Of a stretch of DNA of 63,798 nucleotides, positions 1 through 63,798 are shown piece after piece. The translations under genes were made by a program, and so were the position numbers. Each line of letters opens with the position of its first letter. Within the stretch, counting starts at the first letter, position 1. The notes under the pieces are model-generated. The model did not search any database. It was given only the letters and a program-made list of their open reading frames with translations, and was not told where the DNA came from. The DNA is from Bacteroidota bacterium (GTDB lineage Bacteria > Bacteroidota > Bacteroidia > 2-12-FULL-35-15), in NCBI GenBank assembly GCA_040388455.1, contig JAZKBX010000100.1, positions 1 to 63,798 on the forward strand. The letters run 5' to 3'.

Positions 1-725
1 CAACTGAAGAATAATATTGGAGCCTCCGGGTATAAGTATACCTGCTTTTAGTGGAAATTCACCAGGGAATATAATAGGAGAGGCACCGGGAGCATAACCA
101 CCAATACCTATCTCTCCTGGTGCATTGAAGCATTGTCCTGATAGGTCATCTGCAACTGTTCCGGTAGTATCAACGTTAACAATTACATGGTGCACAATTT
201 CGGGATTGCCCGGTATAATTTCGTAAGCCCTTAGTATCCTGTCTTCTGCAAGACCTGTAGGAATGGAAAAACAAACGTAACTGTCAGTTGAACCAGCATT
301 GCTTGCAAATGTAGGCATCTGTAAGGTGATGGTTGGAGTTCCAAGTAGTTTGTATTGTGATGTATAAACCGGACCAGCAGGTGCCAGCGTAGTATCACCA
401 GCGAGTGCACCACTGTTTACCCAACTAAGTATGTCATTTTTTTCGGCTTGCGTAATGGTTCGCTCATCCATAAAGCGGGAATAGGTGGTGTCGGGCGACC
501 AGGGCGGCATGTGACCGTCCTGCACGTGATATAGAATAGAAGCGGCAAACGTGGATGTTTGACTGAAGTTCATTAAAGGCATAGGTGCACCGCCTCCAAC
601 ATGATGACAAGAGGTACAATTGTTAAAGAATATCTGAGCAACATCCTTGTATACAAGCTGTGCTTTGGCTGAATAACTAAATACAATTACTGTCAGCATC
701 AAAAAAACAATGTAAAGTTTTTTCA
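1..725 (-). CDS. Secreted protein, N-terminal part only (gene runs off the left edge): signal peptide, CxxCH haem-c motif, copper type-II monooxygenase-like HH motif
   Basis: Absent from the ORF track because it is open at the window edge. Reverse translation from ATG (725-723) gives MKKLYIVFLMLTVIVFSYSAKAQ..FFNNCTSCHHVGG..HMPPWSPD..EIVHHVIVNV and stays open to position 1. Confidence 0.6.
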
Positions 726-1228
726 TATTTTTTTATTTAAAAATTTAAGAAAATGAAGCAGAAATAAGCATAACAAAAGTTGATTAAAACCTATATTGAA
801 AGCAAGGCATTCAATACAAAATAAAATAGTGTTAAGGTTATTTCTTTGCTAATGTAGAATAAAAAAAATAAAAAAGAAAACAAATCATTGTTTTTTTTGA
901 AAAAAAAGACTATCGATTAAGGGGCGCTCAAAAAGTGCTACTTAATTATAACCACATAGATTCATAGTTTAAAAGTATAAGAAGTTTTAAAAAAAGGTAC
1001 AGATAGTTTTTTTCTTCGCCTTTGACGAAAAAAACTATGAAAGCTATCCCACTTTCTCTCTAATTTTAATTCCTATGTCCCTATGTTGTTAATTTTGATG
1101 GATATTCTGTATTCGATGAAATAGCAATGTTTTTAACTTATTGAGGAAACTGTAGTTAATACCATTTAGTTAAGATGCCATCAAAGACTGTGGTCAGATT
1201 TTTTTCTTAAGTAAAGGACTTTGATTGA

Positions 1229-1834
1229 TCAGTTCTTAAGTTCAGAAAGCTGATTAGCCATAAGTTTGCCAATGTATTTCCCTAAAATATCAAATTCGAG
1301 GTTTACAACTGTTCCGGATCGGATCTCTTTGAAATTGGTATGTTCAAAAGTATAGGGTATGATACAAACTGAAAAAGAGTTGATCCTGGAATCTACAACC
1401 GTTAAACTCACGCCATTTACGCAAACTGAACCTTTTTCGACCGTTATATTATTTTGGGAGGCATCGTATTCAAAAGTATAGGTCCAGCTTCCCTGGGTTT
1501 CAATTACATTTTTGCAAACGGCTGTTTGATCCACATGTCCTTGAACAATGTGCCCATCCAGCCTGTCGCCAAGTTTCATGCAACGCTCTAAATTTACATG
1601 GTCGCCAATTTTCAGGAAACCCAAATTAGTTTTTTGGAGTGTTTCGGCAATAGCAGTAACTGTATATTCATCATTTTTAATGTCAACCACAGTAAGACAT
1701 ACCCCATTGTGAGCAATACTTTGATCAATTTTAAGTTCGGTTGTAAAACCTGATCGTATAGTGATGTGAAGATTGCTTTGTTCTTTGCGTAATGCAATTG
1801 CTTCACCTAAGCCTTCTATAATTCCTGAAAACAT
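1229..1834 (-). CDS. ribE: Riboflavin synthase alpha chain
   Basis: MFSGIIEGLG start, duplicated lumazine-binding half-domains, 201 aa. Confidence 0.9.
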   Translation of the reverse strand: MFSGIIEGLGEAIALRKEQSNLHITIRSGFTTELKIDQSIAHNGVCLTVVDIKNDEYTVTAIAETLQKTNLGFLKIGDHVNLERCMKLGDRLDGHIVQGHVDQTAVCKNVIETQGSWTYTFEYDASQNNITVEKGSVCVNGVSLTVVDSRINSFSVCIIPYTFEHTNFKEIRSGTVVNLEFDILGKYIGKLMANQLSELKN

Positions 1835-1919
1835 AAAAAATTTAATTTGATAATTTGATAATTTAACAATTTGAAAATTAATTTATCCATTTTCAAAATT
1901 AACATATTTTCAAATTAAA

Positions 1920-4613
1920 TTAATTGCTTGGTGAATTTTTTTCTTTGATGAGTTGGATAAAACCGTTCAACGTACGGGTTTTAATTCCATCAAATCGTAT
2001 TTCGTTAACGAGACATACATAAAAGTACGTTCCGTTGGAACAAGGCATTTTGGTGCTTTTGTTTTTGCCATCCCATAAAATATCAGGGTCTGTGGTTTCA
2101 AACATCAATAAGCCCCAGCGGTCGTATATTTTAATTTCAATATCCTTTACATACCGATAAGGCAATGGGGTGAAAATATCGTTTTGTCCATCCCCGTTAG
2201 GTGTAAACACATTTGGTAATTCGTAAACCGGGCAATTATCTACACATAAATTAGTAACAACGGGGCTTTCATTACCTGTGGAATCAACAGCTGTAACTGA
2301 ATAGCAGCCGGCAACGGATGGGACGCCTTCAAACAAATAGATGTGTGTAAAGGAGGTTGTATTTAAATCCGTTGAAGTGTATATCAATTCAGGTGTGCCA
2401 TCCTGTGTTGGTGAAAAATATACATTGTACTGTGCAGCATCAGTACTACAATAGGTGTTTGGGTTTGTCCATGAAACCACATTTTGAAAAAGATCACAAT
2501 TATTGGCTATTGTGAAATTCGGCTGACAAGGTGGCACAAGGTCGATCGGTTGATCACATTTTATTTGAGAGCTGTTGTATAAAGGGCGTGGCAATGCACT
2601 ATCGGAATATTGACCAACACTTACTATTTTGTAGCAATAGTTAATACCATTCACCAATCCGGTATCAATATAAGATGGAGTAATTGACGTATCAATTTTT
2701 ACAAAGGTTGATGATCCTACCGGTATTGCGCGGTAAATATCGTAGCGATAGTTGGTCCAAGGAACAAACTCCTGCCATGATAAATTAATTTTTTTATCAG
2801 CCGGGACTGTTGTTAAAAATACGGAAGAGGCGGTACTTGTAGAGCCTAAAAAGAGGTTGTTGGAATAAAAATCAACACGATACGTAAATGCTGAATCATG
2901 TGTATTTAAGCCCGTACTAATAAAACTCGAATCTGTTAACTGGTGGAAAGTAGGTTGAATATAACTTGCTACCTGCGCGAATGCTGTATTTGCGGGATTA
3001 AATCCCTGGGCCTGCATTAACCGGTATTCGTAAGGAGGAGGATTGCCAATGGTATCCAGATTTGTAGACGTGCCTAATGGCTTCACCCAACGTATCAATA
3101 TGCTATCATTTGTGCCGGTACTGATCACACTTACATTGGTGATGATCGGCACATCACGAACCAATTGTGCACAACTGTTTTGGGAGGCATAACTTTCGGA
3201 TCCATCAGAATAGTAGGCTATCACCACGTAGGAATAATCAACACCGTTTATTAAACCTTGTCCGCTATTATTATCAGTAAATGCTGTAATTGACGGAGGA
3301 GTAGAGCCAATTAAGGTATAGCCGGTATAAGCGGGAACACCTGTTTCGCAGGCATCCGGTATCCAAGGGGCGCAATTATCTTTTCGGTAAATTTTATAAC
3401 CAAGTAAAGGATTGCTTCCCAGTGTATCATTGCATGGTGCTGTGGTCCAATTAAGGAGCATACTGGATCCGCTTGGTACCGCAGTTAAGCCGGTAGGTGC
3501 GGGAGCAATAACTCTTATAAAAATAGATTCAAAATCAACCAGTGGAGTTGTAGGGTTGCTGTCGGTTGCTTTAAAAGTAACCAAATAAGGTAATAGTTGA
3601 ACCTGTGCACAGTTTGGATTCCAGTTGAACTGACCGGTTACAGGACTTAGAGATGGTGTAGATGAAAATGTTGCAGCAGGGTTCACCTGAAAAGGACCAC
3701 CTGTAGCATTTAATGTAACGATATTTAATTCAGCATCAGTAGCAGTAACTGTGAAATTCAAATTAGTACCCGCAGCAATACAGGTATCATTGATGTTTTC
3801 AATTTTTGGACCGGTGTTAGTACAAGCGGCTACATCAATTTGCATATCACGTAATATGGACCCAACGTAATAGTATTGATTATTATATGGGGATCTCCGG
3901 TATTCTTTAATTAAAATGGCGATATTATACTGGCAAACCATGGTGGGAGTACACCAAACCAGATCACCTTTAACGGGATCAATAGAACTCTCTGACATAT
4001 TAGGTGGAAAAGAATACCCGAAAATAGCCTGTCCATTGGCATAACAAGTGGTTAAGCTGTAATATAAACTATCGCCATCTGCATCAAAAGCTCCGGGATT
4101 GTGTTCAAAACATTCACCGGTGCATGCTTCATCAATTGGTGGGTTAAGGAGCGTAGGAGAGCTGTTTAAGCCTAACCATGGATTAATTACTAATTCTGTA
4201 CGAAGGAAAAACGATTGATCAACTGAATTGGGGATGTTACAAATTCCGGCATTACGGTTGGGATCCTCCATGGAGATGATGTAATTTCCATCTCCGGGGT
4301 AGGTATGAATTATTTCGTAAATATTTTTTTTGGTAAAGGTAACAATGGATTGTCCGTCAGCAGTATTACATAAAAGGGAAGGTCCATTAACGCGGGGGGC
4401 GATTGCGCTGTCGGCATCACCAAAACGTACTAACAGATCGCAACGGTCGGCCTGAGTTGTAAGAGGATTGGTATTGGTATAGGTAGTTACAATGATCTTA
4501 TAAGTTCTTCCTGATATATGCTGATAGGTGATCTCCCCTGCCCGATTGTGGGTTGCAAATGAATTGCTTATGCTAATAAGCAATATAATAATTAACAGGA
4601 GATTTTTTTTCAT
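1920..4613 (-). CDS. Large secreted surface protein with T9SS type-B (gliding-motility CHU_C-like) C-terminal sorting domain
   Basis: Signal peptide; repeated Ig/FN3-like segments; C-terminal PNVFTPNGDGQNDIF..IYDRWG motif. Confidence 0.8.
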   Translation of the reverse strand: MKKNLLLIIILLISISNSFATHNRAGEITYQHISGRTYKIIVTTYTNTNPLTTQADRCDLLVRFGDADSAIAPRVNGPSLLCNTADGQSIVTFTKKNIYEIIHTYPGDGNYIISMEDPNRNAGICNIPNSVDQSFFLRTELVINPWLGLNSSPTLLNPPIDEACTGECFEHNPGAFDADGDSLYYSLTTCYANGQAIFGYSFPPNMSESSIDPVKGDLVWCTPTMVCQYNIAILIKEYRRSPYNNQYYYVGSILRDMQIDVAACTNTGPKIENINDTCIAAGTNLNFTVTATDAELNIVTLNATGGPFQVNPAATFSSTPSLSPVTGQFNWNPNCAQVQLLPYLVTFKATDSNPTTPLVDFESIFIRVIAPAPTGLTAVPSGSSMLLNWTTAPCNDTLGSNPLLGYKIYRKDNCAPWIPDACETGVPAYTGYTLIGSTPPSITAFTDNNSGQGLINGVDYSYVVIAYYSDGSESYASQNSCAQLVRDVPIITNVSVISTGTNDSILIRWVKPLGTSTNLDTIGNPPPYEYRLMQAQGFNPANTAFAQVASYIQPTFHQLTDSSFISTGLNTHDSAFTYRVDFYSNNLFLGSTSTASSVFLTTVPADKKINLSWQEFVPWTNYRYDIYRAIPVGSSTFVKIDTSITPSYIDTGLVNGINYCYKIVSVGQYSDSALPRPLYNSSQIKCDQPIDLVPPCQPNFTIANNCDLFQNVVSWTNPNTYCSTDAAQYNVYFSPTQDGTPELIYTSTDLNTTSFTHIYLFEGVPSVAGCYSVTAVDSTGNESPVVTNLCVDNCPVYELPNVFTPNGDGQNDIFTPLPYRYVKDIEIKIYDRWGLLMFETTDPDILWDGKNKSTKMPCSNGTYFYVCLVNEIRFDGIKTRTLNGFIQLIKEKNSPSN

Positions 4614-4952
4614 TGACTAAATACTATTGACCTTAAACAAAACTCTAAATTACTAATTTTATTTTAAAAATCCTAAATAATATATATTTCCATGACCTTG
4701 GAAAATATAGGGCCAAAAAAGCCGAAAAGGTGAGGTTTTGTCCTTGATCGCTTACTCGATTAGGAGTGTTTTATCCTACCCGGTTTTATTCCCCTGACTT
4801 TTTATTCCTTCTTTAACCATACTTTGACGATAGAAAAATCTATGCCATCGAAAATCCAAAAATATCGGTTTTTGACCACAGTATATTTGCTACAGTAAAA
4901 CAGTTAAATAAAAAGTTTAATCAATTAAAAAATCAGTAAAAAAACAGAAAAA

Positions 4953-5513
4953 ATGAAAATGACAGCAAATAAAACAGCCGGAAAAGTTCAGGGGCATACC
5001 GAGGTTTACGGCACAGAAGAATCAAAATTATTGGAATTGTTCGAAGAGCAATTAAAAGATATGTATTGGGTTGAAAAAGCATTAGTAAAAGCGATTCCTA
5101 AAATACTAAAAAATGTAAGTTCGGAAGAATTAGTAGATGTAATTCAAGACCATTTGGATGAAACCGAATCAGAAGTGGGAAAAGTTGAAAGAGTATTTCA
5201 ATCTTTCGGTAAAAAGGCTGTTGCAACAAAATGTGAAGCAATGGAAGGGTTAATAAAAGAAGCGGAAGAGGTAATGAGATCATCTGATAAAGGTGCAATG
5301 CGCGATGCCGCAATTATTGCTGCCATACAAAAGATAGAGCATTATGAAATAGCTACTTACGGTACGTTAAGGTCATTTGCGCGAACCCTTGGTTTAACAG
5401 AAGCTGCCAGTTTATTGGAGGCGATTTTGAAAGAAGAAAAAGATGCTGATGAAAAATTAACTGAGATTGCCGTATCAACTGTTAATGTTAGTGCAATGAG
5501 TGAAGTAGAATAA
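4953..5513 (+). CDS. Ferritin-like DUF892 (YciE/YciF-type) stress protein
   Basis: MYWVEKALVKAIPK..IEHYEIATYGTL pattern. Confidence 0.7.
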   Translation: MKMTANKTAGKVQGHTEVYGTEESKLLELFEEQLKDMYWVEKALVKAIPKILKNVSSEELVDVIQDHLDETESEVGKVERVFQSFGKKAVATKCEAMEGLIKEAEEVMRSSDKGAMRDAAIIAAIQKIEHYEIATYGTLRSFARTLGLTEAASLLEAILKEEKDADEKLTEIAVSTVNVSAMSEVE

Positions 5514-5736
5514 TTAATTTGTGATTCAAGAATGTCACATTATTCTTTTTTTCTCTCTTGTTTTTGAAAATTCGATCGTGAATATGAAAAACATAAAGTA
5601 TCAGGAGAAAAAATGTTTTTGATCCAAATTCTGAAGTTAATGCAATGCCAAGTGATTCAATAGTTTTGGAGTTTGTTTTCAAATATTAAATTAAAACTGT
5701 AACACAATTTTAAATTAAAATTAAAAACCAAAAATC

Positions 5737-6315
5737 ATGAAAACTAAAAAAGTAAATGTTCTAATAACTGTCTGTATGTTTTCTGCAGCGGTGTTTACAA
5801 CAGCTTTTGCTCAAAAAGACAGCAAAAAAGTCGCAATTAAAGAAAACGAAGAAAAATTTGAGGATACAAAACTGGAGAAAGATGCAAAATTTGTGGTAGA
5901 GGCATGCGATGCAGGAATGTTCCAGGTAATGGCAAGTGAGCTTGCTAAAAGGAAATCTTCAACACAAATGGTAAAGGATCTGGCAGATAAGTTGATCAAA
6001 GATCATAGTCAATTTAATGCTGAACTTAAAAATGTTGCGAAGGATAGAAACATCACTATTCCTGAAAAGCTAAGTTTAAAATACCAACGAAAATTCGATA
6101 ATCTGAATGAAGAAACTGAAGATTTCGATCGTGTGTATACAAGGGTAATAGTAAATGATCATAAAGATATGATCGACATGTATGAAAAGGAAGCTGACAA
6201 AGGTGAAGTTGCAGAAATAAGATCATGGGCTTCTAAAAAGATCCCGACATTAAAACAGCACATGGAAATGGCTGAGAATGTCAGAGATAGTGTTAGAGAA
6301 GTTTCTGTTAAATAG
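5737..6315 (+). CDS. DUF4142 domain secreted protein
   Basis: Signal peptide; DAKFVVEA..G...E..L..LA; KDH..FN..L pattern. Confidence 0.65.
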   Translation: MKTKKVNVLITVCMFSAAVFTTAFAQKDSKKVAIKENEEKFEDTKLEKDAKFVVEACDAGMFQVMASELAKRKSSTQMVKDLADKLIKDHSQFNAELKNVAKDRNITIPEKLSLKYQRKFDNLNEETEDFDRVYTRVIVNDHKDMIDMYEKEADKGEVAEIRSWASKKIPTLKQHMEMAENVRDSVREVSVK

Positions 6316-6366
6316 CACCTGAAAAAGATCCAGTGACAATTATTAAGTGATGTTGATAATTGAAAT

Positions 6367-6398
6367 AAAAAAGGGTAGCCGAAAGGCTACCTTTTTTT
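6367..6398. terminator. Bidirectional rho-independent terminator between convergent genes
   Basis: A-run, GGGTAGCC-GAAA-GGCTACC hairpin, then a T7 run. Confidence 0.7.
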
Positions 6399-6450
6399 AT
6401 TTTAAAATGTGTTGTTCTTGAATTATATTTTGGGCTGTACACTATCCTAT

Positions 6451-7119
6451 TTAATAAATTAAAACCTCTGATTCAAGTTCAAGTTGATTGTCGACCTGTC
6501 TGATACCAGGTGCTGCGCAAGCTGCTTCTTCTGCGTCCATTTTTTCTGAGTAGGAACGTACGGTTCCGGTAAGGATCACTTTATCGCCTTTGGTTTCAAT
6601 GTTAATTTTATCTGCTTCAATTGTTGCGCTTCTTTGGAATGCTGCTTTGATCTTTTGTTTAATATCAATTATTTTAGTTTTCGGACTGATGGTGATCTTA
6701 TTGGTGATCCCTTTCACACCAATAAGGTATTTTACTGCATTTCGAGCCGCAATTCTCTGAAATTCCCATTCCAATGTCCCTTCCAGAGTTACCCAACCAT
6801 CTTCAACCATCACTTTAATTTTCTCAGATGAAAGTTGTGTGTTCCATTTAAGTGCATTTACAGCAGCCAGCGCAATTTCTGTATCGTTTCTTTTGCCCGA
6901 TTTTGCTATCGTAACATCTATATCCATTGCAACCGCTTTTACTCCTGAAATCCTTTTTGCAGCACTTTCTGCAGCTAATTTTTTTGAATACGTTCCTACT
7001 GTTCCGGAAAGCGTTACAATCCCATTCTTTACAGCCACACCTATTTCACTGATATTTAACATGGGTTCCCATTTAAGTTCTTCCATTACATCTTTTTGAA
7101 TTTCTGAATCTGTTTTCAT
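6451..7119 (-). CDS. BON-domain (OsmY-like) protein, three BON repeats
   Basis: Three repeats of the ..V.V.NG.VTL.G.V.. pattern. Confidence 0.8.
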   Translation of the reverse strand: MKTDSEIQKDVMEELKWEPMLNISEIGVAVKNGIVTLSGTVGTYSKKLAAESAAKRISGVKAVAMDIDVTIAKSGKRNDTEIALAAVNALKWNTQLSSEKIKVMVEDGWVTLEGTLEWEFQRIAARNAVKYLIGVKGITNKITISPKTKIIDIKQKIKAAFQRSATIEADKINIETKGDKVILTGTVRSYSEKMDAEEAACAAPGIRQVDNQLELESEVLIY

Positions 7120-7210
7120 TTTTTTAATTTTTTTTAATTGTTGTTAAATTATAATTCGGTTTATATAATAGACTTTATACAAGTTAATTCATTAAAGTAA
7201 CCAGTCGCAC

Positions 7211-7267
7211 TTTCTCGATAAGCTCGAAATAACCAACACGCGCAGCCATTTCGAGCTTATCGAGAAA
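7211..7267. repeat. Perfect 20-nt inverted repeat (TTTCTCGATAAGCTCGAAAT / ATTTCGAGCTTATCGAGAAA) with a 17-nt loop
   Basis: Read directly. Lies between the Hsp20 stop and the BON gene start. Resembles the CTCGACAAGCTCGAAATGAC-type intergenic words common in Bacteroidota. Confidence 0.8.
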
Positions 7268-7349
7268 ATTGTATGTAAGCATTTAAACTCTCAATTTCGT
7301 TGTAAACATTATAATGTATTTTAACTTATATAAAGTTTAATGATTTTTT

Positions 7350-7805
7350 TTAAGCGATCCGGATCTGTTTTTTTGATGCTGATTTACTTTCATTCATTTT
7401 TGGGATTGAAAGGCGAAGTAATCCATTTTCATATTTCGCATCGATCTTTTCGGGATTAGAATTTTCGGGAAGGGTGAACGAACGATATAGAGAATTGTAG
7501 GAAAATTCCCTCCTTTTGAAATTTGCTTTTTCTTCTTCTTTTTCTTCTTCTTTTTCAGCGCTTATAATAAGAACACCATTGTCTACTTCTATTTTAAAAT
7601 CTTTTTTCTCAAGGCCCGGAGCTGCCAATTCTACTGTATAATCCTTGTCGTTTTCTATAATATTTGCTTCGGGAATAACAAGTGGAACCTCAAGAAGGTT
7701 ATTATCCATATCAAAAATGCCTGTTCTGAAAAAAGAATTTGGTTCACATACATCACTCGATCTGCTTACAGAGAGTGGTTTTTTACTTTTTGTTAATGTT
7801 GTCAT
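7350..7805 (-). CDS. Hsp20/alpha-crystallin small heat-shock protein
   Basis: FKIEVDNGVLIISAE..F.R.F.LPE..D...I.A...NG.L.L.IPK. Confidence 0.9.
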   Translation of the reverse strand: MTTLTKSKKPLSVSRSSDVCEPNSFFRTGIFDMDNNLLEVPLVIPEANIIENDKDYTVELAAPGLEKKDFKIEVDNGVLIISAEKEEEKEEEKANFKRREFSYNSLYRSFTLPENSNPEKIDAKYENGLLRLSIPKMNESKSASKKQIRIA

Positions 7806-7899
7806 ATTAAATTTTTTAGATTAAAAATAAGTTTGAAAATTGGTATGCAAAATTAAATTTCAGATCATTAAATTAGAATGATTTTATCCAACAATAATG

Positions 7900-7913
7900 T
7901 TGATTGTAATCAT
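7900..7913 (-). promoter_or_regulatory. FNR/CRP-type box TTGAT-TGTA-ATCAT upstream of the Hsp20-BON genes
   Basis: 14-bp palindrome. Its centre is 58.5 nt from the G of a TTTG -7-like element (7848) on the minus strand. Confidence 0.5.
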
Positions 7914-8060
7914 CATTAACATTTGAAAAAATGTTGATTTTGCTGTTTGTTTTTTTGCCTGGTTTTGATAGGAGTGTACTGTTGAAGTTGTTGAGAATGT
8001 TGAGTTTAAAGTCGAATAAGTTAATTCTTCTTTTCTGATAATACCGCTTTGTGTTTTTTT

Positions 8061-8074
8061 TTGATGTAAATCAC
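8061..8074 (+). promoter_or_regulatory. FNR/CRP-type box TTGAT-GTAA-ATCAC upstream of the Met-rich protein gene
   Basis: Core TGAT-N4-ATCA. Its centre is 58.5 nt from the G of a perfect TAcaTTTG (8119-8126). Confidence 0.5.
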
Positions 8075-8162
8075 TGTTCCGCTTGATGGTTATTATTTCT
8101 TTTTAATTGTGGCTATTTTACATTTGTCGAAAAAAAAATTGTAAATCTAAAAATTCAACCAA

Positions 8163-8621
8163 ATGATACTAGTCGCCTCATCTCTTTCATTACTTACAAT
8201 AGTTGCCGGAATGTTTTTATACGCAAAAACTATTAAGGAGGGACTTAATCAGTTCTTTAAAATTGTTTCTCTTTTTATTATCATAGTCGGCTTTTTAAAT
8301 TTATTTGCGGGCAGTGCTTTTTTCATGATGAAGAAAATTTATATGGTTGGTGCTTATTATCACAATATGGGAGACCGTGGTTATGGACATCATGGAAATA
8401 AAATGAAAAAGCAAAAGTATATGCACATGAAGTATGATAACATGTGTGATGGGAATTATGAATGTAGAAGGAAAGCAATGTGCTGTAGTGAAATGAAGAT
8501 GATGGAAAACGATGATTGTTGCCCTTCAGGAATGGGGATGAATAGGATGATGAAGGATAAATCCTATTGTATGCCAGGTAAAATGATGATCAAAAAAGAT
8601 TCGGTCATTATGAAAAAATAA
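8163..8621 (+). CDS. Membrane-anchored Met/Cys/His-rich protein (putative Cu(I)-binding)
   Basis: Two N-terminal TM helices. By my count the last ~95 residues hold 18 Met, 7 Cys and 4 His (MCC, DDCC, GMGM, HH, MHM). Confidence 0.6.
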   Translation: MILVASSLSLLTIVAGMFLYAKTIKEGLNQFFKIVSLFIIIVGFLNLFAGSAFFMMKKIYMVGAYYHNMGDRGYGHHGNKMKKQKYMHMKYDNMCDGNYECRRKAMCCSEMKMMENDDCCPSGMGMNRMMKDKSYCMPGKMMIKKDSVIMKK

Positions 8622-8688
8622 TTGGAATTGAAATCTGTTTTCAGCTCCATTGTAAAAACAAATTAATTATATTTCTTATACTATAAAA

Positions 8689-9531
8689 ATGAAAAATTAT
8701 AAAATTTTATTACTGTCTCTTCCACTGTTGGTATTGTTTTCATGTGTAACAAAAAAGAAATATTATTCGCTTGATACTGAATATAAAAAAGTTCAGGCCA
8801 ATAATAGTAATTGTAATGATCAGCTAAAAAATGCTCAGGCATTAAACACTGATCTGACGAATCAAAAAATGTTGCTTACGGCACAGGTAGACTATTTGAA
8901 AAAGAATAGTACAGAGGTATTAAGTGCGTTACAGGATATGTCGGTATTGTCGTCAAAGCAAGCAGAAAGTGTAAAACAATCGTTGGAAAATATCTCTCAA
9001 AAGGATTCCTATATACGGGATCTTCAATCAGCTATTTCAAGAAAAGATTCTCTTAACATGCGATTGGTGATGAATTTGAAAAGCAATTTAAGTGATGTAA
9101 ATGATAAGGATATCAATATCAAAGTGGAGAAAGGTGTTGTCTATATTGATATTTCGGACAAAATGTTATTCAATACCGGTAAATTTGCTGTAACAGAAAA
9201 GGCAAAAGTAATATTGGGTAAAGTGGCCACGGTGTTGAATTCCTATCCCGAAATTGAGTTTTTAGTGGAAGGGCATACTGATTCAGTTCCTATTCAAAAT
9301 GCTTGTATGATGGACAATTGGGACCTGAGTGTAAAAAGGGCTACTTCTGTAGTTAGGATCCTTCAGAAAGAATATAACATGAATCCCTCCAGAATGACAG
9401 CTTCGGGACATAGTGAGTATGTGCCTGTTGCTTCTAACGATACCGAGGAAGGCAGAGCACTTAACCGCAGAACAAGAATTATTATTTTGCCGCAGTTGGA
9501 TCAGTTTTTTAAATTGTTATCTACTAAATAA
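8689..9531 (+). CDS. OmpA/MotB-family lipoprotein with a coiled-coil N-terminal region
   Basis: Lipobox LFSC; C-terminal OmpA_C pattern ..GHTD..P.....N..LS..RA..V......NRRT.I. Confidence 0.85.
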   Translation: MKNYKILLLSLPLLVLFSCVTKKKYYSLDTEYKKVQANNSNCNDQLKNAQALNTDLTNQKMLLTAQVDYLKKNSTEVLSALQDMSVLSSKQAESVKQSLENISQKDSYIRDLQSAISRKDSLNMRLVMNLKSNLSDVNDKDINIKVEKGVVYIDISDKMLFNTGKFAVTEKAKVILGKVATVLNSYPEIEFLVEGHTDSVPIQNACMMDNWDLSVKRATSVVRILQKEYNMNPSRMTASGHSEYVPVASNDTEEGRALNRRTRIIILPQLDQFFKLLSTK

Positions 9532-9600
9532 AAAGGATAAGAAGTAATTAGAATCAAATTTTATATTGTTCCAGATCATTTGATTTCCTTCATTTCCTTA

Positions 9601-9824
9601 GTAATTTTGTTATATCTTAATTGAGATTGTGTCCGATCAAATAGGTAATAGAAATAAGCATTTTAAAAGGTGCAAAACTAAAATCCGAACAACAGTATAA
9701 AAACTGTTTTTGATCAAGGAGTTGTTTTAATCAAGAAAAAGATTGGATAGAATAAACGTTTTAAAAGACCCTAAACTATCCTGAAACTTGACAGAGGTGA
9801 TGAATAATCGCCTCTGTTTTTTTT
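9601..9824 (+). ncRNA. Candidate ~210-225 nt small RNA, copy A (promoter- and terminator-bounded, no conserved ORF)
   Basis: TAatTTTG -7 element at 9602-9609. Ends in a 10-bp hairpin (9791-9817) followed by T8. Homologous throughout to 60027-60249. Confidence 0.55.
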
Positions 9825-9892
9825 GCAAAATTTTGCGGATCTTCAAAATGCAGGTTTTGTTGATGCGGGTTTTAGTTTTAATCTAAAGAATT

Positions 9893-10031
9893 CCCGAGGC
9901 TCTGCTTCGGGGGGCACGTTATCGTTTTCTTTTTTGCCACAGATTCCACAGATTAATTTGTGACAATTTGTGAAATCTGTGACAGCTTTATTATTCAAGT
10001 AACCCGATACCTCGAGGCTTTGTTTCGGGGG
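9893..10031. repeat. Composite REP/MITE-like intergenic element
   Basis: Two CGAGGCTYTGYTTCGGGG hairpin words (9893-9914, 10010-10031) flank CCACAGATTCCACAGATT and its inverted AATCTGTG partner (9937-9983). Confidence 0.6.
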
Positions 10032-10112
10032 TATTCATTTTAGAGAAATCCTCTGATTCCCTTTCCTTCACCACTCCGAAGCAATACCAATTTCAAAAAA
10101 AATATGAAAAAG

Positions 10113-10126
10113 ATGATTTTAATCAT
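10113..10126 (+). promoter_or_regulatory. FNR/CRP-type box ATGAT-TTTA-ATCAT upstream of the U32 operon
   Basis: Perfect palindrome half-sites 48 nt upstream of ATG 10174; weak -7 (cATTG, G at 10155, 35.5 nt). Confidence 0.55.
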
Positions 10127-10173
10127 TTTAATCCCGAATTATAAAGGCAACATTGCATAGTTAAAAACAAAAT

Positions 10174-11412
10174 ATGAATCAGGTAAAGTTGTTATCTCCG
10201 GCAGGATCATTTGAATCTTTAAGAGCGGCCATTCAGGGCGGAGCTGACGCAGTGTATTTCGGGATCGAGCAATTAAATATGCGATCCCGATCCAGTAATA
10301 ATTTCACAATAAACGACTTAAGTGAAATATATAAAATATGTTCGCAAAAAGAAGTCAAAACATACCTCACGATCAATACAATTATTTATGATCATGATGT
10401 TTCTTTAATGAAAAAGATTATTGAAGCAGCAAAAGAAAACAAAATTGATGCTATCATTGCTTGTGATCAGGCAGTTTTAAATTATGCAAAAAAAATTAGA
10501 ATGCCGGTTCATATTTCCACTCAGGCCAATGTAAGCAATATTGAAAGTGTTGAATTTTTCTCCTTATTTGCTGATACCATTGTGCTGGCCAGGGAGCTGA
10601 GTTTACGTCAGGTTGGCGATGTAGTAAAACAGATAAAACGCTCGGCCATAAAAGGCCCATCAGGAGAGTTGATAAAGATTGAAGTGTTTGTTCATGGCGC
10701 TTTATGCATGGCTGTTTCAGGGAAATGTTATTTGAGTTTACATACCCACAATGCATCTGCAAACAGAGGGGCCTGCATTCAAAATTGCAGGAGAAGTTAC
10801 ATTGTTAAGGATAAAGAAGAAGAAGAAATAGAATTTGAGATCGATAATGAATACATCATGTCATCTAAAGATCTGTGCACTATTGATTTTATGGATAAAA
10901 TAATTGAATCGGGTATTCATATTCTGAAAATAGAGGGGAGGGGCCGCTCCGCTGACTATGTATACACTGCCACTAAATGTTATCGTGAGGCGATAAATGC
11001 GTATTATGAAAAAACATATACTAAAGACAAGGTGGATGAGTGGAAAGTAAGACTCTCAACTGTTTTTAACAGAGGATTTTGGGATGGCTATTATTTAGGA
11101 AAAAAAATGGGGGAATGGTCCGATGAATATGGTTCAAAAGCAACAAAAAAGAAAATATATATTGGTAAAGGACTTAAATATTTTAGTGAAAAAAATGTGG
11201 CTGAGTTTAAACTTGAATCCAACCAATTGTCAGTGGGAAGCACTATTATGGTGATCGGACCCACTACTGGAATAATTCAGGGTAAAGTCACAGAGCTTCG
11301 TGTTCAGGACTCCTCAGTTGATTCAGTGAGCAAGGGAGATATTTTTTCTTTTCCATTGAATGAAAAAATTCGTCCATCCGACAAGTTGTATAAAGTAATA
11401 GATGCGGAATGA
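10174..11412 (+). CDS. Peptidase U32 family protein (PrtC/TrhP/UbiU-like, probable Fe-S O2-independent hydroxylase type)
   Basis: LLSPAGS..L.AAI.GGADAVY start; four-Cys cluster HGALCMAVSGKCYLS...GACIQNC. Confidence 0.85.
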   Translation: MNQVKLLSPAGSFESLRAAIQGGADAVYFGIEQLNMRSRSSNNFTINDLSEIYKICSQKEVKTYLTINTIIYDHDVSLMKKIIEAAKENKIDAIIACDQAVLNYAKKIRMPVHISTQANVSNIESVEFFSLFADTIVLARELSLRQVGDVVKQIKRSAIKGPSGELIKIEVFVHGALCMAVSGKCYLSLHTHNASANRGACIQNCRRSYIVKDKEEEEIEFEIDNEYIMSSKDLCTIDFMDKIIESGIHILKIEGRGRSADYVYTATKCYREAINAYYEKTYTKDKVDEWKVRLSTVFNRGFWDGYYLGKKMGEWSDEYGSKATKKKIYIGKGLKYFSEKNVAEFKLESNQLSVGSTIMVIGPTTGIIQGKVTELRVQDSSVDSVSKGDIFSFPLNEKIRPSDKLYKVIDAE

Positions 11413-11639
11413 TACGGATTATTCAACTGCGCGATAAATGTATTGGCTGCAATGCTTGTGTGGAGGCTGCACATGCAAGGTGGAGAATATCAAGGAAAGA
11501 CGGGAAGAGTGTTTTGATCGGAGCAGTTAAAAATAAAAATGTTCATTCCGTAATAGTTGGAGATGATGAGCTGCTTGAAAATATGCAGGCACTACGTAAT
11601 TGCCCGACAAGAGTGATACAAATAATAAAATTACAATAA
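11409..11639 (+). CDS. Small ferredoxin
   Basis: CIGCNACVEA ... NCP motif; ATGA overlap with the U32 gene. Confidence 0.7.
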   Translation: MIRIIQLRDKCIGCNACVEAAHARWRISRKDGKSVLIGAVKNKNVHSVIVGDDELLENMQALRNCPTRVIQIIKLQ

Positions 11640-11643
11640 GAAA

Positions 11644-12075
11644 ATGGATGAAAAGATTCAGTTTTTTTTGGATGGCCAAAAAAATTTAAGCTTCTGCACT
11701 GCTGTTGATAACATCCCCCATTGTGCCAGTTGTTTTTATTGTTACGTAAGCGAAGGCAATTTTATTGTTTTTAAATCGGACAAAAATACTATGCATATCG
11801 TCAACGCACTTATTAATGATAAGGTAGCAGGGACCATTTTGCCTGATGTTGATAAAATCGGAACGATAAGAGGGATCCAGTTTTCCGGGAAATTTAAAGT
11901 GCCAGAAGGCGACTTGCTTGTGCAAGCGAAAAAAAAGTATTACGGTAAATACCCGTTTGCGCTGGCAATGGGGGGCGATCTATGGGCAATAGAACTTCTG
12001 TTTGTAAAGATGACTGACAACACCCTTGGGTTTGGGAAAAAAACAATTTGGGAGTCTCCGATCTCCGTTAAGTAA
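11644..12075 (+). CDS. YhbP/UPF0306-like (PNPOx-fold) protein
   Basis: C-terminal MTDNTLGFGKKTIW block matches my memory of E. coli YhbP (FTDNTLGFGKK). Confidence 0.6.
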   Translation: MDEKIQFFLDGQKNLSFCTAVDNIPHCASCFYCYVSEGNFIVFKSDKNTMHIVNALINDKVAGTILPDVDKIGTIRGIQFSGKFKVPEGDLLVQAKKKYYGKYPFALAMGGDLWAIELLFVKMTDNTLGFGKKTIWESPISVK

Positions 12076-12184
12076 GTGAAATAAAAACAAAAGCAAAACG
12101 TTATTAAAAAGGTTTTATATCAATTTTATATATCGTTCACTGAGATACCTGCCATTTATTAAAATTATTGATTGTTTTTAAAAT

Positions 12185-12198
12185 ATGATCTACATCAT
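12185..12198 (+). promoter_or_regulatory. FNR/CRP-type box ATGAT-CTAC-ATCAT (autoregulatory position, FNR paralogue 1)
   Basis: Centre is 36.5 nt from the G of TTTG at 12228. This places the TSS after the track's ATG at 12207. Confidence 0.65.
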
Positions 12199-12248
12199 AT
12201 TTTATTATGATTAATAGATACATTTTTGTGTATCTAAACGTTCTATCC

Positions 12249-12971
12249 ATGTTAATTCCAACAAATAAACAAAAAGAAGTTCCGTCATGTGATAAATGTG
12301 ACTCTGCCAATAATTCTATATTTTGTGTTTTAAATAAAATAGAATTGGCTGATCTCTCAGATACTAAATCCCATATTTTTTATAAAAAGGGTCAAACGGT
12401 TTTTTATGAAGGTAACCACCCTCATGGATTGTATTGTATATATTCAGGAAAAGTAAAAATTCATAAATTAGGACACGATGGCAAGGATCAAATTTTACGT
12501 CTGGCCAAAAAGGCCAATGTTATAGGTTATCGCGCGCTGTTGAGTGATGATTATTATCATGCTTCCGCAACTGCACTGGAGGATTCGGTGATCTGTTTCT
12601 TTCCCAAAAAAGATTACCAAAATCTAATTGTTTCTAACCCACTACTTTCAATGCAGATCCTAAAACTGCTTTCTGCAGATTTAAAATCAGCCGAACAAAA
12701 AGCGATGAATATGGTGCAAAAGCAAGTCAAGGAACGCATTGCTGAAACATTACTTATGTTAAAAGAGTTTTTTGGATTAGAATCTGATAACGCAACCATT
12801 AACACTGTTCTTACGCGGGAAAGTATTGGAAATATTGCAGGTACAACAACTGAAACAGCAATAAGAACATTATCTGATCTGTGTAAGAATAAGACCATAG
12901 ATCTGATAGGAAAAAAAATAAAAATTTTAAATAATACAGAGCTTATAAAAATTGCGAATCTTAGCGACTAA
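12249..12971 (+). CDS. CRP/FNR-family regulator with an FNR-type N-terminal Cys cluster
   Basis: C-x2-C-x8-C (SCDKCDSANNSIFC) plus central Cys; cNMP-binding fold; HTH ..NIAGTTTETAIRTL. Start moved from 12207 to 12249 (promoter geometry, paralogue alignment). Confidence 0.85.
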   Translation: MLIPTNKQKEVPSCDKCDSANNSIFCVLNKIELADLSDTKSHIFYKKGQTVFYEGNHPHGLYCIYSGKVKIHKLGHDGKDQILRLAKKANVIGYRALLSDDYYHASATALEDSVICFFPKKDYQNLIVSNPLLSMQILKLLSADLKSAEQKAMNMVQKQVKERIAETLLMLKEFFGLESDNATINTVLTRESIGNIAGTTTETAIRTLSDLCKNKTIDLIGKKIKILNNTELIKIANLSD

Positions 12972-13112
12972 TAAGTGATCTCTAATTCTGAAAACAGTAT
13001 TGTTTATCAGCATTCTATTTTGCAAAGCTACAATCGTTTTTCGATTCCTGCTCAATACTAAATATCAACCTCATTGTTGATTTTTAAAAAATCTTTTTTA
13101 ATTTATATACGT

Positions 13113-13976
13113 ATGAAATATTTCAAAACGGAGATTTTGAATTATTGTTTTATTCTTGTCGGTAGTTTAGTTTTAGCATTAGGCGTTGTCGGGTTCCTAT
13201 CTCCTAATAATATTGCAACCGGAGGAACAGCTGGATTAGCAATAGTTTTGCATCATGTTTTTAAATTACCAATTGGTGTTTTAATGGCATTAATTAATAT
13301 TCCATTACTTCTGGTCAGTTTAAAATATTTGGGTAAAAAATTTGCTGTTAAGACGATAGTTTGTATTTTTTCTATTGTGATTTTTGTGGATACTTTGGCC
13401 GAAATTATACAAATGCCAAACCTTAGCAATAATCCTCTTTTAGCAACTTTATATGGTGGCGTTACTGTTGGTATTGGTCTTGGTTTGATATTTAAAGGAG
13501 GCGCTTCCGCAGGTGGGGGGACAATACTTGCAAAAATTGTTGCATCAAAAACCGATGTTAAAACGAGTTCAGTGGTATTAATATTAGATGCTCTTGTAGT
13601 CGCCTCTGCCGGCCTTGTTTTTAACAGTATGGAGTTGGCGCTCTGGAGCCTGGTGAGTATTTATGTTGCTTCGCGTCTAATAGATGCGGTTTTAATAGGT
13701 GCACAGAATCAAAAAATTGTTCACATTTCCGCTTCCAAAAATCTGAATGAACTCAGTCGGATAATTTCCAAAACCATAGGGGTTTCCGGAACTTTAGTTA
13801 AAGGTGACAACTTAAGTGCAACTGAACGTAAGGATATTATTTTTATGATGATCGACAAAAACAGGCTTAATGCCTTAAAGCAATTAGTTGCAAATTATGA
13901 TGAGAATGTGAAGATGATCGTAATGGAAGCGACTGAAGTTTTAGGTAAAGAAAGCCCATCAATACACTCCATTTAA
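13113..13976 (+). CDS. YitT-family membrane protein (DUF2179 C-terminal domain)
   Basis: Multiple TM helices, GGTAG and GG(A/T)..L motifs, soluble C-terminal domain. Start at MKYFKTE preferred over the track start 13074. Confidence 0.75.
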   Translation: MKYFKTEILNYCFILVGSLVLALGVVGFLSPNNIATGGTAGLAIVLHHVFKLPIGVLMALINIPLLLVSLKYLGKKFAVKTIVCIFSIVIFVDTLAEIIQMPNLSNNPLLATLYGGVTVGIGLGLIFKGGASAGGGTILAKIVASKTDVKTSSVVLILDALVVASAGLVFNSMELALWSLVSIYVASRLIDAVLIGAQNQKIVHISASKNLNELSRIISKTIGVSGTLVKGDNLSATERKDIIFMMIDKNRLNALKQLVANYDENVKMIVMEATEVLGKESPSIHSI

Positions 13977-14115
13977 TAGCGCACTTCGAATGTTGGGTCA
14001 AATATATCTTCGTTTGTCTGCTTTTTTAATTCTATTTAGTTTCTAATAAACCGAAATTGCAAAACCGCTATCCGCTAAAAAGGATCAGTTTCTTTTTGTT
14101 TTGAGCGCATGAATT

Positions 14116-14129
14116 ATGACATATATCAT
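14116..14129 (+). promoter_or_regulatory. FNR/CRP-type box ATGAC-ATAT-ATCAT upstream of the radical SAM gene
   Basis: Centre is 36.5 nt from the G of aaaTTTG (14159). Confidence 0.65.
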
Positions 14130-14272
14130 TTTTTGTTTTGGAAGGTTAGTCGAAATTTGTAATGCGAGGCTATATAGAATTAGCCTTCCTATTGAGCTTC
14201 TTTAGCAGCAAGTATTGTTTTTCTCTTCTTGTTATAATAAACAGTGTTCTCATCATTAAATTATATTTTAAT

Positions 14273-15313
14273 ATGTTTGGTATAGAGTTAAATTCATTTA
14301 AATTCAAAAACTTTGTTGTGCAGCGTATCGGCAAGGATACCTTTGTTAAGCCTGTGATTAAATTTATACAAGGCACCTCGTTTATCCTGGATTATTTGTT
14401 GTTTTATAAATTCAAGCTGATCAGAAATAGAAGTTCCATCACAGAAATCAATATTGAATTTGTTAGTTATTGCAATCTGCGTTGCAAATTGTGTTCACTC
14501 GATCATGAGAAGCCCAAAATAAGAATGAGTGCGGATGTTTTGAAGCGGTTCTTTGAAAATTTTTTAAGTGACAGTCGTTTTCGGAGTGTTAAAACCATTC
14601 ATCTGTATAATGCAGGTGAAGTTTTGCTTCATCCTAAATTAATTGAAATGCTTGATATTATTAAGCAATTTAAATTTGAGGCTCAGAAAAAAAATATTTT
14701 CTTTCCTCAAATTGCCTTATTAACAAATGCAACCATACTGGATGAAAAGAAATCGAAATTGCTAATCGCTTCAACTGTTATTGATAATATCCGTTTTAGT
14801 ATGGATGGGGGAAACAAAGAAAAATTTGAAGAGATGAGAGAGCGTGCTGAGTGGAATCTGTTTATTGAAAACATTAAAACATTCTGCGAATTGAATAAAA
14901 AAAGTGCTAAGCCTATACCAACAGGTATTATCACTTTAGTTGAGTATCACAATAAATTGAACACGAAATGGATGAGCAAGGAATTTCAGGAATTATTAAA
15001 CATGGTTGATGGATATGAGCTTCGTTATGCACATAATTGGGCAGGTGAAGTAGATATTAAAGAACTTAAAAATAAAAACAACACTAGTTACAAGGTAGGA
15101 TGTAGCTTGTTGATGCATCAATTGGTATTATTGCCTAATGGCGATATTACAGTTTGTTGTGCCGATTTAAATTCAAAGGGTGTAATTGGAAATATAACTA
15201 AAGAAGACCTGTTTTCAATTTATAATAAACCTCAACGATTAGAAATGCTGAAGAAATTTATTGATAATAAAAAACATGAAATTGATTTATGTAAAGATTG
15301 TGAAACGTTTTAG
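14273..15313 (+). CDS. Radical SAM enzyme with a Cys-rich SPASM/twitch-like C-terminus
   Basis: CNLRCKLC (CxxxCxxC); C-terminal ..ITVCCADLN.. and DLCKDCETF. The track start 14162 falls at or upstream of the predicted TSS, so M38 (14273) is preferred. Confidence 0.75.
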   Translation: MFGIELNSFKFKNFVVQRIGKDTFVKPVIKFIQGTSFILDYLLFYKFKLIRNRSSITEINIEFVSYCNLRCKLCSLDHEKPKIRMSADVLKRFFENFLSDSRFRSVKTIHLYNAGEVLLHPKLIEMLDIIKQFKFEAQKKNIFFPQIALLTNATILDEKKSKLLIASTVIDNIRFSMDGGNKEKFEEMRERAEWNLFIENIKTFCELNKKSAKPIPTGIITLVEYHNKLNTKWMSKEFQELLNMVDGYELRYAHNWAGEVDIKELKNKNNTSYKVGCSLLMHQLVLLPNGDITVCCADLNSKGVIGNITKEDLFSIYNKPQRLEMLKKFIDNKKHEIDLCKDCETF

Positions 15314-15353
15314 TATAGAATATAATTTAATGGGGATGGTACTTTTTAAGACT

Positions 15354-15367
15354 ATGATCCATGTCAT
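15354..15367 (+). promoter_or_regulatory. FNR/CRP-type box ATGAT-CCAT-GTCAT upstream of the thioredoxin-fold gene
   Basis: Centre is 36.5 nt from the G of aaTTTTG (15397). The track's TTG start at 15395 lies inside this -7 element. Confidence 0.65.
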
Positions 15368-15412
15368 ATAATTGTTGAACCTTATATTCGAATTTTGAAA
15401 AAAAAAATTGCT

Positions 15413-16027
15413 ATGGATTTATTGATAAATTTTCCGGAAATAAAAAATGCATATTCGTATGTTGATTACAGGAACCTGATTACGGGGTTTGCTCAGGGGC
15501 GAAGCACAAGTGGCGAGGATCAGCTTTTTGAGCGAATTGAAGCTACGAAGTTAAATGCACATCGTATGAGGCGGATTGATAAACAGATAGAGCTCAGTGA
15601 TTCATTAAAGAAAACAATTCAAAACATTAACAAAAAAATAACGTTCATTGTTATTGCGGAATCATGGTGTGGAGATGGAGCTCAGAATATTCCCATGATT
15701 GCTAAAATTGCTGATTTTACTTCTAATATTGAATTAAAAATTATATTCCGTGATGAGAACATCGAAATAATGGACGCTTACCTTACAAATGGCTCAAGAT
15801 CTATCCCGAAAGTTATTTTCATTGATTCAGAAACGAAAGAAGAATTGGGAACCTGGGGTCCACGACCTGCTAAAATTCAGGAAATGGTGAAAGAATATAA
15901 AGCGCAATTTCCTGAAAGTTCTCATGATGATTTTGTGCGAAGCCTGCACCTTTGGTATGCGAAAGATATGGGTGAAGCATTGCAAAATGATTTTGAGAAA
16001 CTTCTTACCCCATGGACTGTTTGTTAA
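15413..16027 (+). CDS. Thioredoxin-fold family protein (monothiol WCGDG)
   Basis: ESWCGDGAQNIP motif, ~200 aa; start at ATG 15413. Confidence 0.7.
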   Translation: MDLLINFPEIKNAYSYVDYRNLITGFAQGRSTSGEDQLFERIEATKLNAHRMRRIDKQIELSDSLKKTIQNINKKITFIVIAESWCGDGAQNIPMIAKIADFTSNIELKIIFRDENIEIMDAYLTNGSRSIPKVIFIDSETKEELGTWGPRPAKIQEMVKEYKAQFPESSHDDFVRSLHLWYAKDMGEALQNDFEKLLTPWTVC

Positions 16028-16060
16028 TCCCGTAATTGTTTGATGAACATATATAATGAA

Positions 16061-16092
16061 CACCTCTCAATTACAAGTTGAGAGGTGTTTTA
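16061..16092. terminator. Bidirectional hairpin terminator
   Basis: CACCTCTCAA-ttacaag-TTGAGAGGTG followed by TTTT; lies between convergent genes. Confidence 0.65.
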
Positions 16093-16140
16093 TATTAATT
16101 GTTTGGGTGCAGGGAGAGTAATAAAATTCAAAGGTCGATT

Positions 16141-16311
16141 TTAAATACTAACTACAACTGCCGCCAGCATACTAAGCCCGCCAATAAATGATAGGATAAT
16201 TAGGGTAAGCCCAATTTTATAGAATCTTTTACTTTTTAAAATATCACCTTGAATTAGCAAACCCATTGCAATTGAGGCGATCAACCAAAATACTCCGAAA
16301 AGAATAACCAT
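16141..16311 (-). CDS. Small (56 aa) two-TM membrane protein, below the ORF-track size cut-off
   Basis: MVILFGVFWLIASIAMGLLIQGDILKSKRFYKIGLTLIILSFIGGLSMLAAVVVSI*. Has its own palindromic box and -7 element at the canonical 36.5-nt spacing. Confidence 0.5.
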   Translation of the reverse strand: MVILFGVFWLIASIAMGLLIQGDILKSKRFYKIGLTLIILSFIGGLSMLAAVVVSI

Positions 16312-16361
16312 TTTTATTTAAATTTATTTGACAAAAATATTCTTGTTTTTACCAATATTTT

Positions 16362-16375
16362 ATGATGGGTATCAT
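16362..16375 (-). promoter_or_regulatory. FNR/CRP-type box ATGAT-GGGT-ATCAT upstream of the 56-aa ORF
   Basis: Perfect half-sites. Centre is 36.5 nt from the G (16332) of a minus-strand TAtTTTTG. Confidence 0.6.
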
Positions 16376-16473
16376 TGTTTATGCATTGAAAAAAAATGTC
16401 TTGTTGTTTGCCTGTGATTCATTTTTATTCAAAATTAATGTGTGATTTTCTTTTTTGTCTTTTTTTTGAAACT

Positions 16474-16487
16474 ATGACATACATCAT
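16474..16487 (+). promoter_or_regulatory. FNR/CRP-type box ATGAC-ATAC-ATCAT upstream of the RIC operon
   Basis: Centre is 36.5 nt from the G of cAccTTTG (16517). Confidence 0.65.
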
Positions 16488-16571
16488 ATAATTACTTGAT
16501 ATATTCCTTCACCTTTGTATTTGAATTTGTATGTCATTATTCATTCTTTTTAATTAATCTAAATAAACTAT

Positions 16572-17525
16572 ATGGAAACGCTAAACATTCTTGATGTTAC
16601 CGTGCTAGAGCCTCGGTTAAAACATCCTACTATTTTTCAAAAATTTGATGAGCTTGAAAAAGGTGATGCATTTATTATTCACAATGATCATGATCCTAAG
16701 CCGCTTTATTATCAGCTACTGGCCGAAAGAGGAAATGTATTCACATGGCAATATCAGGAAGAAGGCCCTGAATGGTGGAAAGTGCAAATTAGCAAATTAA
16801 AGGAAGGAGAAAAGGAATCAACAATTGGCGAATTAGTTACAAAAGACTTTCGGAGAGCTGAAGTGTTTAAAAAATTCGGTTTAGATTTTTGTTGTGGAGG
16901 AAAAAAAACATTGACTAAAGCATGCAAGGAAAAAGGGCTTGATGTGGTGCAGATAGAAAAAGAGTTGAAAGCAATTGAAGAAATACCTTCGGCTCCTTCA
17001 CAGGATTATAATACCTGGGATCTGGATTTTCTTGCTGATTATATTTTGAATACGCATCATAAATATGTAACACAGGCAATTCCCGTGATTCAGGAGTATA
17101 CACAAAAAGTGGCAAAGGTTCATGGAGAAAGACATCCTGAAGCTATAGAAATAGCAAATAACTTTGTAAAAGTAGCTGATGAACTTCTGCGCCACATGGT
17201 GAAAGAAGAAAATGTGCTTTTCCCTTACATTAAAAAATTAGCGGCTGCTCAAAAAAGCGGAACTATGGTTGAACCTCCTCATTTCGGATCAATTACGAAT
17301 CCTATAAATATGATGGAAGCGGAACACGAAGAGGTTGGAAACGTTATGGAGAAGATCAATACGTTATCGTACGGTTATACACCTCCTGCAGATGCTTGTA
17401 CAACTTTTCGTTTATCATATGCGAAACTGAAGGAGTTTGAAGATGACCTTCACCAACACATACATCTTGAAAACAACATTCTTTTTCCAAAGGCAATTGC
17501 GCTGGAAAATGATTTATTTGAATAA
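16572..17525 (+). CDS. Iron-sulfur cluster repair di-iron protein (RIC/YtfE/ScdA) with an N-terminal DUF2249 domain
   Basis: DFCCGG ScdA_N motif; hemerythrin-like H..EE and H...E..LFP blocks; N-terminal DUF2249-like ~75 aa. Confidence 0.85.
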   Translation: METLNILDVTVLEPRLKHPTIFQKFDELEKGDAFIIHNDHDPKPLYYQLLAERGNVFTWQYQEEGPEWWKVQISKLKEGEKESTIGELVTKDFRRAEVFKKFGLDFCCGGKKTLTKACKEKGLDVVQIEKELKAIEEIPSAPSQDYNTWDLDFLADYILNTHHKYVTQAIPVIQEYTQKVAKVHGERHPEAIEIANNFVKVADELLRHMVKEENVLFPYIKKLAAAQKSGTMVEPPHFGSITNPINMMEAEHEEVGNVMEKINTLSYGYTPPADACTTFRLSYAKLKEFEDDLHQHIHLENNILFPKAIALENDLFE

Positions 17526-17692
17526 AATTCTGGCAAATTTATTTTGCCGGTTACCATTATAGAACGCAGATGACGCAGGTTGTTTTTTGATCAAATATGA
17601 TTTATCTACATCATAATAATTGTCAGCGTTATCAGCGTTCTACTTTGTTTTTTCACCTATTGGATCTTATGGTATTATTAATCATTTAGGCA

Positions 17693-18514
17693 ATGAACAT
17701 CTCCGCTACAACCAAAATTTCTGAACTCATCAAGGCTAATCCAGCCAGTATTGATGCCATCATAACAATTAATAAACATTTTGAAAAATTACGCAATCCT
17801 ATATTAAGGAAAATACTTGCCTCTAGAGTAACTATTGCAGATGCTGCTAAAATAGGCGGGTGTACCGTGAATGATTTTTTTAGTAAATTAATTCCTCTTG
17901 GGTTTTCACTTGCACCGGACACTGTTCCGATAATAAATAGCCCTATAACTGATAGGCAACGCCCTGCTTTCATGCAGAAAATAAATAGTGGCAATATCAT
18001 TACACTTGATGTGCGTGCAGATCTGGCATCAGGAAAAGACCCTTTTCAAGGTATCATGGATACTTTGCCTTCCTTATCGCAAGATAATTTTCTGCTTATC
18101 ATAAATACTTTTGAGCCACTTCCTCTTATTAACGTTTTGAAAAGAAAGGGGTTTGAATATTATACAGAAGAATTTCAAATAGATATTTTTCATACGTATT
18201 TTAAAAATACAACAGATAAAAAAAATGATAAAATAGATAGTGTTCTACTCACTAATTCTGCAAATAATGAATTTGCAGAAATACTGAACAAGTATATTGG
18301 GAAAATGGAAACCATTGATGTTAGGTACCTTGAAATGCCACTACCAATGGTTACTATTTTGCAGAAACTTAATACACTACAAGAAGGACATTCGTTATTT
18401 GTTCAGCATAAAAAGATCCCACAATTTCTTTTGCCAGAGCTCGAAGAAAATAAGTTCTCATGGATTATTCGGGAAGATGGGCCGGGTGATGTAAAGCTTT
18501 TAATTTTCAGATGA
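17693..18514 (+). CDS. DUF1858 plus two DUF2249 domains protein
   Basis: N-terminal ISELI...P....I....G..C..C-less DUF1858-like segment, then two DUF2249-like repeats (LDVR.., IDVRYLEMP). Confidence 0.65.
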   Translation: MNISATTKISELIKANPASIDAIITINKHFEKLRNPILRKILASRVTIADAAKIGGCTVNDFFSKLIPLGFSLAPDTVPIINSPITDRQRPAFMQKINSGNIITLDVRADLASGKDPFQGIMDTLPSLSQDNFLLIINTFEPLPLINVLKRKGFEYYTEEFQIDIFHTYFKNTTDKKNDKIDSVLLTNSANNEFAEILNKYIGKMETIDVRYLEMPLPMVTILQKLNTLQEGHSLFVQHKKIPQFLLPELEENKFSWIIREDGPGDVKLLIFR

Positions 18515-18515
18515 A

Positions 18516-19790
18516 ATGCAAAACGCACTGACTCAAAAAGGGCCTTCCGCAAGTGTGGTTATCCCACATTATATTTGTGGAGCATTTTTTTTTGTAGTCC
18601 TTTGTTTTTTTATTCTCTTTTCATCAGATGCTTTTATCGGACATTATTTCCATCCTAAACTATTAGCGATCACACATATTGCAGCATTAGGATGGGGAAC
18701 CATGATTATTTTTGGTGCTTTGTATCAATTACTTCCTGTTATTCTCGAAACACCTCTTTATAACGAAACACTGGCGAAAATAACTTTTGTCACTTTTACT
18801 GCCGGTGTAGTTTGTCTTGCCTGGGCTTTTTGGAATTTTTATATAGGCATACACATTCAGGTAGCTGCCATCTTGCTTTTGTTATCATTTTCGCTTTTGG
18901 TTATTAATGTTGTTATGACCGCCAACAAAGCTCCGAAATGGACTACGGAAGCTGATTTTATTGTTACTTCGGCTGTATGGCTTCTCCTTACCGGATTATT
19001 AGGCACACTCATGGCATTTAACTTTACGTATCCTTTATTAAACAAATCGCATTTGTTGTTTCTAAAGATCCATGCTCACCTTGGCATTGCCGGGTGGTTC
19101 GTTTTGCTTATCATGGGTGTGGGATCAAAACTTATTCCAATGTTTTTATTATCGCACAACCTGAACGCTAAAAAACTTAACTATGCCTACTATCTTGTTA
19201 ATATTGGATTAATTGGGTTTTCAGCAGATCTTTTCTTTCGTGATGAAAAAGCTTTTTTACATGTCTACGCACTGCTTATGGCATCCGGAATTTTATTTTT
19301 TATTTCATTTCTTTATGAAGCATACAAAAAAAGGGTTCGAAAACAATTGGATATAGGACTTAAACATTCGTTTATGGCATTTCTATTTTTTTTGCTTCCC
19401 ATCCTTATCGGTATTATTTTGAGTTTTAAGCCTTCTTTTAATGATAGATTCATGTTGCAGATTTATCTTGTTTACGGAGCAACCATTTTCTTTGGATTTA
19501 TCACTTCTCTGATATTAGGGCAGACATTCAAAACATTGCCTTTTATAATATGGATGCACAGGTATAGTAAAGTTGCCGGCCGTCAAAAAACGATGCTTCC
19601 TAAAGACCTGTATTCACAAACGCTTGTGAAGGCACAATATGTGGTTTATTTGGTGGCCTTGCCTACATTAATCGTAGGGATACTTCTTTCGGTATCTGTG
19701 GTGATAAAAACAGGTGGGGTACTTCTTCTTGCTACAGCAGTTTTATACACTATAAATGTTTTAAAGATAGTAATGCACAATTTTAAATAA
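18516..19790 (+). CDS. 12-TM integral membrane protein, distant haem-copper-oxidase subunit-I-like, built from three 134-aa repeats
   Basis: [H/A]-x4-G-[W/F]-x6-G-x6-P at residues 54, 188 and 322. The TM2 segment resembles NorB/CcoN helix II (H..L..W......G..Y.L.P). Confidence 0.7.
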   Translation: MQNALTQKGPSASVVIPHYICGAFFFVVLCFFILFSSDAFIGHYFHPKLLAITHIAALGWGTMIIFGALYQLLPVILETPLYNETLAKITFVTFTAGVVCLAWAFWNFYIGIHIQVAAILLLLSFSLLVINVVMTANKAPKWTTEADFIVTSAVWLLLTGLLGTLMAFNFTYPLLNKSHLLFLKIHAHLGIAGWFVLLIMGVGSKLIPMFLLSHNLNAKKLNYAYYLVNIGLIGFSADLFFRDEKAFLHVYALLMASGILFFISFLYEAYKKRVRKQLDIGLKHSFMAFLFFLLPILIGIILSFKPSFNDRFMLQIYLVYGATIFFGFITSLILGQTFKTLPFIIWMHRYSKVAGRQKTMLPKDLYSQTLVKAQYVVYLVALPTLIVGILLSVSVVIKTGGVLLLATAVLYTINVLKIVMHNFK

Positions 19791-19803
19791 ACAAATAAAT
19801 ATC

Positions 19804-20127
19804 ATGGAAAATATACTTGAGTCAGAAAATATTGGGGTTGAAATATATGACGCTCTTAAAACAGTTATTGATCCCGAGCTAGGGGTTAATATTATCGATC
19901 TGGGCCTCGTTTATAAAATTGAATATAGTGTGGATAAAGGAATAGAAGTTGATGTAACGCTTTCAACAAAAGGCTGCCCGATGGCCGATATAATAATGGA
20001 TGATATTCAAACCACTTTAGCTGGGAAATTCCCTAAGGAAAAATTAAATATTGAGTTAGTCTGGGAACCAGTTTGGACTTCCGATTTTATGACTCCAGCC
20101 GGGAAATTCGCCTTGGGGCGGCTATAG
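19804..20127 (+). CDS. DUF59 (SufT/MIP18-like) Fe-S assembly-associated protein
   Basis: L..V.DPELG.NI.DLGLVY pattern, 107 aa. Confidence 0.8.
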   Translation: MENILESENIGVEIYDALKTVIDPELGVNIIDLGLVYKIEYSVDKGIEVDVTLSTKGCPMADIIMDDIQTTLAGKFPKEKLNIELVWEPVWTSDFMTPAGKFALGRL

Positions 20128-20328
20128 GAAACAAATAGTTTTGTTTATATAAGAGGAGAAGGGGGTAGATTATTATTATTATATGTTCATTTATGAAAAT
20201 TTATTAATGGTATTATGGGGGAATCGAATCAAATATGAATAAGGATGGAGTACCTATTTTGATTATGGTTTTGGGTTGTTTAAAAATGAAATTATAGAAA
20301 TAAAAAAAATATTTTTTATTTCTAATAA

Positions 20329-20342
20329 CTGACAAATATCAT
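20329..20342 (+). promoter_or_regulatory. FNR/CRP-type box CTGAC-AAAT-ATCAT upstream of the fasciclin gene
   Basis: Centre is 36.5 nt from the G of ttcTTTG (20372); ~180 nt before ATG 20523. Confidence 0.5.
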
Positions 20343-20522
20343 ATTATTTTACTTTGCAATTTCTGTTCTTTGTAGAAAATTAATCATCATAAAAACCACG
20401 ATCAATTTAGTAGGAATGCAAAGCGGAAAAAAGTTCACTTTATATAAATGATTGAAAACTCAAATTTTTAAAAATGGTACTAGTTACATTATAAATTAAT
20501 TAACCTAACAAACCCAAATATT

Positions 20523-21083
20523 ATGAAAAACTTAAACTATTTTATTATCGCATGTGGCTTAACAGGACTCTTATCATGTAACTCGGAAACCACAGAGGAA
20601 ACAGTTGCTCCAAACGAAACCGCGGAAGCCAATGTTACGGCAGGGCAGTCAGCTGTTCAGGATAATGAATCAGCTAAAAATATTGTACAGGTCGCATCTG
20701 GAAGTAAAGACCATACAACTTTAGTTGCTGCAGTAGTGGCGGCTGAGTTGGTAGATGTTTTAAGTAATGCAGGGCCTTTTACAGTTTTTGCTCCAACCAA
20801 TGATGCCTTCAATAAACTTCCAGCCGGTACTGTTGAGGGTTTGTTAAAACCTGAAAAGTTAGAAGCTTTACAGGATATTTTACAGTATCATGTTATTGTT
20901 GGTGTAATGAATACGGATCTGATGCAGGATGGACAGAACATCGGAATGGTGAATGGTGGAAATGTAACAATCTCGAAGAAAGATGGGAAAGTTATGGTGA
21001 ATGGTACTGCAACTGTTGTAGCTTCAATTCCAACCAGTAACGGAGTAATTCATGTGGTGGACGCAGTTTTGCTTCCAAAGTAA
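20523..21083 (+). CDS. Fasciclin (FAS1) domain lipoprotein
   Basis: Lipobox LLSC; TVFAPTNDAF..L; NGVIHVVD. Confidence 0.85.
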   Translation: MKNLNYFIIACGLTGLLSCNSETTEETVAPNETAEANVTAGQSAVQDNESAKNIVQVASGSKDHTTLVAAVVAAELVDVLSNAGPFTVFAPTNDAFNKLPAGTVEGLLKPEKLEALQDILQYHVIVGVMNTDLMQDGQNIGMVNGGNVTISKKDGKVMVNGTATVVASIPTSNGVIHVVDAVLLPK

Positions 21084-21117
21084 TAGATTTTTTTTGTTTG
21101 TGTAGTGTCCCTTAGAG

Positions 21118-21142
21118 CCCTGAATTTATTCAGGGTTTTTTG
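21118..21142 (+). terminator. Rho-independent terminator
   Basis: CCCTGAA-ttta-TTCAGGG followed by T6. Confidence 0.7.
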
Positions 21143-21428
21143 TTTTCAATATTTGAATCAAAATAGTTAGGTATATAAGCTAAAAAAGAGTTGCGATATT
21201 TTTATTTTAATTTTTATATTCGACATTGATAGTAATTTTTGGATGTCTTCATAATTAAATTTTGAAAAATAAAAAAAATGAGTGATAAAGAGTAATTTCT
21301 TAAATATGAATGAAGACAGCCTCATATATTAATAATTTCAAAACCTATGCCATAGCTATAATAGGTTCTCAGGATGATGCATTTGCCTGCTAACATAAGA
21401 TACATATTCAAATAAAGGAAAGTATAAA

Positions 21429-21752
21429 ATGGAAAACATTACTAACCCCAATTTATTAAAATGGGAATTCACGAAAATAAAAGGTTTCTTGTCAAAAGAA
21501 CTTATTGAACTTCAAAACGGAGGATTGAAACTTGTTAAGGTTGAACCAGGTTCCGCTTACCCATTTCATAATCACCCAGATAAAACAGAGTTTATTTATG
21601 TTTTGGAAGGGATACCTGAAATAACTATTGATGATAATCATTATATTGGTAAAAATGGAGACTTTTTTATTTTGCCTAAATCAATCAAGCATAGTATAAA
21701 CAATAGTAGTAATAATGATTGCATTCTCTTAATAGGTGCGATCAAAAGCTAA
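21429..21752 (+). CDS. Cupin-2 domain protein
   Basis: G....H.H.....E..YVLEG; 107 aa. Confidence 0.7.
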   Translation: MENITNPNLLKWEFTKIKGFLSKELIELQNGGLKLVKVEPGSAYPFHNHPDKTEFIYVLEGIPEITIDDNHYIGKNGDFFILPKSIKHSINNSSNNDCILLIGAIKS

Positions 21753-21892
21753 ACTATTAATGAATTTCGATCAAAAGAAACTTTAGTTATAAGTATTATA
21801 AATATAAGTTTGAACTAATTTGTAGATGGGAAAATATTTGAAGTTATTTTTTTTCTCTCCTATATTAATTCAAAATCGTAAAAAAATATTTT

Positions 21893-22660
21893 TTAAAGAT
21901 CTTTTTTGTGAAATATTCTTAAGGAAAAGTAGAGTGGTATAGCGATCCATAGCCCAAGCGCGAGGAGTGCAGCTATAAATCCGGTGGTGGTTCCAAAGAA
22001 ATCTTTAAATATAGCACCGGTATACCCCATGAGGGCAGAGACATCCAATCTTAATAATATGATTATTCTACTGAGATCGATCGGGTTAAATGCGCTAAGT
22101 GCCATCATTGGTTTTTCGAGAGGATAATCAGCAAATTGAAACAGAAGAAAAAGTACCAGTCCATCAAAAATTATTGCAAAATATAACCAGAGAAAAATAG
22201 CCATTCCCATACCTTTGGCTTTATCTCTGGTTAATACAGAAGCTAATAAAGCAATAGCGACAAATATAATTGAAAGCATACAGCCTATAAGAATCATAAT
22301 TATACCCGTTGGAGATGGTTCGAAGTAAAGGATCGGTAACCCGGAGCCAATTAAAAATGAAACAACCAGGGAAGTAGATAAGCCTGAAAACAAGCTTAAC
22401 CATATACTTTTTCTTTGTAATGGCTGACTTACCAGTAATTCAATAAATTCAGAGCTGTTATAAATATAGATGGTGGAAAAAATAATGGAAACTAAAGGAA
22501 CAATAAACAGTTCCAGGTTTAACAAACTTAATAATCCTTTTGCTGTATTATCCTCAAGACTGAATACGCTAAAGGAAATTAAAAATAACAATATCGTGTA
22601 TGCGATTATGATCTTGCTACGCAATATATCCAGGATCACATATTTTACAACTTTTCTCAT
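21893..22660 (-). CDS. nosY: Nitrous-oxide reductase maturation ABC permease NosY
   Basis: Six-TM ABC-2 type permease; ATGA overlap with nosF; nos context. Confidence 0.8.
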   Translation of the reverse strand: MRKVVKYVILDILRSKIIIAYTILLFLISFSVFSLEDNTAKGLLSLLNLELFIVPLVSIIFSTIYIYNSSEFIELLVSQPLQRKSIWLSLFSGLSTSLVVSFLIGSGLPILYFEPSPTGIIMILIGCMLSIIFVAIALLASVLTRDKAKGMGMAIFLWLYFAIIFDGLVLFLLFQFADYPLEKPMMALSAFNPIDLSRIIILLRLDVSALMGYTGAIFKDFFGTTTGFIAALLALGLWIAIPLYFSLRIFHKKDL

Positions 22661-23370
22661 AATTGATTTTGAAGCATTATTTTAGCAATAGCTTTTGAAA
22701 GCTTTTCTTCACCTGTTTCTTTTTTGAGCAAATTAATTTCCTTTTGAAATTTTAATTTTCCATCCTGCATATATACAATTTGAGTGATCAGATCGTCCAA
22801 TTCACTTAATACATGGGAGGTGATAATTATTAATTTACCCTTTGTTTTTTCTTTTACTATTTTTTCTTTTAATATTTCGGACGATACCGGATCCAGACCT
22901 GCTGTTGGTTCGTCAAGAATAAGTACATCAGCATTAAATAAAAAAGCTAAGGAAGCACTCACTTTTTGTCTTGTTCCCCCGGATAATGTTCTCATCCGTT
23001 TATTCATAATATCGTGCAGCGCAAATTTTTCAACCAACTCTTCATCAAGCACATTTTTTTCGGATTTCCGAATATCCTTCATCATATTAATAACTTGTCC
23101 AATGGTCATGTTATCGGGGTAACGTCCTATCTGCGGCATGTAACCAATTTGAGAACGATATTTCCAGTTTTTTGAGATACTGATTTTGTTAAATAAAATC
23201 GATCCTGCATCAGGCACAACCATGCCCAGGATACTTTTGATCAGCGTTGTTTTTCCGCTACCATTAGGACCAATTAGTGCAATACATTCTCCACTGTTAA
23301 ACTGAAGATTCAGCTGATCAAGGGCTTTAAGTTTACCAAAATGTTTTGAGATGTTATTTATTGTGATCAT
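22657..23370 (-). CDS. nosF: ABC transporter ATP-binding protein NosF
   Basis: Walker A GPNGSGKTT, signature LSGGTRQK, Walker B LILDEP. Confidence 0.85.
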   Translation of the reverse strand: MITINNISKHFGKLKALDQLNLQFNSGECIALIGPNGSGKTTLIKSILGMVVPDAGSILFNKISISKNWKYRSQIGYMPQIGRYPDNMTIGQVINMMKDIRKSEKNVLDEELVEKFALHDIMNKRMRTLSGGTRQKVSASLAFLFNADVLILDEPTAGLDPVSSEILKEKIVKEKTKGKLIIITSHVLSELDDLITQIVYMQDGKLKFQKEINLLKKETGEEKLSKAIAKIMLQNQL

Positions 23371-23542
23371 TGGTTCTATAATGTTTCTTGTGGTAAATTA
23401 TATTTAACCACATGATTCATAGTTATTGCTATATTAATTTATAATGTCCCGATAAATTCAGAAAACATAGAGAAGGCATTGTTTTAAAGATTGTTTTTTA
23501 TGTTATTTAAATGTTTCTAAGTGTTTTTTTTAATTGAAAGAA

Positions 23543-24796
23543 TCACAAATCAATTGCCCTCATTAAAGGGAAATCATCTTTAAGATTTTCAGGGGTTAAA
23601 GATGGTATTATTTTTTCAGTTTTATCTAATAAAGAAACCATAATACTTCGGAAAAGAATCATGGCTTGAGGATTTTGTTCAATGATCATTGAAAACATAC
23701 TGATAGGACGGTAAGCAATATCTCCGATTTTATTCCTGTTAATATCATACCCTTCATATTTGTCCCAATAGTTGTAATTAAAAGAATTTAATACAAGGAA
23801 ACCATTGGTTCCAATATCAAAAGTATTTCCTAAAAAATTATTAAAATTAAGACTTACATTCATGCAACTTGCCTGAATTTTGATTGCCCAACCGTTTCGT
23901 GAAAAGGTGTTTTTTTGCACAGGAGTGTTGTTCACTCCTTCCATGTAGATACCACTTGTGTTTTCAAGAAATTTATTTCCATTAATATAGCTGTCAGATA
24001 TTTCTTTTAACAATAGCCCGTAAGCTGCATCACCCCAGTTATTAGAAAAAACATTATTGAACATTTTTACACGATGAGTGAACATAACGGATACTCCTGC
24101 ACCATTTTCGCTGAATACATTGCTTATATAGGCGTCATCGTTCGAAAACATAAAATGGAGCCCATAACGGATGTTTTTTTTAGAAATATTTCTCCAGATC
24201 ACAGAATGGGTTACAAACTCAAAATAAATACCATCTCTATGACCTGTTATCTTGTTTCCAATAATCTGTAAATTTTCGCATTTCCAGCAATGAATACCAT
24301 TTCCGATTTGTTGTTCCTCTTTGCCATACGAGGTTATTTGATTGTTTTTAATAATGCAGTTTTTTCCGGACTGGAGGTATATTCCAAAAAATGTATCGTC
24401 TATAATGTTGTCAGATATGGTTACGTATTCCGATTCATAGACTTTTATTGCGGCAACATCATCAAGTGTTCCATAGCCGCTGTGTTGCAATTTGAATCCC
24501 ATGATTTGAACATGGTTAGCTTTGATGGATATGATCTCATATTTACCTTCCCCATCCAGTACAGGGCGGTTTTGACCAATAAGGGTTAATGGTTTATCAA
24601 TAATAATATTTTTTTCAAAATAAATTCCTGATGAAACAAGGATTGTGTCGGAAGCATTGGCGATATTAACTGCTTTTTGAATTGTATTTGATACAGCCCC
24701 CTTTGCAACATATATAGTAGTTGCATTAAGCAGCTGCGAAAATAATACAAAAGCACATACCCCAATGAACTTTAAGAGGTTGGATGTTAAAAACAT
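23543..24796 (-). CDS. nosD: Periplasmic copper-processing protein NosD (parallel beta-helix repeats)
   Basis: Repeated ..N.I..N... beta-helix units. Start moved to ATG 24796, which forms a TAATG overlap with the upstream stop and exposes a signal peptide (MFLTSNLLKFIGVCAFVLF). Confidence 0.85.
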   Translation of the reverse strand: MFLTSNLLKFIGVCAFVLFSQLLNATTIYVAKGAVSNTIQKAVNIANASDTILVSSGIYFEKNIIIDKPLTLIGQNRPVLDGEGKYEIISIKANHVQIMGFKLQHSGYGTLDDVAAIKVYESEYVTISDNIIDDTFFGIYLQSGKNCIIKNNQITSYGKEEQQIGNGIHCWKCENLQIIGNKITGHRDGIYFEFVTHSVIWRNISKKNIRYGLHFMFSNDDAYISNVFSENGAGVSVMFTHRVKMFNNVFSNNWGDAAYGLLLKEISDSYINGNKFLENTSGIYMEGVNNTPVQKNTFSRNGWAIKIQASCMNVSLNFNNFLGNTFDIGTNGFLVLNSFNYNYWDKYEGYDINRNKIGDIAYRPISMFSMIIEQNPQAMILFRSIMVSLLDKTEKIIPSLTPENLKDDFPLMRAIDL

Positions 24797-25824
24797 TATT
24801 TTACAGGCATAAGTTGAGTCCATGTAACTTCCTCTCCACCCAATTGTGTGGCGTAAAATTTCAAACTATCCCGGGATGAAAAGGCTGCTATGTCACCCCC
24901 CATAGGTGTTTTAAGTTGATCGCTTTTTAAATAAAAACTGTTTTGACTTTTAATTAGTGCGTGGCCATTACAAAAATCTGTAAAATAAATATCTTTGATA
25001 TTATCCATCTTAATACCACCCTCCGATATTTCGGAAAAGAGGCATTTCGAATCATCATATTTAAATGCTCTGCCTTTTTTTGTCAGGATTTCGGCACCGT
25101 ATTTATTGTCACTGATGGTCATTTTACAAAAATTGCAGTTGTCCTTACCAATCTTGATTGGCTCCGGTTCAATCGAACATCCTGAAATTGAAAAGATAAG
25201 GAGAGCGATTGGTAAAATCGATTTTAACTTGTTCAATATTCCTTCTTTACTTTTTATACGATGATCAATAATAATACATACGAGTAGGAGTACACCGGCA
25301 ACAATAAAAAGCCAGCCTCCAATATCAGGTATTGAATATGCTCCGAAATTAAGTAGTTGCTTATATCCTATCAATGGTGGTTGATAGGCCATTCCCGGAA
25401 CAATAATAGCAGCATTCGGATCGAGGTTATGTCCGTAATTATATTCCCATTTCCAGAAATCAATCATTGCAATTGTCCCAAAGAGCAGGAACGAGATAAA
25501 TAATACATACATTAATTTTCTCTTACCTATTATCGCAACAAGGATAAAGAATAATGAAAAAATTGCGATCAGGTACGGAAGAATTTTAAACTCAATGAAA
25601 TCTTCATTATGTAAGGTTTTCATACCAATGTAATGGTTCAACCCATTTATTATAGCTACATCACCACCTAAACCATTTGCATTTATTGTTATCATTAATC
25701 CTTCGGGATATTGTGGCGCGGCCAGTTCAATTCTCCAGATGGGATTAAATAAAACAAAGACTAACATGATACCACACAAAAATAGAGTTATTCTTAATTT
25801 GATGTTTAATTGTATGTTTTTCAT
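24796..25824 (-). CDS. nosL: NosB-like 4-TM domain continuous with a NosL copper-chaperone domain (single ORF)
   Basis: Residues 1-190 are a 4-TM module. Residues 197-216 are a complete lipoprotein signal (NKLKSILPIALLIFSISGC). Then a NosL-like C-x2-C-x-M (CNFCKM) and ..PMGG.I.AF. Confidence 0.75.
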   Translation of the reverse strand: MKNIQLNIKLRITLFLCGIMLVFVLFNPIWRIELAAPQYPEGLMITINANGLGGDVAIINGLNHYIGMKTLHNEDFIEFKILPYLIAIFSLFFILVAIIGKRKLMYVLFISFLLFGTIAMIDFWKWEYNYGHNLDPNAAIIVPGMAYQPPLIGYKQLLNFGAYSIPDIGGWLFIVAGVLLLVCIIIDHRIKSKEGILNKLKSILPIALLIFSISGCSIEPEPIKIGKDNCNFCKMTISDNKYGAEILTKKGRAFKYDDSKCLFSEISEGGIKMDNIKDIYFTDFCNGHALIKSQNSFYLKSDQLKTPMGGDIAAFSSRDSLKFYATQLGGEEVTWTQLMPVK

Positions 25825-25836
25825 AATTAATAGTGT

Positions 25837-25874
25837 AAAAAAAAGCGTGAGTTCAATTGGATAGGACTCACGCT
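25837..25874 (-). terminator. Intrinsic terminator/attenuator between nosZ and the accessory nos genes
   Basis: On the minus strand, hairpin GCGTGAGT..ACTCACGC followed by T8. A second hairpin lies at 25892-25921. Confidence 0.6.
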
Positions 25875-25936
25875 GATTAAATCTTTATATAATCCTGACA
25901 GGTTTTTTAACCTATCAGGATTGATTTTGCAATAAA

Positions 25937-27928
25937 CTATTTAGTTGCAGCAGAGGCTTCAGGTAAATTTGTTCCAGTGCTAAATAATAAAGGAACATTG
26001 CTTCCTGCAGGCGATACACGAAGGTAACCTGTCATCTCCTGATGCAAAGCACTACAGAAGTCGGTGCAATAAAATGGATATATTCCAATTTTTTCTGGAT
26101 TCCATTTCAATGTGCAAGTTTCTCCCGGCATTATTAATAATTCACCGTTATTGGCACCTTTGATTGCAAAGCCATGTGGAACATCCCAATCTTGTTCAAG
26201 GTTGGTAACATGGAAATATACTTCATCGCCCACTTTAATACCTTCAATATTATCAGGTGTAAGGTGAGAACGAATAGCAGTCATATATACATGAACTTTA
26301 TTTCCTTCTCTAACAATTTTGGTTTCTTTTTCTCCCATTGAAACGTATGGATGTTTATTCTCACTTATTTTAAATATTTTCACTGATTTATCTTTTATAA
26401 GATCAGCTTTTACCATTTGGGCATAATGAGGTTCACCAATAGTAGGATAATCAAGGATCATTTGCATTTTATCTCCACTTATATCAATAAGTTGTGCACT
26501 TTGAGATAATTCAGGGCCTGTAGGTAAATAACGATCTTTTGTAATTTTGTTATATGCGATCATGTATTTTCCATAAGGAGTTTTTGTATCTCCACCAGCA
26601 ACACAAAGGTGCCCAATTGAATAGAATGTAGGGATCTTATCAAGTACTTTTAAGTCTTTAATGCTCCATTTAGTGATTTCTGAAGACACAAACATAGAAG
26701 TATAAGCATTTCCTTTATCATCAAATTCGGTATGAAGAGGTCCTAAGCCAGGTTTTTTAACTTCACCATGTAATACGGATTCGTATTTTAAAACAGGAAT
26801 ACCTTCGTAATCACCGGCATAATCTTTTGCTTCAATAGCTTTTAACATTTTATCAAAGCTGAATACCGGAATCAACGCTGCTAATTTACCACTTGCAACA
26901 ATATACTCTCCTGTAGGACTTACATCACAACCATGTGGTGATTTAGGGCAAGGCATGAAATAGAATAGATCCTTAAATTCTTTGAAATCAAGAACCGTTA
27001 CTTCTGTTTTAATCTCGGATGTTGCAGAATGAGTTATATCACTGTATGTGTTATGGGCATATCTAACTTTTTGTTTTCTGCCTTTTCCAGCTTTGATATA
27101 CTCTTCCGCCTTTTTCCAGTTAACCGCCATGATAAAATCTTTATCTCTTTGAGAAGCATTTACTTCCAACAAAGTATTCGCTTGTTCTGTATTATACATA
27201 GAAAAGAAAAACCAACCATGAGAAACCCCTTTACCAGCACGGCTAAGATCGAAGTTCACACCCGGGCATTGTAATTGAAAGGCAATGTCCATTTTACCAT
27301 CTTCTTTACCTACACTAATGAAGGATAAAGTTCCTTTAAAGTTCTTTTTATAGGTATTAATTGGCACATCACCATTAGCATCATCAGGAGGTATGCTAAA
27401 ACGGGTCCCAGCTACAACATATTCTGTGTTTTCTGTAATGAACGGGGAAGAGTGATTACCGCCACTGTTTGGTAATTCAATAATTTCAGCTGTTCTAAAT
27501 GTTGTAAGATCAATTCTGGCAACACGAGGCGTATTGTTGGCATTACCAAAAACCCAACGGCCGTCATATTCTCCGTTTGTTTTAGAAACCTGTACGTGAT
27601 GTAAATCATCCCAAGGCACAAAACCATGCGAAGTATTTAACATTGGTTTTGTTTCTTCTGAATACCCATAACCTTTTTCGGGATCAACAGAAAAAACAGG
27701 CATTACACGAAGTAAACGACCTGAAGGGATACCATAAACAGACATTTGTCCGCTAAATCCTCCACTCACGAAGTTATAAAATTCATCATACTTTCCGGGA
27801 GCAACATATACTTTAGAAGCTGCATCACCACTTACCGCATTACTTACATTTTTGGGTTTACAGGAAACCATCCCTCCAACCGAAAGAATTAAAAGTAGTG
27901 AAGCGCTGTTAACTAATTGCGTTTTCAT
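25937..27928 (-). CDS. nosZ: Nitrous-oxide reductase, clade II (Sec/lipoprotein-type signal)
   Basis: CuA motif CTDFCSALHQEM at the C-terminus; beta-propeller body; no twin-Arg; lipobox GGMVSC. Confidence 0.95.
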   Translation of the reverse strand: MKTQLVNSASLLLILSVGGMVSCKPKNVSNAVSGDAASKVYVAPGKYDEFYNFVSGGFSGQMSVYGIPSGRLLRVMPVFSVDPEKGYGYSEETKPMLNTSHGFVPWDDLHHVQVSKTNGEYDGRWVFGNANNTPRVARIDLTTFRTAEIIELPNSGGNHSSPFITENTEYVVAGTRFSIPPDDANGDVPINTYKKNFKGTLSFISVGKEDGKMDIAFQLQCPGVNFDLSRAGKGVSHGWFFFSMYNTEQANTLLEVNASQRDKDFIMAVNWKKAEEYIKAGKGRKQKVRYAHNTYSDITHSATSEIKTEVTVLDFKEFKDLFYFMPCPKSPHGCDVSPTGEYIVASGKLAALIPVFSFDKMLKAIEAKDYAGDYEGIPVLKYESVLHGEVKKPGLGPLHTEFDDKGNAYTSMFVSSEITKWSIKDLKVLDKIPTFYSIGHLCVAGGDTKTPYGKYMIAYNKITKDRYLPTGPELSQSAQLIDISGDKMQMILDYPTIGEPHYAQMVKADLIKDKSVKIFKISENKHPYVSMGEKETKIVREGNKVHVYMTAIRSHLTPDNIEGIKVGDEVYFHVTNLEQDWDVPHGFAIKGANNGELLIMPGETCTLKWNPEKIGIYPFYCTDFCSALHQEMTGYLRVSPAGSNVPLLFSTGTNLPEASAATK

Positions 27929-27993
27929 AAAAAATTGTTTATTTATTTGTTTGTTTAATTATTGATTGCTATTATTTATATGCCAAGGACTAT

Positions 27994-28482
27994 TTATGGA
28001 TTAACTCCATCATTTTTGCGCATGAATTCCAATAGGTTTCTTGCTTCCTCATCGGTCAAACTTTGATTTGGCATACGCACAAGGCATATTTCCAACATTG
28101 CTTGTGCCTCAGGATCTTTATCAATCATTGGGTCGGGATTTGTAATAAAATTCATGATCCAATCCGGATGTCTGCGTGTTGTTACACCTGCCCAGCCCGG
28201 ACCAACCAATTTTTCACCGGTAAGTTTGTGACATGCAGAGCATTTCACATCAAATGTTTTTAAACCTGCTTCCGCCATCTGAACATTTAGTTTTTCATCA
28301 AGTTCAACATCTTCAAATTTCCCTTCACCACGTTTGGGGTCATAACTTGGGTTTTCACTTGCTTCTGTTGTTTCAGTTTTTGTAGCTTCTGTTCCTTCTG
28401 CTACCTTATTTGACTTGTCATCTCCGCACGAAGACACAATTCCTAATAATCCTAAGATTGATAGTACGACTATTTTTTTCAT
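27994..28482 (-). CDS. Monohaem c-type cytochrome lipoprotein (NosC-like electron donor)
   Basis: Lipobox IVSSC; CSACH; distal Met region; first gene of the nos operon. Confidence 0.85.
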   Translation of the reverse strand: MKKIVVLSILGLLGIVSSCGDDKSNKVAEGTEATKTETTEASENPSYDPKRGEGKFEDVELDEKLNVQMAEAGLKTFDVKCSACHKLTGEKLVGPGWAGVTTRRHPDWIMNFITNPDPMIDKDPEAQAMLEICLVRMPNQSLTDEEARNLLEFMRKNDGVNP

Positions 28483-28544
28483 GATGTTTTAGATTTAAGT
28501 TTAATTTCTAATGGCAAAATAACGAAATTCAAGAATAGCTATTC

Positions 28545-28558
28545 ATGATAAATGTCAT
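28545..28558 (-). promoter_or_regulatory. FNR/CRP-type box ATGAT-AAAT-GTCAT upstream of the nos operon
   Basis: Centre is 36.5 nt from the G (28515) of a minus-strand TTATTTTG; 63 nt upstream of the start at 28482. Confidence 0.7.
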
Positions 28559-28868
28559 AAAATTGATTTTAATTTTGAATTTAGTTGATTTAGAAAGCGG
28601 ACAAAGGTGGATATTAATGTATGTGAGATAGTTACACAACTTTTATTAAATATTATATAATTCACACTTTTTGTTACTTTCTTAACCGGCTTTTGGTATT
28701 TGGTACTAAAACAATGTGCCAGAGTGTTTTATATATTCAAAATGCTTCCGTTTTTTTATAAATTAAACCCAATTTTTACTCATCCTCCCCAATTAACATG
28801 ATTTTAATAAATACTTTATTGTTTATTTTTTACTCCTGAAAAATTCATAAAAATAAATTAAAAAAAAT

Positions 28869-28882
28869 ACGACATAGATCAG
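28869..28882 (+). promoter_or_regulatory. Degenerate FNR/CRP-type box ACGAC-ATAG-ATCAG
   Basis: 33.5 nt from the G of a perfect TAacTTTG (28902-28909); upstream of ATG 28923. Confidence 0.45.
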
Positions 28883-28922
28883 TTCTGCTTTTTTTAATAC
28901 TTAACTTTGCAAAAAAAAAATT

Positions 28923-30146
28923 ATGGAGTCAACGATTGGAAAGTGGTTAAAAATTGCGTTGGTTAATTTAGGTATTGTTGCGCTATTAGGCGTTACTTTG
29001 AGATATAAGATAGCTTTTTCGTTTCCTTTTATTGATCAGAAAAATTTGCTGCACGGACATTCACATTTTGCATTTGCCGGCTGGATAACACAGGCAATAA
29101 TGATTTTATTAGTTTACTATTTATATAAAAATAAGCAAGAGGATCTGTTTAAAAGGTATGCGTGGATAATATTTTCAAATCTAATAATTGCCTTCGGTAT
29201 GCTTATATCTTTTGCAATTCAGGGGTATTCCTTTTTTTCGATTTTATTTTCTACACTGTGTATTTTTGTTTCCTATATTTTCGCCTTTTATCTTTGGAAG
29301 GATTTAAATAAATTAAAAGTAAACCGAAACTCACATTTATGGTTTAAGGCGGCATTAGTTTTTAGTGTCATGTCTTCCATTGGCCCATTTTGTCTCGCTT
29401 ATATGATGTCCAGCCATGCGATAAATCAAAAGTTATATTTAGTATCCGTTTACTATTTTTTACATTTTCAATACAATGGTTGGTTTTTATTCGCGTGTAT
29501 GGGCCTGTTTATTTCTAAACTTACTGTATTAAATGGAGAAGAAAAAAGGTTTAAAACTATTTTCTGGATTTTTGCTTTAAGTTGTATTCCTTCGTATTTC
29601 CTTTCGGCCCTTTGGCTTCCTATACCTAAAGTTATATACATTATTGTGGTTATTTCTGCATTGCTGCAATTTGTTGGATGGATCTGGTTTGTCAAAATAA
29701 TACGTAACCATATTTCAATACTCAAAAAAGAAATTTCTAATCCGGGTATTTGGTTAATGACACTTGCTGCAATCTCCATGTCAATCAAATTAATTTTGCA
29801 GTTGGGTTCTACTATCCCTGCACTAAGTCAACTTGCTTTCGGGTTTCGTCCGATAGTTATTGGATACCTACATTTAGTGTTGTTGGGGTTGTTTAGCATT
29901 TTTATATTGGGATTTATCTTCTCTGAAAAAGTTCTCGTTATTAATAGAACGGTCACTATTGGAATATTGATTTTTGTTTCAGGCGTATTTATAAATGAAA
30001 TACTTTTAATGACCCAGGGCATCTTTGCACTGGCCACTGAAAGCATACCACATATAAGTGAATTGTTATTTGCTGCAGCAATAATAATTTTCACTGGAAT
30101 GCTTCTGGTTAATATTAAGCAATTCCCTTCTTTGCCAAAAAAGTGA
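28923..30146 (+). CDS. 12-TM membrane protein with three H-x4-G-[W/L] motifs (NnrS-like? uncertain)
   Basis: HGHSHFAFAGW (H48), HFQYNGW (H181), HLVLLGL (H317), spaced 133 and 136 aa apart. Divergent from the nos promoter. Confidence 0.65.
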   Translation: MESTIGKWLKIALVNLGIVALLGVTLRYKIAFSFPFIDQKNLLHGHSHFAFAGWITQAIMILLVYYLYKNKQEDLFKRYAWIIFSNLIIAFGMLISFAIQGYSFFSILFSTLCIFVSYIFAFYLWKDLNKLKVNRNSHLWFKAALVFSVMSSIGPFCLAYMMSSHAINQKLYLVSVYYFLHFQYNGWFLFACMGLFISKLTVLNGEEKRFKTIFWIFALSCIPSYFLSALWLPIPKVIYIIVVISALLQFVGWIWFVKIIRNHISILKKEISNPGIWLMTLAAISMSIKLILQLGSTIPALSQLAFGFRPIVIGYLHLVLLGLFSIFILGFIFSEKVLVINRTVTIGILIFVSGVFINEILLMTQGIFALATESIPHISELLFAAAIIIFTGMLLVNIKQFPSLPKK

Positions 30147-30382
30147 AGCTTTGCTATAACTATTTTCTTGTTAGAAGTTAAACATTAAATACGGGGAAAT
30201 TCAAAATTTGAAATTAATCGTGGCAATGTATTTGCAAAAATAACGAATGAATTTTTTTGAGTTCAAATACTACTAAAAAACCATTGGGAGTGGCCATGTG
30301 TTAATTCAAAAATGAGGACATATCTTCGTTTATGATATTTTATTTCAGAACAAAAAGTCCTACAGCAAATATTTATTTATTT

Positions 30383-31126
30383 TCAACAAATTGCTAAGGA
30401 ACCATTAATAATGTTGAGAACCTCATCTTTTATTTTATCAATGTCCTCCTTTTTTAAGCCCTTTGTTATTATTGGCTTGTGTATTATAACTTCTGCTATT
30501 CCGGGTCCGGCAGGTCCCTTCCAAAATCCGCTGCGAGATAGAAGTTTCCAATTAGTAACAAACGTAATAGGGAGAATAGGAATTTGTTTTTGAATTGCAA
30601 TGGCAAAAGCACCTGATTTAAATGTTGTTAGTTTTGGAGCTTCTTTAGAGATGGTTCCTTCCGGGAATATCACCAGCGGATTTCCATTATCAATTGCAGA
30701 GGACATTTTTTTGAATGCTTTAAAGTTTCCGGTTTTGGTGTCCCTGTCCACCAAAATATTCATCCCGGATGTATAGTAGATATGAAACAAAGGCCATTTT
30801 TCAATTTCTTTTTTTCCAGTAAACACAAAGTATTTACTGAATATAGTATAAAGACAAAAAATATCCAGATAAGAACTGTGATTCGGACAAATTATATATG
30901 CTCCATTTTGAGGGATATTATCAACTCCTATTACCTTCAAACGAGCTCCGGCAAAAAGAAGCAGAAGGAAGGCATGAACTCTCATCAGATTAAAAGCTTT
31001 TGGGAAACGCTTTTGTTTAGCAAGAAGAAAATATACAATAGGATACGAAATGATAAGTGATAGCACAAAAACGAACAGGTAATATATTTTGTAAATGACC
31101 CTAAATGGCAAATTAATGTATTTCAT
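30383..31126 (-). CDS. 1-acyl-sn-glycerol-3-phosphate (lysophospholipid) acyltransferase
   Basis: NHSSYLD (HX4D) and FPEGT motifs; N-terminal TM. Confidence 0.8.
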   Translation of the reverse strand: MKYINLPFRVIYKIYYLFVFVLSLIISYPIVYFLLAKQKRFPKAFNLMRVHAFLLLLFAGARLKVIGVDNIPQNGAYIICPNHSSYLDIFCLYTIFSKYFVFTGKKEIEKWPLFHIYYTSGMNILVDRDTKTGNFKAFKKMSSAIDNGNPLVIFPEGTISKEAPKLTTFKSGAFAIAIQKQIPILPITFVTNWKLLSRSGFWKGPAGPGIAEVIIHKPIITKGLKKEDIDKIKDEVLNIINGSLAIC

Positions 31127-31248
31127 TTTGATTTTAATTTTTTCTTTTTAAACTTATTGCTTTGTGCTAAAGCCTTTTTTTTAATGGGTGTTAAGTGCGT
31201 ATGTATTGTATTTTTTTACTCACCATTTCATAAATTAATATAGTGCCT

Positions 31249-32103
31249 CTAACCCATTGCAGTCGCATAATTTTTTTTACTGTTCCCTAAGTCATAAACA
31301 TGTTCTTTAACTTTTGCGGCCCAACAAAGGTCAGAATGCATTTTTGTAAAAGTTGTATATGGAATAGGTTTACCAATGGTTAATTTTATGAACTTTCCTT
31401 TTTGTCTAAACACTTCGTCAACCAGGTAAAACATTTCTATGTTTGCTTTTATCCCAATGGTTTTCCTTAAGGCAGCCAGATTGTAAAAGAAGTTACTGTT
31501 ACGTGCCTCAATATGTACCGGAATAATGTTGCGTTTATATTTAATGGCTTTGGTAATAAAGCTTTTCTTCCACTCCAGGTCTTTAATTTCTCCTTTTTGT
31601 CTTCTTGAAACAAGTCCTGCTGGAAAAACAATGATGCACTCATCTGATGCATAGGCATTATCAATGCGTTTGATGTTTTCAACCGCATTTTTCGCATGTT
31701 TGTTAACGGGAATTAATAAGGAGCTTAAATTTTTTAAGTTCATCAGTATATCATTCACCATCGCTTTAATATCATTTCTTTTATTTCCCACTTCTTTCAT
31801 CACCGCAATGCCATCAATACCGCCTAATGGATGATTGCAAACAACAATACAGCCGCCTTTTTCGGGAATATTTTCCGTTCCTTCACTAATAACATGGATT
31901 TGGAAATTATTTAAAGTAGCGCTAACAAAATCGTGATCATAAAGATCTTTTGTGCGTTGTAAAAAATCATTGAACTCATCCTGATGAATTATGCGTTTTA
32001 TGTAACTGAGCATAAAGCTGGGAAGTAATTTCAATAAACGCGGATTCTTTGTCCGGATGACTTCTTCGAGGTCAATTTTTTGTATCTGATTGTTTTGTGT
32101 CAA
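31249..32103 (-). CDS. PlsC-superfamily acyltransferase (lipid O-acyltransferase-like)
   Basis: CNHPLGGIDG and FPAGLVSR motifs. Confidence 0.65.
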   Translation of the reverse strand: MTQNNQIQKIDLEEVIRTKNPRLLKLLPSFMLSYIKRIIHQDEFNDFLQRTKDLYDHDFVSATLNNFQIHVISEGTENIPEKGGCIVVCNHPLGGIDGIAVMKEVGNKRNDIKAMVNDILMNLKNLSSLLIPVNKHAKNAVENIKRIDNAYASDECIIVFPAGLVSRRQKGEIKDLEWKKSFITKAIKYKRNIIPVHIEARNSNFFYNLAALRKTIGIKANIEMFYLVDEVFRQKGKFIKLTIGKPIPYTTFTKMHSDLCWAAKVKEHVYDLGNSKKNYATAMG

Positions 32104-32250
32104 TTACTGAGAGTAATACGATCCGCTTGCGCAAAGGCCTTATTCTTGGTAGAATTTAGCTGATCTGCCAGAATAATTCTTCAGGCAAACATGGCTTTAC
32201 TCAAGCCATAATTTGTATGGAACAAAATTGATCGCAATAGTTTTGGTAAA

Positions 32251-32281
32251 CTATGATACAGAACAGTGTTCTGTATCATAG
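32251..32281. repeat. 31-nt perfect palindrome CTATGATACAGAACA-G-TGTTCTGTATCATAG
   Basis: Read directly. Its ends carry ATGAT/ATCAT half-sites at N16 spacing. Lies downstream of the CRP-family gene and upstream of the acyltransferase gene. Confidence 0.8.
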
Positions 32282-32423
32282 TTTTTGCATTGATTATTTT
32301 TGCAGGTTTTTTTAAACTTTGAAAAATTTTAATCGGACGATATAATTTTTCAAGTTGAAATGTATAGGCTCTGTAAGGTTCATTTTTAGAGCTGTTTAGT
32401 TAAATTTATTTTGCAAATTATTT

Positions 32424-33146
32424 TTATTTTTCTTTATCACCTGCTAATTTCCTGAGGTTAGATTCATTGGGTATTATAAAATTTTTGCCATCTATTTTAA
32501 TTATTTTTTTTGTTTCCAGTTGAGTTAGGTTCCTTATAACACTTTCATAAGTGGTCCCTGCTATATTGGCAATATCCTTGCGTGGAAGAGTGTAATTAAG
32601 TTTGTGTTTTTCTTTTGGGTTATAGCCAAAAGCATCAATCAACGTGCAAATAATTTTTGCCACCTTTGTTATCACCTCTCCATGAATCATGTGTTTCATT
32701 TGTTCTTCGGTTTTTCGTAATTCATCCGAAAAGAAAGTGATCAGAAAAAGGCTAAATTCAGGATTTGTTTTTATTAATTTTAGGAAAATTTCAATGGGAA
32801 TAAAAGTAACTTCAGTATCCGAAAGTGCTATTGCGGAGATGGGGTAATTTTTAGATGACATACCTCTGTGACCAACCAGAGAGCCCTTGTTTGCTAATCG
32901 TAAAATTCGTTCATTGTTTTTGTCAAAAGCAGAAACAACCTTTACCATTCCTTTATTTATGAAGTACACTCCGGTTACTTTATCACCTTCGGTTATAATT
33001 CGTTGGTCTTTTTTGAAATGTTTTACTACTAAAAAACTTTTTACCAAAAACATCCATTCATCTGAGCAATAACCCGACAAAAAACGTTCGAATTCATTTA
33101 AAGATGTTCCTTTTGTATTTTTACTATTTCCTACTTTCTTTATCAT
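32424..33146 (-). CDS. CRP/FNR-family regulator without an N-terminal Cys cluster
   Basis: cNMP-binding fold; HTH DIANIAGTTYESVIRNL; no C-x2-C motif. Confidence 0.85.
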   Translation of the reverse strand: MIKKVGNSKNTKGTSLNEFERFLSGYCSDEWMFLVKSFLVVKHFKKDQRIITEGDKVTGVYFINKGMVKVVSAFDKNNERILRLANKGSLVGHRGMSSKNYPISAIALSDTEVTFIPIEIFLKLIKTNPEFSLFLITFFSDELRKTEEQMKHMIHGEVITKVAKIICTLIDAFGYNPKEKHKLNYTLPRKDIANIAGTTYESVIRNLTQLETKKIIKIDGKNFIIPNESNLRKLAGDKEK

Positions 33147-33209
33147 TTTGTTGTTAATTTTTTAGAGCCAATTTATCAGTTTAAATTCTAAGGATTCAAC
33201 TATGTTTCT

Positions 33210-34118
33210 TCAATGTTGTGCGCCTTCTATTATTCTGAAAATATGAAGTATAAATGGGAACAAAGCATCCATTGTTTCTTTTGCTCCTTTGGTTGAACCT
33301 GGCAACGCAAGAATTAGCGTTTTGCCCTTCATGCCGGCAACGCCCCTTGAAAGCATCGAAAATGGGGTTCGGTCTTGCCCATAATTTCTTGCAGCTTCCA
33401 TAATTCCGGGAATTTCTTTATCAAGCATTGGCCGTATTGCTTCAGGCGTAATGTCGCGAGGAGAAAGGCCTGTGCCGCCTGTAAGAATAATGATGTCATT
33501 TTTTAATTCATAAAGTTTTTTAATCTTATTCTGTATATCTATTGTTTCATCCGGGATAATTGAATAATCGGAGACAGAAACTTTACATATTTCTAATTTT
33601 TTAATTATTGCTTTACCGGCTTTGTCTTCTTTTTTACCTGCCGAAATACTGTCGGAACAGACGATGACCGCGGCTTTTAGATCTTTTCTGAATTTATCAG
33701 TGAAATCAGATTTTCCGCCTTTTTTCTCTTTCAGTTTGATAGCATTGATCTCAATCCCTTTATCAATGGGCTTTAGCATATCATAAATAGTCAGTGCCAC
33801 TACCGAAGCTCCATGCATTGCTTCCACTTCAACACCTGTTTTATAAATAGTATGCACTTCCATTTCTATATGAATTTCCATCTCTTCAATTTCATAACGG
33901 ACAGCAGTGAATTCAACTGGTAAAGGATGGCAATCAGGAATCATGTCGCTGGTACGTTTAACAGCAAACAAGCCAGCTGTTTTAGCCATCTCAAATACAT
34001 CGCCTTTAGGAACGGTTTTGTTTTTAATGGCATCAATAGTTTCTTGTCTGCTTACTTTAACAATTGCCTGTGCAATAGCCTCTCTTAAGGTACTTGATTT
34101 GAATGTAATATCTACCAT
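33210..34118 (-). CDS. moaC: Bifunctional MoaC (cyclic pyranopterin monophosphate synthase) - MoaB/Mog domain protein
   Basis: N-terminal MoaC (..TA..A.KRTS..IP.CHPL); C-terminal LTGGTG.S.RD.TPEA. Confidence 0.85.
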
Positions 34119-34191
34119 TATTTTAAGATTTGAAGGGTTGTTTTCATAATCTAATTTCTAAAATCTAATATTTAAGATTTAACTTCTGGTT

Positions 34192-34635
34192 TTAACTGTT
34201 TTCTTTCCAAACAAAGGTTTCATTTTCAAACATTTCTTTGCCCCATATCGGAACATGGACTTTTATTTCTTCAACAATATATCGGCATGCTTCAAATGCC
34301 TGAGTGCGGTGTTTAGAAGAGACAAAAACAAAAAGACAGATCTCCCCTGCTTTTACATTGCCTATGCTATGGTAAATGTGCATACAAGTCAGTTCAAATT
34401 TATCAAATGCGGCTTCTCGTATTTCATGGAATTTTTCTTCCGCCATTTCTTCATACGTTGTGTATTCGATAGATTTTACAATTTTATTTTCGATAACATC
34501 ACTTCTAACTTGTCCTAGAAAAATATCGTGAGCACCGATAGTTGTTTTAGTACTGTGTTTAGAAATCGAGTCAGCAATAAAATTGGGACTTATAGGGCCA
34601 TTAACAAAAACTTGATGTTTTTTATGCTCTTTCAT
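34192..34635 (-). CDS. moaE: Molybdopterin synthase catalytic subunit MoaE
   Basis: 147 aa; ..GA...F.G.VR.. and ..PIWKKE-like (PIWGKE) blocks. Confidence 0.85.
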   Translation of the reverse strand: MKEHKKHQVFVNGPISPNFIADSISKHSTKTTIGAHDIFLGQVRSDVIENKIVKSIEYTTYEEMAEEKFHEIREAAFDKFELTCMHIYHSIGNVKAGEICLFVFVSSKHRTQAFEACRYIVEEIKVHVPIWGKEMFENETFVWKENS

Positions 34636-34687
34636 TTTTTCAATTTAAATCGAATTAAGAAATGGTGATAGTGTGAAGCTTCTTGTG

Positions 34688-35815
34688 TTAAATCGATTTA
34701 GACCAGGAAATAATACCTCCTTCTAAATTTTGAAGATTTGTAAATCCAAAATCTTTTTCAAGTATTTCAATAGCTCGCTTGCTTCGTGCTCCGCTTTTAC
34801 AAAACACAATTACTTTTTTGTTTTTTGAAATTAAATGTGTTTGATTGTGAATATCACCTAAAGGGATTTTTAAATCCATAAGCTCGGATATCTGAGGCTC
34901 CTCAAAGGTTTCGCGAACATCCAAAAGTTGCACATCTAACTTGTTTTCAATGATCAATTTAAGTTCATTCACCGAAATTGACTTTGTTGATGATTCACTG
35001 TTTTTGTTTCCACAAAAATATTCGTAATCTGTTTTGAGAAACTCTTCAGTGTTTTTTGGTGCTGAATTGATCCATTCGTTGTTTCTTGCAATTTCTATGA
35101 CCTGAAAACTCATTGCAAGTGCATCAAATAATAGTAGCTTTCCTGATAAAGGTAAACCAATACCGGAAATGATTTTTATTGCTTCTGTTGCCTGAAGAGT
35201 TCCGATAATACCTGGCAAAACTCCAAGAACACCTATTTCAGAACAGTTAGGAATACTACCTGAAGGCGGTGGAGTAGGAAAAAGACAACGGTAGGTTGGG
35301 CCCGATTGTCCCGAGCTATCAATATAATTTAAAACAGAAACCTGTCCTTCGAATTTATAAATGGAACCATAGATCAGTGTTTTATTCAATATTACGCAGG
35401 CATCATTGACTAAATACCTGGTTGCGAAATTGTCAGTCCCATCAATAATAAGATCGTATTTCGAAAAAAGTTCAAGTGCGTTTTTATTATCAAGTCGAAC
35501 AGGATAAGAATTAAATTTTACGAATGGGTTCTGTTTGGAAAGTTTTGAAACAGCCGCCTCCGTTTTTAATTTCCCGATATCTTCAATAGAATAAAGGATC
35601 TGCCTTTGTAAATTAGATTCTTCCACTTTGTCAAAATCAATAATGCCAATTTCGCCAATGCCCATTGCCGTAAGATATTGTAATGCGGGACAACCTAAAC
35701 CACCGGCACCAATTACTAATATTTTAGCGCTTTTTATTTTCTCCTGACCGGTCATTCCTATTTCGGAAAGCAGCAGATGACGGGAATAACGAGCTATTTC
35801 TTCTTTGTTTAACAT
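34688..35815 (-). CDS. moeB: Molybdopterin-synthase adenylyltransferase MoeB with a C-terminal rhodanese domain
   Basis: RYSRHLLL, GAGGLGCP, CxxC-type pair; rhodanese CKSGARS. Confidence 0.85.
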   Translation of the reverse strand: MLNKEEIARYSRHLLLSEIGMTGQEKIKSAKILVIGAGGLGCPALQYLTAMGIGEIGIIDFDKVEESNLQRQILYSIEDIGKLKTEAAVSKLSKQNPFVKFNSYPVRLDNKNALELFSKYDLIIDGTDNFATRYLVNDACVILNKTLIYGSIYKFEGQVSVLNYIDSSGQSGPTYRCLFPTPPPSGSIPNCSEIGVLGVLPGIIGTLQATEAIKIISGIGLPLSGKLLLFDALAMSFQVIEIARNNEWINSAPKNTEEFLKTDYEYFCGNKNSESSTKSISVNELKLIIENKLDVQLLDVRETFEEPQISELMDLKIPLGDIHNQTHLISKNKKVIVFCKSGARSKRAIEILEKDFGFTNLQNLEGGIISWSKSI

Positions 35816-35857
35816 TTTACTTTAAGATCAATTTTAAAACTTTAACGCGTTAACAAT

Positions 35858-36091
35858 TTATCCTCCTGCAAATGGAGGCAAAAAAGCAACTTCATTTCCT
35901 TCTTCAAGAGCATAGTTGTTTTTTACCAATTTTCTATTTACTGAAATCAAAAATACGCAATCCTTTAATTGAGGGTACTCACAAATCACTTTCTCTTTTA
36001 CTGATAGAATGTCCGTGCAATCATATACAGTCAATTGTGATTTGCCAATCAAATCTGCTAAAGAACCAAAAAATATGACATGGATGCTCAT
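35858..36091 (-). CDS. moaD: Molybdopterin synthase sulfur-carrier subunit MoaD
   Basis: 77 aa ending PPFAGG. Confidence 0.85.
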   Translation of the reverse strand: MSIHVIFFGSLADLIGKSQLTVYDCTDILSVKEKVICEYPQLKDCVFLISVNRKLVKNNYALEEGNEVAFLPPFAGG

Positions 36092-36675
36092 AGGGCTAAT
36101 TCTTTTTGTTGTTTTAATTCTTCCGGTGTATTAATGTTGACAAATAATCTATCTGTAAAGAATTTTTGCTTTTTTGTAATATAAAGTTCTTTTGTAATAA
36201 AGTATTTTAAGATGTTTTGAATTTTCAAATCTTTATTCATGATTAAATTATAGATTTGATCAGATGTTCTTTTTGTGTAAACAGCGCACAAAGGCTCAAT
36301 ATTTCCTTTATATACTGGAACTGTGATGTCTGCATTATTTGTGTTTTCAATGATGTATTTTATCAGATCCCTATTAATAAAAGGAATGTCACAGCTCACA
36401 ACAATGTTGTTTTCCGTTTTACTATTCATAAGCCCTGTATATATTCCACCTAATGGTCCGCAGTCTTTTATCTTATCTTTAATTACCTTGTATCCTAAGT
36501 TGTTGTAATTATCATTGTTGGCAATGATCATAACTTCGTTTACATTGGGTAGGACAGCCTCAAGAATATGTTGTATAAATTTTTTTTCATTCAGTTTAAC
36601 CATTCCTTTATCACTGCCCATTCTTGAGCTCTTTCCACCGGCAAGTATAATACCTGTAATATTTTTTTTGATCAT
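36088..36675 (-). CDS. mobA: Molybdenum cofactor guanylyltransferase MobA
   Basis: GIILAGGKSSRMG..DKG; 195 aa; 4-nt overlaps on both sides. Confidence 0.85.
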   Translation of the reverse strand: MIKKNITGIILAGGKSSRMGSDKGMVKLNEKKFIQHILEAVLPNVNEVMIIANNDNYNNLGYKVIKDKIKDCGPLGGIYTGLMNSKTENNIVVSCDIPFINRDLIKYIIENTNNADITVPVYKGNIEPLCAVYTKRTSDQIYNLIMNKDLKIQNILKYFITKELYITKKQKFFTDRLFVNINTPEELKQQKELAL

Positions 36676-37421
36676 TTATTTTCTGCTGTTAAAAGTTTTA
36701 TACTGGCAATAGCCAATACTAAGGAAAGTATTGCTTTCAAAGCTTTGGTACTTAATATTTTCCTGCCAATATAAGCACCTGCCAATCCTCCAGCTATTGC
36801 TATCATAACCCAATTGTAGATATTGTCATCAATTACGGTGCCTTTTGAAATTAAACCAACTAATCCTGCGATGGAATTGAGAAAAATAAACAATGCTGAA
36901 ACAGCAGCTGTCTGCTTCATATTACCCCAATGAAGTAATAAAATTACGGGGCTTAAAATAATGCCTCCTCCAATTCCTATCATACCTGAAAGTAAGCCGA
37001 TGATTGCCCCGATAATAAGTGCCCACAACCAGTTGAGCTCCCTGATCGTATCGTTCTCTCTACCAATAATGCCGAGCAGGCGAAGTATGGGAAAAATAAG
37101 AAGTACACCAAGAATTTTTTTATAAGTTAATTCATCTACAGTAACGTAAGCCCCAATAAAAGATGCCGGAATGGAGGTAATAATAAAAGGTATCAAGAGT
37201 TTCCATTTAAAATGACCTCCTCTGTAAAATTGATAAAAAGCAATAAAAGAAACGAAAATATTCAATACAAGAGAGGATGATTTCATAATGGAAGGATTGA
37301 AACTAAATAGTGCCATCAAAGCCAGATAACCACTGGCACCTCCATGTCCCACTGAAGCATATAGGAAAGCTATAATAAAAAGCAAAGGTGGAAATAACCA
37401 AATCAAATCGTGGGTAGGCAT
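36672..37421 (-). CDS. TauE/SafE (DUF81) anion-transporter family membrane protein
   Basis: ~8 TM; duplicated G.GGG..-type motifs; first gene of the Moco operon. Confidence 0.75.
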   Translation of the reverse strand: MPTHDLIWLFPPLLFIIAFLYASVGHGGASGYLALMALFSFNPSIMKSSSLVLNIFVSFIAFYQFYRGGHFKWKLLIPFIITSIPASFIGAYVTVDELTYKKILGVLLIFPILRLLGIIGRENDTIRELNWLWALIIGAIIGLLSGMIGIGGGIILSPVILLLHWGNMKQTAAVSALFIFLNSIAGLVGLISKGTVIDDNIYNWVMIAIAGGLAGAYIGRKILSTKALKAILSLVLAIASIKLLTAENK

Positions 37422-37618
37422 ATTACTAATTTTTGATTTATTAATTCTCAGATTCTAGAACACTGAAATTACTTTTCATTTTCTTAAAATTAATTCCTTT
37501 AAATTTATGGATTGTTTTGTTCTAATTGCTAAATAAATCAATGAATTTTTCGCCTACTCATCCATATTTCATTGTAAAGGACTTTTCACAAATATGAAAA
37601 AAAAGCGGCTCAAAAATA

Positions 37619-37632
37619 ATGACAATTATCAT
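37619..37632 (-). promoter_or_regulatory. FNR/CRP-type box ATGAC-AATT-ATCAT upstream of the TauE-mobA-moaD-moeB-moaE-moaCB operon
   Basis: Centre is 36.5 nt from the G (37589) of a minus-strand cAtaTTTG. Confidence 0.6.
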
Positions 37633-37643
37633 GTTTTTTTGTT

Positions 37644-38846
37644 TTACTGTAACCCAGGTAATTTGTGAACTTCAACCAGTTGTCCGGCTTTTATGTTTTC
37701 GCTTTCTTCGGGTAAATATATCAGGCAATCAGCTGATGCGAAGGAGCTTAAAATATATGATTCCTGGCCATCAAGAGGAATAACGGTATTGTCGGAAATT
37801 TCACCTTTCAGAAAAAAAGAGAGCCCCTTTTTTTTAACATAATCGGATGCTATAGGCATTTGAGTTTGGGTCCCCCCCATTGAGTAAGGAAGAGTAGATC
37901 CCATCATCAATCTTATTGCCGGATAAACATATTCATAAAAACACGTTAAAACCGCTGCTGGATTACCGGGTAACGCAAAAATAAAAGTGTTTTTATACTT
38001 TCCAAAATATAAGGGTTTCCCTGGTTTTTGTTTTACTTTATAGAAAATAGTTTGTACTTCTAATTTATTTAATGCTCTTTCTACAAAATCATAATCACCA
38101 ACAGAAATACCCCCTGATAATAATAAAATATCACAGGAATCAATCGAATTTGCAATAATAGTATTTGTTTCGACCTCATTATCTGGTACTGATTGAGCAC
38201 CTTCTGTTGGAATTCCAATACTTTTTAAAGCGGCAATGATACTGTATGAATTGGATTCATAAATTTGTCCTCCTGACAATATATTTCCGGGCTTTTGCAA
38301 TTCGCTCCCCGTAACAATTATCTTAACCTTGGGTTTTCGAATTACATTTACATTGGTAATTCCCATGCCGGCAATAAAACCAATAGCAGCCGCTGTAAGG
38401 CTTGTGCCTTTCGGTAGCGCCAATTCATTTTTTTCTATTTGCGATCCTTTTGAACGAATGTTTGCGTATTGTTTTATTGCTACATCAAGAATTTGTAATT
38501 GATCGTTTTCAAGTGTTATTTTTTCCTGCATAACTATACAGTCAGCACCATCAGGAACCAGTGCTCCGGTAAAAATCCGGATTGCCTGTCCGGATATTAA
38601 AGTTCCTTTAAAAGAATCTCCGGCAGCTACTTCAGCAATTACATTTATTTGTAAATTATTTTTAAAATTCTCAAAAATAAATGCATAACCGTCCATTGCC
38701 GACTGGTTAAACGGAGGAAGAGCAAGAGGAGAATATATATCTTCGGCTAATACATAACCATAAGCATTATCAATCGAAATATTTTCAACTGATAATAAAT
38801 GTATGTTTTCGATAACCGCTTGTTTGGCTTTTTCTACAGATAACAT
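37644..38846 (-). CDS. moeA: Molybdopterin molybdotransferase MoeA
   Basis: 400 aa; ..S.MDGYA.., ..I.TG...P.GAD.VV..E; LLSGG.SVGD.D. Confidence 0.85.
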   Translation of the reverse strand: MLSVEKAKQAVIENIHLLSVENISIDNAYGYVLAEDIYSPLALPPFNQSAMDGYAFIFENFKNNLQINVIAEVAAGDSFKGTLISGQAIRIFTGALVPDGADCIVMQEKITLENDQLQILDVAIKQYANIRSKGSQIEKNELALPKGTSLTAAAIGFIAGMGITNVNVIRKPKVKIIVTGSELQKPGNILSGGQIYESNSYSIIAALKSIGIPTEGAQSVPDNEVETNTIIANSIDSCDILLLSGGISVGDYDFVERALNKLEVQTIFYKVKQKPGKPLYFGKYKNTFIFALPGNPAAVLTCFYEYVYPAIRLMMGSTLPYSMGGTQTQMPIASDYVKKKGLSFFLKGEISDNTVIPLDGQESYILSSFASADCLIYLPEESENIKAGQLVEVHKLPGLQ

Positions 38847-38869
38847 GATACTGTGAAATTAATAAAAAT

Positions 38870-39853
38870 TTATCCACCAATGCTTATCATACTTCTTTCA
38901 TGTGTTACAGTGGTCTGATTCCCCCAGTTTTTAGTTTCATTATTCCCGCCTAGCATAAACGATTTACCTTGAACACATTCCTTAATAAGGGGTTCAATAT
39001 CATTACCAAGGCGCAAAGAAGTGAGAAGATCGGTTCCTGCTTTTGCAAAAAGGCAATTATACATTTTACCATCGGAAGTTAGGCGCATACGGTTGCAACC
39101 ATTGCAAAAAGGCTCGGACATTGTACTTATTATTGCAAAAGAGCCTTTGTGATTTGGAACAAAATATTTTTTTGAGGTATCATTCTTTTCATTCAATAAT
39201 TTAATATAATGATACTTTGAAGAAATAATATTTAAGATCTGCTTATGAGAAAACACTTTCTCACTGCTCCATTTGTTTCCTGTAAAAGGCATAAATTCTA
39301 TGAAACGAATGTGTACCGGAACATCTTTTGTCCATTGAATGAACTCCGGAATTTCAGAGTCATTTACATCTTTCATCACAACTACATTCACTTTTACATG
39401 AAAATCATTTGCTACTAACAATTTAATATTATCGGTTACGCGATCAAATTTATCTCTTTGAGTGATTGAAAAATACTTTTCTTTGATAAGAGAATCCAAA
39501 CTTACGTTCACAGATTTTAATCCTGCTTCTTTAAAGGTTTCAATAAATTCATTTACAAAAACTCCATTGGTGGTAATGGCAAGCTCAATAGGATATTTTG
39601 AAAGCCTTAGAATGATTTCTTTTGCATCTTTTCTTACTAAAGGTTCTCCGCCAGTAAGACGAATTTTTTTTACTCCGTTTTTAACAAAAACGGAAACAAT
39701 TTGATCAATTTCATTCGCAGTCATTCGTGATGAATTCGCGAAAAACCCTTTTGCTAAATCGTTGGGATTGCAATAGGAGCATCGCAAATTGCATTTATCG
39801 GTGAGCGATATGCGCAGGTAATCATGAATACGGTTGAATTTATCTTTAAGCAT
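38870..39853 (-). CDS. moaA: GTP 3',8-cyclase MoaA (radical SAM)
   Basis: YLRISLTDKCNLRCSYC; C-terminal C..C...R.T..G; ends in GG. Start at MLKDKF (39853) preferred over 39877. Confidence 0.9.
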   Translation of the reverse strand: MLKDKFNRIHDYLRISLTDKCNLRCSYCNPNDLAKGFFANSSRMTANEIDQIVSVFVKNGVKKIRLTGGEPLVRKDAKEIILRLSKYPIELAITTNGVFVNEFIETFKEAGLKSVNVSLDSLIKEKYFSITQRDKFDRVTDNIKLLVANDFHVKVNVVVMKDVNDSEIPEFIQWTKDVPVHIRFIEFMPFTGNKWSSEKVFSHKQILNIISSKYHYIKLLNEKNDTSKKYFVPNHKGSFAIISTMSEPFCNGCNRMRLTSDGKMYNCLFAKAGTDLLTSLRLGNDIEPLIKECVQGKSFMLGGNNETKNWGNQTTVTHERSMISIGG

Positions 39854-39880
39854 GATTAATCTTTTTTTGTAGATCATTTT

Positions 39881-40057
39881 TTAATCAACATTTTCACCTT
39901 TTGAACTGTTTTTAAATTCATTAATTCCTTTTCCTAATCCTTTCATTAACTCTGGAATTTTTTTGCCTCCAAAAAGTAATAGAATTATAATTCCAATGAT
40001 TATTAATTCAGTACCACCTAAACCAAATATCCCTATTATCATTATTAATGTATTCAT
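39881..40057 (-). CDS. tatA: Twin-arginine translocase subunit TatA/E (58 aa, below the ORF-track cut-off)
   Basis: Reverse translation gives [58 protein letters not shown], with the classical LLFG.KK.P....G....FK pattern. Confidence 0.8.
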
Positions 40058-40059
40058 CT

Positions 40060-40629
40060 TTAGTTTTGTTTTTTTGTAATGGTAACTAATAAATTGGATA
40101 ATTCATTGTAAAACTCAATGGGTTCGGCAGTTTGTAATTTCGCCTGGAATTTTTCTCCAAGTTCGGTTAGATGTGAATACATGAATTTCTGGTAGGCATC
40201 TTCAACAATAAATGATTGTTCTTCATCTTTTGCTAAAGCCTTTTTTACCGAGAGCAATGAAGCGAATTCTAATTGATATATAATTGAATCAGGACTGTCA
40301 CCACTTTTTGCATTCATGCCGAACGCTTTGTAAAATGCCGCAGCATCTGCTACGCAGTTCATTTTTTCACAAACAGCGGTTTCTGTTGTTGGAATTGTAC
40401 CTTTCAAAAACACCCTGGAATATTCTCTTAAAATTTCTTTATAATCCATGTTTTTTTGTATGGATCTCAAATATCCATGAATTTCTAGATCCAGATCACC
40501 ATCTTTTAATAGGTCATCAATGATAGAATCTATGTCATCACATTTTTCCTGATCCGGATATGAAAAGCCCATACTCAGTATCCTGAACAAATCGGCTTTT
40601 ATTAAATTTTTGTCTATTGCAGTTTTCAT
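40060..40629 (-). CDS. TorD/NarJ/DmsD-family redox-enzyme maturation chaperone
   Basis: 189 aa all-helical; position between gamma and tatA; ..Y...F pattern. Confidence 0.7.
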
Positions 40630-40635
40630 GTTTTT

Positions 40636-41523
40636 TTATTTTTGTGTAGTGAGATCGATCCATTGTGAATAATGTTTTTTTCCACTTATATTTTCAAAAT
40701 GTCCGTTCCAGATTGCGAACGCAATTTTTGTTGGTATAGTCAGGGGAGCATCATCCTTATCAGGTGAAACCATAGGGCGGGTAAAAATCACTTTCCAGGT
40801 ATTGTTTTCCCATACACCCCATGCAGTGGCATTCTGATTGGTTTGAGTTGTGAGGGTTCCAAAACTCTCTGCCATACATTCTTCAGAAGGTTCTTTTCTA
40901 TCAAAGATGGACATTGGATTTCCTGCATAGGCTGCGGGCATGAAATTTTTGCCGGCCCCTTTAGAATAATCAAGTGCTGAAATATCTTTTGCAAACTTCC
41001 CTTTGGTTCCATCCCCTTCTTTTTCTGCCATTGGATAAATATCTGCCCAGTAATTCGGATATGCATCCTTCACGTCACGGAAGCCGTTTTCAACATCATG
41101 CTGCCAAATTGCTTTCCAATGAATGATATGCACTCGTCCATTTTTGTTACCCATCATAAAAATCGGAAGGGTGTCAGGGTGCATCGGTAATTGAATTGCC
41201 ACTTGGTCGCAGAACTTATCTGCCTCAACAATCATATCTTTTGTTGAATCAGTCCACTCCAATAAAAAAGCTATAGTGGTTCCATCATTAATGGATTTTA
41301 CTTTTATGTTTTTTACTGATGGAATAGTTAACATCGGAGTAGTGATGTTTTGTGGAAGCACAGGAATAGTAGTCGCTTGGATATCCTTCCATACTGCATT
41401 ATTTACTTCACGAAAAGGAATGTTCGCTGCTTTCCCCGATTTTATTATGATTGCAGTTGGTTGGGCAGTTGCAATACTCTCTGACAGTGCTGTTATTGCC
41501 GCTAGAAAAATTAGTTTTTTCAT
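40636..41523 (-). CDS. Periplasmic haem-b gamma subunit, ethylbenzene-dehydrogenase (EbdC/NxrC/SerC)-like
   Basis: Sec signal peptide, no further TM, ~270-aa beta-rich domain, downstream of beta. Confidence 0.65.
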   Translation of the reverse strand: MKKLIFLAAITALSESIATAQPTAIIIKSGKAANIPFREVNNAVWKDIQATTIPVLPQNITTPMLTIPSVKNIKVKSINDGTTIAFLLEWTDSTKDMIVEADKFCDQVAIQLPMHPDTLPIFMMGNKNGRVHIIHWKAIWQHDVENGFRDVKDAYPNYWADIYPMAEKEGDGTKGKFAKDISALDYSKGAGKNFMPAAYAGNPMSIFDRKEPSEECMAESFGTLTTQTNQNATAWGVWENNTWKVIFTRPMVSPDKDDAPLTIPTKIAFAIWNGHFENISGKKHYSQWIDLTTQK

Positions 41524-41570
41524 GTTTCGTTTTTTTATAATTATTAATCCTTTTGAAATTAATTTTTATT

Positions 41571-42701
41571 TTAAGGAGTATTGTGTCTGAAAGTTCCATG
41601 GTCTTTATCATCGTATGGTCTTACATAAACGGGTTCTGTCATTGGAACTTTTGTTACCACTTCTCCTTTTTCATTGTACCCTACCGTAAAATCTCCTTCT
41701 CTTTTGTAATGATGAATTGTTTTTGGCGAGTTACCGAATAAAAGAAAAGCAGCAAGTAGATCTTTATCATTTTTGAGGTTTTTATACATTTCAACCGCTT
41801 CGTCAACTCCCGGACCAAACATTTGATGTAAAAAATCTTTAGGTACATGGATTGGTGGGATGTAATATACATTGGGCTCTGTTCCGTACTGCGGATACAA
41901 TGGCAAAGCAATTTTTTTGATGTGTACAATTTGGTCAATCGGGTTGTCTGCTTTTGCTTCCCCAGGTTTGCTCAGGAATCCCTGCATCCTGATTTTCCCT
42001 ATACATGTTTGAACACAACGAGGTTGTTCGCCTTGCTCTATCAATGGATAGCAACCGATACATTTTTCAGATACACGTGTTACCATATTGAAAAATGTTT
42101 TTTTATACGGACAAGCTTTTATACATTCTTTGTATCCCCTGCAACGGGATTCATCAATTAAAACAATTCCATCTTCGGGTCTTTTATAAATTGCTTTTCT
42201 TGGACATGCCGCTAAACATGCAGGATAAGTGCAATGATTGCAGATACGTGCTAAATAAAACATCCAGGTATCATGTATTCCGTTAAAAAAAGCTCCTTTG
42301 TTTACAATGGAAGAACACTCATCTTCGCCCATGTTTGGAAATGCGTAATCTCTTTCAGCAGGTCTCCATCCATTTACATTTTCTCCTTTGGTGTCGTCAA
42401 AAATAGTTTTGCCTTTGTATTCTCCACTCGCTTTATCCCACGATTGCTCCCCCATCATTTTAAGTGTATTCACATCCCACTTTAATGGATATCCACCGTA
42501 TGGTTTTGTTTCCACATTGTTGAAGAACATTGTTTCTTCGCCCTTACCGGAGGTCCAGGTTGTTTTACATGCAACAGTACATGTTTGACATGCGATACAT
42601 TTATTGGTATCAAAAACAAATGCTATTTGTTTGTTGGGTCTGTTGTCATCATAAGGATATTTCATATCCCTTTTTAGCTGCCAGTTTTTTACTTGTGCCA
42701 T
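41571..42701 (-). CDS. Fe-S (3x[4Fe-4S]+[3Fe-4S]) electron-transfer beta subunit, NarH/NxrB-like
   Basis: FDTNKCIACQTCTVAC; ICNHCTYPACLAACP..AIYKRPEDGIVLIDESRCRGYKECIKACPYKK..SEKCIGCYP, near-collinear with NarH as I recall it. Confidence 0.9.
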   Translation of the reverse strand: MAQVKNWQLKRDMKYPYDDNRPNKQIAFVFDTNKCIACQTCTVACKTTWTSGKGEETMFFNNVETKPYGGYPLKWDVNTLKMMGEQSWDKASGEYKGKTIFDDTKGENVNGWRPAERDYAFPNMGEDECSSIVNKGAFFNGIHDTWMFYLARICNHCTYPACLAACPRKAIYKRPEDGIVLIDESRCRGYKECIKACPYKKTFFNMVTRVSEKCIGCYPLIEQGEQPRCVQTCIGKIRMQGFLSKPGEAKADNPIDQIVHIKKIALPLYPQYGTEPNVYYIPPIHVPKDFLHQMFGPGVDEAVEMYKNLKNDKDLLAAFLLFGNSPKTIHHYKREGDFTVGYNEKGEVVTKVPMTEPVYVRPYDDKDHGTFRHNTP

Positions 42702-42759
42702 GATAATTTCTGTTTTTAGTTAAACTATTACTAAATAATTCGGTGCTTAATATTTAAGA

Positions 42760-45700
42760 TTATGTATTATAATAACCGCCCTTCATATACTTTTTCAATT
42801 CCTCACTTTCATAAGTCGGGCGAATTCCTTTTTCTGCACCTTCCCATAATCCTTTTCCATCAAGCCCGCCTTTTTCTGCAAATGTTACTTTTACAAATGA
42901 TTCTCTTGGCGCTCCCGTTGCGCCATGAACGTCCAGTTCAAATCCTTTACCTACCATTTGTCCGAAGTGGTTTTTCCTTACTAATGAATCAGTAAGAAGT
43001 GTTGGATTTAACCAGGCCCTGGTACAACTTTGATGTGATCCTCTCCGGAACAATGATTGATAACCGGTTTTTTCATTTTTTGCTAAACCTGTTGCATCTT
43101 TTTTTGAAGCCGCAACCGAACCGTAAGTGGCACCGTAAGCATTGTGCCACATTCTGAGAACACCCATGGGAGTTCCGGGGTAGTATCTTGCACGGCACAA
43201 TAAGCGGGAAAGTTCATAAGCATCCGTGTTTTTTTTCTGTTGCCACCCTCGGAATGGACGATCCTCGGGATCAGCATCTACATATACATAATCACCATCT
43301 TCCACTCCAAGTGCTTTGGCATCATTAGGGTTGATATCCACATACATTTCGGTCACGAATGGGGTACGTTTATCAGCTCTGTGCATGTCGCCAAATGGAC
43401 CAAACCAAACCGCTACGATATCTGTATCTACGGGCGTTGTATGTGCACCGTGTCGATATTTTGGTGTGTGGAAAATAAATTTATATTCTTTATCTGCTGT
43501 GGTTAATGGATGTTTCGTTAACTTTTCCTCACTCCAGGGTTTTACAACGTTTCTTCCCTGACGCACATCACCGGACATATTGTCTCTTGAAACACCATAG
43601 CTTTCGGGTGAAGCCGGTTTGATGGCCGGATGCGGATTTGAAACAATCACATTTGGTTCATAGAAAGTTGAATCAATCGGTTCTCTGTGTACAGGCATAT
43701 TTTCACCTGCGGCTAAAAATTCTGCTTCATCCCGGTAGAATTCTAATCGTCCTGTTTTTGTATACCATTGTTTCTCTTCGGCAACTTGCTCATAACCGCT
43801 ATGTTTAGGATACGTCCTTGACATCAATAAAGAGGGAATACCTTGTTTCGCTTTTGCTTCTATTTCCAATACATTATAACCTTTGGTTGCAGGACTCAGA
43901 TCAAATACTCTCTGTAAATAGACTTCAGGTTTTCCTTCATTCATAAATTTGAAATAATCGCTGAAACGTTTATCTCCTGTCAGTTTTGCCATTGCATTAG
44001 CAATACCTGCAATGGCTTCGAGATCCCCTTTGGTATCATAGATTCTTGCTAAAGGAGTTCTTGGATAAACATATAAGAATGGATTTGTTACCGACATGGT
44101 AGCATCCGGTGATTTGAATTCGCCCCAGGAATCCACACCAAAAACAATATCAGCATACTCACAAGAACCTGTCCACCACCAATCAAATACGCCTATAAAT
44201 TCTACTTTTGGGTAAGAGTTTACAACTGCTTCATAGTGTCCTTTATTATTTGCCAACAATGAATTACCATTGGAAACCATAACGGATTTGGTAGGTGTAG
44301 GCATGTGTGTATCTCCTGTTAATACTTTGTTACCTACTTTTAACATACGATCACTGTTGTTGAAAAAATGTGCGGATTCGTATGAGAAATATTTTTTGAC
44401 ATCAGCCGGTTTTCCTTCTTCCATTTGAATATTAAATGGATTCTCTAAAATATACGAAGGAAGGCCGCTGAAGTATGCAGCACGGTAATTGCCCGAAAAA
44501 CTTCCAACGTTGCCCCCAACTCTTCCAATATTTTTTGTCAAGGAGGCAAGTAATAGAACTGTTCTGTCTTTCAATACATTGTTAAAAAACTGGTTCGGGC
44601 CCATTCCCATTGCGAATAATGTTTTACCAGAATTTTTTGCGATGTCTCTTGCAATGGTTTTAATACCTTCTACCGGTGCCCAGGTTATTTCAGAAACAAT
44701 TTCAGGTGTAAAGTTTTCATTCACGTACTGTTTAATTAAATCGAAAACAGTTCTCACTTCCACTTCCTTCCCATCTAATAATGTTACTTTATACTTACCT
44801 TCAAGTGATGGGAAAATGCCTTGTGCATTCATTTTTTTTCCATAATCATCTCTACAGATTGGTTTAGCAGCATTTAGTTTTTCATCCCAGATCATAAAAT
44901 CTCCCCAGTCCTTTCTATCTTTATCGGAAACAAAGGCACCCGCTTGTTTTAGCATAGGAGTTGCTTTTTCTCCATCTTTCATTACATGGATATAATCAAC
45001 GATATCTTTATTCTGGTAATCTTTTATTACCTCAGTGGGTTTTAAGAATTGATTATTATCCATTCTTACCAGGAAAGGCATATCTGTGAATTTCTTCACA
45101 TACTCAACATCAAATAAGTTTTCATTGATAATAACATTAGTAAAGCCCAATGCTAAAGCAGGTGTAACTCCTGGTCGAACGATCAATACATTATCTGCTT
45201 TGTTTGCTGTGGCACTGTATTCACAAGCAATTACAGTAACTTTTGCACCTTTCATTCTTGCTTCTGTGAGCCAATGTGCATCCGGCATTTTTGTGGTGAT
45301 CCAGTTCATCCCCCAAACCACAATATGGTCGCTATGTTCAACACAAACCAAATCATAATCCATCGCTTGCTGGCCCGTTACCATTGCATGGCCCGGAGGT
45401 AAATCTGTATGCCACGCAAAACTATCCCAGGCTCTGGCACCTTTAGCCTCCTCGGGACTGCATTTATTTATTTTTGAATCAAGCAATGCAAGTGAATTTG
45501 CAAAACGATTCATGCCAAAAATCCTGGTAACACCTAATGCCGCCATCCCACCTCTGAACTTCAATACCTGAACTCCTTTTCCATGTGTAGCTTCAATCAT
45601 TTCAGGAGCATAGCCTTGTTCTTCCAGGTATCTTTTCCCTTTTTTTCCGTTATAAGTGGTAGCGATATTTTGCAATACCTTAGCAGTTAATTCAGAAGCT

Positions 45701-46239
45701 TCCTCCCAAGTGATTTTCACGAAAGGTTCTTTTCCTCTTCCTTCAAAATATTTTGCAGGTGCTTTACCATTACTTTCTCTTGGGAATCCATCTTTTACCC
45801 ATAACAAAAATCCTTCGCGTGCAACAGGCGATTTAACCCTTCTGTCGCCATAAAATCTTCTGTGCAGTGCCAATCCTTTTTGGCAGCAACGTGGCTCCCA
45901 CCTTGCCGATGCTTTGTTGCCCTGCAAATCTTCTGCGTGTGAAAATCCAAAACTTGGTGCAATACGCACTATGGTGTCATTTTTTACATGTGCCTTCAAT
46001 AAACAATTATGCGTGTCGTTGGGAGCGCAGAGGAAAGTAAATTCACTTTCATGCTTCCATAAATCCCGGTATGTTTTTTCCCAATCACGATTAGGGTATG
46101 CTGCAAGTGGGTTTTTAACATCAACGGGATCAAAAAATGCAAAAGTTTTGCTGAACCCTTGAGCTTCTAATTGAGATACAACAATTGCACCCATCGCTGC
46201 AAGGGAAACATTTCGGAGGAATTTTCTTCTACTGTCCAT
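42760..46239 (-). CDS. Tat-exported bis-MGD molybdoenzyme catalytic subunit, NarG/NxrA-like (type II DMSO reductase family)
   Basis: SRRKFLR twin-Arg signal; [14 protein letters not shown] (NarG RDWEDGYRQRWQHD); FS0 segment C71-x3-D75-x3-C79..C119; TKMPDAHW (NarG TRTPDAHF, Mo-ligand Asp); 1159 aa. Confidence 0.9.
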
Positions 46240-46351
46240 ATTTTTAAGATTTATTTTGTATTTGCAAAAAACAGTTATTTCCTAAATTGTTTTTTAATTT
46301 TTTTTACTGAAAAATTGCATCTGTTATTAATTTATTTTACCGCTCACAATA

Positions 46352-46765
46352 TCATGGCTTTGCTGTTTTTGGCTTAGTCTGCGACTGCGGCTGTGGTTTT
46401 TTTGCTGTTACTACTTGTTGTGGGCCACTTTGTGATTTGATATAACCTACGATCGCTTTAATATCAGTATCTTTTAAATCCAGAAAATCCGGCATTACAA
46501 TAGAGTTGTATTCAAGAAATAATGCTTTAGCTTTTGCATCCCCTGAATTAATAACAGATTGAGAGGATTTGATCCACTTCACCAAATAGGTGGCATTGTA
46601 TTTTGAATGTACTCCTTTTAAATCAGGGCCGACCAAACGCCCGTTACCAATAGAATGACATGCCGCGCATTTGGAAGCAAAAATTGCTGGACCATCCTGC
46701 GCTTTTGCAGAAAAAAATAAGGCGAATAAAACAACAGTGATCGGAAGAATTAGTTTCTTTTTCAT
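46352..46765 (-). CDS. Monohaem c-type cytochrome with a Pro/Gln/Lys-rich C-terminal tail
   Basis: Signal/anchor, CAACH, distal MPDF; first gene of the molybdoenzyme operon. Confidence 0.85.
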   Translation of the reverse strand: MKKKLILPITVVLFALFFSAKAQDGPAIFASKCAACHSIGNGRLVGPDLKGVHSKYNATYLVKWIKSSQSVINSGDAKAKALFLEYNSIVMPDFLDLKDTDIKAIVGYIKSQSGPQQVVTAKKPQPQSQTKPKTAKP

Positions 46766-46877
46766 GATATAAGTTTTTTAGTTGTGAGTATTAAATTTCT
46801 TGACAAACATAGAAGGAAAAAAAAATGCAAAAAATGATAAACGATGGTTTGAAATCTGATATTGGATGGTTGCGAAT

Positions 46878-46891
46878 ATGATGTATATCAT
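46878..46891 (-). promoter_or_regulatory. FNR/CRP-type box ATGAT-GTAT-ATCAT upstream of the cyt c/molybdoenzyme operon
   Basis: Perfect half-sites, 113 nt upstream of the start at 46765; 56.5 nt from the G of a minus-strand TTTG (46828). Confidence 0.6.
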
Positions 46892-46978
46892 AAAATGGCG
46901 TTTTGTATGGTCTTTTTGGTTTGATTATCAGGTGATTAAAATAGAGGTTCGTTGTGGATATGTTGGAAATAAAAACAA

Positions 46979-48292
46979 TTATTGCTTGAGGAAGTTGGGC
47001 TTAAATGTGACCATAATAAATGCCCAATTACTTATCTGATCTGTACGTCCATCTTTTTTCCAATCCAAAACTCCTTTTAGTATCCCCAATGTTTCGGTAG
47101 GTAAAAATTGTGAATAGCCGGCCGTAATCAATACTCCACCAGATAGAATATAACTTGCAGTAACATCTATTTCAGTACCTAACGAATTGCTCATGGCGGT
47201 GTATTTTCCTGTTTTGATCAATTCTTTTGGATCAAGAACATCAGCGGCCGACATGAATTCATGGACATCGAAGGAAGCATTCCATTTTTCTGTTTTATAT
47301 TTCACCTTTAAATAGAGGTCTTGTAAACCAACATTATCAATATGGTTTCCTACATAAAAATAATCCATAGTGCCATTGAACGCATGGTTGGTACCAAAAA
47401 TGGGATTGAATGAATGGTTAATTTCTTTATAAGTTTTTGAGGTATCTGTACCGCTTTGTCCCGAAATGTATTCATAACCTAATCCAATTGAAATTTTTTC
47501 TTTAATAGAGTAAACGGCATCAACACTACCAAGAATTGCGGCTGTCTGTTTTTTGTTTTTGTCAACACCGGTTTGATAATAGAAATTGAGTCCAACAAAA
47601 AAAGGTTTGGCTTTGTATTCCGTATGTGATCCAATAGTTGTAATATAGCGTGTGCTGTTTATGGCTGCCGGAGACTGCTGGCCAACATTCAATGCTAATA
47701 AGCTCACTTTTATTTTATTTATATTTTTGTTCAGCCACAGGTATTGCATTTCTTTATAACTATTTGCGATAGCATAAGATGTTCCCACATAAGATTCTGA
47801 ATTCTGATTATAGGCAGCACCGGCATGACAAGTAAAAGTGCTGTCGGTATATTTTAGTAAAAAGGCATCGTGGCTTCTGCCTTGCTGCGCCCAGGCAACC
47901 CCACCTAAAATGCGTTCATCATCATACACAATTTCCTGACGACCCATTTTAATTGATACTTTTTTTGAAAAAAAATATTCGGCCCAACCTTGATTTAATC
48001 CCGATGTACTATTATCATAACTATTTAGTTGACTTTGACTTCCCCAGATCCTTATATCTTGTAATACAATTCCAACTTTGAAATTATCTGATTTATATCC
48101 AAAATTTAATCGCGTTCGCTGCGTAACGAACATAGCTGCTTTTTGAAGTGTATCAGCCGGAGATTTAAATCCATGGCGATATTCAAATCGTGGGCGTATT
48201 TCTCCCGTTAATGTCATTTGTGCATTTGCGATTGCGGCTGTTACAGCTATGATTGTTGTGGTCAGAGCTCCTATTAGTGTTTTTGTTTTCAT
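46979..48292 (-). CDS. Outer-membrane beta-barrel porin, alginate-export (AlgE)-like family
   Basis: Signal peptide; GEIRPRFEYR.. start; alternating beta-strand pattern; C-terminal aromatic-rich strand. Confidence 0.75.
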   Translation of the reverse strand: MKTKTLIGALTTTIIAVTAAIANAQMTLTGEIRPRFEYRHGFKSPADTLQKAAMFVTQRTRLNFGYKSDNFKVGIVLQDIRIWGSQSQLNSYDNSTSGLNQGWAEYFFSKKVSIKMGRQEIVYDDERILGGVAWAQQGRSHDAFLLKYTDSTFTCHAGAAYNQNSESYVGTSYAIANSYKEMQYLWLNKNINKIKVSLLALNVGQQSPAAINSTRYITTIGSHTEYKAKPFFVGLNFYYQTGVDKNKKQTAAILGSVDAVYSIKEKISIGLGYEYISGQSGTDTSKTYKEINHSFNPIFGTNHAFNGTMDYFYVGNHIDNVGLQDLYLKVKYKTEKWNASFDVHEFMSAADVLDPKELIKTGKYTAMSNSLGTEIDVTASYILSGGVLITAGYSQFLPTETLGILKGVLDWKKDGRTDQISNWAFIMVTFKPNFLKQ

Positions 48293-48396
48293 GATTTTTT
48301 GTTTTTACGAACAATTTGACTGCAAACCTAAAAGGAAGTTATTTTTTTTAATATGATTCTTAATTGCCAGAAACATGATTCGCGGTGGTAAATAAT

Positions 48397-48410
48397 ATGA
48401 TATGTGTCAT
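48397..48410 (-). promoter_or_regulatory. FNR/CRP-type box ATGAT-ATGT-GTCAT upstream of the porin gene
   Basis: 105 nt upstream of the start at 48292; no clear TTTG at the canonical spacing. Confidence 0.5.
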
Positions 48411-48477
48411 ACAATAGAACTAATGCAATTTGCAAGAAACTCTTGTGCTATTTTTTTAGTTTAAAATTTATTGGAAT

Positions 48478-48491
48478 ATGAGATATATCAT
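48478..48491 (+). promoter_or_regulatory. FNR/CRP-type box ATGAG-ATAT-ATCAT (FNR paralogue 2 promoter)
   Basis: Centre is 36.5 nt from the G of TtacTTTG (48521). Confidence 0.6.
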
Positions 48492-48544
48492 CTTTTGTAG
48501 AAGAGATTCTTTTTTACTTTGCAGTATATTTTAAAGATTTGGAA

Positions 48545-49264
48545 ATGACAAAAAAGACAAATAAAATTAATGTTCCACATTGTTCACGATGCGATTCATT
48601 TAATTCTTCTATGTTTTGCTCTCTAAATATTGTTGAAGAATCAAATCTTTCTGATAATAAAGTTCATAATCTTTATAAAAAAGGGCAAATTGTTTTTTAT
48701 GAAGGACAGCAATCGAGAAATCTATTCTGTGTTTTTTCCGGAAAAGTAAAAATATTCAAATTAGGTGATGATGGAAAAGAACAAATAGTTCGTTTTGCAA
48801 AAAAAGGTGATGTTATTGGGTACAGAGCTCTTCTGGGAGGAGAGAAATATTTCGCATCGGCATCTGTAATGGAAGATGCTATGATCTGTAGTTTCCCCAA
48901 ATTTACAATTGACGAGTTGCTTAATTGTAACTCGAAATTTGCAATTCAAACGATCAAATTACTCTCCAAGGATTTAAGAATTGCAGAACAAATAATATTG
49001 AATATGGCTCAAAAGCCTGTAAGGGAGCGTATTGCTGAAGCATTGATAATGCTGAAACAATATTACGGCATTGATGAACTAACAGAAACCATTAATACAA
49101 CTCTAACACGCGAAGAAATTGCAAACATTGCAGGGACATCTACAGAAACGTGTATTCGTATTTTATCAGAATTCAATAGTGATCATATTATTAAGATCAT
49201 TGGTAAGAGTATAAAAATAACTAATATTCATAAGCTATTGCAAATAGCGAATGTGAGTGATTAG
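48545..49264 (+). CDS. CRP/FNR-family regulator with an FNR-type N-terminal Cys cluster (paralogue of 12249-12971)
   Basis: HCSRCDSFNSSMFC (C-x2-C-x8-C); HTH EIANIAGTSTETCIRIL; ends IANVSD like its paralogue (IANLSD). Confidence 0.85.
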   Translation: MTKKTNKINVPHCSRCDSFNSSMFCSLNIVEESNLSDNKVHNLYKKGQIVFYEGQQSRNLFCVFSGKVKIFKLGDDGKEQIVRFAKKGDVIGYRALLGGEKYFASASVMEDAMICSFPKFTIDELLNCNSKFAIQTIKLLSKDLRIAEQIILNMAQKPVRERIAEALIMLKQYYGIDELTETINTTLTREEIANIAGTSTETCIRILSEFNSDHIIKIIGKSIKITNIHKLLQIANVSD

Positions 49265-49418
49265 CATTTCGGATCAGCTGAGATTTTTGTTTGCTTTTCA
49301 AATTTTTTGTTGGCTTAGTCATTTCTTGAAAATATTCTTTCAATTTTTGAAAAAAAAATAGCTGACCAAAAAAGTAATAGAAAAAGTAATTGTTTCGAAA
49401 GTCTTATTTTATGCTTCT

Positions 49419-49432
49419 ATGACTCGTATCAT
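49419..49432 (+). promoter_or_regulatory. FNR/CRP-type box ATGAC-TCGT-ATCAT upstream of the regulator-norCB-like operon
   Basis: 35.5 nt from the G of a perfect TAtcTTTG (49454-49461). Confidence 0.65.
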
Positions 49433-49487
49433 ATTTTAAAAATTTTCCTGCTAATATCTTTGTTGTGTTAATATTAATAATTTGAAA

Positions 49488-50225
49488 ATGAATATTGCCA
49501 AGAATATTATTGCTTTTTCAGAGAATTCTGTAAGTTGTGAAAATTGCTGGCTCAACAATTTTTCAGCTAATGTAAATTGCTCAACCGAATTCCTGGATAA
49601 AATCCTTTTGAACAAAGAGGAGAAAAATTATAACAAAGGGGCATACTTAATTAAGAGTGGCGTTCTTGTGTCAGGCGTTTATTGTATTCAAAAAGGTACT
49701 GTTAAAGTTTTTAAAAAGGGGATTAAAAATAAGGATTTTATACTATGGGTTGCGCGTAAAGGCGATGTTATTGGCTTGAATTCTTTTATTAATGATGAAG
49801 TATATTCTTTTTCTGCATCTGCATTAGACGAAACTTCTGCCTGTTTTATTCCATCTTCTGACTTGAAAATTCTTCTTAGCAAAAAGCCTGTTGCTTTTGT
49901 TAAATTAATGGGAAATGTTTGTGATAAATTGAATTTTGTGGAACAACGTATTACCAGTATCTCAAAAAAAACTATAAAAGAACAATTTGCAGAAATACTA
50001 ATTACTCTATCCCGGAGCAATTCCGAAAGTGATAAAAATTTAGTTATTAATTATTCAGTTAAGGACCTGGCAAGCTTTGTTGGGACTACTAAAAATTATC
50101 TTTATAAAATCCTGGTGGAGTTTACTGATCGGAAAATCCTCTCCGTTAATAACCGAAAGTTTGCGATAAGTAATATGAATGCTCTTTCATTGATTGCCGC
50201 AGGGGAAAATAAATTACCTAAATAA
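49488..50225 (+). CDS. CRP/FNR-family regulator, Cys cluster C-x2-C-x10-C, divergent recognition helix
   Basis: SCENCWLNNFSANVNC; cNMP fold; HTH FVGTTKNYLYKILVEF lacks the E--IR of the other three. Confidence 0.8.
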   Translation: MNIAKNIIAFSENSVSCENCWLNNFSANVNCSTEFLDKILLNKEEKNYNKGAYLIKSGVLVSGVYCIQKGTVKVFKKGIKNKDFILWVARKGDVIGLNSFINDEVYSFSASALDETSACFIPSSDLKILLSKKPVAFVKLMGNVCDKLNFVEQRITSISKKTIKEQFAEILITLSRSNSESDKNLVINYSVKDLASFVGTTKNYLYKILVEFTDRKILSVNNRKFAISNMNALSLIAAGENKLPK

Positions 50226-50236
50226 GATTTTATATT

Positions 50237-50662
50237 ATGTCCACAAAATTAAAGCGTTTTGTTTTCTGGGGTTTATTTTTCTTGTTTATATTATATGGTT
50301 TTTTCATCTATACTTCGGGTACTGAAAATGATGGGGGAAAAAGATTCTTAACAGAAGAAGCAAAACGTGGCAAATTATTATTTCAGGAATACAATTGTAC
50401 TTCTTGTCATCAGTTGTATGGACTGGGAGGTTATATGGGGCCTGATCTTACTAATGTTATTTCAGATCCGGGAAAAGGAGAATCATACGTAAAAAGTTTT
50501 ATTAAAAATGGGACGCAGCAGATGCCCAATTTTCATCTCAGCGAAATGGATGTGAATGCGCTTACAGAATATCTTAATTATGTTGATAAAACAGGCATTT
50601 CTCCGGTAAGGGATTTTGAAGTACGGTATGACGGAACAATTATGCAAAAAGCTATTCAATGA
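50237..50662 (+). CDS. NorC-like membrane-anchored monohaem cytochrome c
   Basis: N-terminal TM; RGKLLFQEYNCTSCHQLYG.GGY.GPDL; MPNFHLSE, collinear with cNOR NorC as recalled. Confidence 0.8.
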   Translation: MSTKLKRFVFWGLFFLFILYGFFIYTSGTENDGGKRFLTEEAKRGKLLFQEYNCTSCHQLYGLGGYMGPDLTNVISDPGKGESYVKSFIKNGTQQMPNFHLSEMDVNALTEYLNYVDKTGISPVRDFEVRYDGTIMQKAIQ

Positions 50663-51987
50663 AAAAGGAGGTTGGGGTATTTTTTATTTTTCTATCTATC
50701 GTGGCTTTATTGGCCGGGATGTTTTTTGGTAGTTTAAGTGCTTTCCAATTTGTTTTCCCTGGTTTTTTCGATCTGTTACCTTTTTTTAAAAATAGGCCTC
50801 TTCATGTTTCATTGGTGGTTTCATGGATATTTCTGAGTGCAATTGGTGGGATCTATTATTATATTCCTAAGTATTGTAATCTACCGTTATTCTCTAGAAA
50901 GATGGCGGTAATACATATATGGCTATTCATTGTTACAGGATTACTTATTTTAATATGTTATTTATTTGGGAAATTTGGGGGGCGCGAATATTGGGAATTT
51001 CCTGCTATTTTAGCCATTCCTGTTTTTATGTCATGGGTTTTATTTGCATTTAATTATTTTAAAACTGTATTTAAAAAAATCGGTCAATGGCCTGTATACT
51101 TGTGGATGTGGGCAACGGGGATATGTTTTTTTTTATTCACTTTCACTGAATCGTATTTATGGGTATTCCCTTATTTTAGAGATAATCTTATCCGAGACCT
51201 AACTGTTCAATGGAAAGCTTATGGTGCATTAACAGGGTCCTGGAATATGCTGGTATACGGTACCGCTATTTTTGTAATGGAGCGAATAAAGGGAGATGAA
51301 ACAGTTGCTAAATCTAAATTGGCATTTTGGATGTATTTTTTAGGACTTACCAACTTGCTGTTCGGATGGGCTCATCACATTTATATTGTACCTACCGTGC
51401 CTTGGATAAGATACCTTGCTTATGCCATCAGCATGACCGAATTGTTGATACTTTCTAAAATTATTTGGAACTGGAAAAGCTCGCTTGAACAAGCCAAAAA
51501 GGATTATTATTTTTTGCCTTTTCGTTTTCTTGTCGCATCCGATGTATGGATATTTTTAAATTTGATACTTGCTATTTTAATTTCTATTCCTGCTGTTAAT
51601 GTTTATACTCATGGTACCCATATTACTGTTGCACATGCTATGGGTAGCGCCATTGGTATCAATACTATGATCTTGTTATCATCCGTATTATTTATTATTA
51701 ATGATGTTACAAAATTTAATTTCCCTAAAATTCAAAAAAATATTATTCGTGCAGGATTTTGGATCACAAATATTTCCCTTCTTGCTTTTTTGATCTTCCT
51801 GACCATTGCCGGAGCTGAAAAAGGGATTTTAGTGATTGAAAATAAACTTTCATTCCAGGCAATTATGCAAGAGATATCCCCTTATCTGATATCTTTTGCC
51901 TGGTCAGGTTTGGGAATTTTTATTGGTTTGATAATGACAACTCTTCCTCCATTGATTGCTATGTTTAAATACTTAAAGAAGAAATAA
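50659..51987 (+). CDS. NorB/CcoN-like haem-copper-oxidase superfamily subunit I with non-canonical active-site residues
   Basis: 12 TM. H49 (helix II), HH239-240 (helix VII) and H326 (helix X) are present. Helix VI has no His or Glu, and H-x-H is replaced by H-A-M. Confidence 0.8.
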   Translation: MKKEVGVFFIFLSIVALLAGMFFGSLSAFQFVFPGFFDLLPFFKNRPLHVSLVVSWIFLSAIGGIYYYIPKYCNLPLFSRKMAVIHIWLFIVTGLLILICYLFGKFGGREYWEFPAILAIPVFMSWVLFAFNYFKTVFKKIGQWPVYLWMWATGICFFLFTFTESYLWVFPYFRDNLIRDLTVQWKAYGALTGSWNMLVYGTAIFVMERIKGDETVAKSKLAFWMYFLGLTNLLFGWAHHIYIVPTVPWIRYLAYAISMTELLILSKIIWNWKSSLEQAKKDYYFLPFRFLVASDVWIFLNLILAILISIPAVNVYTHGTHITVAHAMGSAIGINTMILLSSVLFIINDVTKFNFPKIQKNIIRAGFWITNISLLAFLIFLTIAGAEKGILVIENKLSFQAIMQEISPYLISFAWSGLGIFIGLIMTTLPPLIAMFKYLKKK

Positions 51988-52035
51988 AAAGTATATTGGT
52001 TTTTTTTGACTCTTAACTAATTAATAAAATCACAA

Positions 52036-53232
52036 ATGTCAAATTCCGGAGTTTCATTTGAAAATACAGAAAAGGCCTTTATAGCTAAAGGCAGTCAGGA
52101 GCTGAAACATTCACTCTGGCTCTTTAAGCTAATGGGCAGCCCTACACTTGTAAAAGTGTTTTCAAAGCTTATTCTTTTCGCAATAAAAATTCGCCTGCCT
52201 GTGAGTTTACCAATTAAGCTAACCATATTTAAGCAGTTTTGTGGTGGTGAATCTATTGAAGAAAGTAAAAACGTTGTATATAAACTCAATATATCAAATA
52301 TTGGTTCTATCCTTGACTATTCAGTTGAAGGTAAAGAAAACGAAAATGATTTTTGTAATACAAAAGATGAAATTTTAAGAATTATAAAAGTAGCAGAAGA
52401 CAATCCTGCAATACCATATACTAGTCTTAAGCTTACCGGTATTGCTCGTTTATCTTTACTTGAAAAATTGAATTCCAAACAACAATTAAATAAGGAAGAT
52501 GAAATTGAATTTCAAAAAGTTAAAGGACGACTCGTTGAGATTTGTAATAGTGCTTCCAATTCTGTCGTACCTATTTATTTTGATGCTGAAGAAAGCTGGA
52601 TACAGGACGCTATTGATACTTTAGCGGAAGAAATGATGGAGATTAATAATAAAAAAACTGCTATTGTGCTTACCACTCTTCAGATGTATCGTTGGGACCG
52701 GATTGAATATCTTAAGGGACTCATACAAAAGGCAAGAGGTAAGAATTACAGCATTGGTATTAAACTGGTTCGAGGTGCTTATATGGAAAAGGAAAATCTC
52801 CGAGCTTCACAATTGGGATATAAATCACCCATACAAGCAAGTAAAGAAAATACAGATAATGACTTTGATAAAGCTGTTGATATCTGTCTTGAAAATATTG
52901 ATATTGTTACATTATGCGCAGGTACCCACAATGAGGCGAGTACAATGCATCTGGTTAATAAAATGGGCGAACTAAAGATCCCCAATGATCACCCGCATGT
53001 TTATTTTTCACAGCTCTATGGTATGAGCGATCATATTACTTATAATTTGGCCGATGCAGGTTATAATGTTACTAAATACCTTCCTTATGGTCCTGTTAAA
53101 TCAGTTATGCCTTATTTGATCCGAAGGGCTGAAGAAAATACGGGTATTTCAGGTCAGATGGGAAGAGAGTTAAGATTGATAATTGAGGAAAAGAACCGAA
53201 GACAAAGTTCAAAATTACTTTCCGCTGGTTAA
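52036..53232 (+). CDS. Proline dehydrogenase family protein
   Basis: VRGAYMEKE; FSQLYGMSD; YLPYGP....PYL.RR..EN. Confidence 0.85.
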   Translation: MSNSGVSFENTEKAFIAKGSQELKHSLWLFKLMGSPTLVKVFSKLILFAIKIRLPVSLPIKLTIFKQFCGGESIEESKNVVYKLNISNIGSILDYSVEGKENENDFCNTKDEILRIIKVAEDNPAIPYTSLKLTGIARLSLLEKLNSKQQLNKEDEIEFQKVKGRLVEICNSASNSVVPIYFDAEESWIQDAIDTLAEEMMEINNKKTAIVLTTLQMYRWDRIEYLKGLIQKARGKNYSIGIKLVRGAYMEKENLRASQLGYKSPIQASKENTDNDFDKAVDICLENIDIVTLCAGTHNEASTMHLVNKMGELKIPNDHPHVYFSQLYGMSDHITYNLADAGYNVTKYLPYGPVKSVMPYLIRRAEENTGISGQMGRELRLIIEEKNRRQSSKLLSAG

Positions 53233-53659
53233 TGATATTTTCATTTGTTTGATTTTAAATTTTCGATTTCAACATTTATTTAATTCACTTTTTTTTCAAA
53301 TCGATTTCAATAATTTCCCACACTTTATATTGTTTCCATTTCTGGAGCTTTCAATTCATTTCAGATTTTTTTTACTTTTTTTAGAGATCGCTTCCAATCC
53401 TTTGCTTGCTTTGGTGCAGTTAGCAGCATATAGCAGAATTTATTTATTTTTTTAATTCTATCCAATTGTTTTACATTTGGGTTCACTTATATGTTAATGT
53501 AAATTTCATTACCTAGATCCTTTAAAAGGGCCCAAAAACGCTGATGGTTTCAGATGGTTATTGTTTTGTGTTAAAATTTTAATAAATCGAAAATATATAT
53601 TTTTATCCTAAATAAAAATTTAAGCATCACAGTTTAAACTGGGTTTTTATATATAAATC

Positions 53660-53673
53660 ATGAGCCTGGTCAT
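53660..53673 (+). promoter_or_regulatory. FNR/CRP-type box ATGAG-CCTG-GTCAT (distal site, nrdJ promoter region)
   Basis: Centre-to-centre distance to the next box is 22 bp. Confidence 0.45.
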
Positions 53674-53681
53674 TATAAAAT

Positions 53682-53695
53682 ATGATGTACATCAT
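53682..53695 (+). promoter_or_regulatory. FNR/CRP-type box ATGAT-GTAC-ATCAT (proximal site, nrdJ promoter region)
   Basis: Perfect palindrome about 150 nt upstream of ATG 53843. Confidence 0.55.
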
Positions 53696-53842
53696 AAAAT
53701 TTTATGATGAAAGACAACATGTTTAAAAGTCGAATCAAATGTTAAGAAATAGAAAATATAAAGCTGAATTAACAATCCTAAATTGCAGTCGAATTATTTT
53801 TCAGGAATATAAAAAAATAAAAATCTTTAAAATATATAACAG

Positions 53843-56413
53843 ATGTTAACTTTAGAATTTCCTAAAAGGTCCGTAGAAAGAGACGAGCAGACGTTTTCTT
53901 ATAACGAAGTGTTTGAAAAATGCATTTCATATTTTCATGGTGATGAGCTTGCAGCCTCCACCTGGATGAATAAATATGCTATGAAAAATTTGGACAAAAA
54001 ATTTCTTGAACTTACTCCAAATGATATGCATTTGCGTATGGCAAAAGAATTTGCACGAATTGAATTAGATTACAAAACAAAATCCCACCTTAATGGTAGT
54101 TTCAAATTACTTTCAAAGTACGGACAAGAAAGAGAATTGCTTGATGAGAAAAAAATCTTTAATTATTTCAAAGATTTTAAATACATCATACCTCAGGGCA
54201 GCGTAATGTCATCATTAGGGAATCCTCACATTATTGCATCACTTTCCAATTGTATTGTACTGCCCGAGATATATGATTCTTATGGAGGAATATCCTATAC
54301 AGATCAACAGTTGGCGCAACTATTCAAAAGGAGATGTGGGGTTGGAATCGATATTTCCACATTAAGACCTTCCGGTATGTCTGTTTCCAATGCTGCAGGA
54401 ACTACAACGGGAGCAGTTTCTTTCATGGAGCGATTCTCCAATACAACACGCGAAGTTGCTCAAAATGGTAGGAGAGGAGCCCTTATGATAACGATAGATA
54501 TTGCACATCCCGATGTTGAGCAATTCATTACTGTTAAACAGGATCTTTCAAAAATTACCGGTGCAAATATTTCTATTCGTCTTTCTGATGAGTTTATGAA
54601 TGCAGTTGCGAAGGATACTGATTATACATTACGTTGGCCAATTGATTCTACTGAACCTAAATTTTCAAAAGTTGTTAAAGCTCAGGAATTATGGAATACT
54701 ATTGTTAAATGTGCACATACCAGTGCAGAACCGGGGTTAATATTTTGGGACAGGCAGCATTATTATTCCACATCTTCGGTATACCCCGGATTTAAAAATG
54801 TTTCCACTAACCCTTGTTCTGAAATTGCTATGCAGGGAGGTGATAGTTGCAGGCTCATTGCTCTTAATTTATTTAATTTTATCGACAAACCTTTTACTGC
54901 TGAAGCTAAATTTAAGTACAAAGAATTTCATGAAGTTACCTATGAAGCGCAACGTTTGATGGATGACCTCGTTGATCTTGAACTGCAGGCTATTGAAAAG
55001 ATATTAGCGAAAATCGAAAGCGACCCTGAACCTGATTATATCAAAGAAGTGGAAGTAAGTACATGGAAACTTCTTTACAATGCCGGTAAAAAGGGACGAA
55101 GAACAGGTTTAGGCTTTACTGCTCTTGGTGATATGCTTGCCGGTTTGGGTTTACAATTCGACTCTAAAGAGGCTATTGAAGAAGTAGAAAAAATAATGAG
55201 AACAAAATGTGAAGCTGAATTTGATAGTTCAATTGATATGTCACTTGAACGTGGGAAATTCGCTGATTTTGATCCTGAAATAGAAAACACATCAGAGTTC
55301 GTTCAGATGTTGGAAAAAGAATTGCCGCAAGTATATTCCCGCATGATGAACCTTGGCAGAAGAAATATTTCCATTAGCACTGTTGCCCCAACAGGTACCC
55401 TTAGCATGTTGGCACAAACATCTTCAGGATTGGAGCCCGTATTTATGCTGTCATACAAACGCAGAAGGAAAGTGAATTTAAATGATAAAAACCAACGCGT
55501 TGATTTTGTTGACCCAATGGGAGATTCATGGCAGGAATTTATTGTATATCACCATAAATTAAAGCAATGGATGGAAATAACAGGTGAAACTGATATTTCA
55601 AAAAGTCCTTACCATGGTTCAACCGCACCTGAGATCGATTGGGAAAAACGTATTGAATTACAAGCGGTGGTTCAAAAATACACTACTCATTCGCTTAGTT
55701 CCACTATTAATCTTCCAAATGATGTATCCGTAGATAAAGTTGGCCAGATCTATATGGAGGCATGGAAAAGCGGGTTAAAAGGGATCACCGTTTATCGTGA
55801 TGGTTCAAGAACCGGAGTATTGGTTTCTACCGAAACAAAATCAGAATCAAACGATATCAAAGAAACTCAGCCTCCTAAACGACCTAAAACATTAGAAGCT
55901 GAAGTCGTACGTTTTATGAATCATGATGAAAAATGGATCGCTGTAGTAGGTATTCTAAAAGGAAAACCTTACGAAGTTTTTACAGGTCGTGCTGAAGATT
56001 CCTTAAGTATTCCTAAATGGGTTGAAAAAGGTTGGGTAATTAAAAATGTTACTGAAGATTCCCGCAAACGTTACGATTTCCGGTTCATGGACAAAGAAGG
56101 TTACAAAGTTACTATTGAGGGCCTTTCCAGATCATTTAACAAAGAATACTGGAATTATGCGAAATTGATTTCAGGTGTGTTGCGTCATGGAATGCCTTTG
56201 CCGCATGTAGTTGCGCTTATTGGTGACCTTAATCTTTATAACGATAGTATCAATACATGGAAAACAGGGGTGGAACGTGCGCTCAAAAAATACATTCCTG
56301 ATGGAACACAAGCAGTGGATCGTAAATGCACTGAATGTGGAAGTCCTGAAGGATTGATATATGAAGAAGGATGCGTTAAGTGCAAAAATTGTGGAAACTC
56401 CAAATGCGGTTGA
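53843..56413 (+). CDS. nrdJ: Class II (adenosylcobalamin-dependent) ribonucleotide reductase
   Basis: 856 aa; STNPCSEI..C catalytic region; no ATP-cone and no adjacent beta subunit; Cys-rich C-terminal tail CTECG..CVKCKNCGNSKCG. Confidence 0.8.
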   Translation: MLTLEFPKRSVERDEQTFSYNEVFEKCISYFHGDELAASTWMNKYAMKNLDKKFLELTPNDMHLRMAKEFARIELDYKTKSHLNGSFKLLSKYGQERELLDEKKIFNYFKDFKYIIPQGSVMSSLGNPHIIASLSNCIVLPEIYDSYGGISYTDQQLAQLFKRRCGVGIDISTLRPSGMSVSNAAGTTTGAVSFMERFSNTTREVAQNGRRGALMITIDIAHPDVEQFITVKQDLSKITGANISIRLSDEFMNAVAKDTDYTLRWPIDSTEPKFSKVVKAQELWNTIVKCAHTSAEPGLIFWDRQHYYSTSSVYPGFKNVSTNPCSEIAMQGGDSCRLIALNLFNFIDKPFTAEAKFKYKEFHEVTYEAQRLMDDLVDLELQAIEKILAKIESDPEPDYIKEVEVSTWKLLYNAGKKGRRTGLGFTALGDMLAGLGLQFDSKEAIEEVEKIMRTKCEAEFDSSIDMSLERGKFADFDPEIENTSEFVQMLEKELPQVYSRMMNLGRRNISISTVAPTGTLSMLAQTSSGLEPVFMLSYKRRRKVNLNDKNQRVDFVDPMGDSWQEFIVYHHKLKQWMEITGETDISKSPYHGSTAPEIDWEKRIELQAVVQKYTTHSLSSTINLPNDVSVDKVGQIYMEAWKSGLKGITVYRDGSRTGVLVSTETKSESNDIKETQPPKRPKTLEAEVVRFMNHDEKWIAVVGILKGKPYEVFTGRAEDSLSIPKWVEKGWVIKNVTEDSRKRYDFRFMDKEGYKVTIEGLSRSFNKEYWNYAKLISGVLRHGMPLPHVVALIGDLNLYNDSINTWKTGVERALKKYIPDGTQAVDRKCTECGSPEGLIYEEGCVKCKNCGNSKCG

Positions 56414-56461
56414 TAGCAGGTTAATAGAGCCATTTCTTTTTTTGCGAATTGCAATTTAAAA

Positions 56462-56518
56462 GCGCCATAAGAACAACAGATTAAATTTTTTTTCTGTTAT
56501 TCTTGTGGCGTTTTTTTT
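56462..56518 (+). terminator. Rho-independent terminator after nrdJ
   Basis: Long imperfect hairpin GCGCCATAAGAACAACAGA..TCTGTTATTCTTGTGGCG followed by T8. Confidence 0.65.
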
Positions 56519-56597
56519 ATTATAAGGTTTTTTAGAATATTTTTCTATGTTTTGAATCATATTTTCTCTGTTAGATTTATAATACTTTTAAGATTGT

Positions 56598-58046
56598 ATG
56601 AAAAAAAACAGTATATTTTTAATTGTGGCAATGCTTCTCTCCTTTTCTTGCGCAAAGGATAGGGGTAATCCCGATTATGAAGGGTACCCGAAGAATGTCG
56701 GTGAGATCATTGTTAACAAATGCAGTATGAGTGGTTGCCACAATTCGGTTAGTTCGGATGCTTGTGCCGGTCTCGATTTGTCTTCATGGGAAGCTATGTT
56801 TAAAGGAAGCAGAAATAATTCTTCTGTTATACCTTATCGCTCCGATCATAGTTTTTTATTGTTTTCAGTTAATACATTTAGTGACTTAGGACCGCAGATG
56901 AATCCAGGTATGCCTTTAAACAAAACACTATTGAGCAGAAATGAAGTAACTGTCATAAAAGATTGGATAAACCGGGGAGCTCCAAACAACCAGGGGGGAA
57001 TTAAATTTTCAGATAATAATAAACGAAAAATTTATGTCGCTAACCAGGGCTGTGATTTTGTTTCTGTGTTTGATGGCGAAACAAAATTGATCTCCCGTGC
57101 ATTCGATGTTGGGAATAGTGCAAATACTGAAGCTCCTCATGATATGATGGTTTCGCCCGATGGCCAATATATTTACGTATCCTTTTATGCAAGTAATTTA
57201 TTTCAGAAATTCAGAACCAGTGATCATGTAAAAGTGGGAGAATTAATTTTGCCTGATATCAGCTGGCATACGATCGATATATCGGGCGATTCAAAAATTG
57301 CTGTCACCACACATCTTGATGCAAATGGAAAAATGGCAATTATTGATCTGGTGAATATGAGTATTATAGTAACTTATCAGGGAGGAGGTTTGTTTATCTA
57401 CCCTCATGGTTGCGCATTAAATTATGATGGAAGTATGGTTTATACTACTTCGCAACAGGGGAATTTTATTTATAAAGTAAATTTAGCAGATCCTCAAAGT
57501 CCCGATATAAGCCAGGTAGCTTTACAAACAGGCGATGCTCCCACTCCAAATGGAATATATAAACCGTATGATGTAGATTATTTTCCGGACTATTCGAAGT
57601 ATGCCGTTACTTGCCAAGGAACAAACGAATTGCGGATATTTAACGTATCAAATGATAGTTTGTTAAGTATCATCTCCACCACTGGCGTTCCACAGCTAAT
57701 GGCTTTCTCAAAGCAAGTGCCTTATTTATTTGTAAGCTGCATGGGTGATTCCGCTAATTCACAGGCAACAAGCAGTGTGGATGTAATAAATTACAATACT
57801 TTCCAAAAGATCAAAAGTATATTCACAGGACATGAACCCAGAGGAATTAGCGTTGATGAAGAAGGCCGTTGTGTATGGGTTGCCAACCGAAATATTTCCC
57901 CTACCGGCTGGGCTCCTCATCATACAACCGTTTGCCAGGGGAGAAGTGGAAATGTTACTATAATTGATATGAATACATTACAATTAATCCCAGATTGGAA
58001 AACAGAAGTTTCTGTGGATCCTTATTGCATTTCTATTAAAAAATAA
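56598..58046 (+). CDS. Lipoprotein: PSCyt-like N-terminal domain with a C-x4-CH motif plus a YVTN-type beta-propeller
   Basis: Lipobox LSFSC; KCSMSGCH; about 7 repeats of the ..P...V.SPDG..(I/V)YV.. type. Confidence 0.65.
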   Translation: MKKNSIFLIVAMLLSFSCAKDRGNPDYEGYPKNVGEIIVNKCSMSGCHNSVSSDACAGLDLSSWEAMFKGSRNNSSVIPYRSDHSFLLFSVNTFSDLGPQMNPGMPLNKTLLSRNEVTVIKDWINRGAPNNQGGIKFSDNNKRKIYVANQGCDFVSVFDGETKLISRAFDVGNSANTEAPHDMMVSPDGQYIYVSFYASNLFQKFRTSDHVKVGELILPDISWHTIDISGDSKIAVTTHLDANGKMAIIDLVNMSIIVTYQGGGLFIYPHGCALNYDGSMVYTTSQQGNFIYKVNLADPQSPDISQVALQTGDAPTPNGIYKPYDVDYFPDYSKYAVTCQGTNELRIFNVSNDSLLSIISTTGVPQLMAFSKQVPYLFVSCMGDSANSQATSSVDVINYNTFQKIKSIFTGHEPRGISVDEEGRCVWVANRNISPTGWAPHHTTVCQGRSGNVTIIDMNTLQLIPDWKTEVSVDPYCISIKK

Positions 58047-58070
58047 ACGACAGACACCGAAACGGGAACT

Positions 58071-58084
58071 ATGATTTCCATCAT
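58071..58084 (+). promoter_or_regulatory. FNR/CRP-type box ATGAT-TTCC-ATCAT upstream of the 604-aa unknown gene
   Basis: Perfect half-sites; 35.5 nt from the G of a perfect TAccTTTG (58106-58113). Confidence 0.65.
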
Positions 58085-58172
58085 ATTTTCCTGTGACCTT
58101 CCTTGTACCTTTGTATTAACATAGGGACAAAATAATTTTCTTTTAGATCTATCCCTTTTAAAAATTCAAAAA

Positions 58173-59987
58173 ATGAATAATACTTCAGAACATACTTTTC
58201 ATATTCCGGTAATGGGATTGGGGTATACAATTGACACACCAGTAAAGGTTGCCCGATTTGGTATATCCTCCGTGGTTTCAATAATACAAGACGTATTGGT
58301 GGAACAAATGCGTGAGTTTTATTGCAAAAAAGCCGGGGAAGAATATATCCATATTCCAATGGATGATATTGATCACAGGGCTAAACGGGTTACAGCTTAC
58401 CTTGATTTAATTCAGAATATTGTAGATAAACAAGTTGAAGAACTGAAAAAACAAGCTTTTGAAGAAGGGAATGATATCGTAAAATATTTCAGACTGCTTC
58501 CTGATAGTTCTCCTGTTAAACAATTTTATTTTGAAATGACAAAGTTAAGCGGTGAAGAGAAGGAACGTTGTCAAATAGAATTGCGAAGTAAAATTATTGC
58601 CGGAGCCATTGATGTGAATATCATGACGAAGATAGATAATCAGAATTATTCAAAAAAGAATGAACTTCTTCCAATGGAATATTCAGATGCACTTTCTGCA
58701 TTTCGCGGATTTGCCAACAGCTCACTTTCATCCTCTATTGTTTTTTCGGCAGGCTTAAACCCTCGTTTATTCGCCTATCTCGAAAGCTTTAAAGATTTCT
58801 TTCCTGATTCGGAAGGGAATATTAAAAAGAAAATTATTCTGAAAGTGAGTGATTACAGGTCAGCACTTATACAAGGAAAGTTTCTGGCAAAAAAAGGTGT
58901 GTGGATCTCGGAGTTTCGTATCGAGTCGGGCTTAAATTGTGGCGGACATGCGTTTCCTACTGAAGGTTACTTGCTGGGGCCTATTTTAGAAGAATTTAAA
59001 AATAAAAAAAATGAACTCACATCAGAACTTCTTACAATTTGTAATCGCGGACTTGAAGAAAAAAAATATAAAACGTTGCCACTTGAAACTGAAATTCGTA
59101 TCAGTGTTCAGGGAGGGATAGGAACTGCGCAAGAGGATGTTTTTTTAAGAGAATATTATAATGTGGAGGCCACCGGCTGGGGTAGTCCGTTTTTACTGGT
59201 TCCTGAGGCTACAAATGTGGATGATAAAACATTACAATTGCTTGCTAACGCAAAAAAAGAGGATTATTTTTTGAGTCATGCTTCTCCACTTGGGATTCCA
59301 TTTAATAATTTCAGAAAAAGCTCTTCTGAAGATCAACGAAAAACACGTATAGAAAAATTGAGGGCAGGAAGTCCGTGTTACAAAAAATATCTTTCTTTCA
59401 ATACTGAATTCACTGAAAAGCCAATATGTACTTCATCACGGGAATATCAAAATCTGAAATTAAAGGAGTTGACCAACCTTAATTTACCAAAGGCGCAATT
59501 TGAACGCAGATTTGATGAGATCACTGAAAAAGATTGCCTTTGTGAAGGCTTGTCTTCCACAGTGCTTTTAAAGAACAATATTCCGGATCACCATCGTTTG
59601 GAAGCTGTTACTATATGCCCCGGGCCAAATCTTGCTTATTTCTCAAAAACATTTTCTCTTGAGGAAATGGTTGACCATGTATATGGCCGTTTAAATGCGC
59701 TCAATGCATTGAACAGATCACACATGTTTATCAATGAACTTAAAATGTATATTGATTACCTGAAAGCTGAAGTGGATAAGAATTTTAATTCATTGACAGA
59801 TAAGCAAACAAAATATTTTTCCTCTTTCAAATCTAATCTTTTACAAGGGATAGAGTATTATAAACAGCTTATTCCAAATATGGCAAATGAAGCAGAAGAA
59901 TTTAAAAATAAAATGGCAGATGAGATCGAAACCATGAAAAATAACCTGACCAACTTTTATTTTGCCGAAGGTATAAAAACAGTATAA
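58173..59987 (+). CDS. Uncharacterised 604-aa protein with NMO/FabK-like FMN TIM-barrel motifs and a Cys-containing C-terminal region
   Basis: ESGLNCGGHAF, VQGGIGTAQED and GWGSPFLLVPEA resemble nitronate-monooxygenase-family blocks; five Cys between residues ~400 and 480. Confidence 0.5.
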   Translation: MNNTSEHTFHIPVMGLGYTIDTPVKVARFGISSVVSIIQDVLVEQMREFYCKKAGEEYIHIPMDDIDHRAKRVTAYLDLIQNIVDKQVEELKKQAFEEGNDIVKYFRLLPDSSPVKQFYFEMTKLSGEEKERCQIELRSKIIAGAIDVNIMTKIDNQNYSKKNELLPMEYSDALSAFRGFANSSLSSSIVFSAGLNPRLFAYLESFKDFFPDSEGNIKKKIILKVSDYRSALIQGKFLAKKGVWISEFRIESGLNCGGHAFPTEGYLLGPILEEFKNKKNELTSELLTICNRGLEEKKYKTLPLETEIRISVQGGIGTAQEDVFLREYYNVEATGWGSPFLLVPEATNVDDKTLQLLANAKKEDYFLSHASPLGIPFNNFRKSSSEDQRKTRIEKLRAGSPCYKKYLSFNTEFTEKPICTSSREYQNLKLKELTNLNLPKAQFERRFDEITEKDCLCEGLSSTVLLKNNIPDHHRLEAVTICPGPNLAYFSKTFSLEEMVDHVYGRLNALNALNRSHMFINELKMYIDYLKAEVDKNFNSLTDKQTKYFSSFKSNLLQGIEYYKQLIPNMANEAEEFKNKMADEIETMKNNLTNFYFAEGIKTV

Positions 59988-60026
59988 GGAAATGTTCAAT
60001 GTCATTGCTTTCCCTTCTTTCCCGCT

Positions 60027-60249
60027 GTAATTTTGTTATATCTTAATTGAGATTGTGTCCGATTAAAATAGGTAATAGATATAAGCAATTTAAAAGGTGC
60101 AAAACTATAATCCGAACAACAGTATAAAAACTGGTTTTTAATCAAGGAGTTTTTCGATCAGGAAAAAGATTGGATAGAATAAAAGTTTTAAAAGACCCTA
60201 AACTACCCTAAAACTTGACAGAAGTGATGAAAATCGCTTCTGTTTTTTT
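60027..60249 (+). ncRNA. Candidate small RNA, copy B (homologue of 9601-9824)
   Basis: Same TAatTTTG start and a terminator hairpin (60218-60243) followed by T7. Carries a compensatory G-C to A-T change in the stem relative to copy A. Confidence 0.55.
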
Positions 60250-60494
60250 ATTTCCAGCATTTCCACTTTGTTCCCAAAATCGACCCATTTAATTTGATTT
60301 ATTATTTATTGAATTAGGTAATAATGAATAATATAAATACTTCTGCTTTATATTACAATGTGGGCTGTCACCCAGAGCTTGTCGAAGGGTGTGAGTGGGA
60401 CAGCCCATATACTTCGACAGGCTCAGTATGACGTTCGCACGATTTAGCCTGAGTTCACATTAAAACGATTATAAGCTTAAGTGCCTAATTCAAA

Positions 60495-60977
60495 TTATTT
60501 TTTTAGTTGCATATTAATTACAGTCCATGCTGTTAATTTCTCTTTAAACGACATGGTATGTGCAGGGCTTGTTGAAGGCAATTTTGTGGATGGTATAGCG
60601 GATTGTTGATTCTTTAAAAAGTAATTGGACGATTGTTGACCGTTAAAAAACACATGATTGATATGAGTGTGTTTTGCAAAAAAAGCATTGAAATTATTTG
60701 CTTCCTCTTCTATAATGTTTACGTCTAAGCTACCTTTTCTTTCACAAACTTTAAGAACATCCCATAACGCAATTTGATTGCTTAATAATAATGTTTTTTT
60801 GATAGTATAATCACTTGAAAAAGGTTGGTCGAAAATAGCAAACATTATTTTCCAAAAAGCATTTCTTGGATGAGCATAATATTGGTTCATTTTTAAAGAA
60901 TCATTTCCGGGCATTGTTCCTAAAATGAGAATTTTGCTATCCGCATTTGAAATTGGTGGGAAAGAATAGATCTGCAT
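60495..60977 (-). CDS. DNA-deoxyinosine (hypoxanthine) glycosylase, UDG superfamily
   Basis: ILILGTMPG..S......YYAHPRN.FW. Confidence 0.7.
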   Translation of the reverse strand: MQIYSFPPISNADSKILILGTMPGNDSLKMNQYYAHPRNAFWKIMFAIFDQPFSSDYTIKKTLLLSNQIALWDVLKVCERKGSLDVNIIEEEANNFNAFFAKHTHINHVFFNGQQSSNYFLKNQQSAIPSTKLPSTSPAHTMSFKEKLTAWTVINMQLKK

Positions 60978-61126
60978 TATTTAATAACTAAATGATCTTA
61001 AAAATATTGTATCAGGTTTTTGTTTTAAAATCACTATAAAGTTTGAAGCTGGTCATAGTTTTTTGTTGAGGAGGAATATACATTTGAAGCGTAAAGAAAT
61101 TTTTATATTAATTTAAATTATTAAAA

Positions 61127-61432
61127 ATGAAAAAAATATTCTTTTGTTTTATGGCAACAGCGTTGTCGTTAACATTTGTACCCAAAGAAGTAACAGCAGT
61201 AACCAATTCTTCCACTATTCATGCGATGGATTCCTATGAAGCACAAAGATTAGTGAATAGATTGCAAGAGATCAAAACCCTCTCCAAATCAAAACTGACA
61301 TCACCTCAAAAAAGGAAATTACGACAAGAAGTGCGTTCAATTTCTGAAAGATTTAAGCAATCCGGCCCTGTTATTTATATTTCGGGAGGGGCGCTTATAC
61401 TGATTATTATACTATTGATCATTTTGTTATAG
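61127..61432 (+). CDS. Small hypothetical protein with a signal peptide and a C-terminal TM
   Basis: ORF only; N-terminal signal, Lys/Arg-rich helix, C-terminal ILIIILLIILL. Confidence 0.45.
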   Translation: MKKIFFCFMATALSLTFVPKEVTAVTNSSTIHAMDSYEAQRLVNRLQEIKTLSKSKLTSPQKRKLRQEVRSISERFKQSGPVIYISGGALILIIILLIILL

Positions 61433-61445
61433 ACTTTACTGGCAG

Positions 61446-61913
61446 GTTCATACTTATCCCGGTTCAAGACGCTATCCACAATTTAATAAAAAAGAATTAG
61501 AGTTTTTTTGCCGGAAAGTAATATTCAATATTCTCATTTTAAAAATTTAGGAGGAAGAAAGGAAAGCAAATCCTGATTCAAAAAATACGGCATGGAAAAG
61601 TCCAGCTTCCCATGGTTATGCCTATTATATGGAGACTGATTCATTTAAACAAGGAATAAAAAATCTGAAAAAAATTGCTTTAAGAGATCCAACGGCTTAT
61701 ATGTGTTCAGAAGCCGTATGGTGGCGTTGCCATCGTTCGCTTGTTTCCGATTATTTAAAGGCTTATGGTTGGAAAGTGATGCATATTATGGGAATTGGAA
61801 AAGCAGAAGAATATCCTTTTACTGCGCCTGCAAGTAGTGTAGAAGGGGAGTTGAGCTATCAAAAAACAGAAAAAATGGAACCCTTCTTTATTTTCCGAGC
61901 GAAAAAAAAATAA
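61446..61913 (+). pseudogene. DUF488-family gene remnant: 5'-truncated, with two compensating frameshifts
   Basis: The DUF488-like reading (..YPGSRRYPQFNKKELEFF / LPESNIQYSHFKNLGGRK / PDSKNTAWKS..YMETDSF..MCSEAVWWRCHRSL) needs a frame change in the T7 run at 61503-61509 and a change back near 61556-61566. Confidence 0.6.
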
Positions 61914-62083
61914 TATTTTTTTAAGTACATCTGAACACTTTAAATAATTTTTTCAGAAATGTAAATGGAATACCTCTTTAAAAAAAATATGAAAATGCGA
62001 AGTTTGTATCAAGGCTTTCATATTACTAAAATAGGTGATTCAGCGTAATAAGCATATATTTGAAAAAATATTTTTTAAACAAT

Positions 62084-63334
62084 ATGTCAGAAATTAAGGA
62101 ACCTGTACTCTCAAAATTTACTTCATATCAAATTCTCGTGATCGTTATACTTGCCCTGACGCAGTTTACTGTTGTTCTCGACTTTATGGTGATGTCGCCA
62201 CTGGGTGATATGTTAATGAAATCAATGGATCTGACAACAACGCAATTTGCATTTGCAGTATCGGCTTATGCTTTTAGCGCAGGTGTTTCAGGGATAGCAA
62301 CTGCCGGATTTGCAGATCGTTTCGATCGTAAAAAACTGCTACTGTTTTTTTATATTGGATTTATTTTAGGAACCCTGTTTTGTGGTTTAATAAGTTCTTA
62401 TCCTTTCCTGATAGCAGCACGTATTGTTACCGGGGTGTTTGGCGGAGTGATCGGATCCATATCAATGGCCATTGTCGCTGATCTTTTTGCTTTGGAAAAA
62501 CGCGGACGGGTGATGGGATTTATGCAAATGGGATTTGGTGCAAGCCAGATATTGGGAATTCCTATTAGTTTGTATATCGCAAATGCCTACGGTTGGCAAT
62601 CTCCATTTTTTATGATCGTTGTGCTTGCAACAATTGTATGGTTTGCTATTGTATTAAAAATGAAACCGATAGTAAAGCACCTTGAAGTGAAAAGTGATCG
62701 GAATGCCCTAACTCATCTTTGGCATACAATTAAAAACAGGGACTACCGTATAGGTTTTTTTGCAACAGCTTTACTTTCTGTTGGTGGTTTTATGATGATG
62801 CCCTGGGGCAGCGCTTTTGCAATAAATAATTTACATGTTACAGCAGAACAATTACCGCTTTTATTTATGGTTAGTGGCGTTAGTGCAATAGTAATAATGC
62901 CGGTGATAGGCAGGTTTAGCGACAAGATAGATAAATTTAAATTATTTGCGATTGCTTCCGTTTGGATGATCATTGCGGTAATAATCTACACCAACCTAAC
63001 TCCTGTTCCATTATGGATCGTATTGTCGGTAAATGTATTAATGATGATCGGGATGATGAGCCGCATGATACCTTCCATGGCATTGGCAACAGCTTTACCA
63101 AAGCTGCAGGACCGTGGAGCATTCATGAGTATTAATTCCTCATTACAACAATTTGCAGGAGGTATTGCAGCAAGTGTTGGTGGTTTTATTGTAGTGCAAA
63201 AAACTAAATACAGTCCGCTGGAGCATTACGATACCTTAGGATATGTGATAGTTGGAATAAGCATAATAGGTATATATGCGATCTACAGGGTAAGTAAGGT
63301 CGTGAAAAAACAATTGCATTTGAAAAAGGTGTGA
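62084..63334 (+). CDS. MFS transporter
   Basis: 12 TM; GF.ADRFDRKK loop 2-3 motif. Start at MSEIKEP preferred over the TTG at 62060. Confidence 0.8.
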   Translation: MSEIKEPVLSKFTSYQILVIVILALTQFTVVLDFMVMSPLGDMLMKSMDLTTTQFAFAVSAYAFSAGVSGIATAGFADRFDRKKLLLFFYIGFILGTLFCGLISSYPFLIAARIVTGVFGGVIGSISMAIVADLFALEKRGRVMGFMQMGFGASQILGIPISLYIANAYGWQSPFFMIVVLATIVWFAIVLKMKPIVKHLEVKSDRNALTHLWHTIKNRDYRIGFFATALLSVGGFMMMPWGSAFAINNLHVTAEQLPLLFMVSGVSAIVIMPVIGRFSDKIDKFKLFAIASVWMIIAVIIYTNLTPVPLWIVLSVNVLMMIGMMSRMIPSMALATALPKLQDRGAFMSINSSLQQFAGGIAASVGGFIVVQKTKYSPLEHYDTLGYVIVGISIIGIYAIYRVSKVVKKQLHLKKV

Positions 63335-63395
63335 TCGTAATAGTCTGAATTCGATAAATAATTTAGATTTTTTTGTTTAAATTCTTTTGGGCGTT

Positions 63396-63459
63396 TCCCT
63401 TTCTAAAAAGAAAGGGGCGGGCTTTCCGTTACAATCTTACCAGATAAAAATCTGGTAAG
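63396..63459. repeat. Intergenic hairpin-repeat element between convergent genes (likely terminator function)
   Basis: TCCCTTTCT-aaaa-AGAAAGGG and CTTACCAGA-taaaaa-TCTGGTAAG hairpins, embedded in a GGGCGGGCTTTCCGTTACAATC-type word common in Bacteroidota. Confidence 0.55.
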
Positions 63460-63622
63460 GATTTTCACTGCAATCCCTAACGCAGCATTTTCATTGAAAG
63501 AAAAGTTTTTCACGCTTGTATTGGATTTTAACAGAAAATAACAATCGAATCCGGATTAAATAAAAAAAGCCTTTCAGTTTCTGAAAAGCTCTTTTTTGTA
63601 TGAGTAGAACAATATTTAATCT

Positions 63623-63798
63623 TTAACCTTTCTTCACAAATTTAGTGAGTATTACAATCACCTGATCGTTGATCTTGCCTTCAATGTGCTCGTGGTTATC
63701 GCTTACAAGTTTAATTTTCTTTACTACAGTTCCTTTAGAAGCAGTAAAATTTGTTCCCTTTACATTAAGGGCTTGAGTAAGCACCACATTATCACCTG
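63623..63798 (-). CDS. phnA: PhnA-family zinc-ribbon protein, C-terminal part only (gene runs off the right edge)
   Basis: Reverse translation gives ..GDNVVLTQALNVKGTNFTASKGTVVKKIKLVSDNHEHIEGKINDQVIVILTKFVKKG*, matching the PhnA C-terminal domain. Confidence 0.7.
   Translation of the reverse strand, partial: GDNVVLTQALNVKGTNFTASKGTVVKKIKLVSDNHEHIEGKINDQVIVILTKFVKKG

Follow-up and report, generated by a model that had tools for sequence, protein, structure and literature searches.

An ATGAY-N4-RTCAT palindrome as a probable FNR-type operator across a Bacteroidota denitrification island

The window, the whole 63,798-nt stretch of Bacteroidota DNA that was analyzed, carries a denitrification island with four genes for Crp/Fnr regulators and a frequently repeated palindrome. 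The cyt c-nosZ-nosB/L-nosD-nosF-nosY operon runs on the minus strand from 28482 down to 21893, a cyt c/NarG-like operon (periplasmic Nar/EB_dh type) occupies 46765-40060 on the same strand, and norC-norB follow the regulator gene fnrC. The original prediction had described about 20 copies of ATGAY-N4-RTCAT across the island. The exact pattern, ATGAYNNNNRTCAT, was matched 14 times against 0.40 expected and a shuffle maximum of 2, which bears out that description, and every box coordinate listed was correct. The core TGAYN4RTCA was matched 21 times (5.0 expected). Six further boxes (7900, 8061, 20329, 28869, 48478, and 53660) had 1 to 2 mismatches, and the box at 17601 had 2. All copies had been said to be intergenic, which held for 13 of the 14 exact ones (P = 2e-9, with an intergenic share of only 17.8% of the window); the exception, previously unlisted, lies at 12547-12560 within the coding region of fnrA. 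There it codes for D-D-Y-Y-H and so probably just reflects conserved residues and AT-rich codons; the related locus L091 has a box at the same position and in the same frame, encoding D-D-C-Y-H. In intergenic DNA, ATGA-N6-TCAT was the sole enriched gapped palindrome, and the extended consensus is T-ATGAY-T-N2-A-RTCAT-A (14 to 16 bp, T-ATGAY-N4-RTCAT-A). Enrichment was assessed over the 64-kb window and ~1.5 Mb of related loci.

The boxes were found at a fixed distance from a downstream promoter element. Exactly 36.5 nt separated the box center from the G of a "-7" TTTG in 10 promoters, a single offset common to 10 of 40 box-sides (P = 1e-11, or 7e-10 corrected for 70 offsets, based on a TTTG frequency of 0.0105 per intergenic position). 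All nine promoters to which this spacing had been ascribed were found to have it. On the plus strand these have exact boxes upstream of fnrA (12185-12198; -7 CATTTTTG, 12221-12228), a radical SAM/SPASM gene at 14162-15313 (box 14116-14129; -7 GAAATTTG, 14152-14159), a Thioredoxin_9 gene with its true ATG at ~15413 (box 15354-15367; -7 GAATTTTG, 15390-15397), and a DUF2249-ScdA_N-hemerythrin gene at 16572-17525 (box 16474-16487; -7 CACCTTTG, 16510-16517), together with the boxes CTGACAAATATCAT (20329-20342; -7 GTTCTTTG, 20365-20372) upstream of a fasciclin gene (20523-21083) and ATGAGATATATCAT (48478-48491; -7 TTACTTTG, 48514-48521) upstream of fnrB. On the minus strand, exact boxes serve a 56-aa membrane ORF at 16141-16311 (box 16362-16375; -7 TATTTTTG, 16332-16339) and the cyt c-nos operon (28545-28558; -7 TTATTTTG, 28515-28522), and a further one lies between moeA and tauE-mobA (37619-37632; -7 CATATTTG, 37589-37596). 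Three ORFs are called too long at the 5' end (starts at 12207, 14162, and 15395), which leaves their boxes genuinely upstream.

Of three promoters assigned an offset of 35.5 nt, two retained it. These are the exact boxes ATGATTTTAATCAT (10113-10126, +) upstream of a U32-family gene (10174-11412), whose weak -7-like element CAACATTG (10148-10155) has ATTG rather than TTTG, and 58071-58084 (+; -7 TACCTTTG, 58106-58113) upstream of a 604-aa protein (hyp604, 58173-59987). The third, the exact box upstream of fnrC-norC-norB (49419-49432, +; -7 TATCTTTG, 49455-49462), was measured at 36.5. The longer offsets were reproduced (58.5 nt at 7900 (-) and 8061 (+), 56.5 nt at 46878 (-)), but the class I-like interpretation attached to them is better replaced by a tandem one, in which a degenerate proximal box at 36.5 is preceded, 22 bp farther upstream, by a strong distal one. 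Thus, for the HSP20 gene (7350-7805, -), the distal box TTGATTGTAATCAT (7900-7913) lies 58.5 nt, and a proximal half-site (7878-7891) 36.5 nt, from the G of TAATTTTG (7848-7855). Likewise, TTGATGTAAATCAC (8061-8074) and TTGATGGTTATTAT (8083-8096), 22 bp apart, precede the -7 element TACATTTG (8119-8126) and the gene for a 152-aa Met-rich membrane protein (8163-8621) on the plus strand. Three boxes in 22-bp phase (53660-53717, +; 53660, the exact 53682, and a half-site at 53704) lie upstream of an 856-aa ribonucleotide reductase gene (Pfam Ribonuc_red_lgC; 53843-56413), with CATGTTTA 36.5 nt from 53682.

Canonical geometry was absent at several sites. Among exact boxes these were 46878-46891 (-), upstream of the cyt c/NarG-like operon, where the nearest TTTG at 56.5 makes the geometry non-canonical; 48397-48410, between the porin437 and fnrB genes, where neither side has TTTG at the canonical offset; and 53682, with TTTA rather than TTTG. 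The others were 53660, the degenerate box TTTATCTACATCAT (17601-17614, +) upstream of a DUF1858/DUF2249 gene, whose nearest TTTG at 39.5 is likewise not canonical, and ACGACATAGATCAG (28869-28882, +; -7 TAACTTTG at 33.5) upstream of hyp407 (28923-30146). The last had been listed as a box; the coordinate stood, but the site is only a remnant or half-site. Two weak 2-mismatch candidates, unlisted earlier, have a -7 element at 36.5: 32253-32266 (-; CAATTTTG), upstream of an acyltransferase gene (31249-32103, -), and 61043-61056 (+; TACATTTG), upstream of the gene for a 101-aa secreted protein (61127-61432).

In a published transcription start map of Flavobacterium, TAnnTTTG spans -12 to -5 (PMC9723704), so that a box center 36.5 nt away corresponds to -41.5. 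From this we infer a class II FNR/CRP position, in line with the class II-like architecture originally proposed. The box takes up the position that a -33 TTTG would otherwise fill, and TA was present in the -7 element of 3/11 promoters with perfect or near-perfect boxes versus 5/6 with degenerate boxes. A search for RNA runs containing the window's sequence found none.

All four local regulators were found to contain Crp/Fnr domains; the best PDB matches were Aliivibrio FNR and a Crp/Fnr protein of Porphyromonas, in which the Cys residues align. FNR-like Cys ligands are present in three of the four. In FnrA (12249-12971, +), an N-terminal C-X2-C-X8-C is accompanied by a central Cys, and the helix reads ETAIR; FnrB (48539-49264, +) has Cys residues aligning to FNR C20, C23, (C29), and C122, and the helix ETCIR. 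A Cys-less paralogue (32424-33146, -; 92% identical to its orthologue in L001) has the helix ESVIR. The earlier observation that three of the four have E--IR instead of E--SR was therefore correct; the fourth, the Cys-containing FnrC (49482-50225, +), has N--YK within the divergent helix KNYLYK, with no E or R, and probably does not bind the box. Conserved members of its subfamily occur in L086, L090, and L091. Among homologues of FnrA, C-X2-C-X8-C was found in 108/120 and E--IR in 114/120, and E--IR was also present in 54/57 regulators of nosZ loci. Most related nos loci have a ~198-aa Cys-less E--IR regulator, carrying its own tandem boxes, between hyp407 and the cyt c-nos operon; a nos-adjacent regulator of this type is absent from the window.

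Conservation was examined in two sets of loci, 80 with nosZ from Bacteroidota and 8 additional independent ones with fnr. In the nosZ loci, ATGAY-N4-RTCAT occurred 144 times and the E. coli-type TTGAY-N4-RTCAA 10 times, in line with the A/T swap of the outer base noted earlier. Box matches were 20-fold denser in intergenic DNA (111 per 191 kb) than in coding DNA (33 per 1170 kb), and the TTTG offset again peaked at 36.5 (62 cases). When boxes were oriented by gene direction alone, TTTG was recovered at +33.5 to +36.5, and the +7.5 position had A instead of the -33 TTG. With the relaxed core TGA-N6-TCA, TTTG occurred at 36.5 in 126 cases versus 7 to 28 at control offsets; the outer bases of these were A in 88/126 and 103/126 and T in 12 and 6. 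Box and spacing were kept across Chitinophagales, Flavobacteriales, Saprospirales, and Sphingobacteriales, and Crp/Fnr genes co-occurred with the box in almost every locus.

In the nosZ loci, the box lay upstream of 67/73 (92%) orthologous cyt c-nos operons, with TTTG at 36.5 +/-1 alongside it in only 23/73, and upstream of 26/34 hyp407 genes (usually a full box at 36.5, 22 to 26 of 34), 29/43 fasciclin genes, and 46/58 regulators; the corresponding shares were ~0% for internal nos genes and 11% for the remaining genes. Orthologues of the DUF2249-ScdA_N-hemerythrin gene had a box with <=1 mismatch in 14/23 cases. The 8 fnr loci have autoregulatory boxes and also boxes before nor, nar, ribonucleotide reductase, radical SAM, hyp604, nuo, and beta-eliminating lyase genes; boxes also precede NadA and a POR/hemerythrin neighborhood. 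Boxes recur upstream of fnrA homologues in L083, L084, L086, L088, L089, L090, and L091; the fnrC-norC-norB arrangement is shared by L090, the cyt c-narGHJI operon of L089 has an exact box 86 nt upstream, and the ribonucleotide reductase genes of L090 and L091 (2/2) have boxes 134 to 163 nt upstream. In close relatives, the HSP20 box TGATTGTAATCAT is invariant in L081 and L082 while its flanks vary, and the box cores and -7 element of the Met-rich protein promoter are conserved in the same two loci. In L001, the box and -7 element of the 56-aa ORF are conserved, the 17601 box is identical with its downstream TTTG not conserved, and the right half alone of the 28869 site is retained. Several genes of unknown function had originally been tied to denitrification through the box. 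Conservation supports a tie to the regulon for fasciclin and hyp604 (3/3 homologues seen: 2/2 in nos loci and also L091), for radical SAM in 1/2, and likewise for hyp407 and the ribonucleotide reductase; for the Thioredoxin_9 and Met-rich proteins the support comes from close relatives. The radical SAM gene of L091, which adjoins the fnr homologue there, has a box of its own at 36.5; BLASTP gave no match between it and any window protein, so it is at most a candidate orthologue.

Enrichment, spacing, and conservation all support the proposal of an FNR/CRP-type operator at a class II-like position, with a regulon around the denitrification genes. The palindrome is a phylum-specific variant of the well-known FNR-type switch, and no paper describing an ATGAY-N4-RTCAT box was found in the literature. 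We consider it very probable from the sequence comparisons that it serves as the operator of dimeric Crp/Fnr-family activators with an E--IR recognition helix, most likely activators that sense oxygen or N-oxides in the manner of FNR. Bound at -41.5, the activator would touch RNA polymerase and make up for a weak upstream promoter element, as FNR and CRP do, and at some promoters tandem boxes 22 bp apart would lie at -63.5 and -41.5. In FnrA and FnrB the cysteines of the FNR cluster are retained (C-X2-C-X8-C and a central Cys), and with an intact [4Fe-4S] cluster, i.e., without O2, both proteins would dimerize and bind; given the spacing of X8 versus X5 in FNR, cluster binding is itself presumed, and it is solely the FNR-like Cys ligands of three paralogues that would justify the term "anaerobic". 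The E--IR helix and the A-for-T outer base occur together, a correlation between phyla that suggests a possible contact in which Ile replacing Ser212 goes with A replacing T at the outermost base. The predicted regulon would include the regulatory units fnrA, fnrB, and fnrC-norCB; the cyt c-nosZ..Y and cyt c-Nar-like operons; tauE-mobA, the ScdA-like repair protein, and the 856-aa ribonucleotide reductase; U32, radical SAM, Trx9, and HSP20; and, of unknown function, fasciclin, the 56-aa ORF, hyp604, and the Met-rich protein. In Bacteroidota carrying the variant, the box probably gates N2O reductase expression.

The signal may be other than oxygen at some or most of these promoters. A candidate partner that responds to N-oxides is the Cys-less E--IR paralogue (32424-33146). 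It would use the same box on another signal, e.g., NO or N2O, as would the ~198-aa regulators adjoining nos operons in most relatives, and might thereby bring part of the regulon under N-oxide control. Taken further, the box would be mainly an NO/N2O element read by Cys-less E--IR regulators of the DNR/NnrR/Nss type, with O2-sensing FNR paralogues only atop the cascade and a denitrification/N-oxide rather than general anaerobic regulon. We regard this as a tentative alternative, compatible with the preferred explanation and not exclusive of it. The nos-adjacent Cys-less regulators with their own tandem boxes, the local Cys-less paralogue, and the conservation of the ScdA/RIC-type NO-damage repair gene as a target all favor it, and Pseudomonas ANR and DNR likewise share one box. 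However, FnrA and FnrB, with FNR-like cysteines, share that helix and would regulate their own genes through the box; boxes precede nuo, NadA, the POR/hemerythrin neighborhood, ribonucleotide reductase, U32, and HSP20, none of which has an N-oxide function; and the window lacks the nos-adjacent regulator.

A role in repression, such as aerobic silencing, is suggested by the overlap of the box with the -33 region, as a protein on that site might also block RNA polymerase, and FNR does repress some promoters. The strict -41.5-type phasing is nevertheless a signature of activation, the -33 TTG is absent, and perfect boxes pair with -7 elements lacking TA, so that operators for repressors appear improbable. 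Least credible of all is a palindrome acting without any Crp/Fnr protein, as the upstream element of an ECF-type sigma factor or as a dispersed repeat or chance feature. Bacteroidota are rich in ECF sigma factors and the position matches a -35 region, but the dyad is perfectly symmetrical around a variable N4, the element that follows it is the TTTG motif of sigma-A, enrichment is far above that in shuffles, and Crp/Fnr genes accompany the box almost everywhere; the sequence between box and -7 element is not conserved, so the sites are not copies of one repeat.

The preferred reading, of an FNR-type activator site, can be set against known systems. With E. coli FNR (TTGAT-N4-ATCAA, -41.5), the present system shares the 14-bp dyad with a TGA-N6-TCA core, the inferred -41.5 center with the site replacing an upstream promoter element, the Crp/Fnr fold with an N-terminal Cys cluster and central Cys, autoregulation, and targets in anaerobic respiration, ribonucleotide reduction, and the U32 family. 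It differs in the outer base (ATGAT versus TTGAT), the helix (E--IR versus E--SR), the Cys spacing (C-X2-C-X8-C versus C-X2-C-X5-C), the Bacteroidota sigma-A promoter (-7 TAnnTTTG) versus sigma-70 -10/-35, and the presence of several paralogues and of tandem sites 22 bp apart. Several Crp/Fnr paralogues in or beside denitrification clusters are also found in Pseudomonas (ANR/DNR) and Paracoccus (FnrP/NNR/NarR), with an Fe-S O2 sensor type, a Cys-less type, and one box type before nar, nor, nos, and regulator genes; the phylum, half-site, and helix differ, and the nos clusters here are clade II, without nosR. In Wolinella succinogenes, the Crp/Fnr regulators NssA, NssB, and NssC control clade II nos, nap, and nrf. 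The predicted control of a clade II nosZ system by several Crp/Fnr paralogues is a point of likeness, and the sequences are not close. Within the phylum, HcpR2 of Bacteroides/Porphyromonas (GTAAC-N4-GTTAC) and MalR/BT4338-type Crp are Crp/Fnr-family regulators with predicted or known motifs (PMC1274295, PMC8510549), but their motifs, helix residues, and regulons (hcp only; carbohydrate use) are different. A MalR-matrix scan of Flavobacteriales and Saprospiraceae MAGs found no Crp/Fnr control of denitrification (PMC8510549).

A candidate sRNA of ~215 nt was also observed in two copies, each preceded by a box, which flank the ~50-kb island as direct repeats on the plus strand. Copy 1 has the degenerate box TTGTTCCAGATCAT (9566-9579), the -7 element TAATTTTG (9602-9609), and a candidate RNA at ~9614-9826; copy 2 has the degenerate box ATGTTCAATGTCAT (59992-60005), again TAATTTTG (60028-60035), and a candidate RNA at ~60040-60250. 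Both would probably belong to the regulon. A search of Rfam gave no match to the candidate. As a short structured transcript with a class II box and an intrinsic terminator, it resembles E. coli FnrS and other FNR-activated sRNAs; unlike FnrS, to which it has no sequence or Rfam similarity, it is a predicted transcript, present in two copies, and flanks a genomic island. Two compensatory pairs were found, and copy 1 ends in a hairpin and T-run terminator, with a fold z of -3.9.

The exact box pattern ATGAYNNNNRTCAT was found 14 times in the window against 0.40 copies expected, and its core, TGAYN4RTCA, 21 times against 5.0. Only 17.8% of the window is intergenic, and 13 of the 14 exact copies fell within this fraction (P = 2e-9). 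When gapped palindromes were counted without prior choice across the intergenic part of the window, ATGA-N6-TCAT alone emerged, with 15 intergenic copies versus 1 coding copy. With its dyad symmetry over 14 bp and its TGA-N6-TCA core, the box has the form of a Crp-Fnr operator. The coordinates listed for the boxes in the original prediction were all right, and the claimed distance of 36.5 nt from the box center to the G of the downstream TTTG, part of the -7 element TAnnTTTG, was confirmed for the boxes starting at 12185, 14116, 15354, 16362 (minus strand), 16474, 20329, 28545 (minus strand), 37619 (minus strand), and 48478. Box 49419, for which 35.5 nt had been given, also has its TTTG at 36.5 nt. 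Given a TTTG frequency of 0.0105 per intergenic position and strand, the occurrence of 10 of 40 box-sides at one offset has a probability of 1e-11.

One exact copy, at 12547 to 12560, lies inside the regulator gene fnrA, where it encodes D-D-Y-Y-H, and was absent from the original list. A box at the same position and in the same frame of the fnr gene of another locus, L091, encodes D-D-C-Y-H. An intragenic regulatory site is less likely than the simpler account of conserved D-D-x-Y-H codons; this box is probably a by-product of the conserved residues and AT-rich codons.

Enrichment was judged by comparing intergenic with coding sequence over 1.36 Mb of related DNA, comprising 80 loci around NosZ relatives (76 to 94% identity) from Chitinophagales, Flavobacterium, Saprospiraceae, Sphingobacteriales, and others. 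The box was present 144 times versus 10 copies of the E. coli-type site TTGAY-N4-RTCAA. Of the box matches, 111 fell in intergenic DNA (191 kb) and 33 in ORFs (1170 kb), so that the intergenic density was 20-fold higher. By far the commonest gapped palindrome in the intergenic DNA of these loci was TATGA-N6-TCATA (82 copies versus 15 coding), and the extended dyad in the aligned promoters was T-ATGAYT-N2-ARTCAT-A. The distance to TTTG was most often 36.5 nt (62 cases); the neighboring values of 35.5 and 37.5 nt accounted for 7 and 13 cases as shoulders of this peak, and 58.5 nt formed a separate maximum with 16. When sites were selected on TGA-N6-TCA alone, TTTG was found at 36.5 nt in 126 cases versus 7 to 28 at control offsets. 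Counts of the outer base in these 126 sites were 88 and 103 for A versus 12 and 6 for T; the outer T of the FNR consensus half-site, TTGAT, is not a feature of the box. In the closest relative, L001 (∼85% identical), four boxes (16362, 16474, 20329, 28545) are kept together with their -7 elements and the N4 and flanks drift, box 17601 is kept without its TTTG, and box 28869 keeps its right half only. The cores of boxes 7900 and 8061 and their -7 elements likewise form conserved blocks in two metagenome contigs of 86 to 92% identity. Cultivable carriers of the box include Flavobacterium cucumis DSM 18830 (L066), Solitalea lacus (L083), and Flavihumibacter spp.

Pfam and NCBIfam searches identified the window, with a G+C content of 34.6%, as a Bacteroidota-type denitrification island. 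It contains a clade II nos cluster, cyt c-nosZ-nosB/L-nosD-nosF-nosY (28482 down to 21893, minus strand), a periplasmic Nar-like molybdoenzyme with EB_dh and NarJ-like subunits (46765 down to 40060), molybdenum cofactor genes (33210 to 39877), norC-norB (50237 to 51987), and four Crp/Fnr regulators, FnrA (12249 to 12971), Crp32424 (32424 to 33146), FnrB (48539 to 49264), and FnrC (49482 to 50225). Other genes encode a ScdA/hemerythrin repair protein, an 856-amino-acid ribonucleotide reductase (RNR), and U32, radical SAM/SPASM, Thioredoxin_9, and fasciclin proteins, and several proteins belong to no family. Two of the latter, hyp407 (28923 to 30146) and hyp604 (58173 to 59987), gave no match in Pfam, NCBIfam, or PDB sequence searches; hyp407 spans the membrane several times, carries repeated H-x-(F/L)-x-x-GW-like motifs, and adjoins nos in 59 of the 80 loci, and hyp604 lies 3′ of RNR in L091 too. 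In a species-representative genome collection, the closest NosZ (94% identity) was from an uncultured Bacteroidota MAG, and further near relatives were Chitinophagaceae/Ferruginibacter-like. The DNA sequencing runs containing window sequence were groundwater and watershed metagenomes; a search of RNA runs returned no match.

The box was associated with particular genes. Allowing up to one mismatch, it was found upstream of 67 of 73 cyt c-nos operons, 26 of 34 hyp407 genes, 29 of 43 fasciclin genes, 14 of 23 ScdA-like genes, and 46 of 58 regulator genes, versus almost no internal nos genes and 11% of other genes. In eight further fnr loci of different contexts, boxes were located upstream of fnr itself and also of nirK (Solitalea lacus), fnrC-norCB, cyt c-narGHJI, a radical SAM gene, nuoA, a beta-eliminating lyase, homologues of hyp604 and hyp407, and RNR, in the last case 134 to 163 nt upstream, as in the window. 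Elsewhere, a box of canonical geometry precedes a tryptophanase-like beta-eliminating lyase (L004, L008, L012, L086, L089, L091), the quinolinate synthase NadA (L050), and the nuo operon (L088), and the regulon therefore extends past N-oxide respiration.

In the genome-wide map of transcription starts of Flavobacterium psychrophilum, the sigma-A consensus TAnnTTTG lies at -12 to -5 (PMC9723704). With the G of the -7 element at this published position, the fixed distance of 36.5 nt predicts that the boxes of the window are centered at -41.5, the class II position of FNR and CRP. When boxes were oriented by the direction of the neighboring gene alone (n = 73), TTTG was present at +33.5 to +36.5 in 46 to 65 of the 73 sites and T at +29.5 in 47. 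The -33 TTTG, which would lie ∼19 nt upstream of the -7 element, was missing, its place being taken by the box and an A-rich flank (A at +7.5 in 62 of 73), and its absence fits activator dependence. The alternative that the observed TTTG is itself the -33 element was ruled out, because start codons follow only ∼15 to 35 nt downstream in most cases. Perfect boxes mostly occurred with -7 elements lacking the TA (CATTTTTG, GAAATTTG, CACCTTTG, and others) and degenerate boxes with a perfect TAnnTTTG, a pairing as expected for activator-dependent versus partly constitutive promoters. Longest-ORF starts at 12207, 14162, and 15395 were over-extended; the box-promoter geometry and the L001 alignment place them at 12249, ∼14270, and 15413.

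Sites with an offset of 58.5 nt had been read as class I promoters. This reading did not hold, as these sites pair a degenerate proximal box, itself at 36.5 nt, with a strong distal one 22 bp farther upstream. The tandem 22-bp arrangement was found in 12 related loci and in the window at 8061/8083 and 7900/7878, and the RNR promoter carries three boxes in 22-bp phase.

All four regulators of the window contain PF00027 (cNMP-binding-like) and PF13545 (C-terminal Crp-type HTH), and their best NCBIfam match was the Fnr subfamily, below its cut-off. FnrA, FnrB, and FnrC have the three N-terminal Cys and the central Cys of FNR, in the form C-X2-C-X8..10-C, with a spacing of X8-10 rather than X5; Crp32424 has no Cys motif. 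The closest solved structures to FnrB were a Porphyromonas Crp/Fnr protein (2gau) and Aliivibrio FNR. Against the latter, the HC-x2-C of FnrB pairs with C20/C23 and its MIC-SFP with the C122 motif (MVC-EIP), and FnrA and FnrC have a Cys in the same alignment column as this central Cys. The recognition helices are ETAIR in FnrA, ETCIR in FnrB, and ESVIR in Crp32424, in agreement with the predicted E--IR instead of E--SR in three paralogues, and KNYLYK (N--YK) in FnrC, so that none of the four has E--SR.

The same helix prevailed in the relatives. Across the 80 loci, E--IR was present in 54 of the 57 Crp/Fnr helices that could be read, most of them from a Cys-less regulator of ∼198 amino acids encoded between hyp407 and the nos operon; among the 120 best FnrA homologues (55 to 98% identity), 114 had E--IR and 108 had C-X2-C-X8-C. 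The ∼198-amino-acid gene typically lies ∼8.6 to 9.2 kb into loci L003 to L080 and has tandem boxes at a 22-bp spacing. It is missing from the window and L001, where the hyp407 box has decayed to a half-site (28869). Being Cys-less, carrying E--IR, and lying in or beside nos clusters, Crp32424 and the ∼198-amino-acid regulators show the sequence features of DNR/NnrR-type proteins. From work on FNR/CRP specificity swaps, Ser212 of FNR reads the outer T. It is to Ser212 that the residue changed to Ile in the Bacteroidota helix corresponds, and the pairing of Ser-to-Ile with T-to-A amounts to a specificity rule for Crp/Fnr proteins that is simple and open to test. The E and R of the helix are E181 and R185 of CRP, the readers of the TGA core (PMC1274295).

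FnrC represents a conserved subfamily (window 49482 to 50225, L090:10825-11559, L086:10824-11516, L091:1912-2484) whose helix, GTTK-x-Y-L/I-Y/N-K, is without the E and R that read TGA. Its DNA target presumably differs from the box, but because no second gapped palindrome was enriched in the unbiased count of the window's intergenic DNA, there is no candidate FnrC site. In the window and in L090, fnrC is directly upstream of norCB, with which it is predicted to be transcribed from the box promoter.

Taken together, the box is very likely where an activator of the Crp/Fnr family binds, at a class II-type position. The original prediction of an anaerobic regulon was supported with refinements: the class I-like sites are tandem sites, a few of the boxes it listed are non-canonical, and the signal may be either O2 or an N-oxide. 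The mode of action resembles class II activation by FNR as well as the denitrification cascades of Proteobacteria, with their several paralogues. Measured against strict FNR, the system lacks two hallmark sequences, E--SR and TTGAT, and its Cys spacing is different. The evidence best supports a Bacteroidota form of the FNR/DNR system, with binding, starts, and signals as predictions from sequence. In this form, dimeric E--IR Crp/Fnr activators would bind T-ATGAY-N4-RTCAT-A at -41.5, at some promoters joined by a second dimer at -63.5, and would recruit RNA polymerase to promoters without a -33 element. FnrA and FnrB may sense O2, as their cysteines suggest, and the Cys-less paralogues, by likeness to the ANR/DNR pair, may read the same box in response to an N-oxide signal.

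Literature searches found no description of ATGAT-N4-ATCAT, nor of an FNR box of any kind from Bacteroidota. Crp/Fnr genes are known to adjoin nosZ in Flavobacteria, and information outside Proteobacteria is scarce (PMC6264515). A scan of Flavobacteriales and Saprospiraceae MAGs with the MalR matrix saw no denitrification control by Crp/Fnr (PMC8510549), because that matrix is wrong for this box.

Two non-coding copies of a ∼215-nt element, 92% identical and both on the plus strand, were found 50.4 kb apart at 9602 to 9826 and 60029 to 60250. Each starts at a perfect -7 element, and a degenerate box (TTGTTCCAGATCAT, ATGTTCAATGTCAT) lies 36.5 nt from the G of that element; with the box included, the copies span 9566 to 9826 and 59992 to 60250. 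They are ORF-less and structured (fold z = -3.9, with two compensatory pairs among four sequences), and each ends in a hairpin and T-run typical of an intrinsic terminator. The element had no Rfam match and no homologue in the 80 nos loci, and a pattern scan of metagenomes returned two close relatives only. The copies are therefore regarded as a candidate pair of FNR-box-dependent sRNAs without an Rfam family.

One related metagenome contig, L082 (86% identity), has the gene order HSP20-Met-rich-OmpA-sRNA-UDG with a single sRNA copy (in the region L082:1-460), a mosaic whose 5′ part resembles copy 1 and whose terminator resembles copy 2. The segment between the window copies, ∼9830 to 60030 (∼50 kb), is therefore an insertion bounded by direct repeats. 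It contains all four Crp/Fnr genes and nearly all denitrification genes, and no integrase was found in the window. These data suggest that recombination at the sRNA gene either brought in or removed the island, L082 being the "empty site." Boxes 7900 and 8061 are outside this segment yet kept in L082, which suggests that the regulator-box system predates the island. Another related contig, L081 (1504 to 1549), lacks ∼200 bp of the interval that separates sRNA copy 1 from the U32 promoter (window 9858 to 10063); the island is therefore variable immediately inside its left border.

A joint reading of these results can be offered, though it is less likely than not. In it, a Bacteroidota network of FNR/DNR type, phylum-wide and with a DNA code of its own (ATGAT half-site and E--IR, at -41.5 of sigma-A(Bfr)-type promoters), would act as the principal switch turning on clade II N2O reductase in common environmental N2O sinks. 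The duplicated ∼215-nt sRNA of this genome would be driven by the box as well, its copies being the direct repeats at either end of a ∼50-kb denitrification island that a related genome lacks at this site. The island would then be connected to the anaerobic regulon of its host and, at the same time, have one element of that regulon as its boundary. Clade II nosZ Bacteroidota are widespread N2O consumers whose denitrification regulation is essentially undescribed. A defined operator with fixed geometry provides a ready PWM with which to predict the Bacteroidota genes, nosZ included, that answer to anoxia or N-oxides in genomes and metagenomes. The box geometry would show a class II activator fitted to the unusual -7/-33 promoter of the phylum, and the conserved hyp407, hyp604, fasciclin, and a 56-amino-acid membrane peptide are nominated as candidate parts of the N-oxide respiration apparatus.

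Several minor observations were also made. A GC-rich inverted repeat, GTGGGCTGTCAC...GTGGGACAGCCCA around "GAGCTTGTCGAAGGGTG" (window ∼60350 to 60440), looks like a small dispersed repeat element; the spacer containing it, between sRNA copy 2 and the UDG gene, is ∼260 nt, and the L082 counterpart is ∼83 nt and does not align. The predicted fasciclin 5′ untranslated region (20377 to 20522) is ∼146 nt, with a 63-nt insertion relative to L001. Three MAG records, L027, L030, and L076, are labelled Caulobacter, Bifidobacterium, and Roseobacteraceae, and their loci are typical Bacteroidota nos loci with the box; the labels look like mis-binning or mis-assignment. The sole curated RNA family in the window was the Rfam Flavo-1 RNA, at 63411 to 63491 on the minus strand (58.8 bits versus a gathering score of 42).

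Follow-up and report, generated by a model that had tools for sequence, protein, structure and literature searches.

A haem-copper oxidase superfamily membrane protein of three homologous four-helix units, encoded in a conserved DUF2249-DUF59 gene module of a Bacteroidota denitrification island

A 424-residue protein encoded in a denitrification island of a Bacteroidota bacterium (contig JAZKBX010000100.1; the whole stretch analysed, 63,798 nt, is referred to as the window) belongs to the haem-copper oxidase (HCO) superfamily and has the 12-helix fold of subunit I. As judged from family sequence profiles, it is composed of three mutually homologous units of four transmembrane (TM) helices, and it falls outside the known types of oxidase and NO reductase. 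Its gene is part of a widely conserved module in which a gene for a DUF2249-domain protein, the membrane-protein gene and a DUF59 gene follow one another, often preceded by a gene for RIC. The protein is probably a non-catalytic HCO relative with a predicted bis-His haem, partnered by the DUF59 and DrpB-like proteins and acting as an accessory of nitrate/NO respiration.

Results

The four genes of the cluster lie on the plus strand, exactly at the coordinates given in an earlier note made from the sequence of this DNA, and the domains claimed there are borne out by Pfam and TIGR03652. The first gene (16572..17525) encodes a 317-aa di-iron protein of the YtfE/ScdA type with the Pfam domains DUF2249 (residues 7-75), ScdA_N (82-135) and Hemerythrin (157-308); TIGR03652 identifies it as RIC (253.9 bits, cut-off 204.7), and its scores with the YtfE and ScdA equivalog models do not reach their cut-offs. 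It shares ScdA_N and hemerythrin with RIC/YtfE/ScdA proteins but differs from them in the extra N-terminal DUF2249; the literature (PMC9052748, PMC8117158 and PMC12412097) credits these proteins with roles in nitrosative stress, in the donation of iron and in nitrite reduction. The second gene (17693..18514, 273 aa) codes for DUF1858 followed by two DUF2249 domains, the architecture of Thermus thermophilus DrpB, which is membrane-bound without TM helices and acts in nitrate respiration (PMC6282519). The Thermus operon differs in that it consists of drpAB only, downstream of nar, with no HCO-like or DUF59 gene reported. A gap of 1 nt separates the stop codon of the DrpB-like gene from the start of the membrane-protein gene (18516..19790), which is followed by the DUF59 gene (19804..20127). 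The 107-aa product of the latter is a SufT-like FeS_assembly_P protein, scoring 55.3 bits with PF01883 (cut-off 23.5) and 77.3 bits with TIGR02945 (SufT), below the cut-off of 143.4; by sequence, it is a DUF59 protein and appears not to be a SufT equivalog.

Upstream of the cluster, a divergent 56-aa ORF on the minus strand (16141-16311) is separated from the RIC gene by two FNR/CRP-like palindromes (no strand assigned), ATGATGGGTATCAT at 16362..16375 and ATGACATACATCAT at 16474..16487, the latter, which precedes the RIC start by 98 nt, being the box behind which the earlier note had placed the operon. The window holds 14 matches to the pattern ATGAY-N4-RTCAT where 0.40 would be expected, and the pattern also precedes the cyt c-nosZ operon. 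Among the 80 related loci, 28 have it no more than 400 nt ahead of the first cluster gene (30 hits, with about 1.1 expected). A sigma-70 promoter scan was uninformative (23 found, 21 expected). The module sits under this FNR-like box within a denitrification island that comprises nos genes, a Nar-like reductase, a NorB-like HCO with cyt c and four Crp/Fnr genes. The second HCO in the window lies at 50659-51987, and the label nNOR was rejected for it against the description in PMC11214002.

The membrane protein had been described as three exact 134-residue repeats. The spacing is indeed exact, since the motif [HA]x4G[WF]x6Gx6P occurs at residues 54, 188 and 322 only, with codon starts at 18675, 19077 and 19479 as claimed. 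The sequence repeat is not: identity at offset 134 is 33/290 (11.4%), at least one other offset scores better, the units are 12-22% identical in pairs, and a DNA repeat search found no repeat of 402 nt. Such values would suit a motif recurring by coincidence in a hydrophobic protein, perhaps an unrelated transporter, as would the single-sequence phmmer search of PDB sequences, which returned only noise, so that profiles are needed. Against coincidence, profiles built from 25 homologues align units 1 and 2 (P = 2.4e-4) and units 1 and 3 (P = 2.6e-7) in the predicted register, the comparison of units 2 and 3 being not significant, and profiles from 113 diverse homologues compared with hhalign give P = 2.1e-15, 2.6e-15 and 1.2e-13 for the three pairs over 125-132 columns, again in register, whereas reversed-sequence controls score 13-19 (P = 0.0097-0.13). 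The triplication is accepted because the family profiles are decisive, the single sequence being weak evidence; coincidence is hardly conceivable and is refuted by the profile repeat taken together with the fold search below.

An AlphaFold2 model of the protein (pLDDT 96.6, pTM 0.94) has 12 TM helices, four to a unit. Unit 1 (18516..18932, plus strand; residues 1-139) holds TM1-4 (residues 12-35, 47-77, 84-107 and 112-137) and H54 (codon 18675-18677). Unit 2 (18933..19340, plus strand; residues 140-275) holds TM5-8 (144-171, 179-211, 218-241 and 248-271) with H186 (19071-19073) and H188 (19077-19079). In unit 3 (19341..19787, plus strand; residues 276-424), TM9-12 span 280-303, 310-350, 368-391 and 394-419, Y320 (19473-19475) and A322 replace the histidines, and the alignments of the units place a 16-residue cytoplasmic insertion after the motif and TM10. 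In these alignments H54 is level with H188, and I52 with H186. By the positive-inside rule, the sequence reads as N-in/C-in. A repeat is detectable here but not in the NorB-like HCO family of the window (unit-against-unit P = 0.13-0.21), which agrees with the earlier remark that the pseudo-threefold symmetry of HCOs is normally hidden at sequence level.

With the model as the query, Foldseek gave 60 matches at E <= 0.001, and the best 50 of them consist entirely of HCO subunit I structures (CcoN, NorB and aa3/bo3/ba3; TMq 0.64-0.77), led by 9g6b_A and 3mk7_A (0.76-0.77), with NorB 3o0r_B at 0.71. Thus, both the internal repeat and the HCO-like fold that the earlier note had expected are found. 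Pfam COX1 (PF00115) matches the protein with 37.8 bits (cut-off 34.8) and matches 85 of the 113 family members, and the family profile matches CcoN chains with E = 1.3e-9 to 1.2e-7, pairing H54 with the second His of the CcoN 'HVH'. It should be noted that the correspondences of units to HCO helices conflict with one another. COX1 aligns residues 114-240 with profile positions 275-399, that is, unit 2 with helix X; the profiles of cbb3 CcoN match unit 1 best at helices IX-XI, again helix X (E = 1.7e-9); and in the NorB-like protein of the window, unit 1 resembles the helix II-IV unit (P = 6.8e-10), with all three units matching best to unit 1 of that family. The proposed resemblance of unit 1 to helix II of NorB/CcoN agrees with the match to the NorB-like protein but not with the best match to CcoN.

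Likeness to CcoN and NorB extends over the fold (TMq 0.71-0.77), the profiles (E about 1e-9) and a helix-X-like motif, H-x-H...G-W...G...Y..P. In contrast, the membrane protein is shorter, has neither the His of helix VI nor the HH pair of helix VII, keeps one of three haem-ligand positions per site pattern, and has no CcoO or NorC gene beside it. Of the six histidines of the catalytic set (one in helix II, one in VI, two in VII and two in X), it does not have the full complement, and no HH pair occurs in TM7 or TM11 of the sequence. Neither in the window nor in the 80 loci is a gene for an electron-entry partner (CoxB/CuA, CcoO, NorC or cytochrome c) or a quinol domain adjacent, the neighbours on either side coding for soluble DUF2249, DUF59 and RIC proteins. 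Because the CuB/FeB histidines and an adjacent gene for a redox partner subunit are both lacking, the protein cannot be counted among the known types of oxidase or NO reductase, and the earlier idea of a minimal HCO-fold protein is upheld in the form of a subunit I fold without a CuB site.

Across the 113 family sequences, which go down to 24% identity, only H54, H186 and G193 are invariant. The histidines named earlier, H54, H186 and H188, are present, as is A322 in unit 3, but the pair kept throughout the family is H54 and H186 (113/113), H188 being kept in 79 members. H188 and Y320 occur together (71/79 against 6/34; Fisher P = 9e-14, phylogeny not corrected for), and conserved polar residues Q71, K205 and K339 stand one per unit at the cytoplasmic ends of TM2, TM6 and TM10. 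An NO (or O2) reductase of an unrecognised type, with H188, Y320, H179, H43 and H18 as a novel active site in place of the CuB/FeB triad, would accord with the HCO fold, the denitrification context and the invariance of the extra histidines within the close subfamily, and NOR families with altered active sites exist (PMC11214002). Such a reductase is nonetheless highly improbable: the extra histidines are found in 54-79 of 113 members, leaving two universal ones, the HH pair and a redox partner gene are missing as described, and the window already encodes cyt c and a NorB-like HCO.

The invariant pair is better accommodated by a haem. In HCOs, the low-spin haem has as its axial ligands the second His of helix X and the His of helix II. 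By symmetry reasoning and the alignments, H54 (TM2) and H186 (TM6) would be the pseudo-symmetry equivalents of these ligands, and one bis-His haem b is therefore expected, predicted to sit in the pore that separates unit 1 from unit 2 and nearer the outer face. The covarying H188/Y320 pair may mark a second cofactor site in the next pore in this subfamily.

The family is large: the representative library has 1975 clusters of it at 50% identity, and of the species genomes with stretches in the scan, at least 559 carry it. Synteny was assessed in the 80 loci, from Bacteroidota, Ignavibacteriota and Chlorobiota. A DUF1858/DUF2249 gene is directly upstream of the membrane-protein gene in all 80 and a DUF59 gene directly downstream in 77, and in five members (P0134, P0141, P0143, P0168 and P0181) the membrane protein ends in a fused, C-terminal DUF59. 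RIC, upstream in 55 loci, is absent from the other 25, so its link to the module is facultative; the P0143 fusion gene has no DUF2249 neighbour. The co-occurrence that the earlier note proposed to check is complete for DUF2249 and partial for RIC in the 80 loci. At 26-30% identity, the same triad is found in Polyangia, Armatimonadota and metagenomes, beside genes for Nar-type reductases, hemerythrins and Crp proteins, and several loci have Crp/Fnr genes and a sigma54 activator nearby. Together with the neighbours and the FNR-like box in the window, these settings bear out the claimed tie to NO and denitrification.

Discussion

The concept of a three-unit HCO-like protein with two histidines and a link to DUF2249 and NO is supported here, and it was already published in 2014, contrary to the novelty implied earlier. 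Pei, Li, Kinch and Grishin (Protein Sci 23:1220) reportedly described HCO-homology (HCOH) proteins made of conserved 4-TM evolutionary units, among them three-unit proteins said to be most similar to HCO helices IX-XII, and HCOH proteins said to have two conserved histidines, one predicted haem and no binuclear centre. The present protein agrees in its 12 TM helices, three homologous units, two invariant histidines, missing binuclear centre and gene neighbours for DUF2249 and NO/denitrification functions. What the present analysis adds is the covarying H188/Y320 site, the fusions with DUF59, the synteny in 80/80 loci and an FNR-like box, features that the 2014 paper may or may not already contain. 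PMC11218638, citing Pei et al., states that DUF2249 is associated with the HCO superfamily, and the term HCOH was not used by other papers in the literature searched.

Pei et al. are also said to have placed NnrS in the wider HCO-related group. NnrS is likewise a 12-TM membrane protein in the company of NO genes, but it binds copper, whereas the present family has no plausible conserved Cu site and is partnered by DUF2249 and DUF59 genes. Membership of NnrS was rejected, the model PF05940 matching neither the window protein (E <= 0.1) nor any of the 113 members (E <= 0.01). NnrS contains haem and copper, its expression goes along with that of NO-response genes, and its protective role is auxiliary, not that of the main NO detoxifier (PMC3345576).

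In the role that we consider probable, the DUF59 and DrpB-like proteins would dock on the cytoplasmic face of the membrane protein, as suggested by the C-terminal DUF59 fusions and the 1-nt gap to the DrpB-like gene, and the complex would serve nitrate/NO respiration as an accessory. The membrane cytochrome may connect proteins of iron-centre repair in the cytoplasm (RIC and DUF59) with the redox pool of the membrane, and/or the complex may bind NO dissolved in the membrane; either way, by analogy with what has been proposed for NnrS, it could protect or restore Fe and Fe-S centres under NO exposure. Several points stand against this. All the partners are cytoplasmic, yet the predicted haem is near the outer face; one haem by itself could not move electrons across the membrane, and no quinol site was identified. 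NO is bound poorly by a hexacoordinate bis-His haem. No experiments on any family member were found in the literature searched.

The same gene company can be read differently. If the pores of the HCO fold moved iron, haem, nitrite or NO, the protein would be a channel or transporter supplying iron to DUF59 and RIC, in keeping with the iron-handling company, namely the iron donation by RIC (PMC8117158) and DUF59/SufT (PMC4982691), and with the polar ring of Q71, K205 and K339. An invariant His pair on symmetry-related inner helices is, however, the signature of haem ligation in the HCO superfamily. To our knowledge, no transporter has the HCO fold, and we regard this reading as very unlikely.

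Alternatively, the protein could be a membrane haem sensor for NO (or nitrate/nitrite) that signals via the DrpB-like protein to denitrification genes, as proposed for Thermus DrpA/DrpB. Loss of DrpA/DrpB makes nar/dnr expression nitrate-independent and DrpB is membrane-associated (PMC6282519); the unbroken coupling to the DrpB-like gene and the Crp/Fnr and sigma54 activator genes near several loci fit as well. Yet the conserved module has no DNA-binding, kinase or cyclase domain, its tight linkage and fusions involve DUF59, an Fe-S assembly domain, and the Thermus drp operon, described as bicistronic, works without an HCO-like gene (PMC6282519). Sensing is unlikely on this balance. Distinctly unlikely is an elaboration of the accessory role in which the protein is a two-haem transmembrane cytochrome (H54/H186 bis-His and H188/Y320 His/Tyr) that, coupled to the DUF59 and DrpB-like proteins, forms a membrane-anchored machine for iron-centre repair or protection in denitrification and, in its nearly symmetric three-unit build, keeps a pre-catalytic state ancestral to HCOs and NORs.

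Given that the insight into architecture repeats that of Pei et al. 2014, the value of this work lies in a candidate for experiment, not in a discovery. The denitrification islands in which the family sits, in Bacteroidota and other phyla, have an influence on NO and N2O fluxes. Should the predicted haem site be real and the partnership with DUF59 and DrpB-like proteins be borne out, the family would offer a concrete handle on a membrane role in protecting iron centres under NO and on what DUF2249 and DUF59 proteins do, as well as a view of a pre-catalytic HCO scaffold.

Threefold repeat of the membrane protein

The four ORFs that the earlier note had described as an NO-damage operon are present in the window at the coordinates claimed, and their assigned domains are borne out by Pfam and equivalog models. 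They encode RIC (16572-17525; DUF2249-ScdA_N-hemerythrin), which passes TIGR03652 with 253.9 bits against a cut-off of 204.7, a DrpB-like protein (17693-18514) matching DUF1858 and two DUF2249 domains, the membrane protein of 424 aa (18516-19790), and a DUF59 protein (19804-20127; PF01883). Only 1 nt separates the stop of the DrpB-like gene from the start of the membrane gene. The membrane protein contains three copies of the motif [HA]x4G[WF]x6Gx6P, no more, at residues 54 (codon start 18675), 188 (19077), and 322 (19479).

These repeats had been called exact, which is true of the motif spacing only, since single-sequence identity at offset 134 is weak (11.4%, with equal scores at several other offsets) and no DNA repeat with a period of 402 was found in the membrane gene. 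Family alignments were split at the module borders and the module profiles were compared by hhalign. With 25 close homologues (49-93% identity), module 1 matches module 2 (P = 2.4e-4) and module 3 (P = 2.6e-7), both in the predicted register (54 to 54 and 58 to 58 within modules), and the comparison of modules 2 and 3 is not significant. With 113 diverse homologues (down to 24% identity), the three pairs reach P = 2.1e-15, 2.6e-15, and 1.2e-13 over 125-132 columns, that is, all four helices. For reversed-sequence controls, which are alike in composition and hydrophobic segments, the scores are 13-19 (P = 0.0097-0.13). Thus, the proposal of three homologous 4-TM modules is supported, with every pair from the diverse alignment at P ≤ 1.2e-13 against at least 0.0097 for the controls. 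H54, H188, and A322 share one alignment column and I52, H186, and Y320 another, and module 3 carries a 16-residue insertion after TM10.

The earlier note had also held that such triplication is normally invisible in haem-copper oxidases (HCOs). The window contains its own example, in which a gene for a monohaem cytochrome c (141 aa) is followed by one for a divergent 442-aa HCO (50237-51987, forward strand; HCO at 50659-51987). This HCO has a full-length Pfam COX1 match (110 bits), scores 45 bits with the ccoN model, far under the cut-off of 583, and has JGI homologues that bear the name NorB. Its histidines include His49, HH239/240, and H318/H321/H326, with none in the helix VI region (SWNMLVYG). 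It might be a cNOR relative or a member of the family of putative membrane N2O reductases, related to cNOR, that PMC11214002 mentions. Its unit-versus-unit comparisons give P = 0.13-0.21, no better than the reversed controls, so the expectation is borne out in this one family; the contrast is indicative rather than definitive because the control alignment (62-100% identity) is somewhat shallower than that of the 25 close homologues.

Fold and relationship to HCO subunit I

An AlphaFold2 model built from the alignment of 113 homologues (pLDDT 96.6, pTM 0.94) comprises 12 TM helices, at residues 12-35, 47-77, 84-107, and 112-137 (TM1-4), 144-171, 179-211, 218-241, and 248-271 (TM5-8), and 280-303, 310-350, 368-391, and 394-419 (TM9-12). 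When searched against the PDB with Foldseek, the best 50 of 60 matches (E ≤ 0.001) are all HCO catalytic subunits, in agreement with the suspected HCO-type fold. They include cbb3 CcoN (9g6b_A, 3mk7_A, and 8smr_E; TMq 0.76-0.77), cNOR NorB (3o0r_B, TMq 0.71; 4xyd_A, 0.64), and subunit I of aa3, bo3, and ba3 oxidases. At the sequence level, the Pfam COX1 score of 37.8 bits is slightly above the gathering score of 34.8, 85 of the 113 family members have a COX1 match, and the family profile finds CcoN chains with E-values of 1.3e-9 to 1.2e-7. In that profile alignment, 'GHYF.P..LaltHlavLGW...GalyQLvP' of the family stands against 'SHYTDWTIGHVHAGALGW...GSLYHLIP' of CcoN, and H54 aligns with the latter His of 'HVH' in helix X, the low-spin haem ligand. 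A transporter is one rival reading of the protein; the unrelated transporter fold that the earlier note had named as a refutation is ruled out, since the best 50 Foldseek matches, the Pfam COX1 match, and the CcoN profile match are all to HCOs.

The comparisons assign the modules to HCO subunit I in different ways. Pfam places module 2 on helix X, the CcoN profile places module 1 on helices IX-XI, and modules 1-3 all match best unit 1 of the family of the window's NorB-like HCO (P = 6.8e-10, 7.3e-5, and 3.2e-4).

The family is large, with 2090 matches by word-indexed search, in Bacteroidota, both MAGs and isolates (Pontibacter and Rufibacter, for example), and 1975 representative clusters at E ≤ 1e-3 by exhaustive search. 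Existing database names for its members are 'cytochrome c oxidase subunit I' or 'cbb3-type ... subunit I'.

Histidines and predicted haem sites

H54, H186, and G193 are the only residues shared by all 113 diverse members; H188 is kept in 79, H179 in 64, H43 in 62, and H18 in 54. A novel catalytic NOR is another rival reading. The hallmarks of a catalytic oxidase or NOR are not found, given that the helix VII CuB/FeB-type His pair is absent from TM7 and TM11, whether the mapping is colinear or permuted, and that no adjacent cytochrome c or CuA subunit gene accompanies the membrane gene in the window or in 80 related loci. The membrane protein is a three-unit protein of HCO fold without a binuclear centre. 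Membership in NnrS is also rejected, as neither the window protein nor any of the 113 members matches PF05940.

HCOs have a pseudo-threefold axis that relates the inner helices II, VI, and X. Of the two His of helix X, which lie two residues apart, one points into the pore that its unit shares with the preceding unit (haem a3/b3) and the other into the pore shared with the following unit (low-spin haem); the His of helix II points into the pore shared with the preceding unit. By this logic, H54 would occupy the 'following-pore' position of TM2 and H186 the 'preceding-pore' position of TM6, and both should therefore point into the TM2-TM6 pore, forming a predicted bis-His site that should be equivalent to the low-spin haem site of HCOs. 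The same symmetry predicts H188 (TM6) and residue 320 (TM10) in the next pore. The two positions covary, Tyr being found at position 320 in 71 of the 79 sequences with H188 and in 6 of the 34 without it (Fisher P = 9e-14, uncorrected for phylogeny).

In addition, each unit places a conserved polar or basic residue (Q71, K205, and K339) and a proline (P74, P208, and P342) at symmetry-related positions, at the cytoplasmic ends of TM2, TM6, and TM10. Q71 is kept in 110 of the 113 members, K or R at position 205 in 91, and K339 in 108. With helices packed as in HCOs, these residues would ring the pseudo-threefold axis.

A conserved module in a denitrification island

A scan of species-representative genomes found at least 559 stretches encoding a relative, of which the best 80 loci were analysed. 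As to co-occurrence with ric and DUF2249 genes, a DUF1858/DUF2249 gene lies immediately upstream of the membrane gene in all 80 and a RIC gene upstream in 55. The DUF59 gene follows immediately in 77, and at least two of the three remaining loci end at or just past the membrane gene. The triad persists at 26-30% identity in Polyangia, Armatimonadota, and a metagenomic contig. In Polyangia the order is Crp, hemerythrins, a sigma54 activator, DUF2249 genes, the HCO-like gene, and DUF59, then cytochrome c and NarG-like genes; in the metagenomic contig, Nar-type reductase genes directly precede the triad. DUF59 is fused to the C-terminus of the HCO-like protein in five representative clusters (P0134, P0141, P0143, P0168, and P0181; 522-536 aa). 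The positive-inside rule puts both termini of the membrane protein inside (N-in/C-in), so the fusions locate DUF59 at the cytoplasmic face. In another homologue, P0212 (862 aa), two stretches match the query and there is no Pfam match; it may be a tandem or otherwise extended form.

The upstream box at 16474 is one copy of a recurring 14-nt palindrome, ATGAY-N4-RTCAT, with an FNR/CRP-like TGA-N6-TCA core. The window has 14 sites against an expectation of 0.40 (10113, 12185, 12547, 14116, 15354, 16362, 16474, 28545, 37619, 46878, 48397, 49419, 53682, and 58071), mostly just upstream of ORFs. Two copies precede RIC, one precedes the cytochrome c-nosZ operon, and others precede Crp/Fnr, radical-SAM/SPASM, thioredoxin-like (Thioredoxin_9), and U32 peptidase genes. 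In 28 of 80 other genomes, a copy of this palindrome lies within 400 nt upstream of the cluster (30 sites against about 1.1 expected). These sites look like one regulon across the whole island.

The island includes a complete nos cluster (nosZ-L-D-F-Y; 21893-28482, reverse strand) 1.8 kb downstream of the DUF59 gene, encoding a cytochrome c (27994-28482), NosZ (25937-27928), a NosL-domain protein (24796-25824), NosD (23543-24823), an ABC ATPase (22657-23370), and an ABC-2 permease (21893-22660), all on the same strand. A NarG/H-like enzyme of the type II DMSO-reductase family (40636-46239, reverse strand; alpha 1159 aa, beta 376 aa, and haem-b gamma 295 aa), found along with MoeA (37644-38846) and a neighbouring cytochrome c (46352-46765), is probably a periplasmic Nar-type nitrate (or chlorate/selenate) reductase. 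Of four Crp/Fnr-family genes (12207-12971, 32424-33146, 48539-49264, and 49482-50225), two are adjacent and one has a palindrome 22 nt upstream of its start. The membrane protein with its DUF2249 and DUF59 partners constitutes a conserved module, co-regulated with denitrification genes.

Directly upstream of the cluster are radical-SAM/SPASM (14162-15313) and Thioredoxin_9 (15395-16027) genes, each preceded by a palindrome; a thioredoxin-like gene accompanies the cluster in only 6 of 80 loci. Divergent from the RIC operon is an unlisted 56-aa ORF (16141-16311, reverse strand), whose start is preceded by the box at 16362 at a distance of about 50 nt. Its small, strongly hydrophobic product has two hydrophobic stretches, by eye probably two TM segments, and is kept only in the closest relatives (100% in L005, 88% in L007, and 38% in L010).

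Proposed role

Haem b would be bound through H54 and H186, with a possible second site at H188/Y320 in the subfamily of the window protein. The membrane protein may anchor the DUF59 and DrpB-like proteins at the membrane, and it would serve protection or repair of iron centres under NO, whether as a redox connection with the membrane pool or through a haem that captures membrane-dissolved NO. NnrS, which has an auxiliary protective role in Vibrio, is a proposed functional analogue (PMC3345576). A signalling role together with DrpB is a further rival reading. Thermus DrpB, with the domain architecture of the window's DrpB-like protein, has a role in nitrate respiration and is bound to the membrane with no TM segments of its own (PMC6282519). 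Two weak points of the proposed protective mechanism are that the predicted haem is near the outer face and the partners are cytoplasmic, and that bis-His haem binds NO poorly. No experiments on any family member were found in the literature searched.

Pei, Li, Kinch and Grishin (2014) reportedly described HCO-homology proteins built of conserved 4-TM evolutionary units. These are said to include 12-TM, three-unit families with two conserved His that likely bind one haem, closest to HCO helices IX-XII and found in a context of denitrification and NO detoxification. Later papers cite that work on the link between DUF2249 and the HCO superfamily (PMC11218638) and on the similarity of the HCO core to MAPEG trimers (PMC4602095). 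Given this work and the existing database labels, the reading of the membrane protein as a triplicated HCO-fold protein is right, yet already published in kind.

Follow-up and report, generated by a model that had tools for sequence, protein, structure and literature searches.

A nitrate reductase-like alpha subunit that carries a Tat signal, encoded in a metagenome-assembled genome (MAG) of an uncultured Bacteroidota bacterium (Bacteroidia; 2-12-FULL-35-15), raises two questions: to which lineage of molybdoenzymes it belongs, and whether it reduces nitrate or oxidises nitrite. The gene lies on contig JAZKBX010000100.1 of GCA_040388455.1, and the window referred to below is the whole stretch analysed (63,798 nt). 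With a probability of roughly 70%, we read the locus as encoding, in one self-contained cassette, a nitrate:nitrite oxidoreductase of alpha, beta and gamma subunits that is soluble and periplasmic and is predicted to serve nitrate respiration via cytochrome c.

Gene content of the cassette

An ORF check found the nine minus-strand genes between 37644 and 48292 intact, with unchanged coordinates, in the order porin, cytochrome c, alpha, beta, gamma, TorD-like chaperone, tatA, moaA and moeA, followed by a TauE/molybdenum cofactor (Moco) operon. Pfam and TIGR profile matches reproduced the gene string and the families proposed in a preliminary description of this DNA, and the downstream TauE-MobA-MoaD-MoeB-MoaE-MoaC/B operon was likewise confirmed by Pfam. 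FNR-type regulators lie on both sides of the cassette and the TauE/Moco operon. The genes are as follows.

48539..50225, plus strand: two FNR-type regulators (48539-49264 and 49482-50225; Pfam), divergent from the cassette
46979..48292, minus strand: outer-membrane porin with signal peptide, AlgE-like alginate-export family (Alginate_exp, E 1.8e-13)
46352..46765, minus strand: Sec-exported monohaem class I cytochrome c (Pfam Cytochrom_C)
42760..46239, minus strand: alpha, Mo-bisPGD catalytic subunit, 1159 aa, Tat signal MDSRRKFLR at the N-terminus
41571..42701, minus strand: beta, iron-sulfur subunit, 376 aa, 16 Cys in four groups (Fer4_11, TIGR03478)
40636..41523, minus strand: gamma, Sec-exported soluble haem-b subunit of the EB_dh fold (Pfam EB_dh, E 4e-29)
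40060..40629, minus strand: TorD/NarJ-like assembly chaperone (Pfam Nitrate_red_del; TIGR03482, E 1.4e-14)
39881..40057, minus strand: TatA, within the operon (Pfam TatA_B_E, E 2.3e-16)
38870..39877, minus strand: MoaA, GTP 3',8-cyclase (TIGR02666, 341 bits, over the cut-off)
37644..38846, minus strand: MoeA, molybdopterin molybdotransferase (Pfam MoeA_N, MoCF_biosynth, MoeA_C)
33210..37421, minus strand: second operon, TauE/Moco (Pfam matches), with the six genes below
36672-37421, minus strand: TauE/TSUP permease (Pfam)
36088-36675, minus strand: MobA (Pfam)
35858-36091, minus strand: MoaD (Pfam)
34688-35815, minus strand: MoeB-rhodanese (Pfam)
34192-34635, minus strand: MoaE (Pfam)
33210-34118, minus strand: MoaC-MoaB fusion (Pfam)
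32424..33146, minus strand: Crp/Fnr-family regulator downstream of the Moco operon (Pfam cNMP_binding and HTH_Crp_2)

Parts of this arrangement recur elsewhere. The tatA gene occupies the same position in nine related loci, and the TauE/Moco gene set is found alongside alpha in other loci as well. A porin profile search placed porin homologues at most 10 kb from alpha in 13 of 80 related loci, and Alginate_exp genes lie close to alpha in loci L086, L088, L089 and L091. We propose that the porin is a nitrate/nitrite channel; a search by sequence returned no solved relative for it.

A soluble enzyme with NXR-type cofactor ligands

The preliminary description held that the enzyme is exported and soluble, and the Tat signal on alpha, the Sec signals on gamma and cytochrome c, and a hydrophobicity scan that found no helix in alpha, beta or gamma other than the signal peptides bear this out. 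Beta has no signal peptide and is read as co-exported with alpha. NarI and NarK, both claimed to be missing, were not recognised in the window, whose sole MFS transporter (62060-63334) resembles an MxcK/efflux protein.

Among solved structures, the nitrite oxidoreductase of Kuenenia stuttgartiensis (NXR-ABC, PDB 7B04) is the top match of all three subunits: NXR-A (7b04_B) for alpha over its full length (E 3.5e-248, 829 bits), NXR-B (7b04_A) for beta (E 1e-115), and NXR-C (7b04_C) for gamma (E 9e-21). Kuenenia NXR-ABC is a soluble heterotrimer, as is the window enzyme to judge from its genes. Alignment to it showed that the FS0, substrate, molybdenum and haem ligands are all conserved. Residue mapping gave C71, D75, C79 and C119 as the FS0 ligands of alpha, the NXR-type 3Cys/1Asp set, with Asn74 as the substrate Asn. 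The Mo ligand, earlier assigned to D320 in TKMPDAHW, is instead D279 (WHTD279LPPGH), which aligns with D275 of Kuenenia NXR-A and D222 of E. coli NarG, whereas D320 aligns with E. coli D264, a non-ligand. In gamma, Met124 and Lys283 are the predicted haem axial ligands, aligned to Met155 and Lys305 of NXR-C.

The cytochrome c has a single CxxCH motif (CAACH at residue 33), Met91, and a Pro/Lys/Gln-rich tail. Homologues of it (40-50% identity, E 1e-25 to 1e-32) form the N-terminal part of a fusion with gamma in six related Bacteroidota loci, and we therefore propose that this cytochrome is the redox partner of gamma.

A divergent classical NarGHI, membrane-bound and cytoplasm-facing, with anchor and transporter genes elsewhere, would agree with the NarG-like length of alpha and with the JGI and KEGG-style name of its relatives, "nitrate reductase alpha subunit". 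It is refuted for practical purposes by the Tat signal, by a gamma subunit that is a Sec-exported EB_dh protein rather than NarI, by Cys71 and Asp75 among the FS0 ligands in place of the His and Cys of NarG, and by the placement of alpha elsewhere in the tree. The alignment to NarG noted in the preliminary description reflects a remote similarity, with 24% identity to E. coli NarG and a TIGR01580 score of 132 bits where the cut-off is 1084.

Alpha belongs to the branch of the Nitrotoga NXR

A bootstrapped neighbour-joining tree, which contains no Hydrogenobacter and no Nitrospira sequence and in which two references were stitched from frameshifted DNA, placed alpha, together with subfamily profiles, in the periplasmic NXR/NAR superclade (bootstrap 100%). 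Within it, alpha falls in a branch with Nitrotoga-like NxrA (100%), in a multi-phylum MAG clade (96%) and in a Bacteroidota subclade (99-100%). The profiles agree: those of this branch give 2006 and 1609 bits, that of the Kuenenia-type branch 1076. Alpha is 40-42% identical to the Nitrospira/anammox branch, ~50% to the Nitrotoga NXR and 58-93% to the MAG proteins that, hundreds in number and from many phyla, make up the branch together with Nitrotoga. Hence, of the lineage first suggested, Nitrospira/anammox-type Nxr holds at the level of the superclade but alpha itself sits in the sister branch, and the proposed kinship with archaeal pNar does not hold for the characterised haloarchaeal enzyme, Haloferax mediterranei NarG, which shares just 26% identity with alpha and lies outside the superclade. 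The Haloferax Nar is exported too, and its cluster likewise encodes an EB_dh-related protein and a TorD-like chaperone; however, its NarG has the His and Cys FS0 ligands of E. coli, and the NarGH cluster includes Rieske and cytochrome b genes that are absent here.

Clr, Ser and Pcr combine a Tat-exported alpha-beta pair, a Sec-exported EB_dh haem-b gamma subunit and a soluble cytochrome c donor, with no quinol-oxidising subunit. The window enzyme shares this design, and the top NCBIfam model for alpha is the generic type II alpha TIGR03479, so that a cytochrome c-fed reductase of chlorate, perchlorate or selenate has to be weighed. We regard it as very unlikely. TIGR03479 gives 292 bits where its cut-off is 985, and the EbdA model 146 where its cut-off is 2000; among solved enzymes, PcrA reaches 183 and EbdA 123 bits where NXR-A reaches 829; and representatives outside the superclade are just 26-34% identical to alpha. 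Alpha thus stands outside Clr/Pcr/Ser/Ddh/Ebd as it does outside classical NarGHI, and its substrate presumably differs from those of Clr, Ser and Pcr. The NAR/NXR substrate Asn is conserved, the window ORFs that were scanned include no recognisable chlorite dismutase, and the neighbouring genes are N-oxide related.

The Nitrotoga NXR resembles the window enzyme in its Tat-exported alpha, its Sec-exported gamma without membrane helix and its TorD-like chaperone, with full-length alpha identity of ~50% rising to 53-55% at the N-terminus. Beta lacks the 8-residue insertion of Kuenenia NXR-B, as reported for Nitrotoga NxrB as well (PMC6050957), and no NXR-T/tubule context like that of Kuenenia was seen. 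The window differs from Candidatus Nitrotoga, a nitrite oxidiser with a chemolithoautotrophic lifestyle whose clade is that of Kitzinger et al. 2018 (PMC6050957), in several ways: it comes from a Bacteroidia MAG, its cassette lies in a denitrification island, is accompanied by FNR-type regulators and brings along a porin, a cytochrome c, tatA and Moco genes of its own, and its alpha belongs to the separate MAG subclade.

The novelty of this lineage in Bacteroidota was overstated. Close relatives of alpha occur in more than 590 GTDB species, with 13 labelled Bacteroidota among the best 80. We know of no characterised member of the 34-taxon MAG clade, Nitrotoga being the only tested one among the relatives found. 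This type of enzyme is already common in metagenomes, and nxr-like genes of non-nitrifier MAGs have appeared in several papers, which leave the direction open.

Putative regulation and denitrification context favour nitrate reduction

The window holds a clade II NosZ with NosD, and a cytochrome c with a haem-copper oxidase (HCO) whose top solved match is cNOR NorB, in line with the nos and nor-like context described earlier; RIC/ScdA genes also surround the cassette. The two divergent regulators have FNR-like four-Cys patterns (C15, C18, C27 and C117 in 48539-49264; C19, C22, C33 and C121 in 49482-50225). Crp/Fnr genes adjoin the cassette in L086, L088 and L091, and with porin genes they accompany the enzyme in other phyla.

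The claim of FNR boxes holds in part. The canonical 14-mer is not enriched in the window (8 found, 9.4 expected), but its 12-mer core TGAT-N4-ATCA is (12 found, 2.3 expected; 12 reached in 0 of 100 shuffles). The following motif matches are putative regulator sites, none assigned to a strand.

46879..46890: FNR-like core box without mismatch, TGATGTATATCA, lying 113 bp ahead of the start codon of the cytochrome c gene
48398-48409 and 48479-48490: two one-mismatch core boxes between the porin and the first FNR gene
37620..37631: one-mismatch core box, intergenic, ahead of the TauE/Moco operon

We agree with the preliminary description that direction cannot be read from sequence. Nevertheless, the FNR-like boxes, the regulators with four Cys and the presence of nos and nor genes make anaerobic nitrate reduction the probable direction in our view. 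According to Kitzinger et al. 2018 (PMC6050957), the Nitrotoga branch also includes an enzyme of demonstrated function, the periplasmic NAR of Hydrogenobacter thermophilus, which counts for this reading. Compared by description, its reported function as a periplasm-facing nitrate reductase (Kameya et al. 2017, cited in PMC6050957) is the one proposed here, although that NAR is reported as membrane-bound and the window cassette encodes no anchor. Against the reductive reading, neither nirK nor nirS was recognised in the window, which also encodes no quinol:cytochrome c oxidoreductase, and the nearest proven enzyme that could be placed in the tree, that of Nitrotoga, oxidises nitrite.

A physiological nitrite oxidoreductase would convert periplasmic nitrite to nitrate and send the electrons via gamma and cytochrome c to a terminal oxidase or an N2O/NO reductase, for detoxification or as extra energy for a heterotroph. 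Besides the Nitrotoga NXR, the Kuenenia NXR on the other branch of the superclade is a proven nitrite oxidiser, NXRs are reversible and that of Kuenenia works both ways, and a soluble gamma with cytochrome c is what has been proposed for Nitrotoga and Nitrospina; as noted, several papers keep the option open for such MAGs. We consider it unlikely here, as the cassette sits inside a denitrification island with regulators of the four-Cys oxygen-sensor pattern, Crp/Fnr genes accompany it in other phyla too, the window is that of a heterotrophic Bacteroidia without carbon-fixation genes, and anoxia offers no obvious high-potential acceptor except NosZ or NOR.

Proposed route of nitrate respiration

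For nitrate reduction, the favoured direction, we suggest the following sequence. Under anoxia, the FNR-type regulators would turn the cassette on. The TorD-like chaperone would keep apo-alpha during insertion of Mo-bisPGD, for whose synthesis the cassette has its own moa, moe and mob genes, and FS0 would be built into alpha. Folded alpha and beta would be exported by Tat, aided by the operon-encoded TatA, and gamma and cytochrome c by Sec, their haems being added in the periplasm. Nitrate might enter the periplasm through the AlgE-like porin. Electrons from menaquinol would pass through a quinol:cytochrome c oxidoreductase encoded elsewhere to the monohaem cytochrome c, then to the haem b of gamma, the four Fe-S clusters of beta, FS0 and finally Mo, where nitrate bound by Asn74 would be reduced to nitrite. 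No proton-motive force would be generated at the enzyme, only upstream, and the nitrite would feed the remaining denitrification pathway, including the products of the nearby NOR-like and NosZ genes. The best reading of the context is that this organism respires nitrate with cytochrome c as the electron source.

Gene content and neighbourhood of the cassette

The minus-strand gene string at 37644-48292 is intact, and family scans reproduced the family and position of each gene reported in the preliminary description, as follows.

Genes of the cassette, by family scan
46979-48292, minus strand: alginate-export-type porin
46352-46765, minus strand: monohaem cytochrome c
42760-46239, minus strand: molybdopterin alpha subunit, 1159 aa, N-terminus MDSRRKFLR
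41571-42701, minus strand: Fe-S beta subunit, four clusters
40636-41523, minus strand: EB_dh haem-b gamma subunit
40060-40629, minus strand: TorD/NarJ-like chaperone
39881-40057, minus strand: TatA
38870-39877, minus strand: MoaA
37644-38846, minus strand: MoeA

After a 222-bp gap, moeA is followed by a second operon encoding TauE, MobA, MoaD, MoeB, MoaE and a MoaC-MoaB fusion, directly after whose MoaC-MoaB end lies a Crp/Fnr gene. Two further FNR-type regulators are encoded upstream of the cassette on the opposite strand, beside a cytochrome c and a haem-copper oxidase (HCO) whose best solved match is the cNOR subunit NorB. A Sec-type (clade II) NosZ cluster is found ~10 kb further on, past the molybdenum cofactor (Moco) operon; nosZ/nosD, the NOR-like oxidase and RIC/ScdA-type NO-stress genes share an island with the cassette.

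Hydropathy analysis and family scans also bore out the reported lack of a membrane anchor and of NarI and NarK: the only hydrophobic helices in alpha, beta and gamma are those of signal peptides, and neither NarI nor NarK was found in the window, where the sole MFS transporter resembles an efflux pump. No nitrite reductase, including nirK and nirS, was recognised in the window, and no quinol:cytochrome c oxidoreductase was seen there. A sequence search found no solved structure related to the porin. The window encodes a T9SS CHU_C domain protein, which, like the nearest genome matches, agrees with the assignment of the contig to Bacteroidia; the MAG contig JAURXZ010000019.1 encodes a near-identical alpha subunit, with neighbouring genes 91-98% identical.

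Several other genes of the window were recorded. The TauE/SafE (TSUP) permease (36672-37421) sits amid Moco-biosynthesis genes, an arrangement that occurs in several phyla (related loci L002, L005, L008, L011, L015-L020, L025 and L088); its substrate might be an anion or a sulfur compound. Within the denitrification island, 56598-58046 encodes a predicted 482-aa lipoprotein with a CSMSGCH (CX4CH-like) motif near its N-terminus followed by a YVTN-type beta-propeller, giving generic YVTN-type matches and weak ones to hydrazine synthase beta and lactonase-type NosZ. The cluster at 16572-19790, with a perfect FNR-like core box upstream (16363-16374), encodes three proteins, one of RIC type (DUF2249-ScdA-hemerythrin), one combining DUF1858 and DUF2249, and a membrane protein of 424 aa whose only match, to COX1, is weak; these may be NO-stress genes or include a divergent haem-copper oxidase.

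Enzyme identity and cofactor ligands

In a PDB search, the best structure for alpha was Kuenenia stuttgartiensis NXR-A (7b04_B, E 3.5e-248, full length), and beta and gamma likewise best matched Kuenenia NXR-ABC (E 1e-115 and 9e-21, respectively). Other solved enzymes scored far lower against alpha: perchlorate reductase (PcrA) 183 bits, ethylbenzene dehydrogenase (EbdA) 123 bits and E. coli NarG ~105-110 bits. The sequence match to the Kuenenia structure (7B04) settles the predicted fold.

The [4Fe-4S] cluster FS0 of alpha has the ligands C71, D75, C79 and C119, equivalent to Kuenenia C67, D71, C75 and C115, an unusual 3Cys/1Asp set, and the substrate-positioning Asn is conserved as Asn74. 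The Mo ligand had first been placed at D320; this residue aligns with E. coli D264 and is not the ligand. The ligand is D279, whose counterparts are D275 in Kuenenia NXR-A and D222 in E. coli NarG; the alignment column holds Asp in 87 of 88 alpha sequences. Beta carries 16 Cys in four groups, and gamma conserves the haem-b ligands Met124 and Lys283. [quoted passage not shown] Judged by eye and hydropathy, alpha bears a Tat signal (MDSRRKFLR) and gamma a cleavable-looking Sec signal.

None of the curated equivalog models reaches its cut-off on alpha. The narG model TIGR01580 gives 132 bits (cut-off 1084), and classical NarGHI is rejected on this score, on the lack of NarI and NarK in the window, on the Tat signal of alpha and on Cys71, where E. 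coli has His50. The Clr/Ser/Ddh/Ebd/Pcr group is rejected on the generic type II alpha model TIGR03479 (292 bits, cut-off 985), on the EbdA model (146 bits, cut-off 2000) and on the low scores against solved PcrA and EbdA.

Phylogenetic placement

The alignment of 88 alpha subunits comprised the window protein, samples of its best 120 matches and of the best 120 to Kuenenia NXR-A, distant 50%-identity representatives, the NarG of E. coli and of Haloferax mediterranei, a Natronococcus plasmid homologue and a Nitrotoga-type NxrA. The last of these (~1090 residues, three reading frames) was stitched from the frameshifted MAG locus L082 and checked against Nitrotoga-annotated fragments. Identities to the window alpha were computed over the trimmed alignment.

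Identity to the window alpha subunit
Bacteroidota MAG proteins: 66-93%
Myxococcota, Planctomycetota, Nitrospirota, 'Deltaproteobacteria' and Leptospiraceae MAG proteins: 58-62%
Nitrotoga-type sequence: 50.5%, a lower bound because the reference was stitched from the heavily frameshifted L082
Natronococcus plasmid homologue: 47%
Whole Kuenenia/anammox/Nitrospinota-type clade: 40-42%
Haloferax NarG: 26%
E. coli NarG: 24%

The neighbour-joining tree (100 bootstraps) holds no Hydrogenobacter or named Nitrospira sequence; among the representatives of its Nitrospira/anammox branch are Kuenenia, a Nitrospinota MAG and two proteins sharing 85% identity with Kuenenia NXR-A. The superclade of periplasmic NXR/NAR enzymes was recovered with 100% bootstrap and splits into a Kuenenia-type branch and a sister branch. 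With one SAR202 representative omitted, the latter received 100% support; its 38 taxa include the Nitrotoga-like NxrA, the Natronococcus homologue, a Gaiellaceae representative and a 34-taxon MAG clade (96%), in which the window alpha falls within a Bacteroidota subclade (99-100%). Subfamily profiles gave 2006 and 1609 bits on alpha for the sister branch versus 1076 for the Kuenenia-type branch. The 8-residue insertion present in Kuenenia NXR-B is missing from beta, as it reportedly is from Nitrotoga NxrB (PMC6050957).

By descent, the cassette enzyme belongs to the Nitrotoga-type branch of the periplasmic NXR/NAR superclade, with which full-length homology, monophyly relative to other type II enzymes and export signals all agree. 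The preliminary description, which assigned it to the Nitrospira/anammox-type and archaeal pNar lineage, was right in outline, but the sub-branch was wrong: the strict Nitrospira/Nitrospina/anammox NXR branch is rejected on identity, tree position and profile scores. The haloarchaeal periplasmic Nar is rejected as well, as Haloferax NarG lies outside the superclade and no Rieske/cytochrome b genes adjoin the operon. The alpha branch corresponds to the 'sister clade' described by Kitzinger et al. 2018 (PMC6050957), who report in it one proven nitrite oxidoreductase (Nitrotoga), one proven periplasmic nitrate reductase (Hydrogenobacter thermophilus) and many uncharacterised proteins.

A homologue search with a profile of N-terminal fragments from Nitrotoga and Hydrogenobaculum yielded short fragments only, and no full-length named protein of Nitrotoga or Hydrogenobacter. 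P0497, which carries a Nitrotoga annotation, sits at a contig end. The N-terminal motifs of alpha resemble those of Nitrotoga and Hydrogenobaculum in the supplementary alignment of Chicano et al., a lead only, taken from corrupted machine-read rows. In the search of 50%-identity representatives, the relevant diversity was merged into few representatives with generic cluster names. In L082 (JADKHS010000003.1, a Nitrosomonadales MAG), nxrA is split by ~17 frameshifts and annotated as several small ORFs, which looks like an assembly error that hides the gene from protein-based surveys. The Natronococcus homologue (L083; N. occultus SP4 plasmid 2, NC_019976.1, 114.8-118.4 kb) places a sister-branch alpha (46-47% identity) in a cultured haloalkaliphilic archaeon; it has no entry in the gene table and may be frameshifted, since tblastn needs two reading frames. 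Its neighbours are ric, a gene for a 1088-aa HCO, and NarH-like and TorD-like genes.

Distribution and variation of the cassette

At least 592 relatives of alpha were confirmed with one genome per GTDB species. Almost all of the best 80 come from MAGs; 13 are labelled Bacteroidota, Bacteroidia, Chitinophagales or Flavobacteriales, and Acidobacteriota, Planctomycetota and Myxococcota are among the phyla represented by the remainder. Nearly all of these 80 loci preserve the order alpha-beta-gamma, and the Bacteroidota loci also have in common the porin, cytochrome c, chaperone, tatA and Moco genes that make up the wider cassette. In a lineage at 61% identity the gene complement is almost unchanged, with cytochrome c, alpha-beta-gamma, chaperone, porin, TauE, Moco genes and Crp/Fnr all present. 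Of the best 80 loci, 13, Acidobacteriota among them, have an alginate-export porin no more than 10 kb from alpha, and such porins were also found in one Planctomycetota contig and one further contig. Crp/Fnr genes accompany the enzyme in other lineages as well.

Some loci depart from this pattern. L008 (JACSSC010000036.1) is labelled Candidatus Competibacteraceae, yet carries a Bacteroidota-type cassette (alpha 69% identical, cytochrome c-gamma fusion, porin), which could reflect misbinning or recent transfer. Gamma homologues of 624 and 680 aa occur in L089 (Planctomycetota, JBFWYD010000035.1) and L063, the L089 protein having two EB_dh domains; gene order in both loci differs from alpha-beta-gamma, with gamma and the chaperone ahead of alpha in L089. 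The predicted accessory subunits of the family are evidently quite variable.

Cytochrome c as the predicted electron partner

Six Bacteroidota-type loci encode a gamma of 427-462 aa that is extended at its N-terminus by a monohaem cytochrome c domain; this domain shares 40-50% identity with the separate cytochrome c of the window and is joined by a Pro/Thr/Ala/Lys-rich linker. None of these six loci has a separate cytochrome c gene, and the window cytochrome c ends in a low-complexity tail similar to the linker. Because of this gene fusion in relatives, there is good genomic evidence that the cytochrome c would dock on gamma. Electrons would then pass from haem c to haem b, through the four Fe-S clusters to FS0 and on to Mo. 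In this mode the cassette enzyme would resemble Clr, Ser and Pcr, which are soluble, cytochrome c-fed periplasmic reductases.

The second-best solved match of the window cytochrome c (46352-46765) is a chain deposited as subunit A of Alternative Complex III (6btm_A, E 1.5e-14), a match by homology only, which fits the idea that electrons might be delivered through such a complex. Upstream of alpha in L043, L048, L069, L077 and L078 (one Planctomycetaceae, one 'Deltaproteobacteria' and Acidobacteriota-type loci), a 550-920-aa cytochrome c-domain protein replaces the small monohaem cytochrome c and may be a different electron partner.

Predicted regulation

The canonical FNR 14-mer was not enriched in the window, and a 12-mer core was used in its place. 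This FNR-like core, TGAT-N4-ATCA, occurred 12 times versus 2.3 expected, as motif matches only. A perfect predicted box precedes the cytochrome c/alpha operon (46879-46890), and one-mismatch boxes precede the porin gene (within 48398-48490) and the TauE/Moco operon (37620-37631). The flanking FNR-family regulators have a Cys spacing that mimics the oxygen-sensing cluster of FNR.

Four Crp/Fnr-family genes are present in the 64-kb window (12207-12971, 32424-33146, 48539-49264 and 49482-50225), the proteins at 12207 and 48539 sharing the N-terminal motif PxCxxCDSxNxSxFC. Perfect cores also lie just upstream of the genes for a U32 peptidase (10114), the 12207 regulator (12186) and a ribonucleotide reductase (53683), and of the gene at 58173 (58072). 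The four genes and scattered boxes suggest a single anaerobic regulon. Sigma-70 and terminator scans are of doubtful use for Bacteroidota: the former gave a modest excess (83 versus 63.4 in shuffles, sd 8.8) that singled out no operon promoter, and terminators in the window were below the shuffle mean.

Direction and substrate of the reaction

Nitrate/nitrite is the probable substrate, a reading supported by the clade of the enzyme, its conserved Asn and its N-oxide context. Action on another oxyanion is highly improbable, as enzymes for chlorate, perchlorate and selenate are much more remote from it. The cassette probably encodes an anaerobic, cytochrome c-dependent periplasmic nitrate reductase (probability roughly 0.7). 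Nitrate reduction is favoured by the island of nosZ/nosD, NOR-like and RIC/ScdA-type genes, by the flanking regulators with FNR-like Cys spacing, by the enrichment of the core motif, and by the core boxes ahead of the cytochrome c/alpha, porin and TauE/Moco units. It is weakened by the failure to see a nitrite reductase or a quinol:cytochrome c oxidoreductase in the window, and by the boxes being motif matches only. The Kuenenia NXR works in both directions; nitrite oxidation by the cassette enzyme is nevertheless unlikely, since the same island, regulators and boxes point to nitrate reduction.

A still more speculative proposal is reversible use in heterotrophic Bacteroidota and the many other phyla with the cassette, with nitrate respired under anoxia and nitrite converted to nitrate when it builds up, its electrons going to a high-affinity oxidase or to N2O reductase; it is a long shot. 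Were reversible use true, it would provide an unrecognised non-autotrophic nitrate source and a hidden nitrite/nitrate loop, and metagenomic 'nxr' and 'narG' counts would be systematically misassigned.

Relation to known enzymes and significance

Bacteroidota with clade II nosZ are usually counted as N2O reducers without a respiratory nitrate reductase. The suggestion that this lineage had not been characterised in the phylum overstated its novelty: nxr-like genes of this kind have already been reported in MAGs not known to oxidise nitrite, from Armatimonadota, Proteobacteria, Chloroflexota, Planctomycetota, Verrucomicrobiota, Acidobacteriota, Actinomycetota and Desulfobacterota, all reports leaving the direction open. 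Full-text literature searching, which was not exhaustive, found no paper singling out Bacteroidota for such genes. The complete cassette, the recurring porin and FNR genes, and the cytochrome c-gamma fusion seem to be incremental points worth recording.

Annotation pipelines choose almost arbitrarily between the names 'molybdopterin oxidoreductase', 'narG' and 'nxrA' for such enzymes, and the direction in which Nitrotoga-related enzymes run in non-nitrifiers is a question raised by several recent papers. The locus is a clean, complete and context-rich candidate for expression, with experimental handles in the cytochrome c-gamma fusion of its relatives and in the co-travelling porin and FNR-type regulators. 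If it encodes a working nitrate reductase, many uncultured Bacteroidota, Acidobacteriota, Planctomycetota and Myxococcota would be able to start denitrification.
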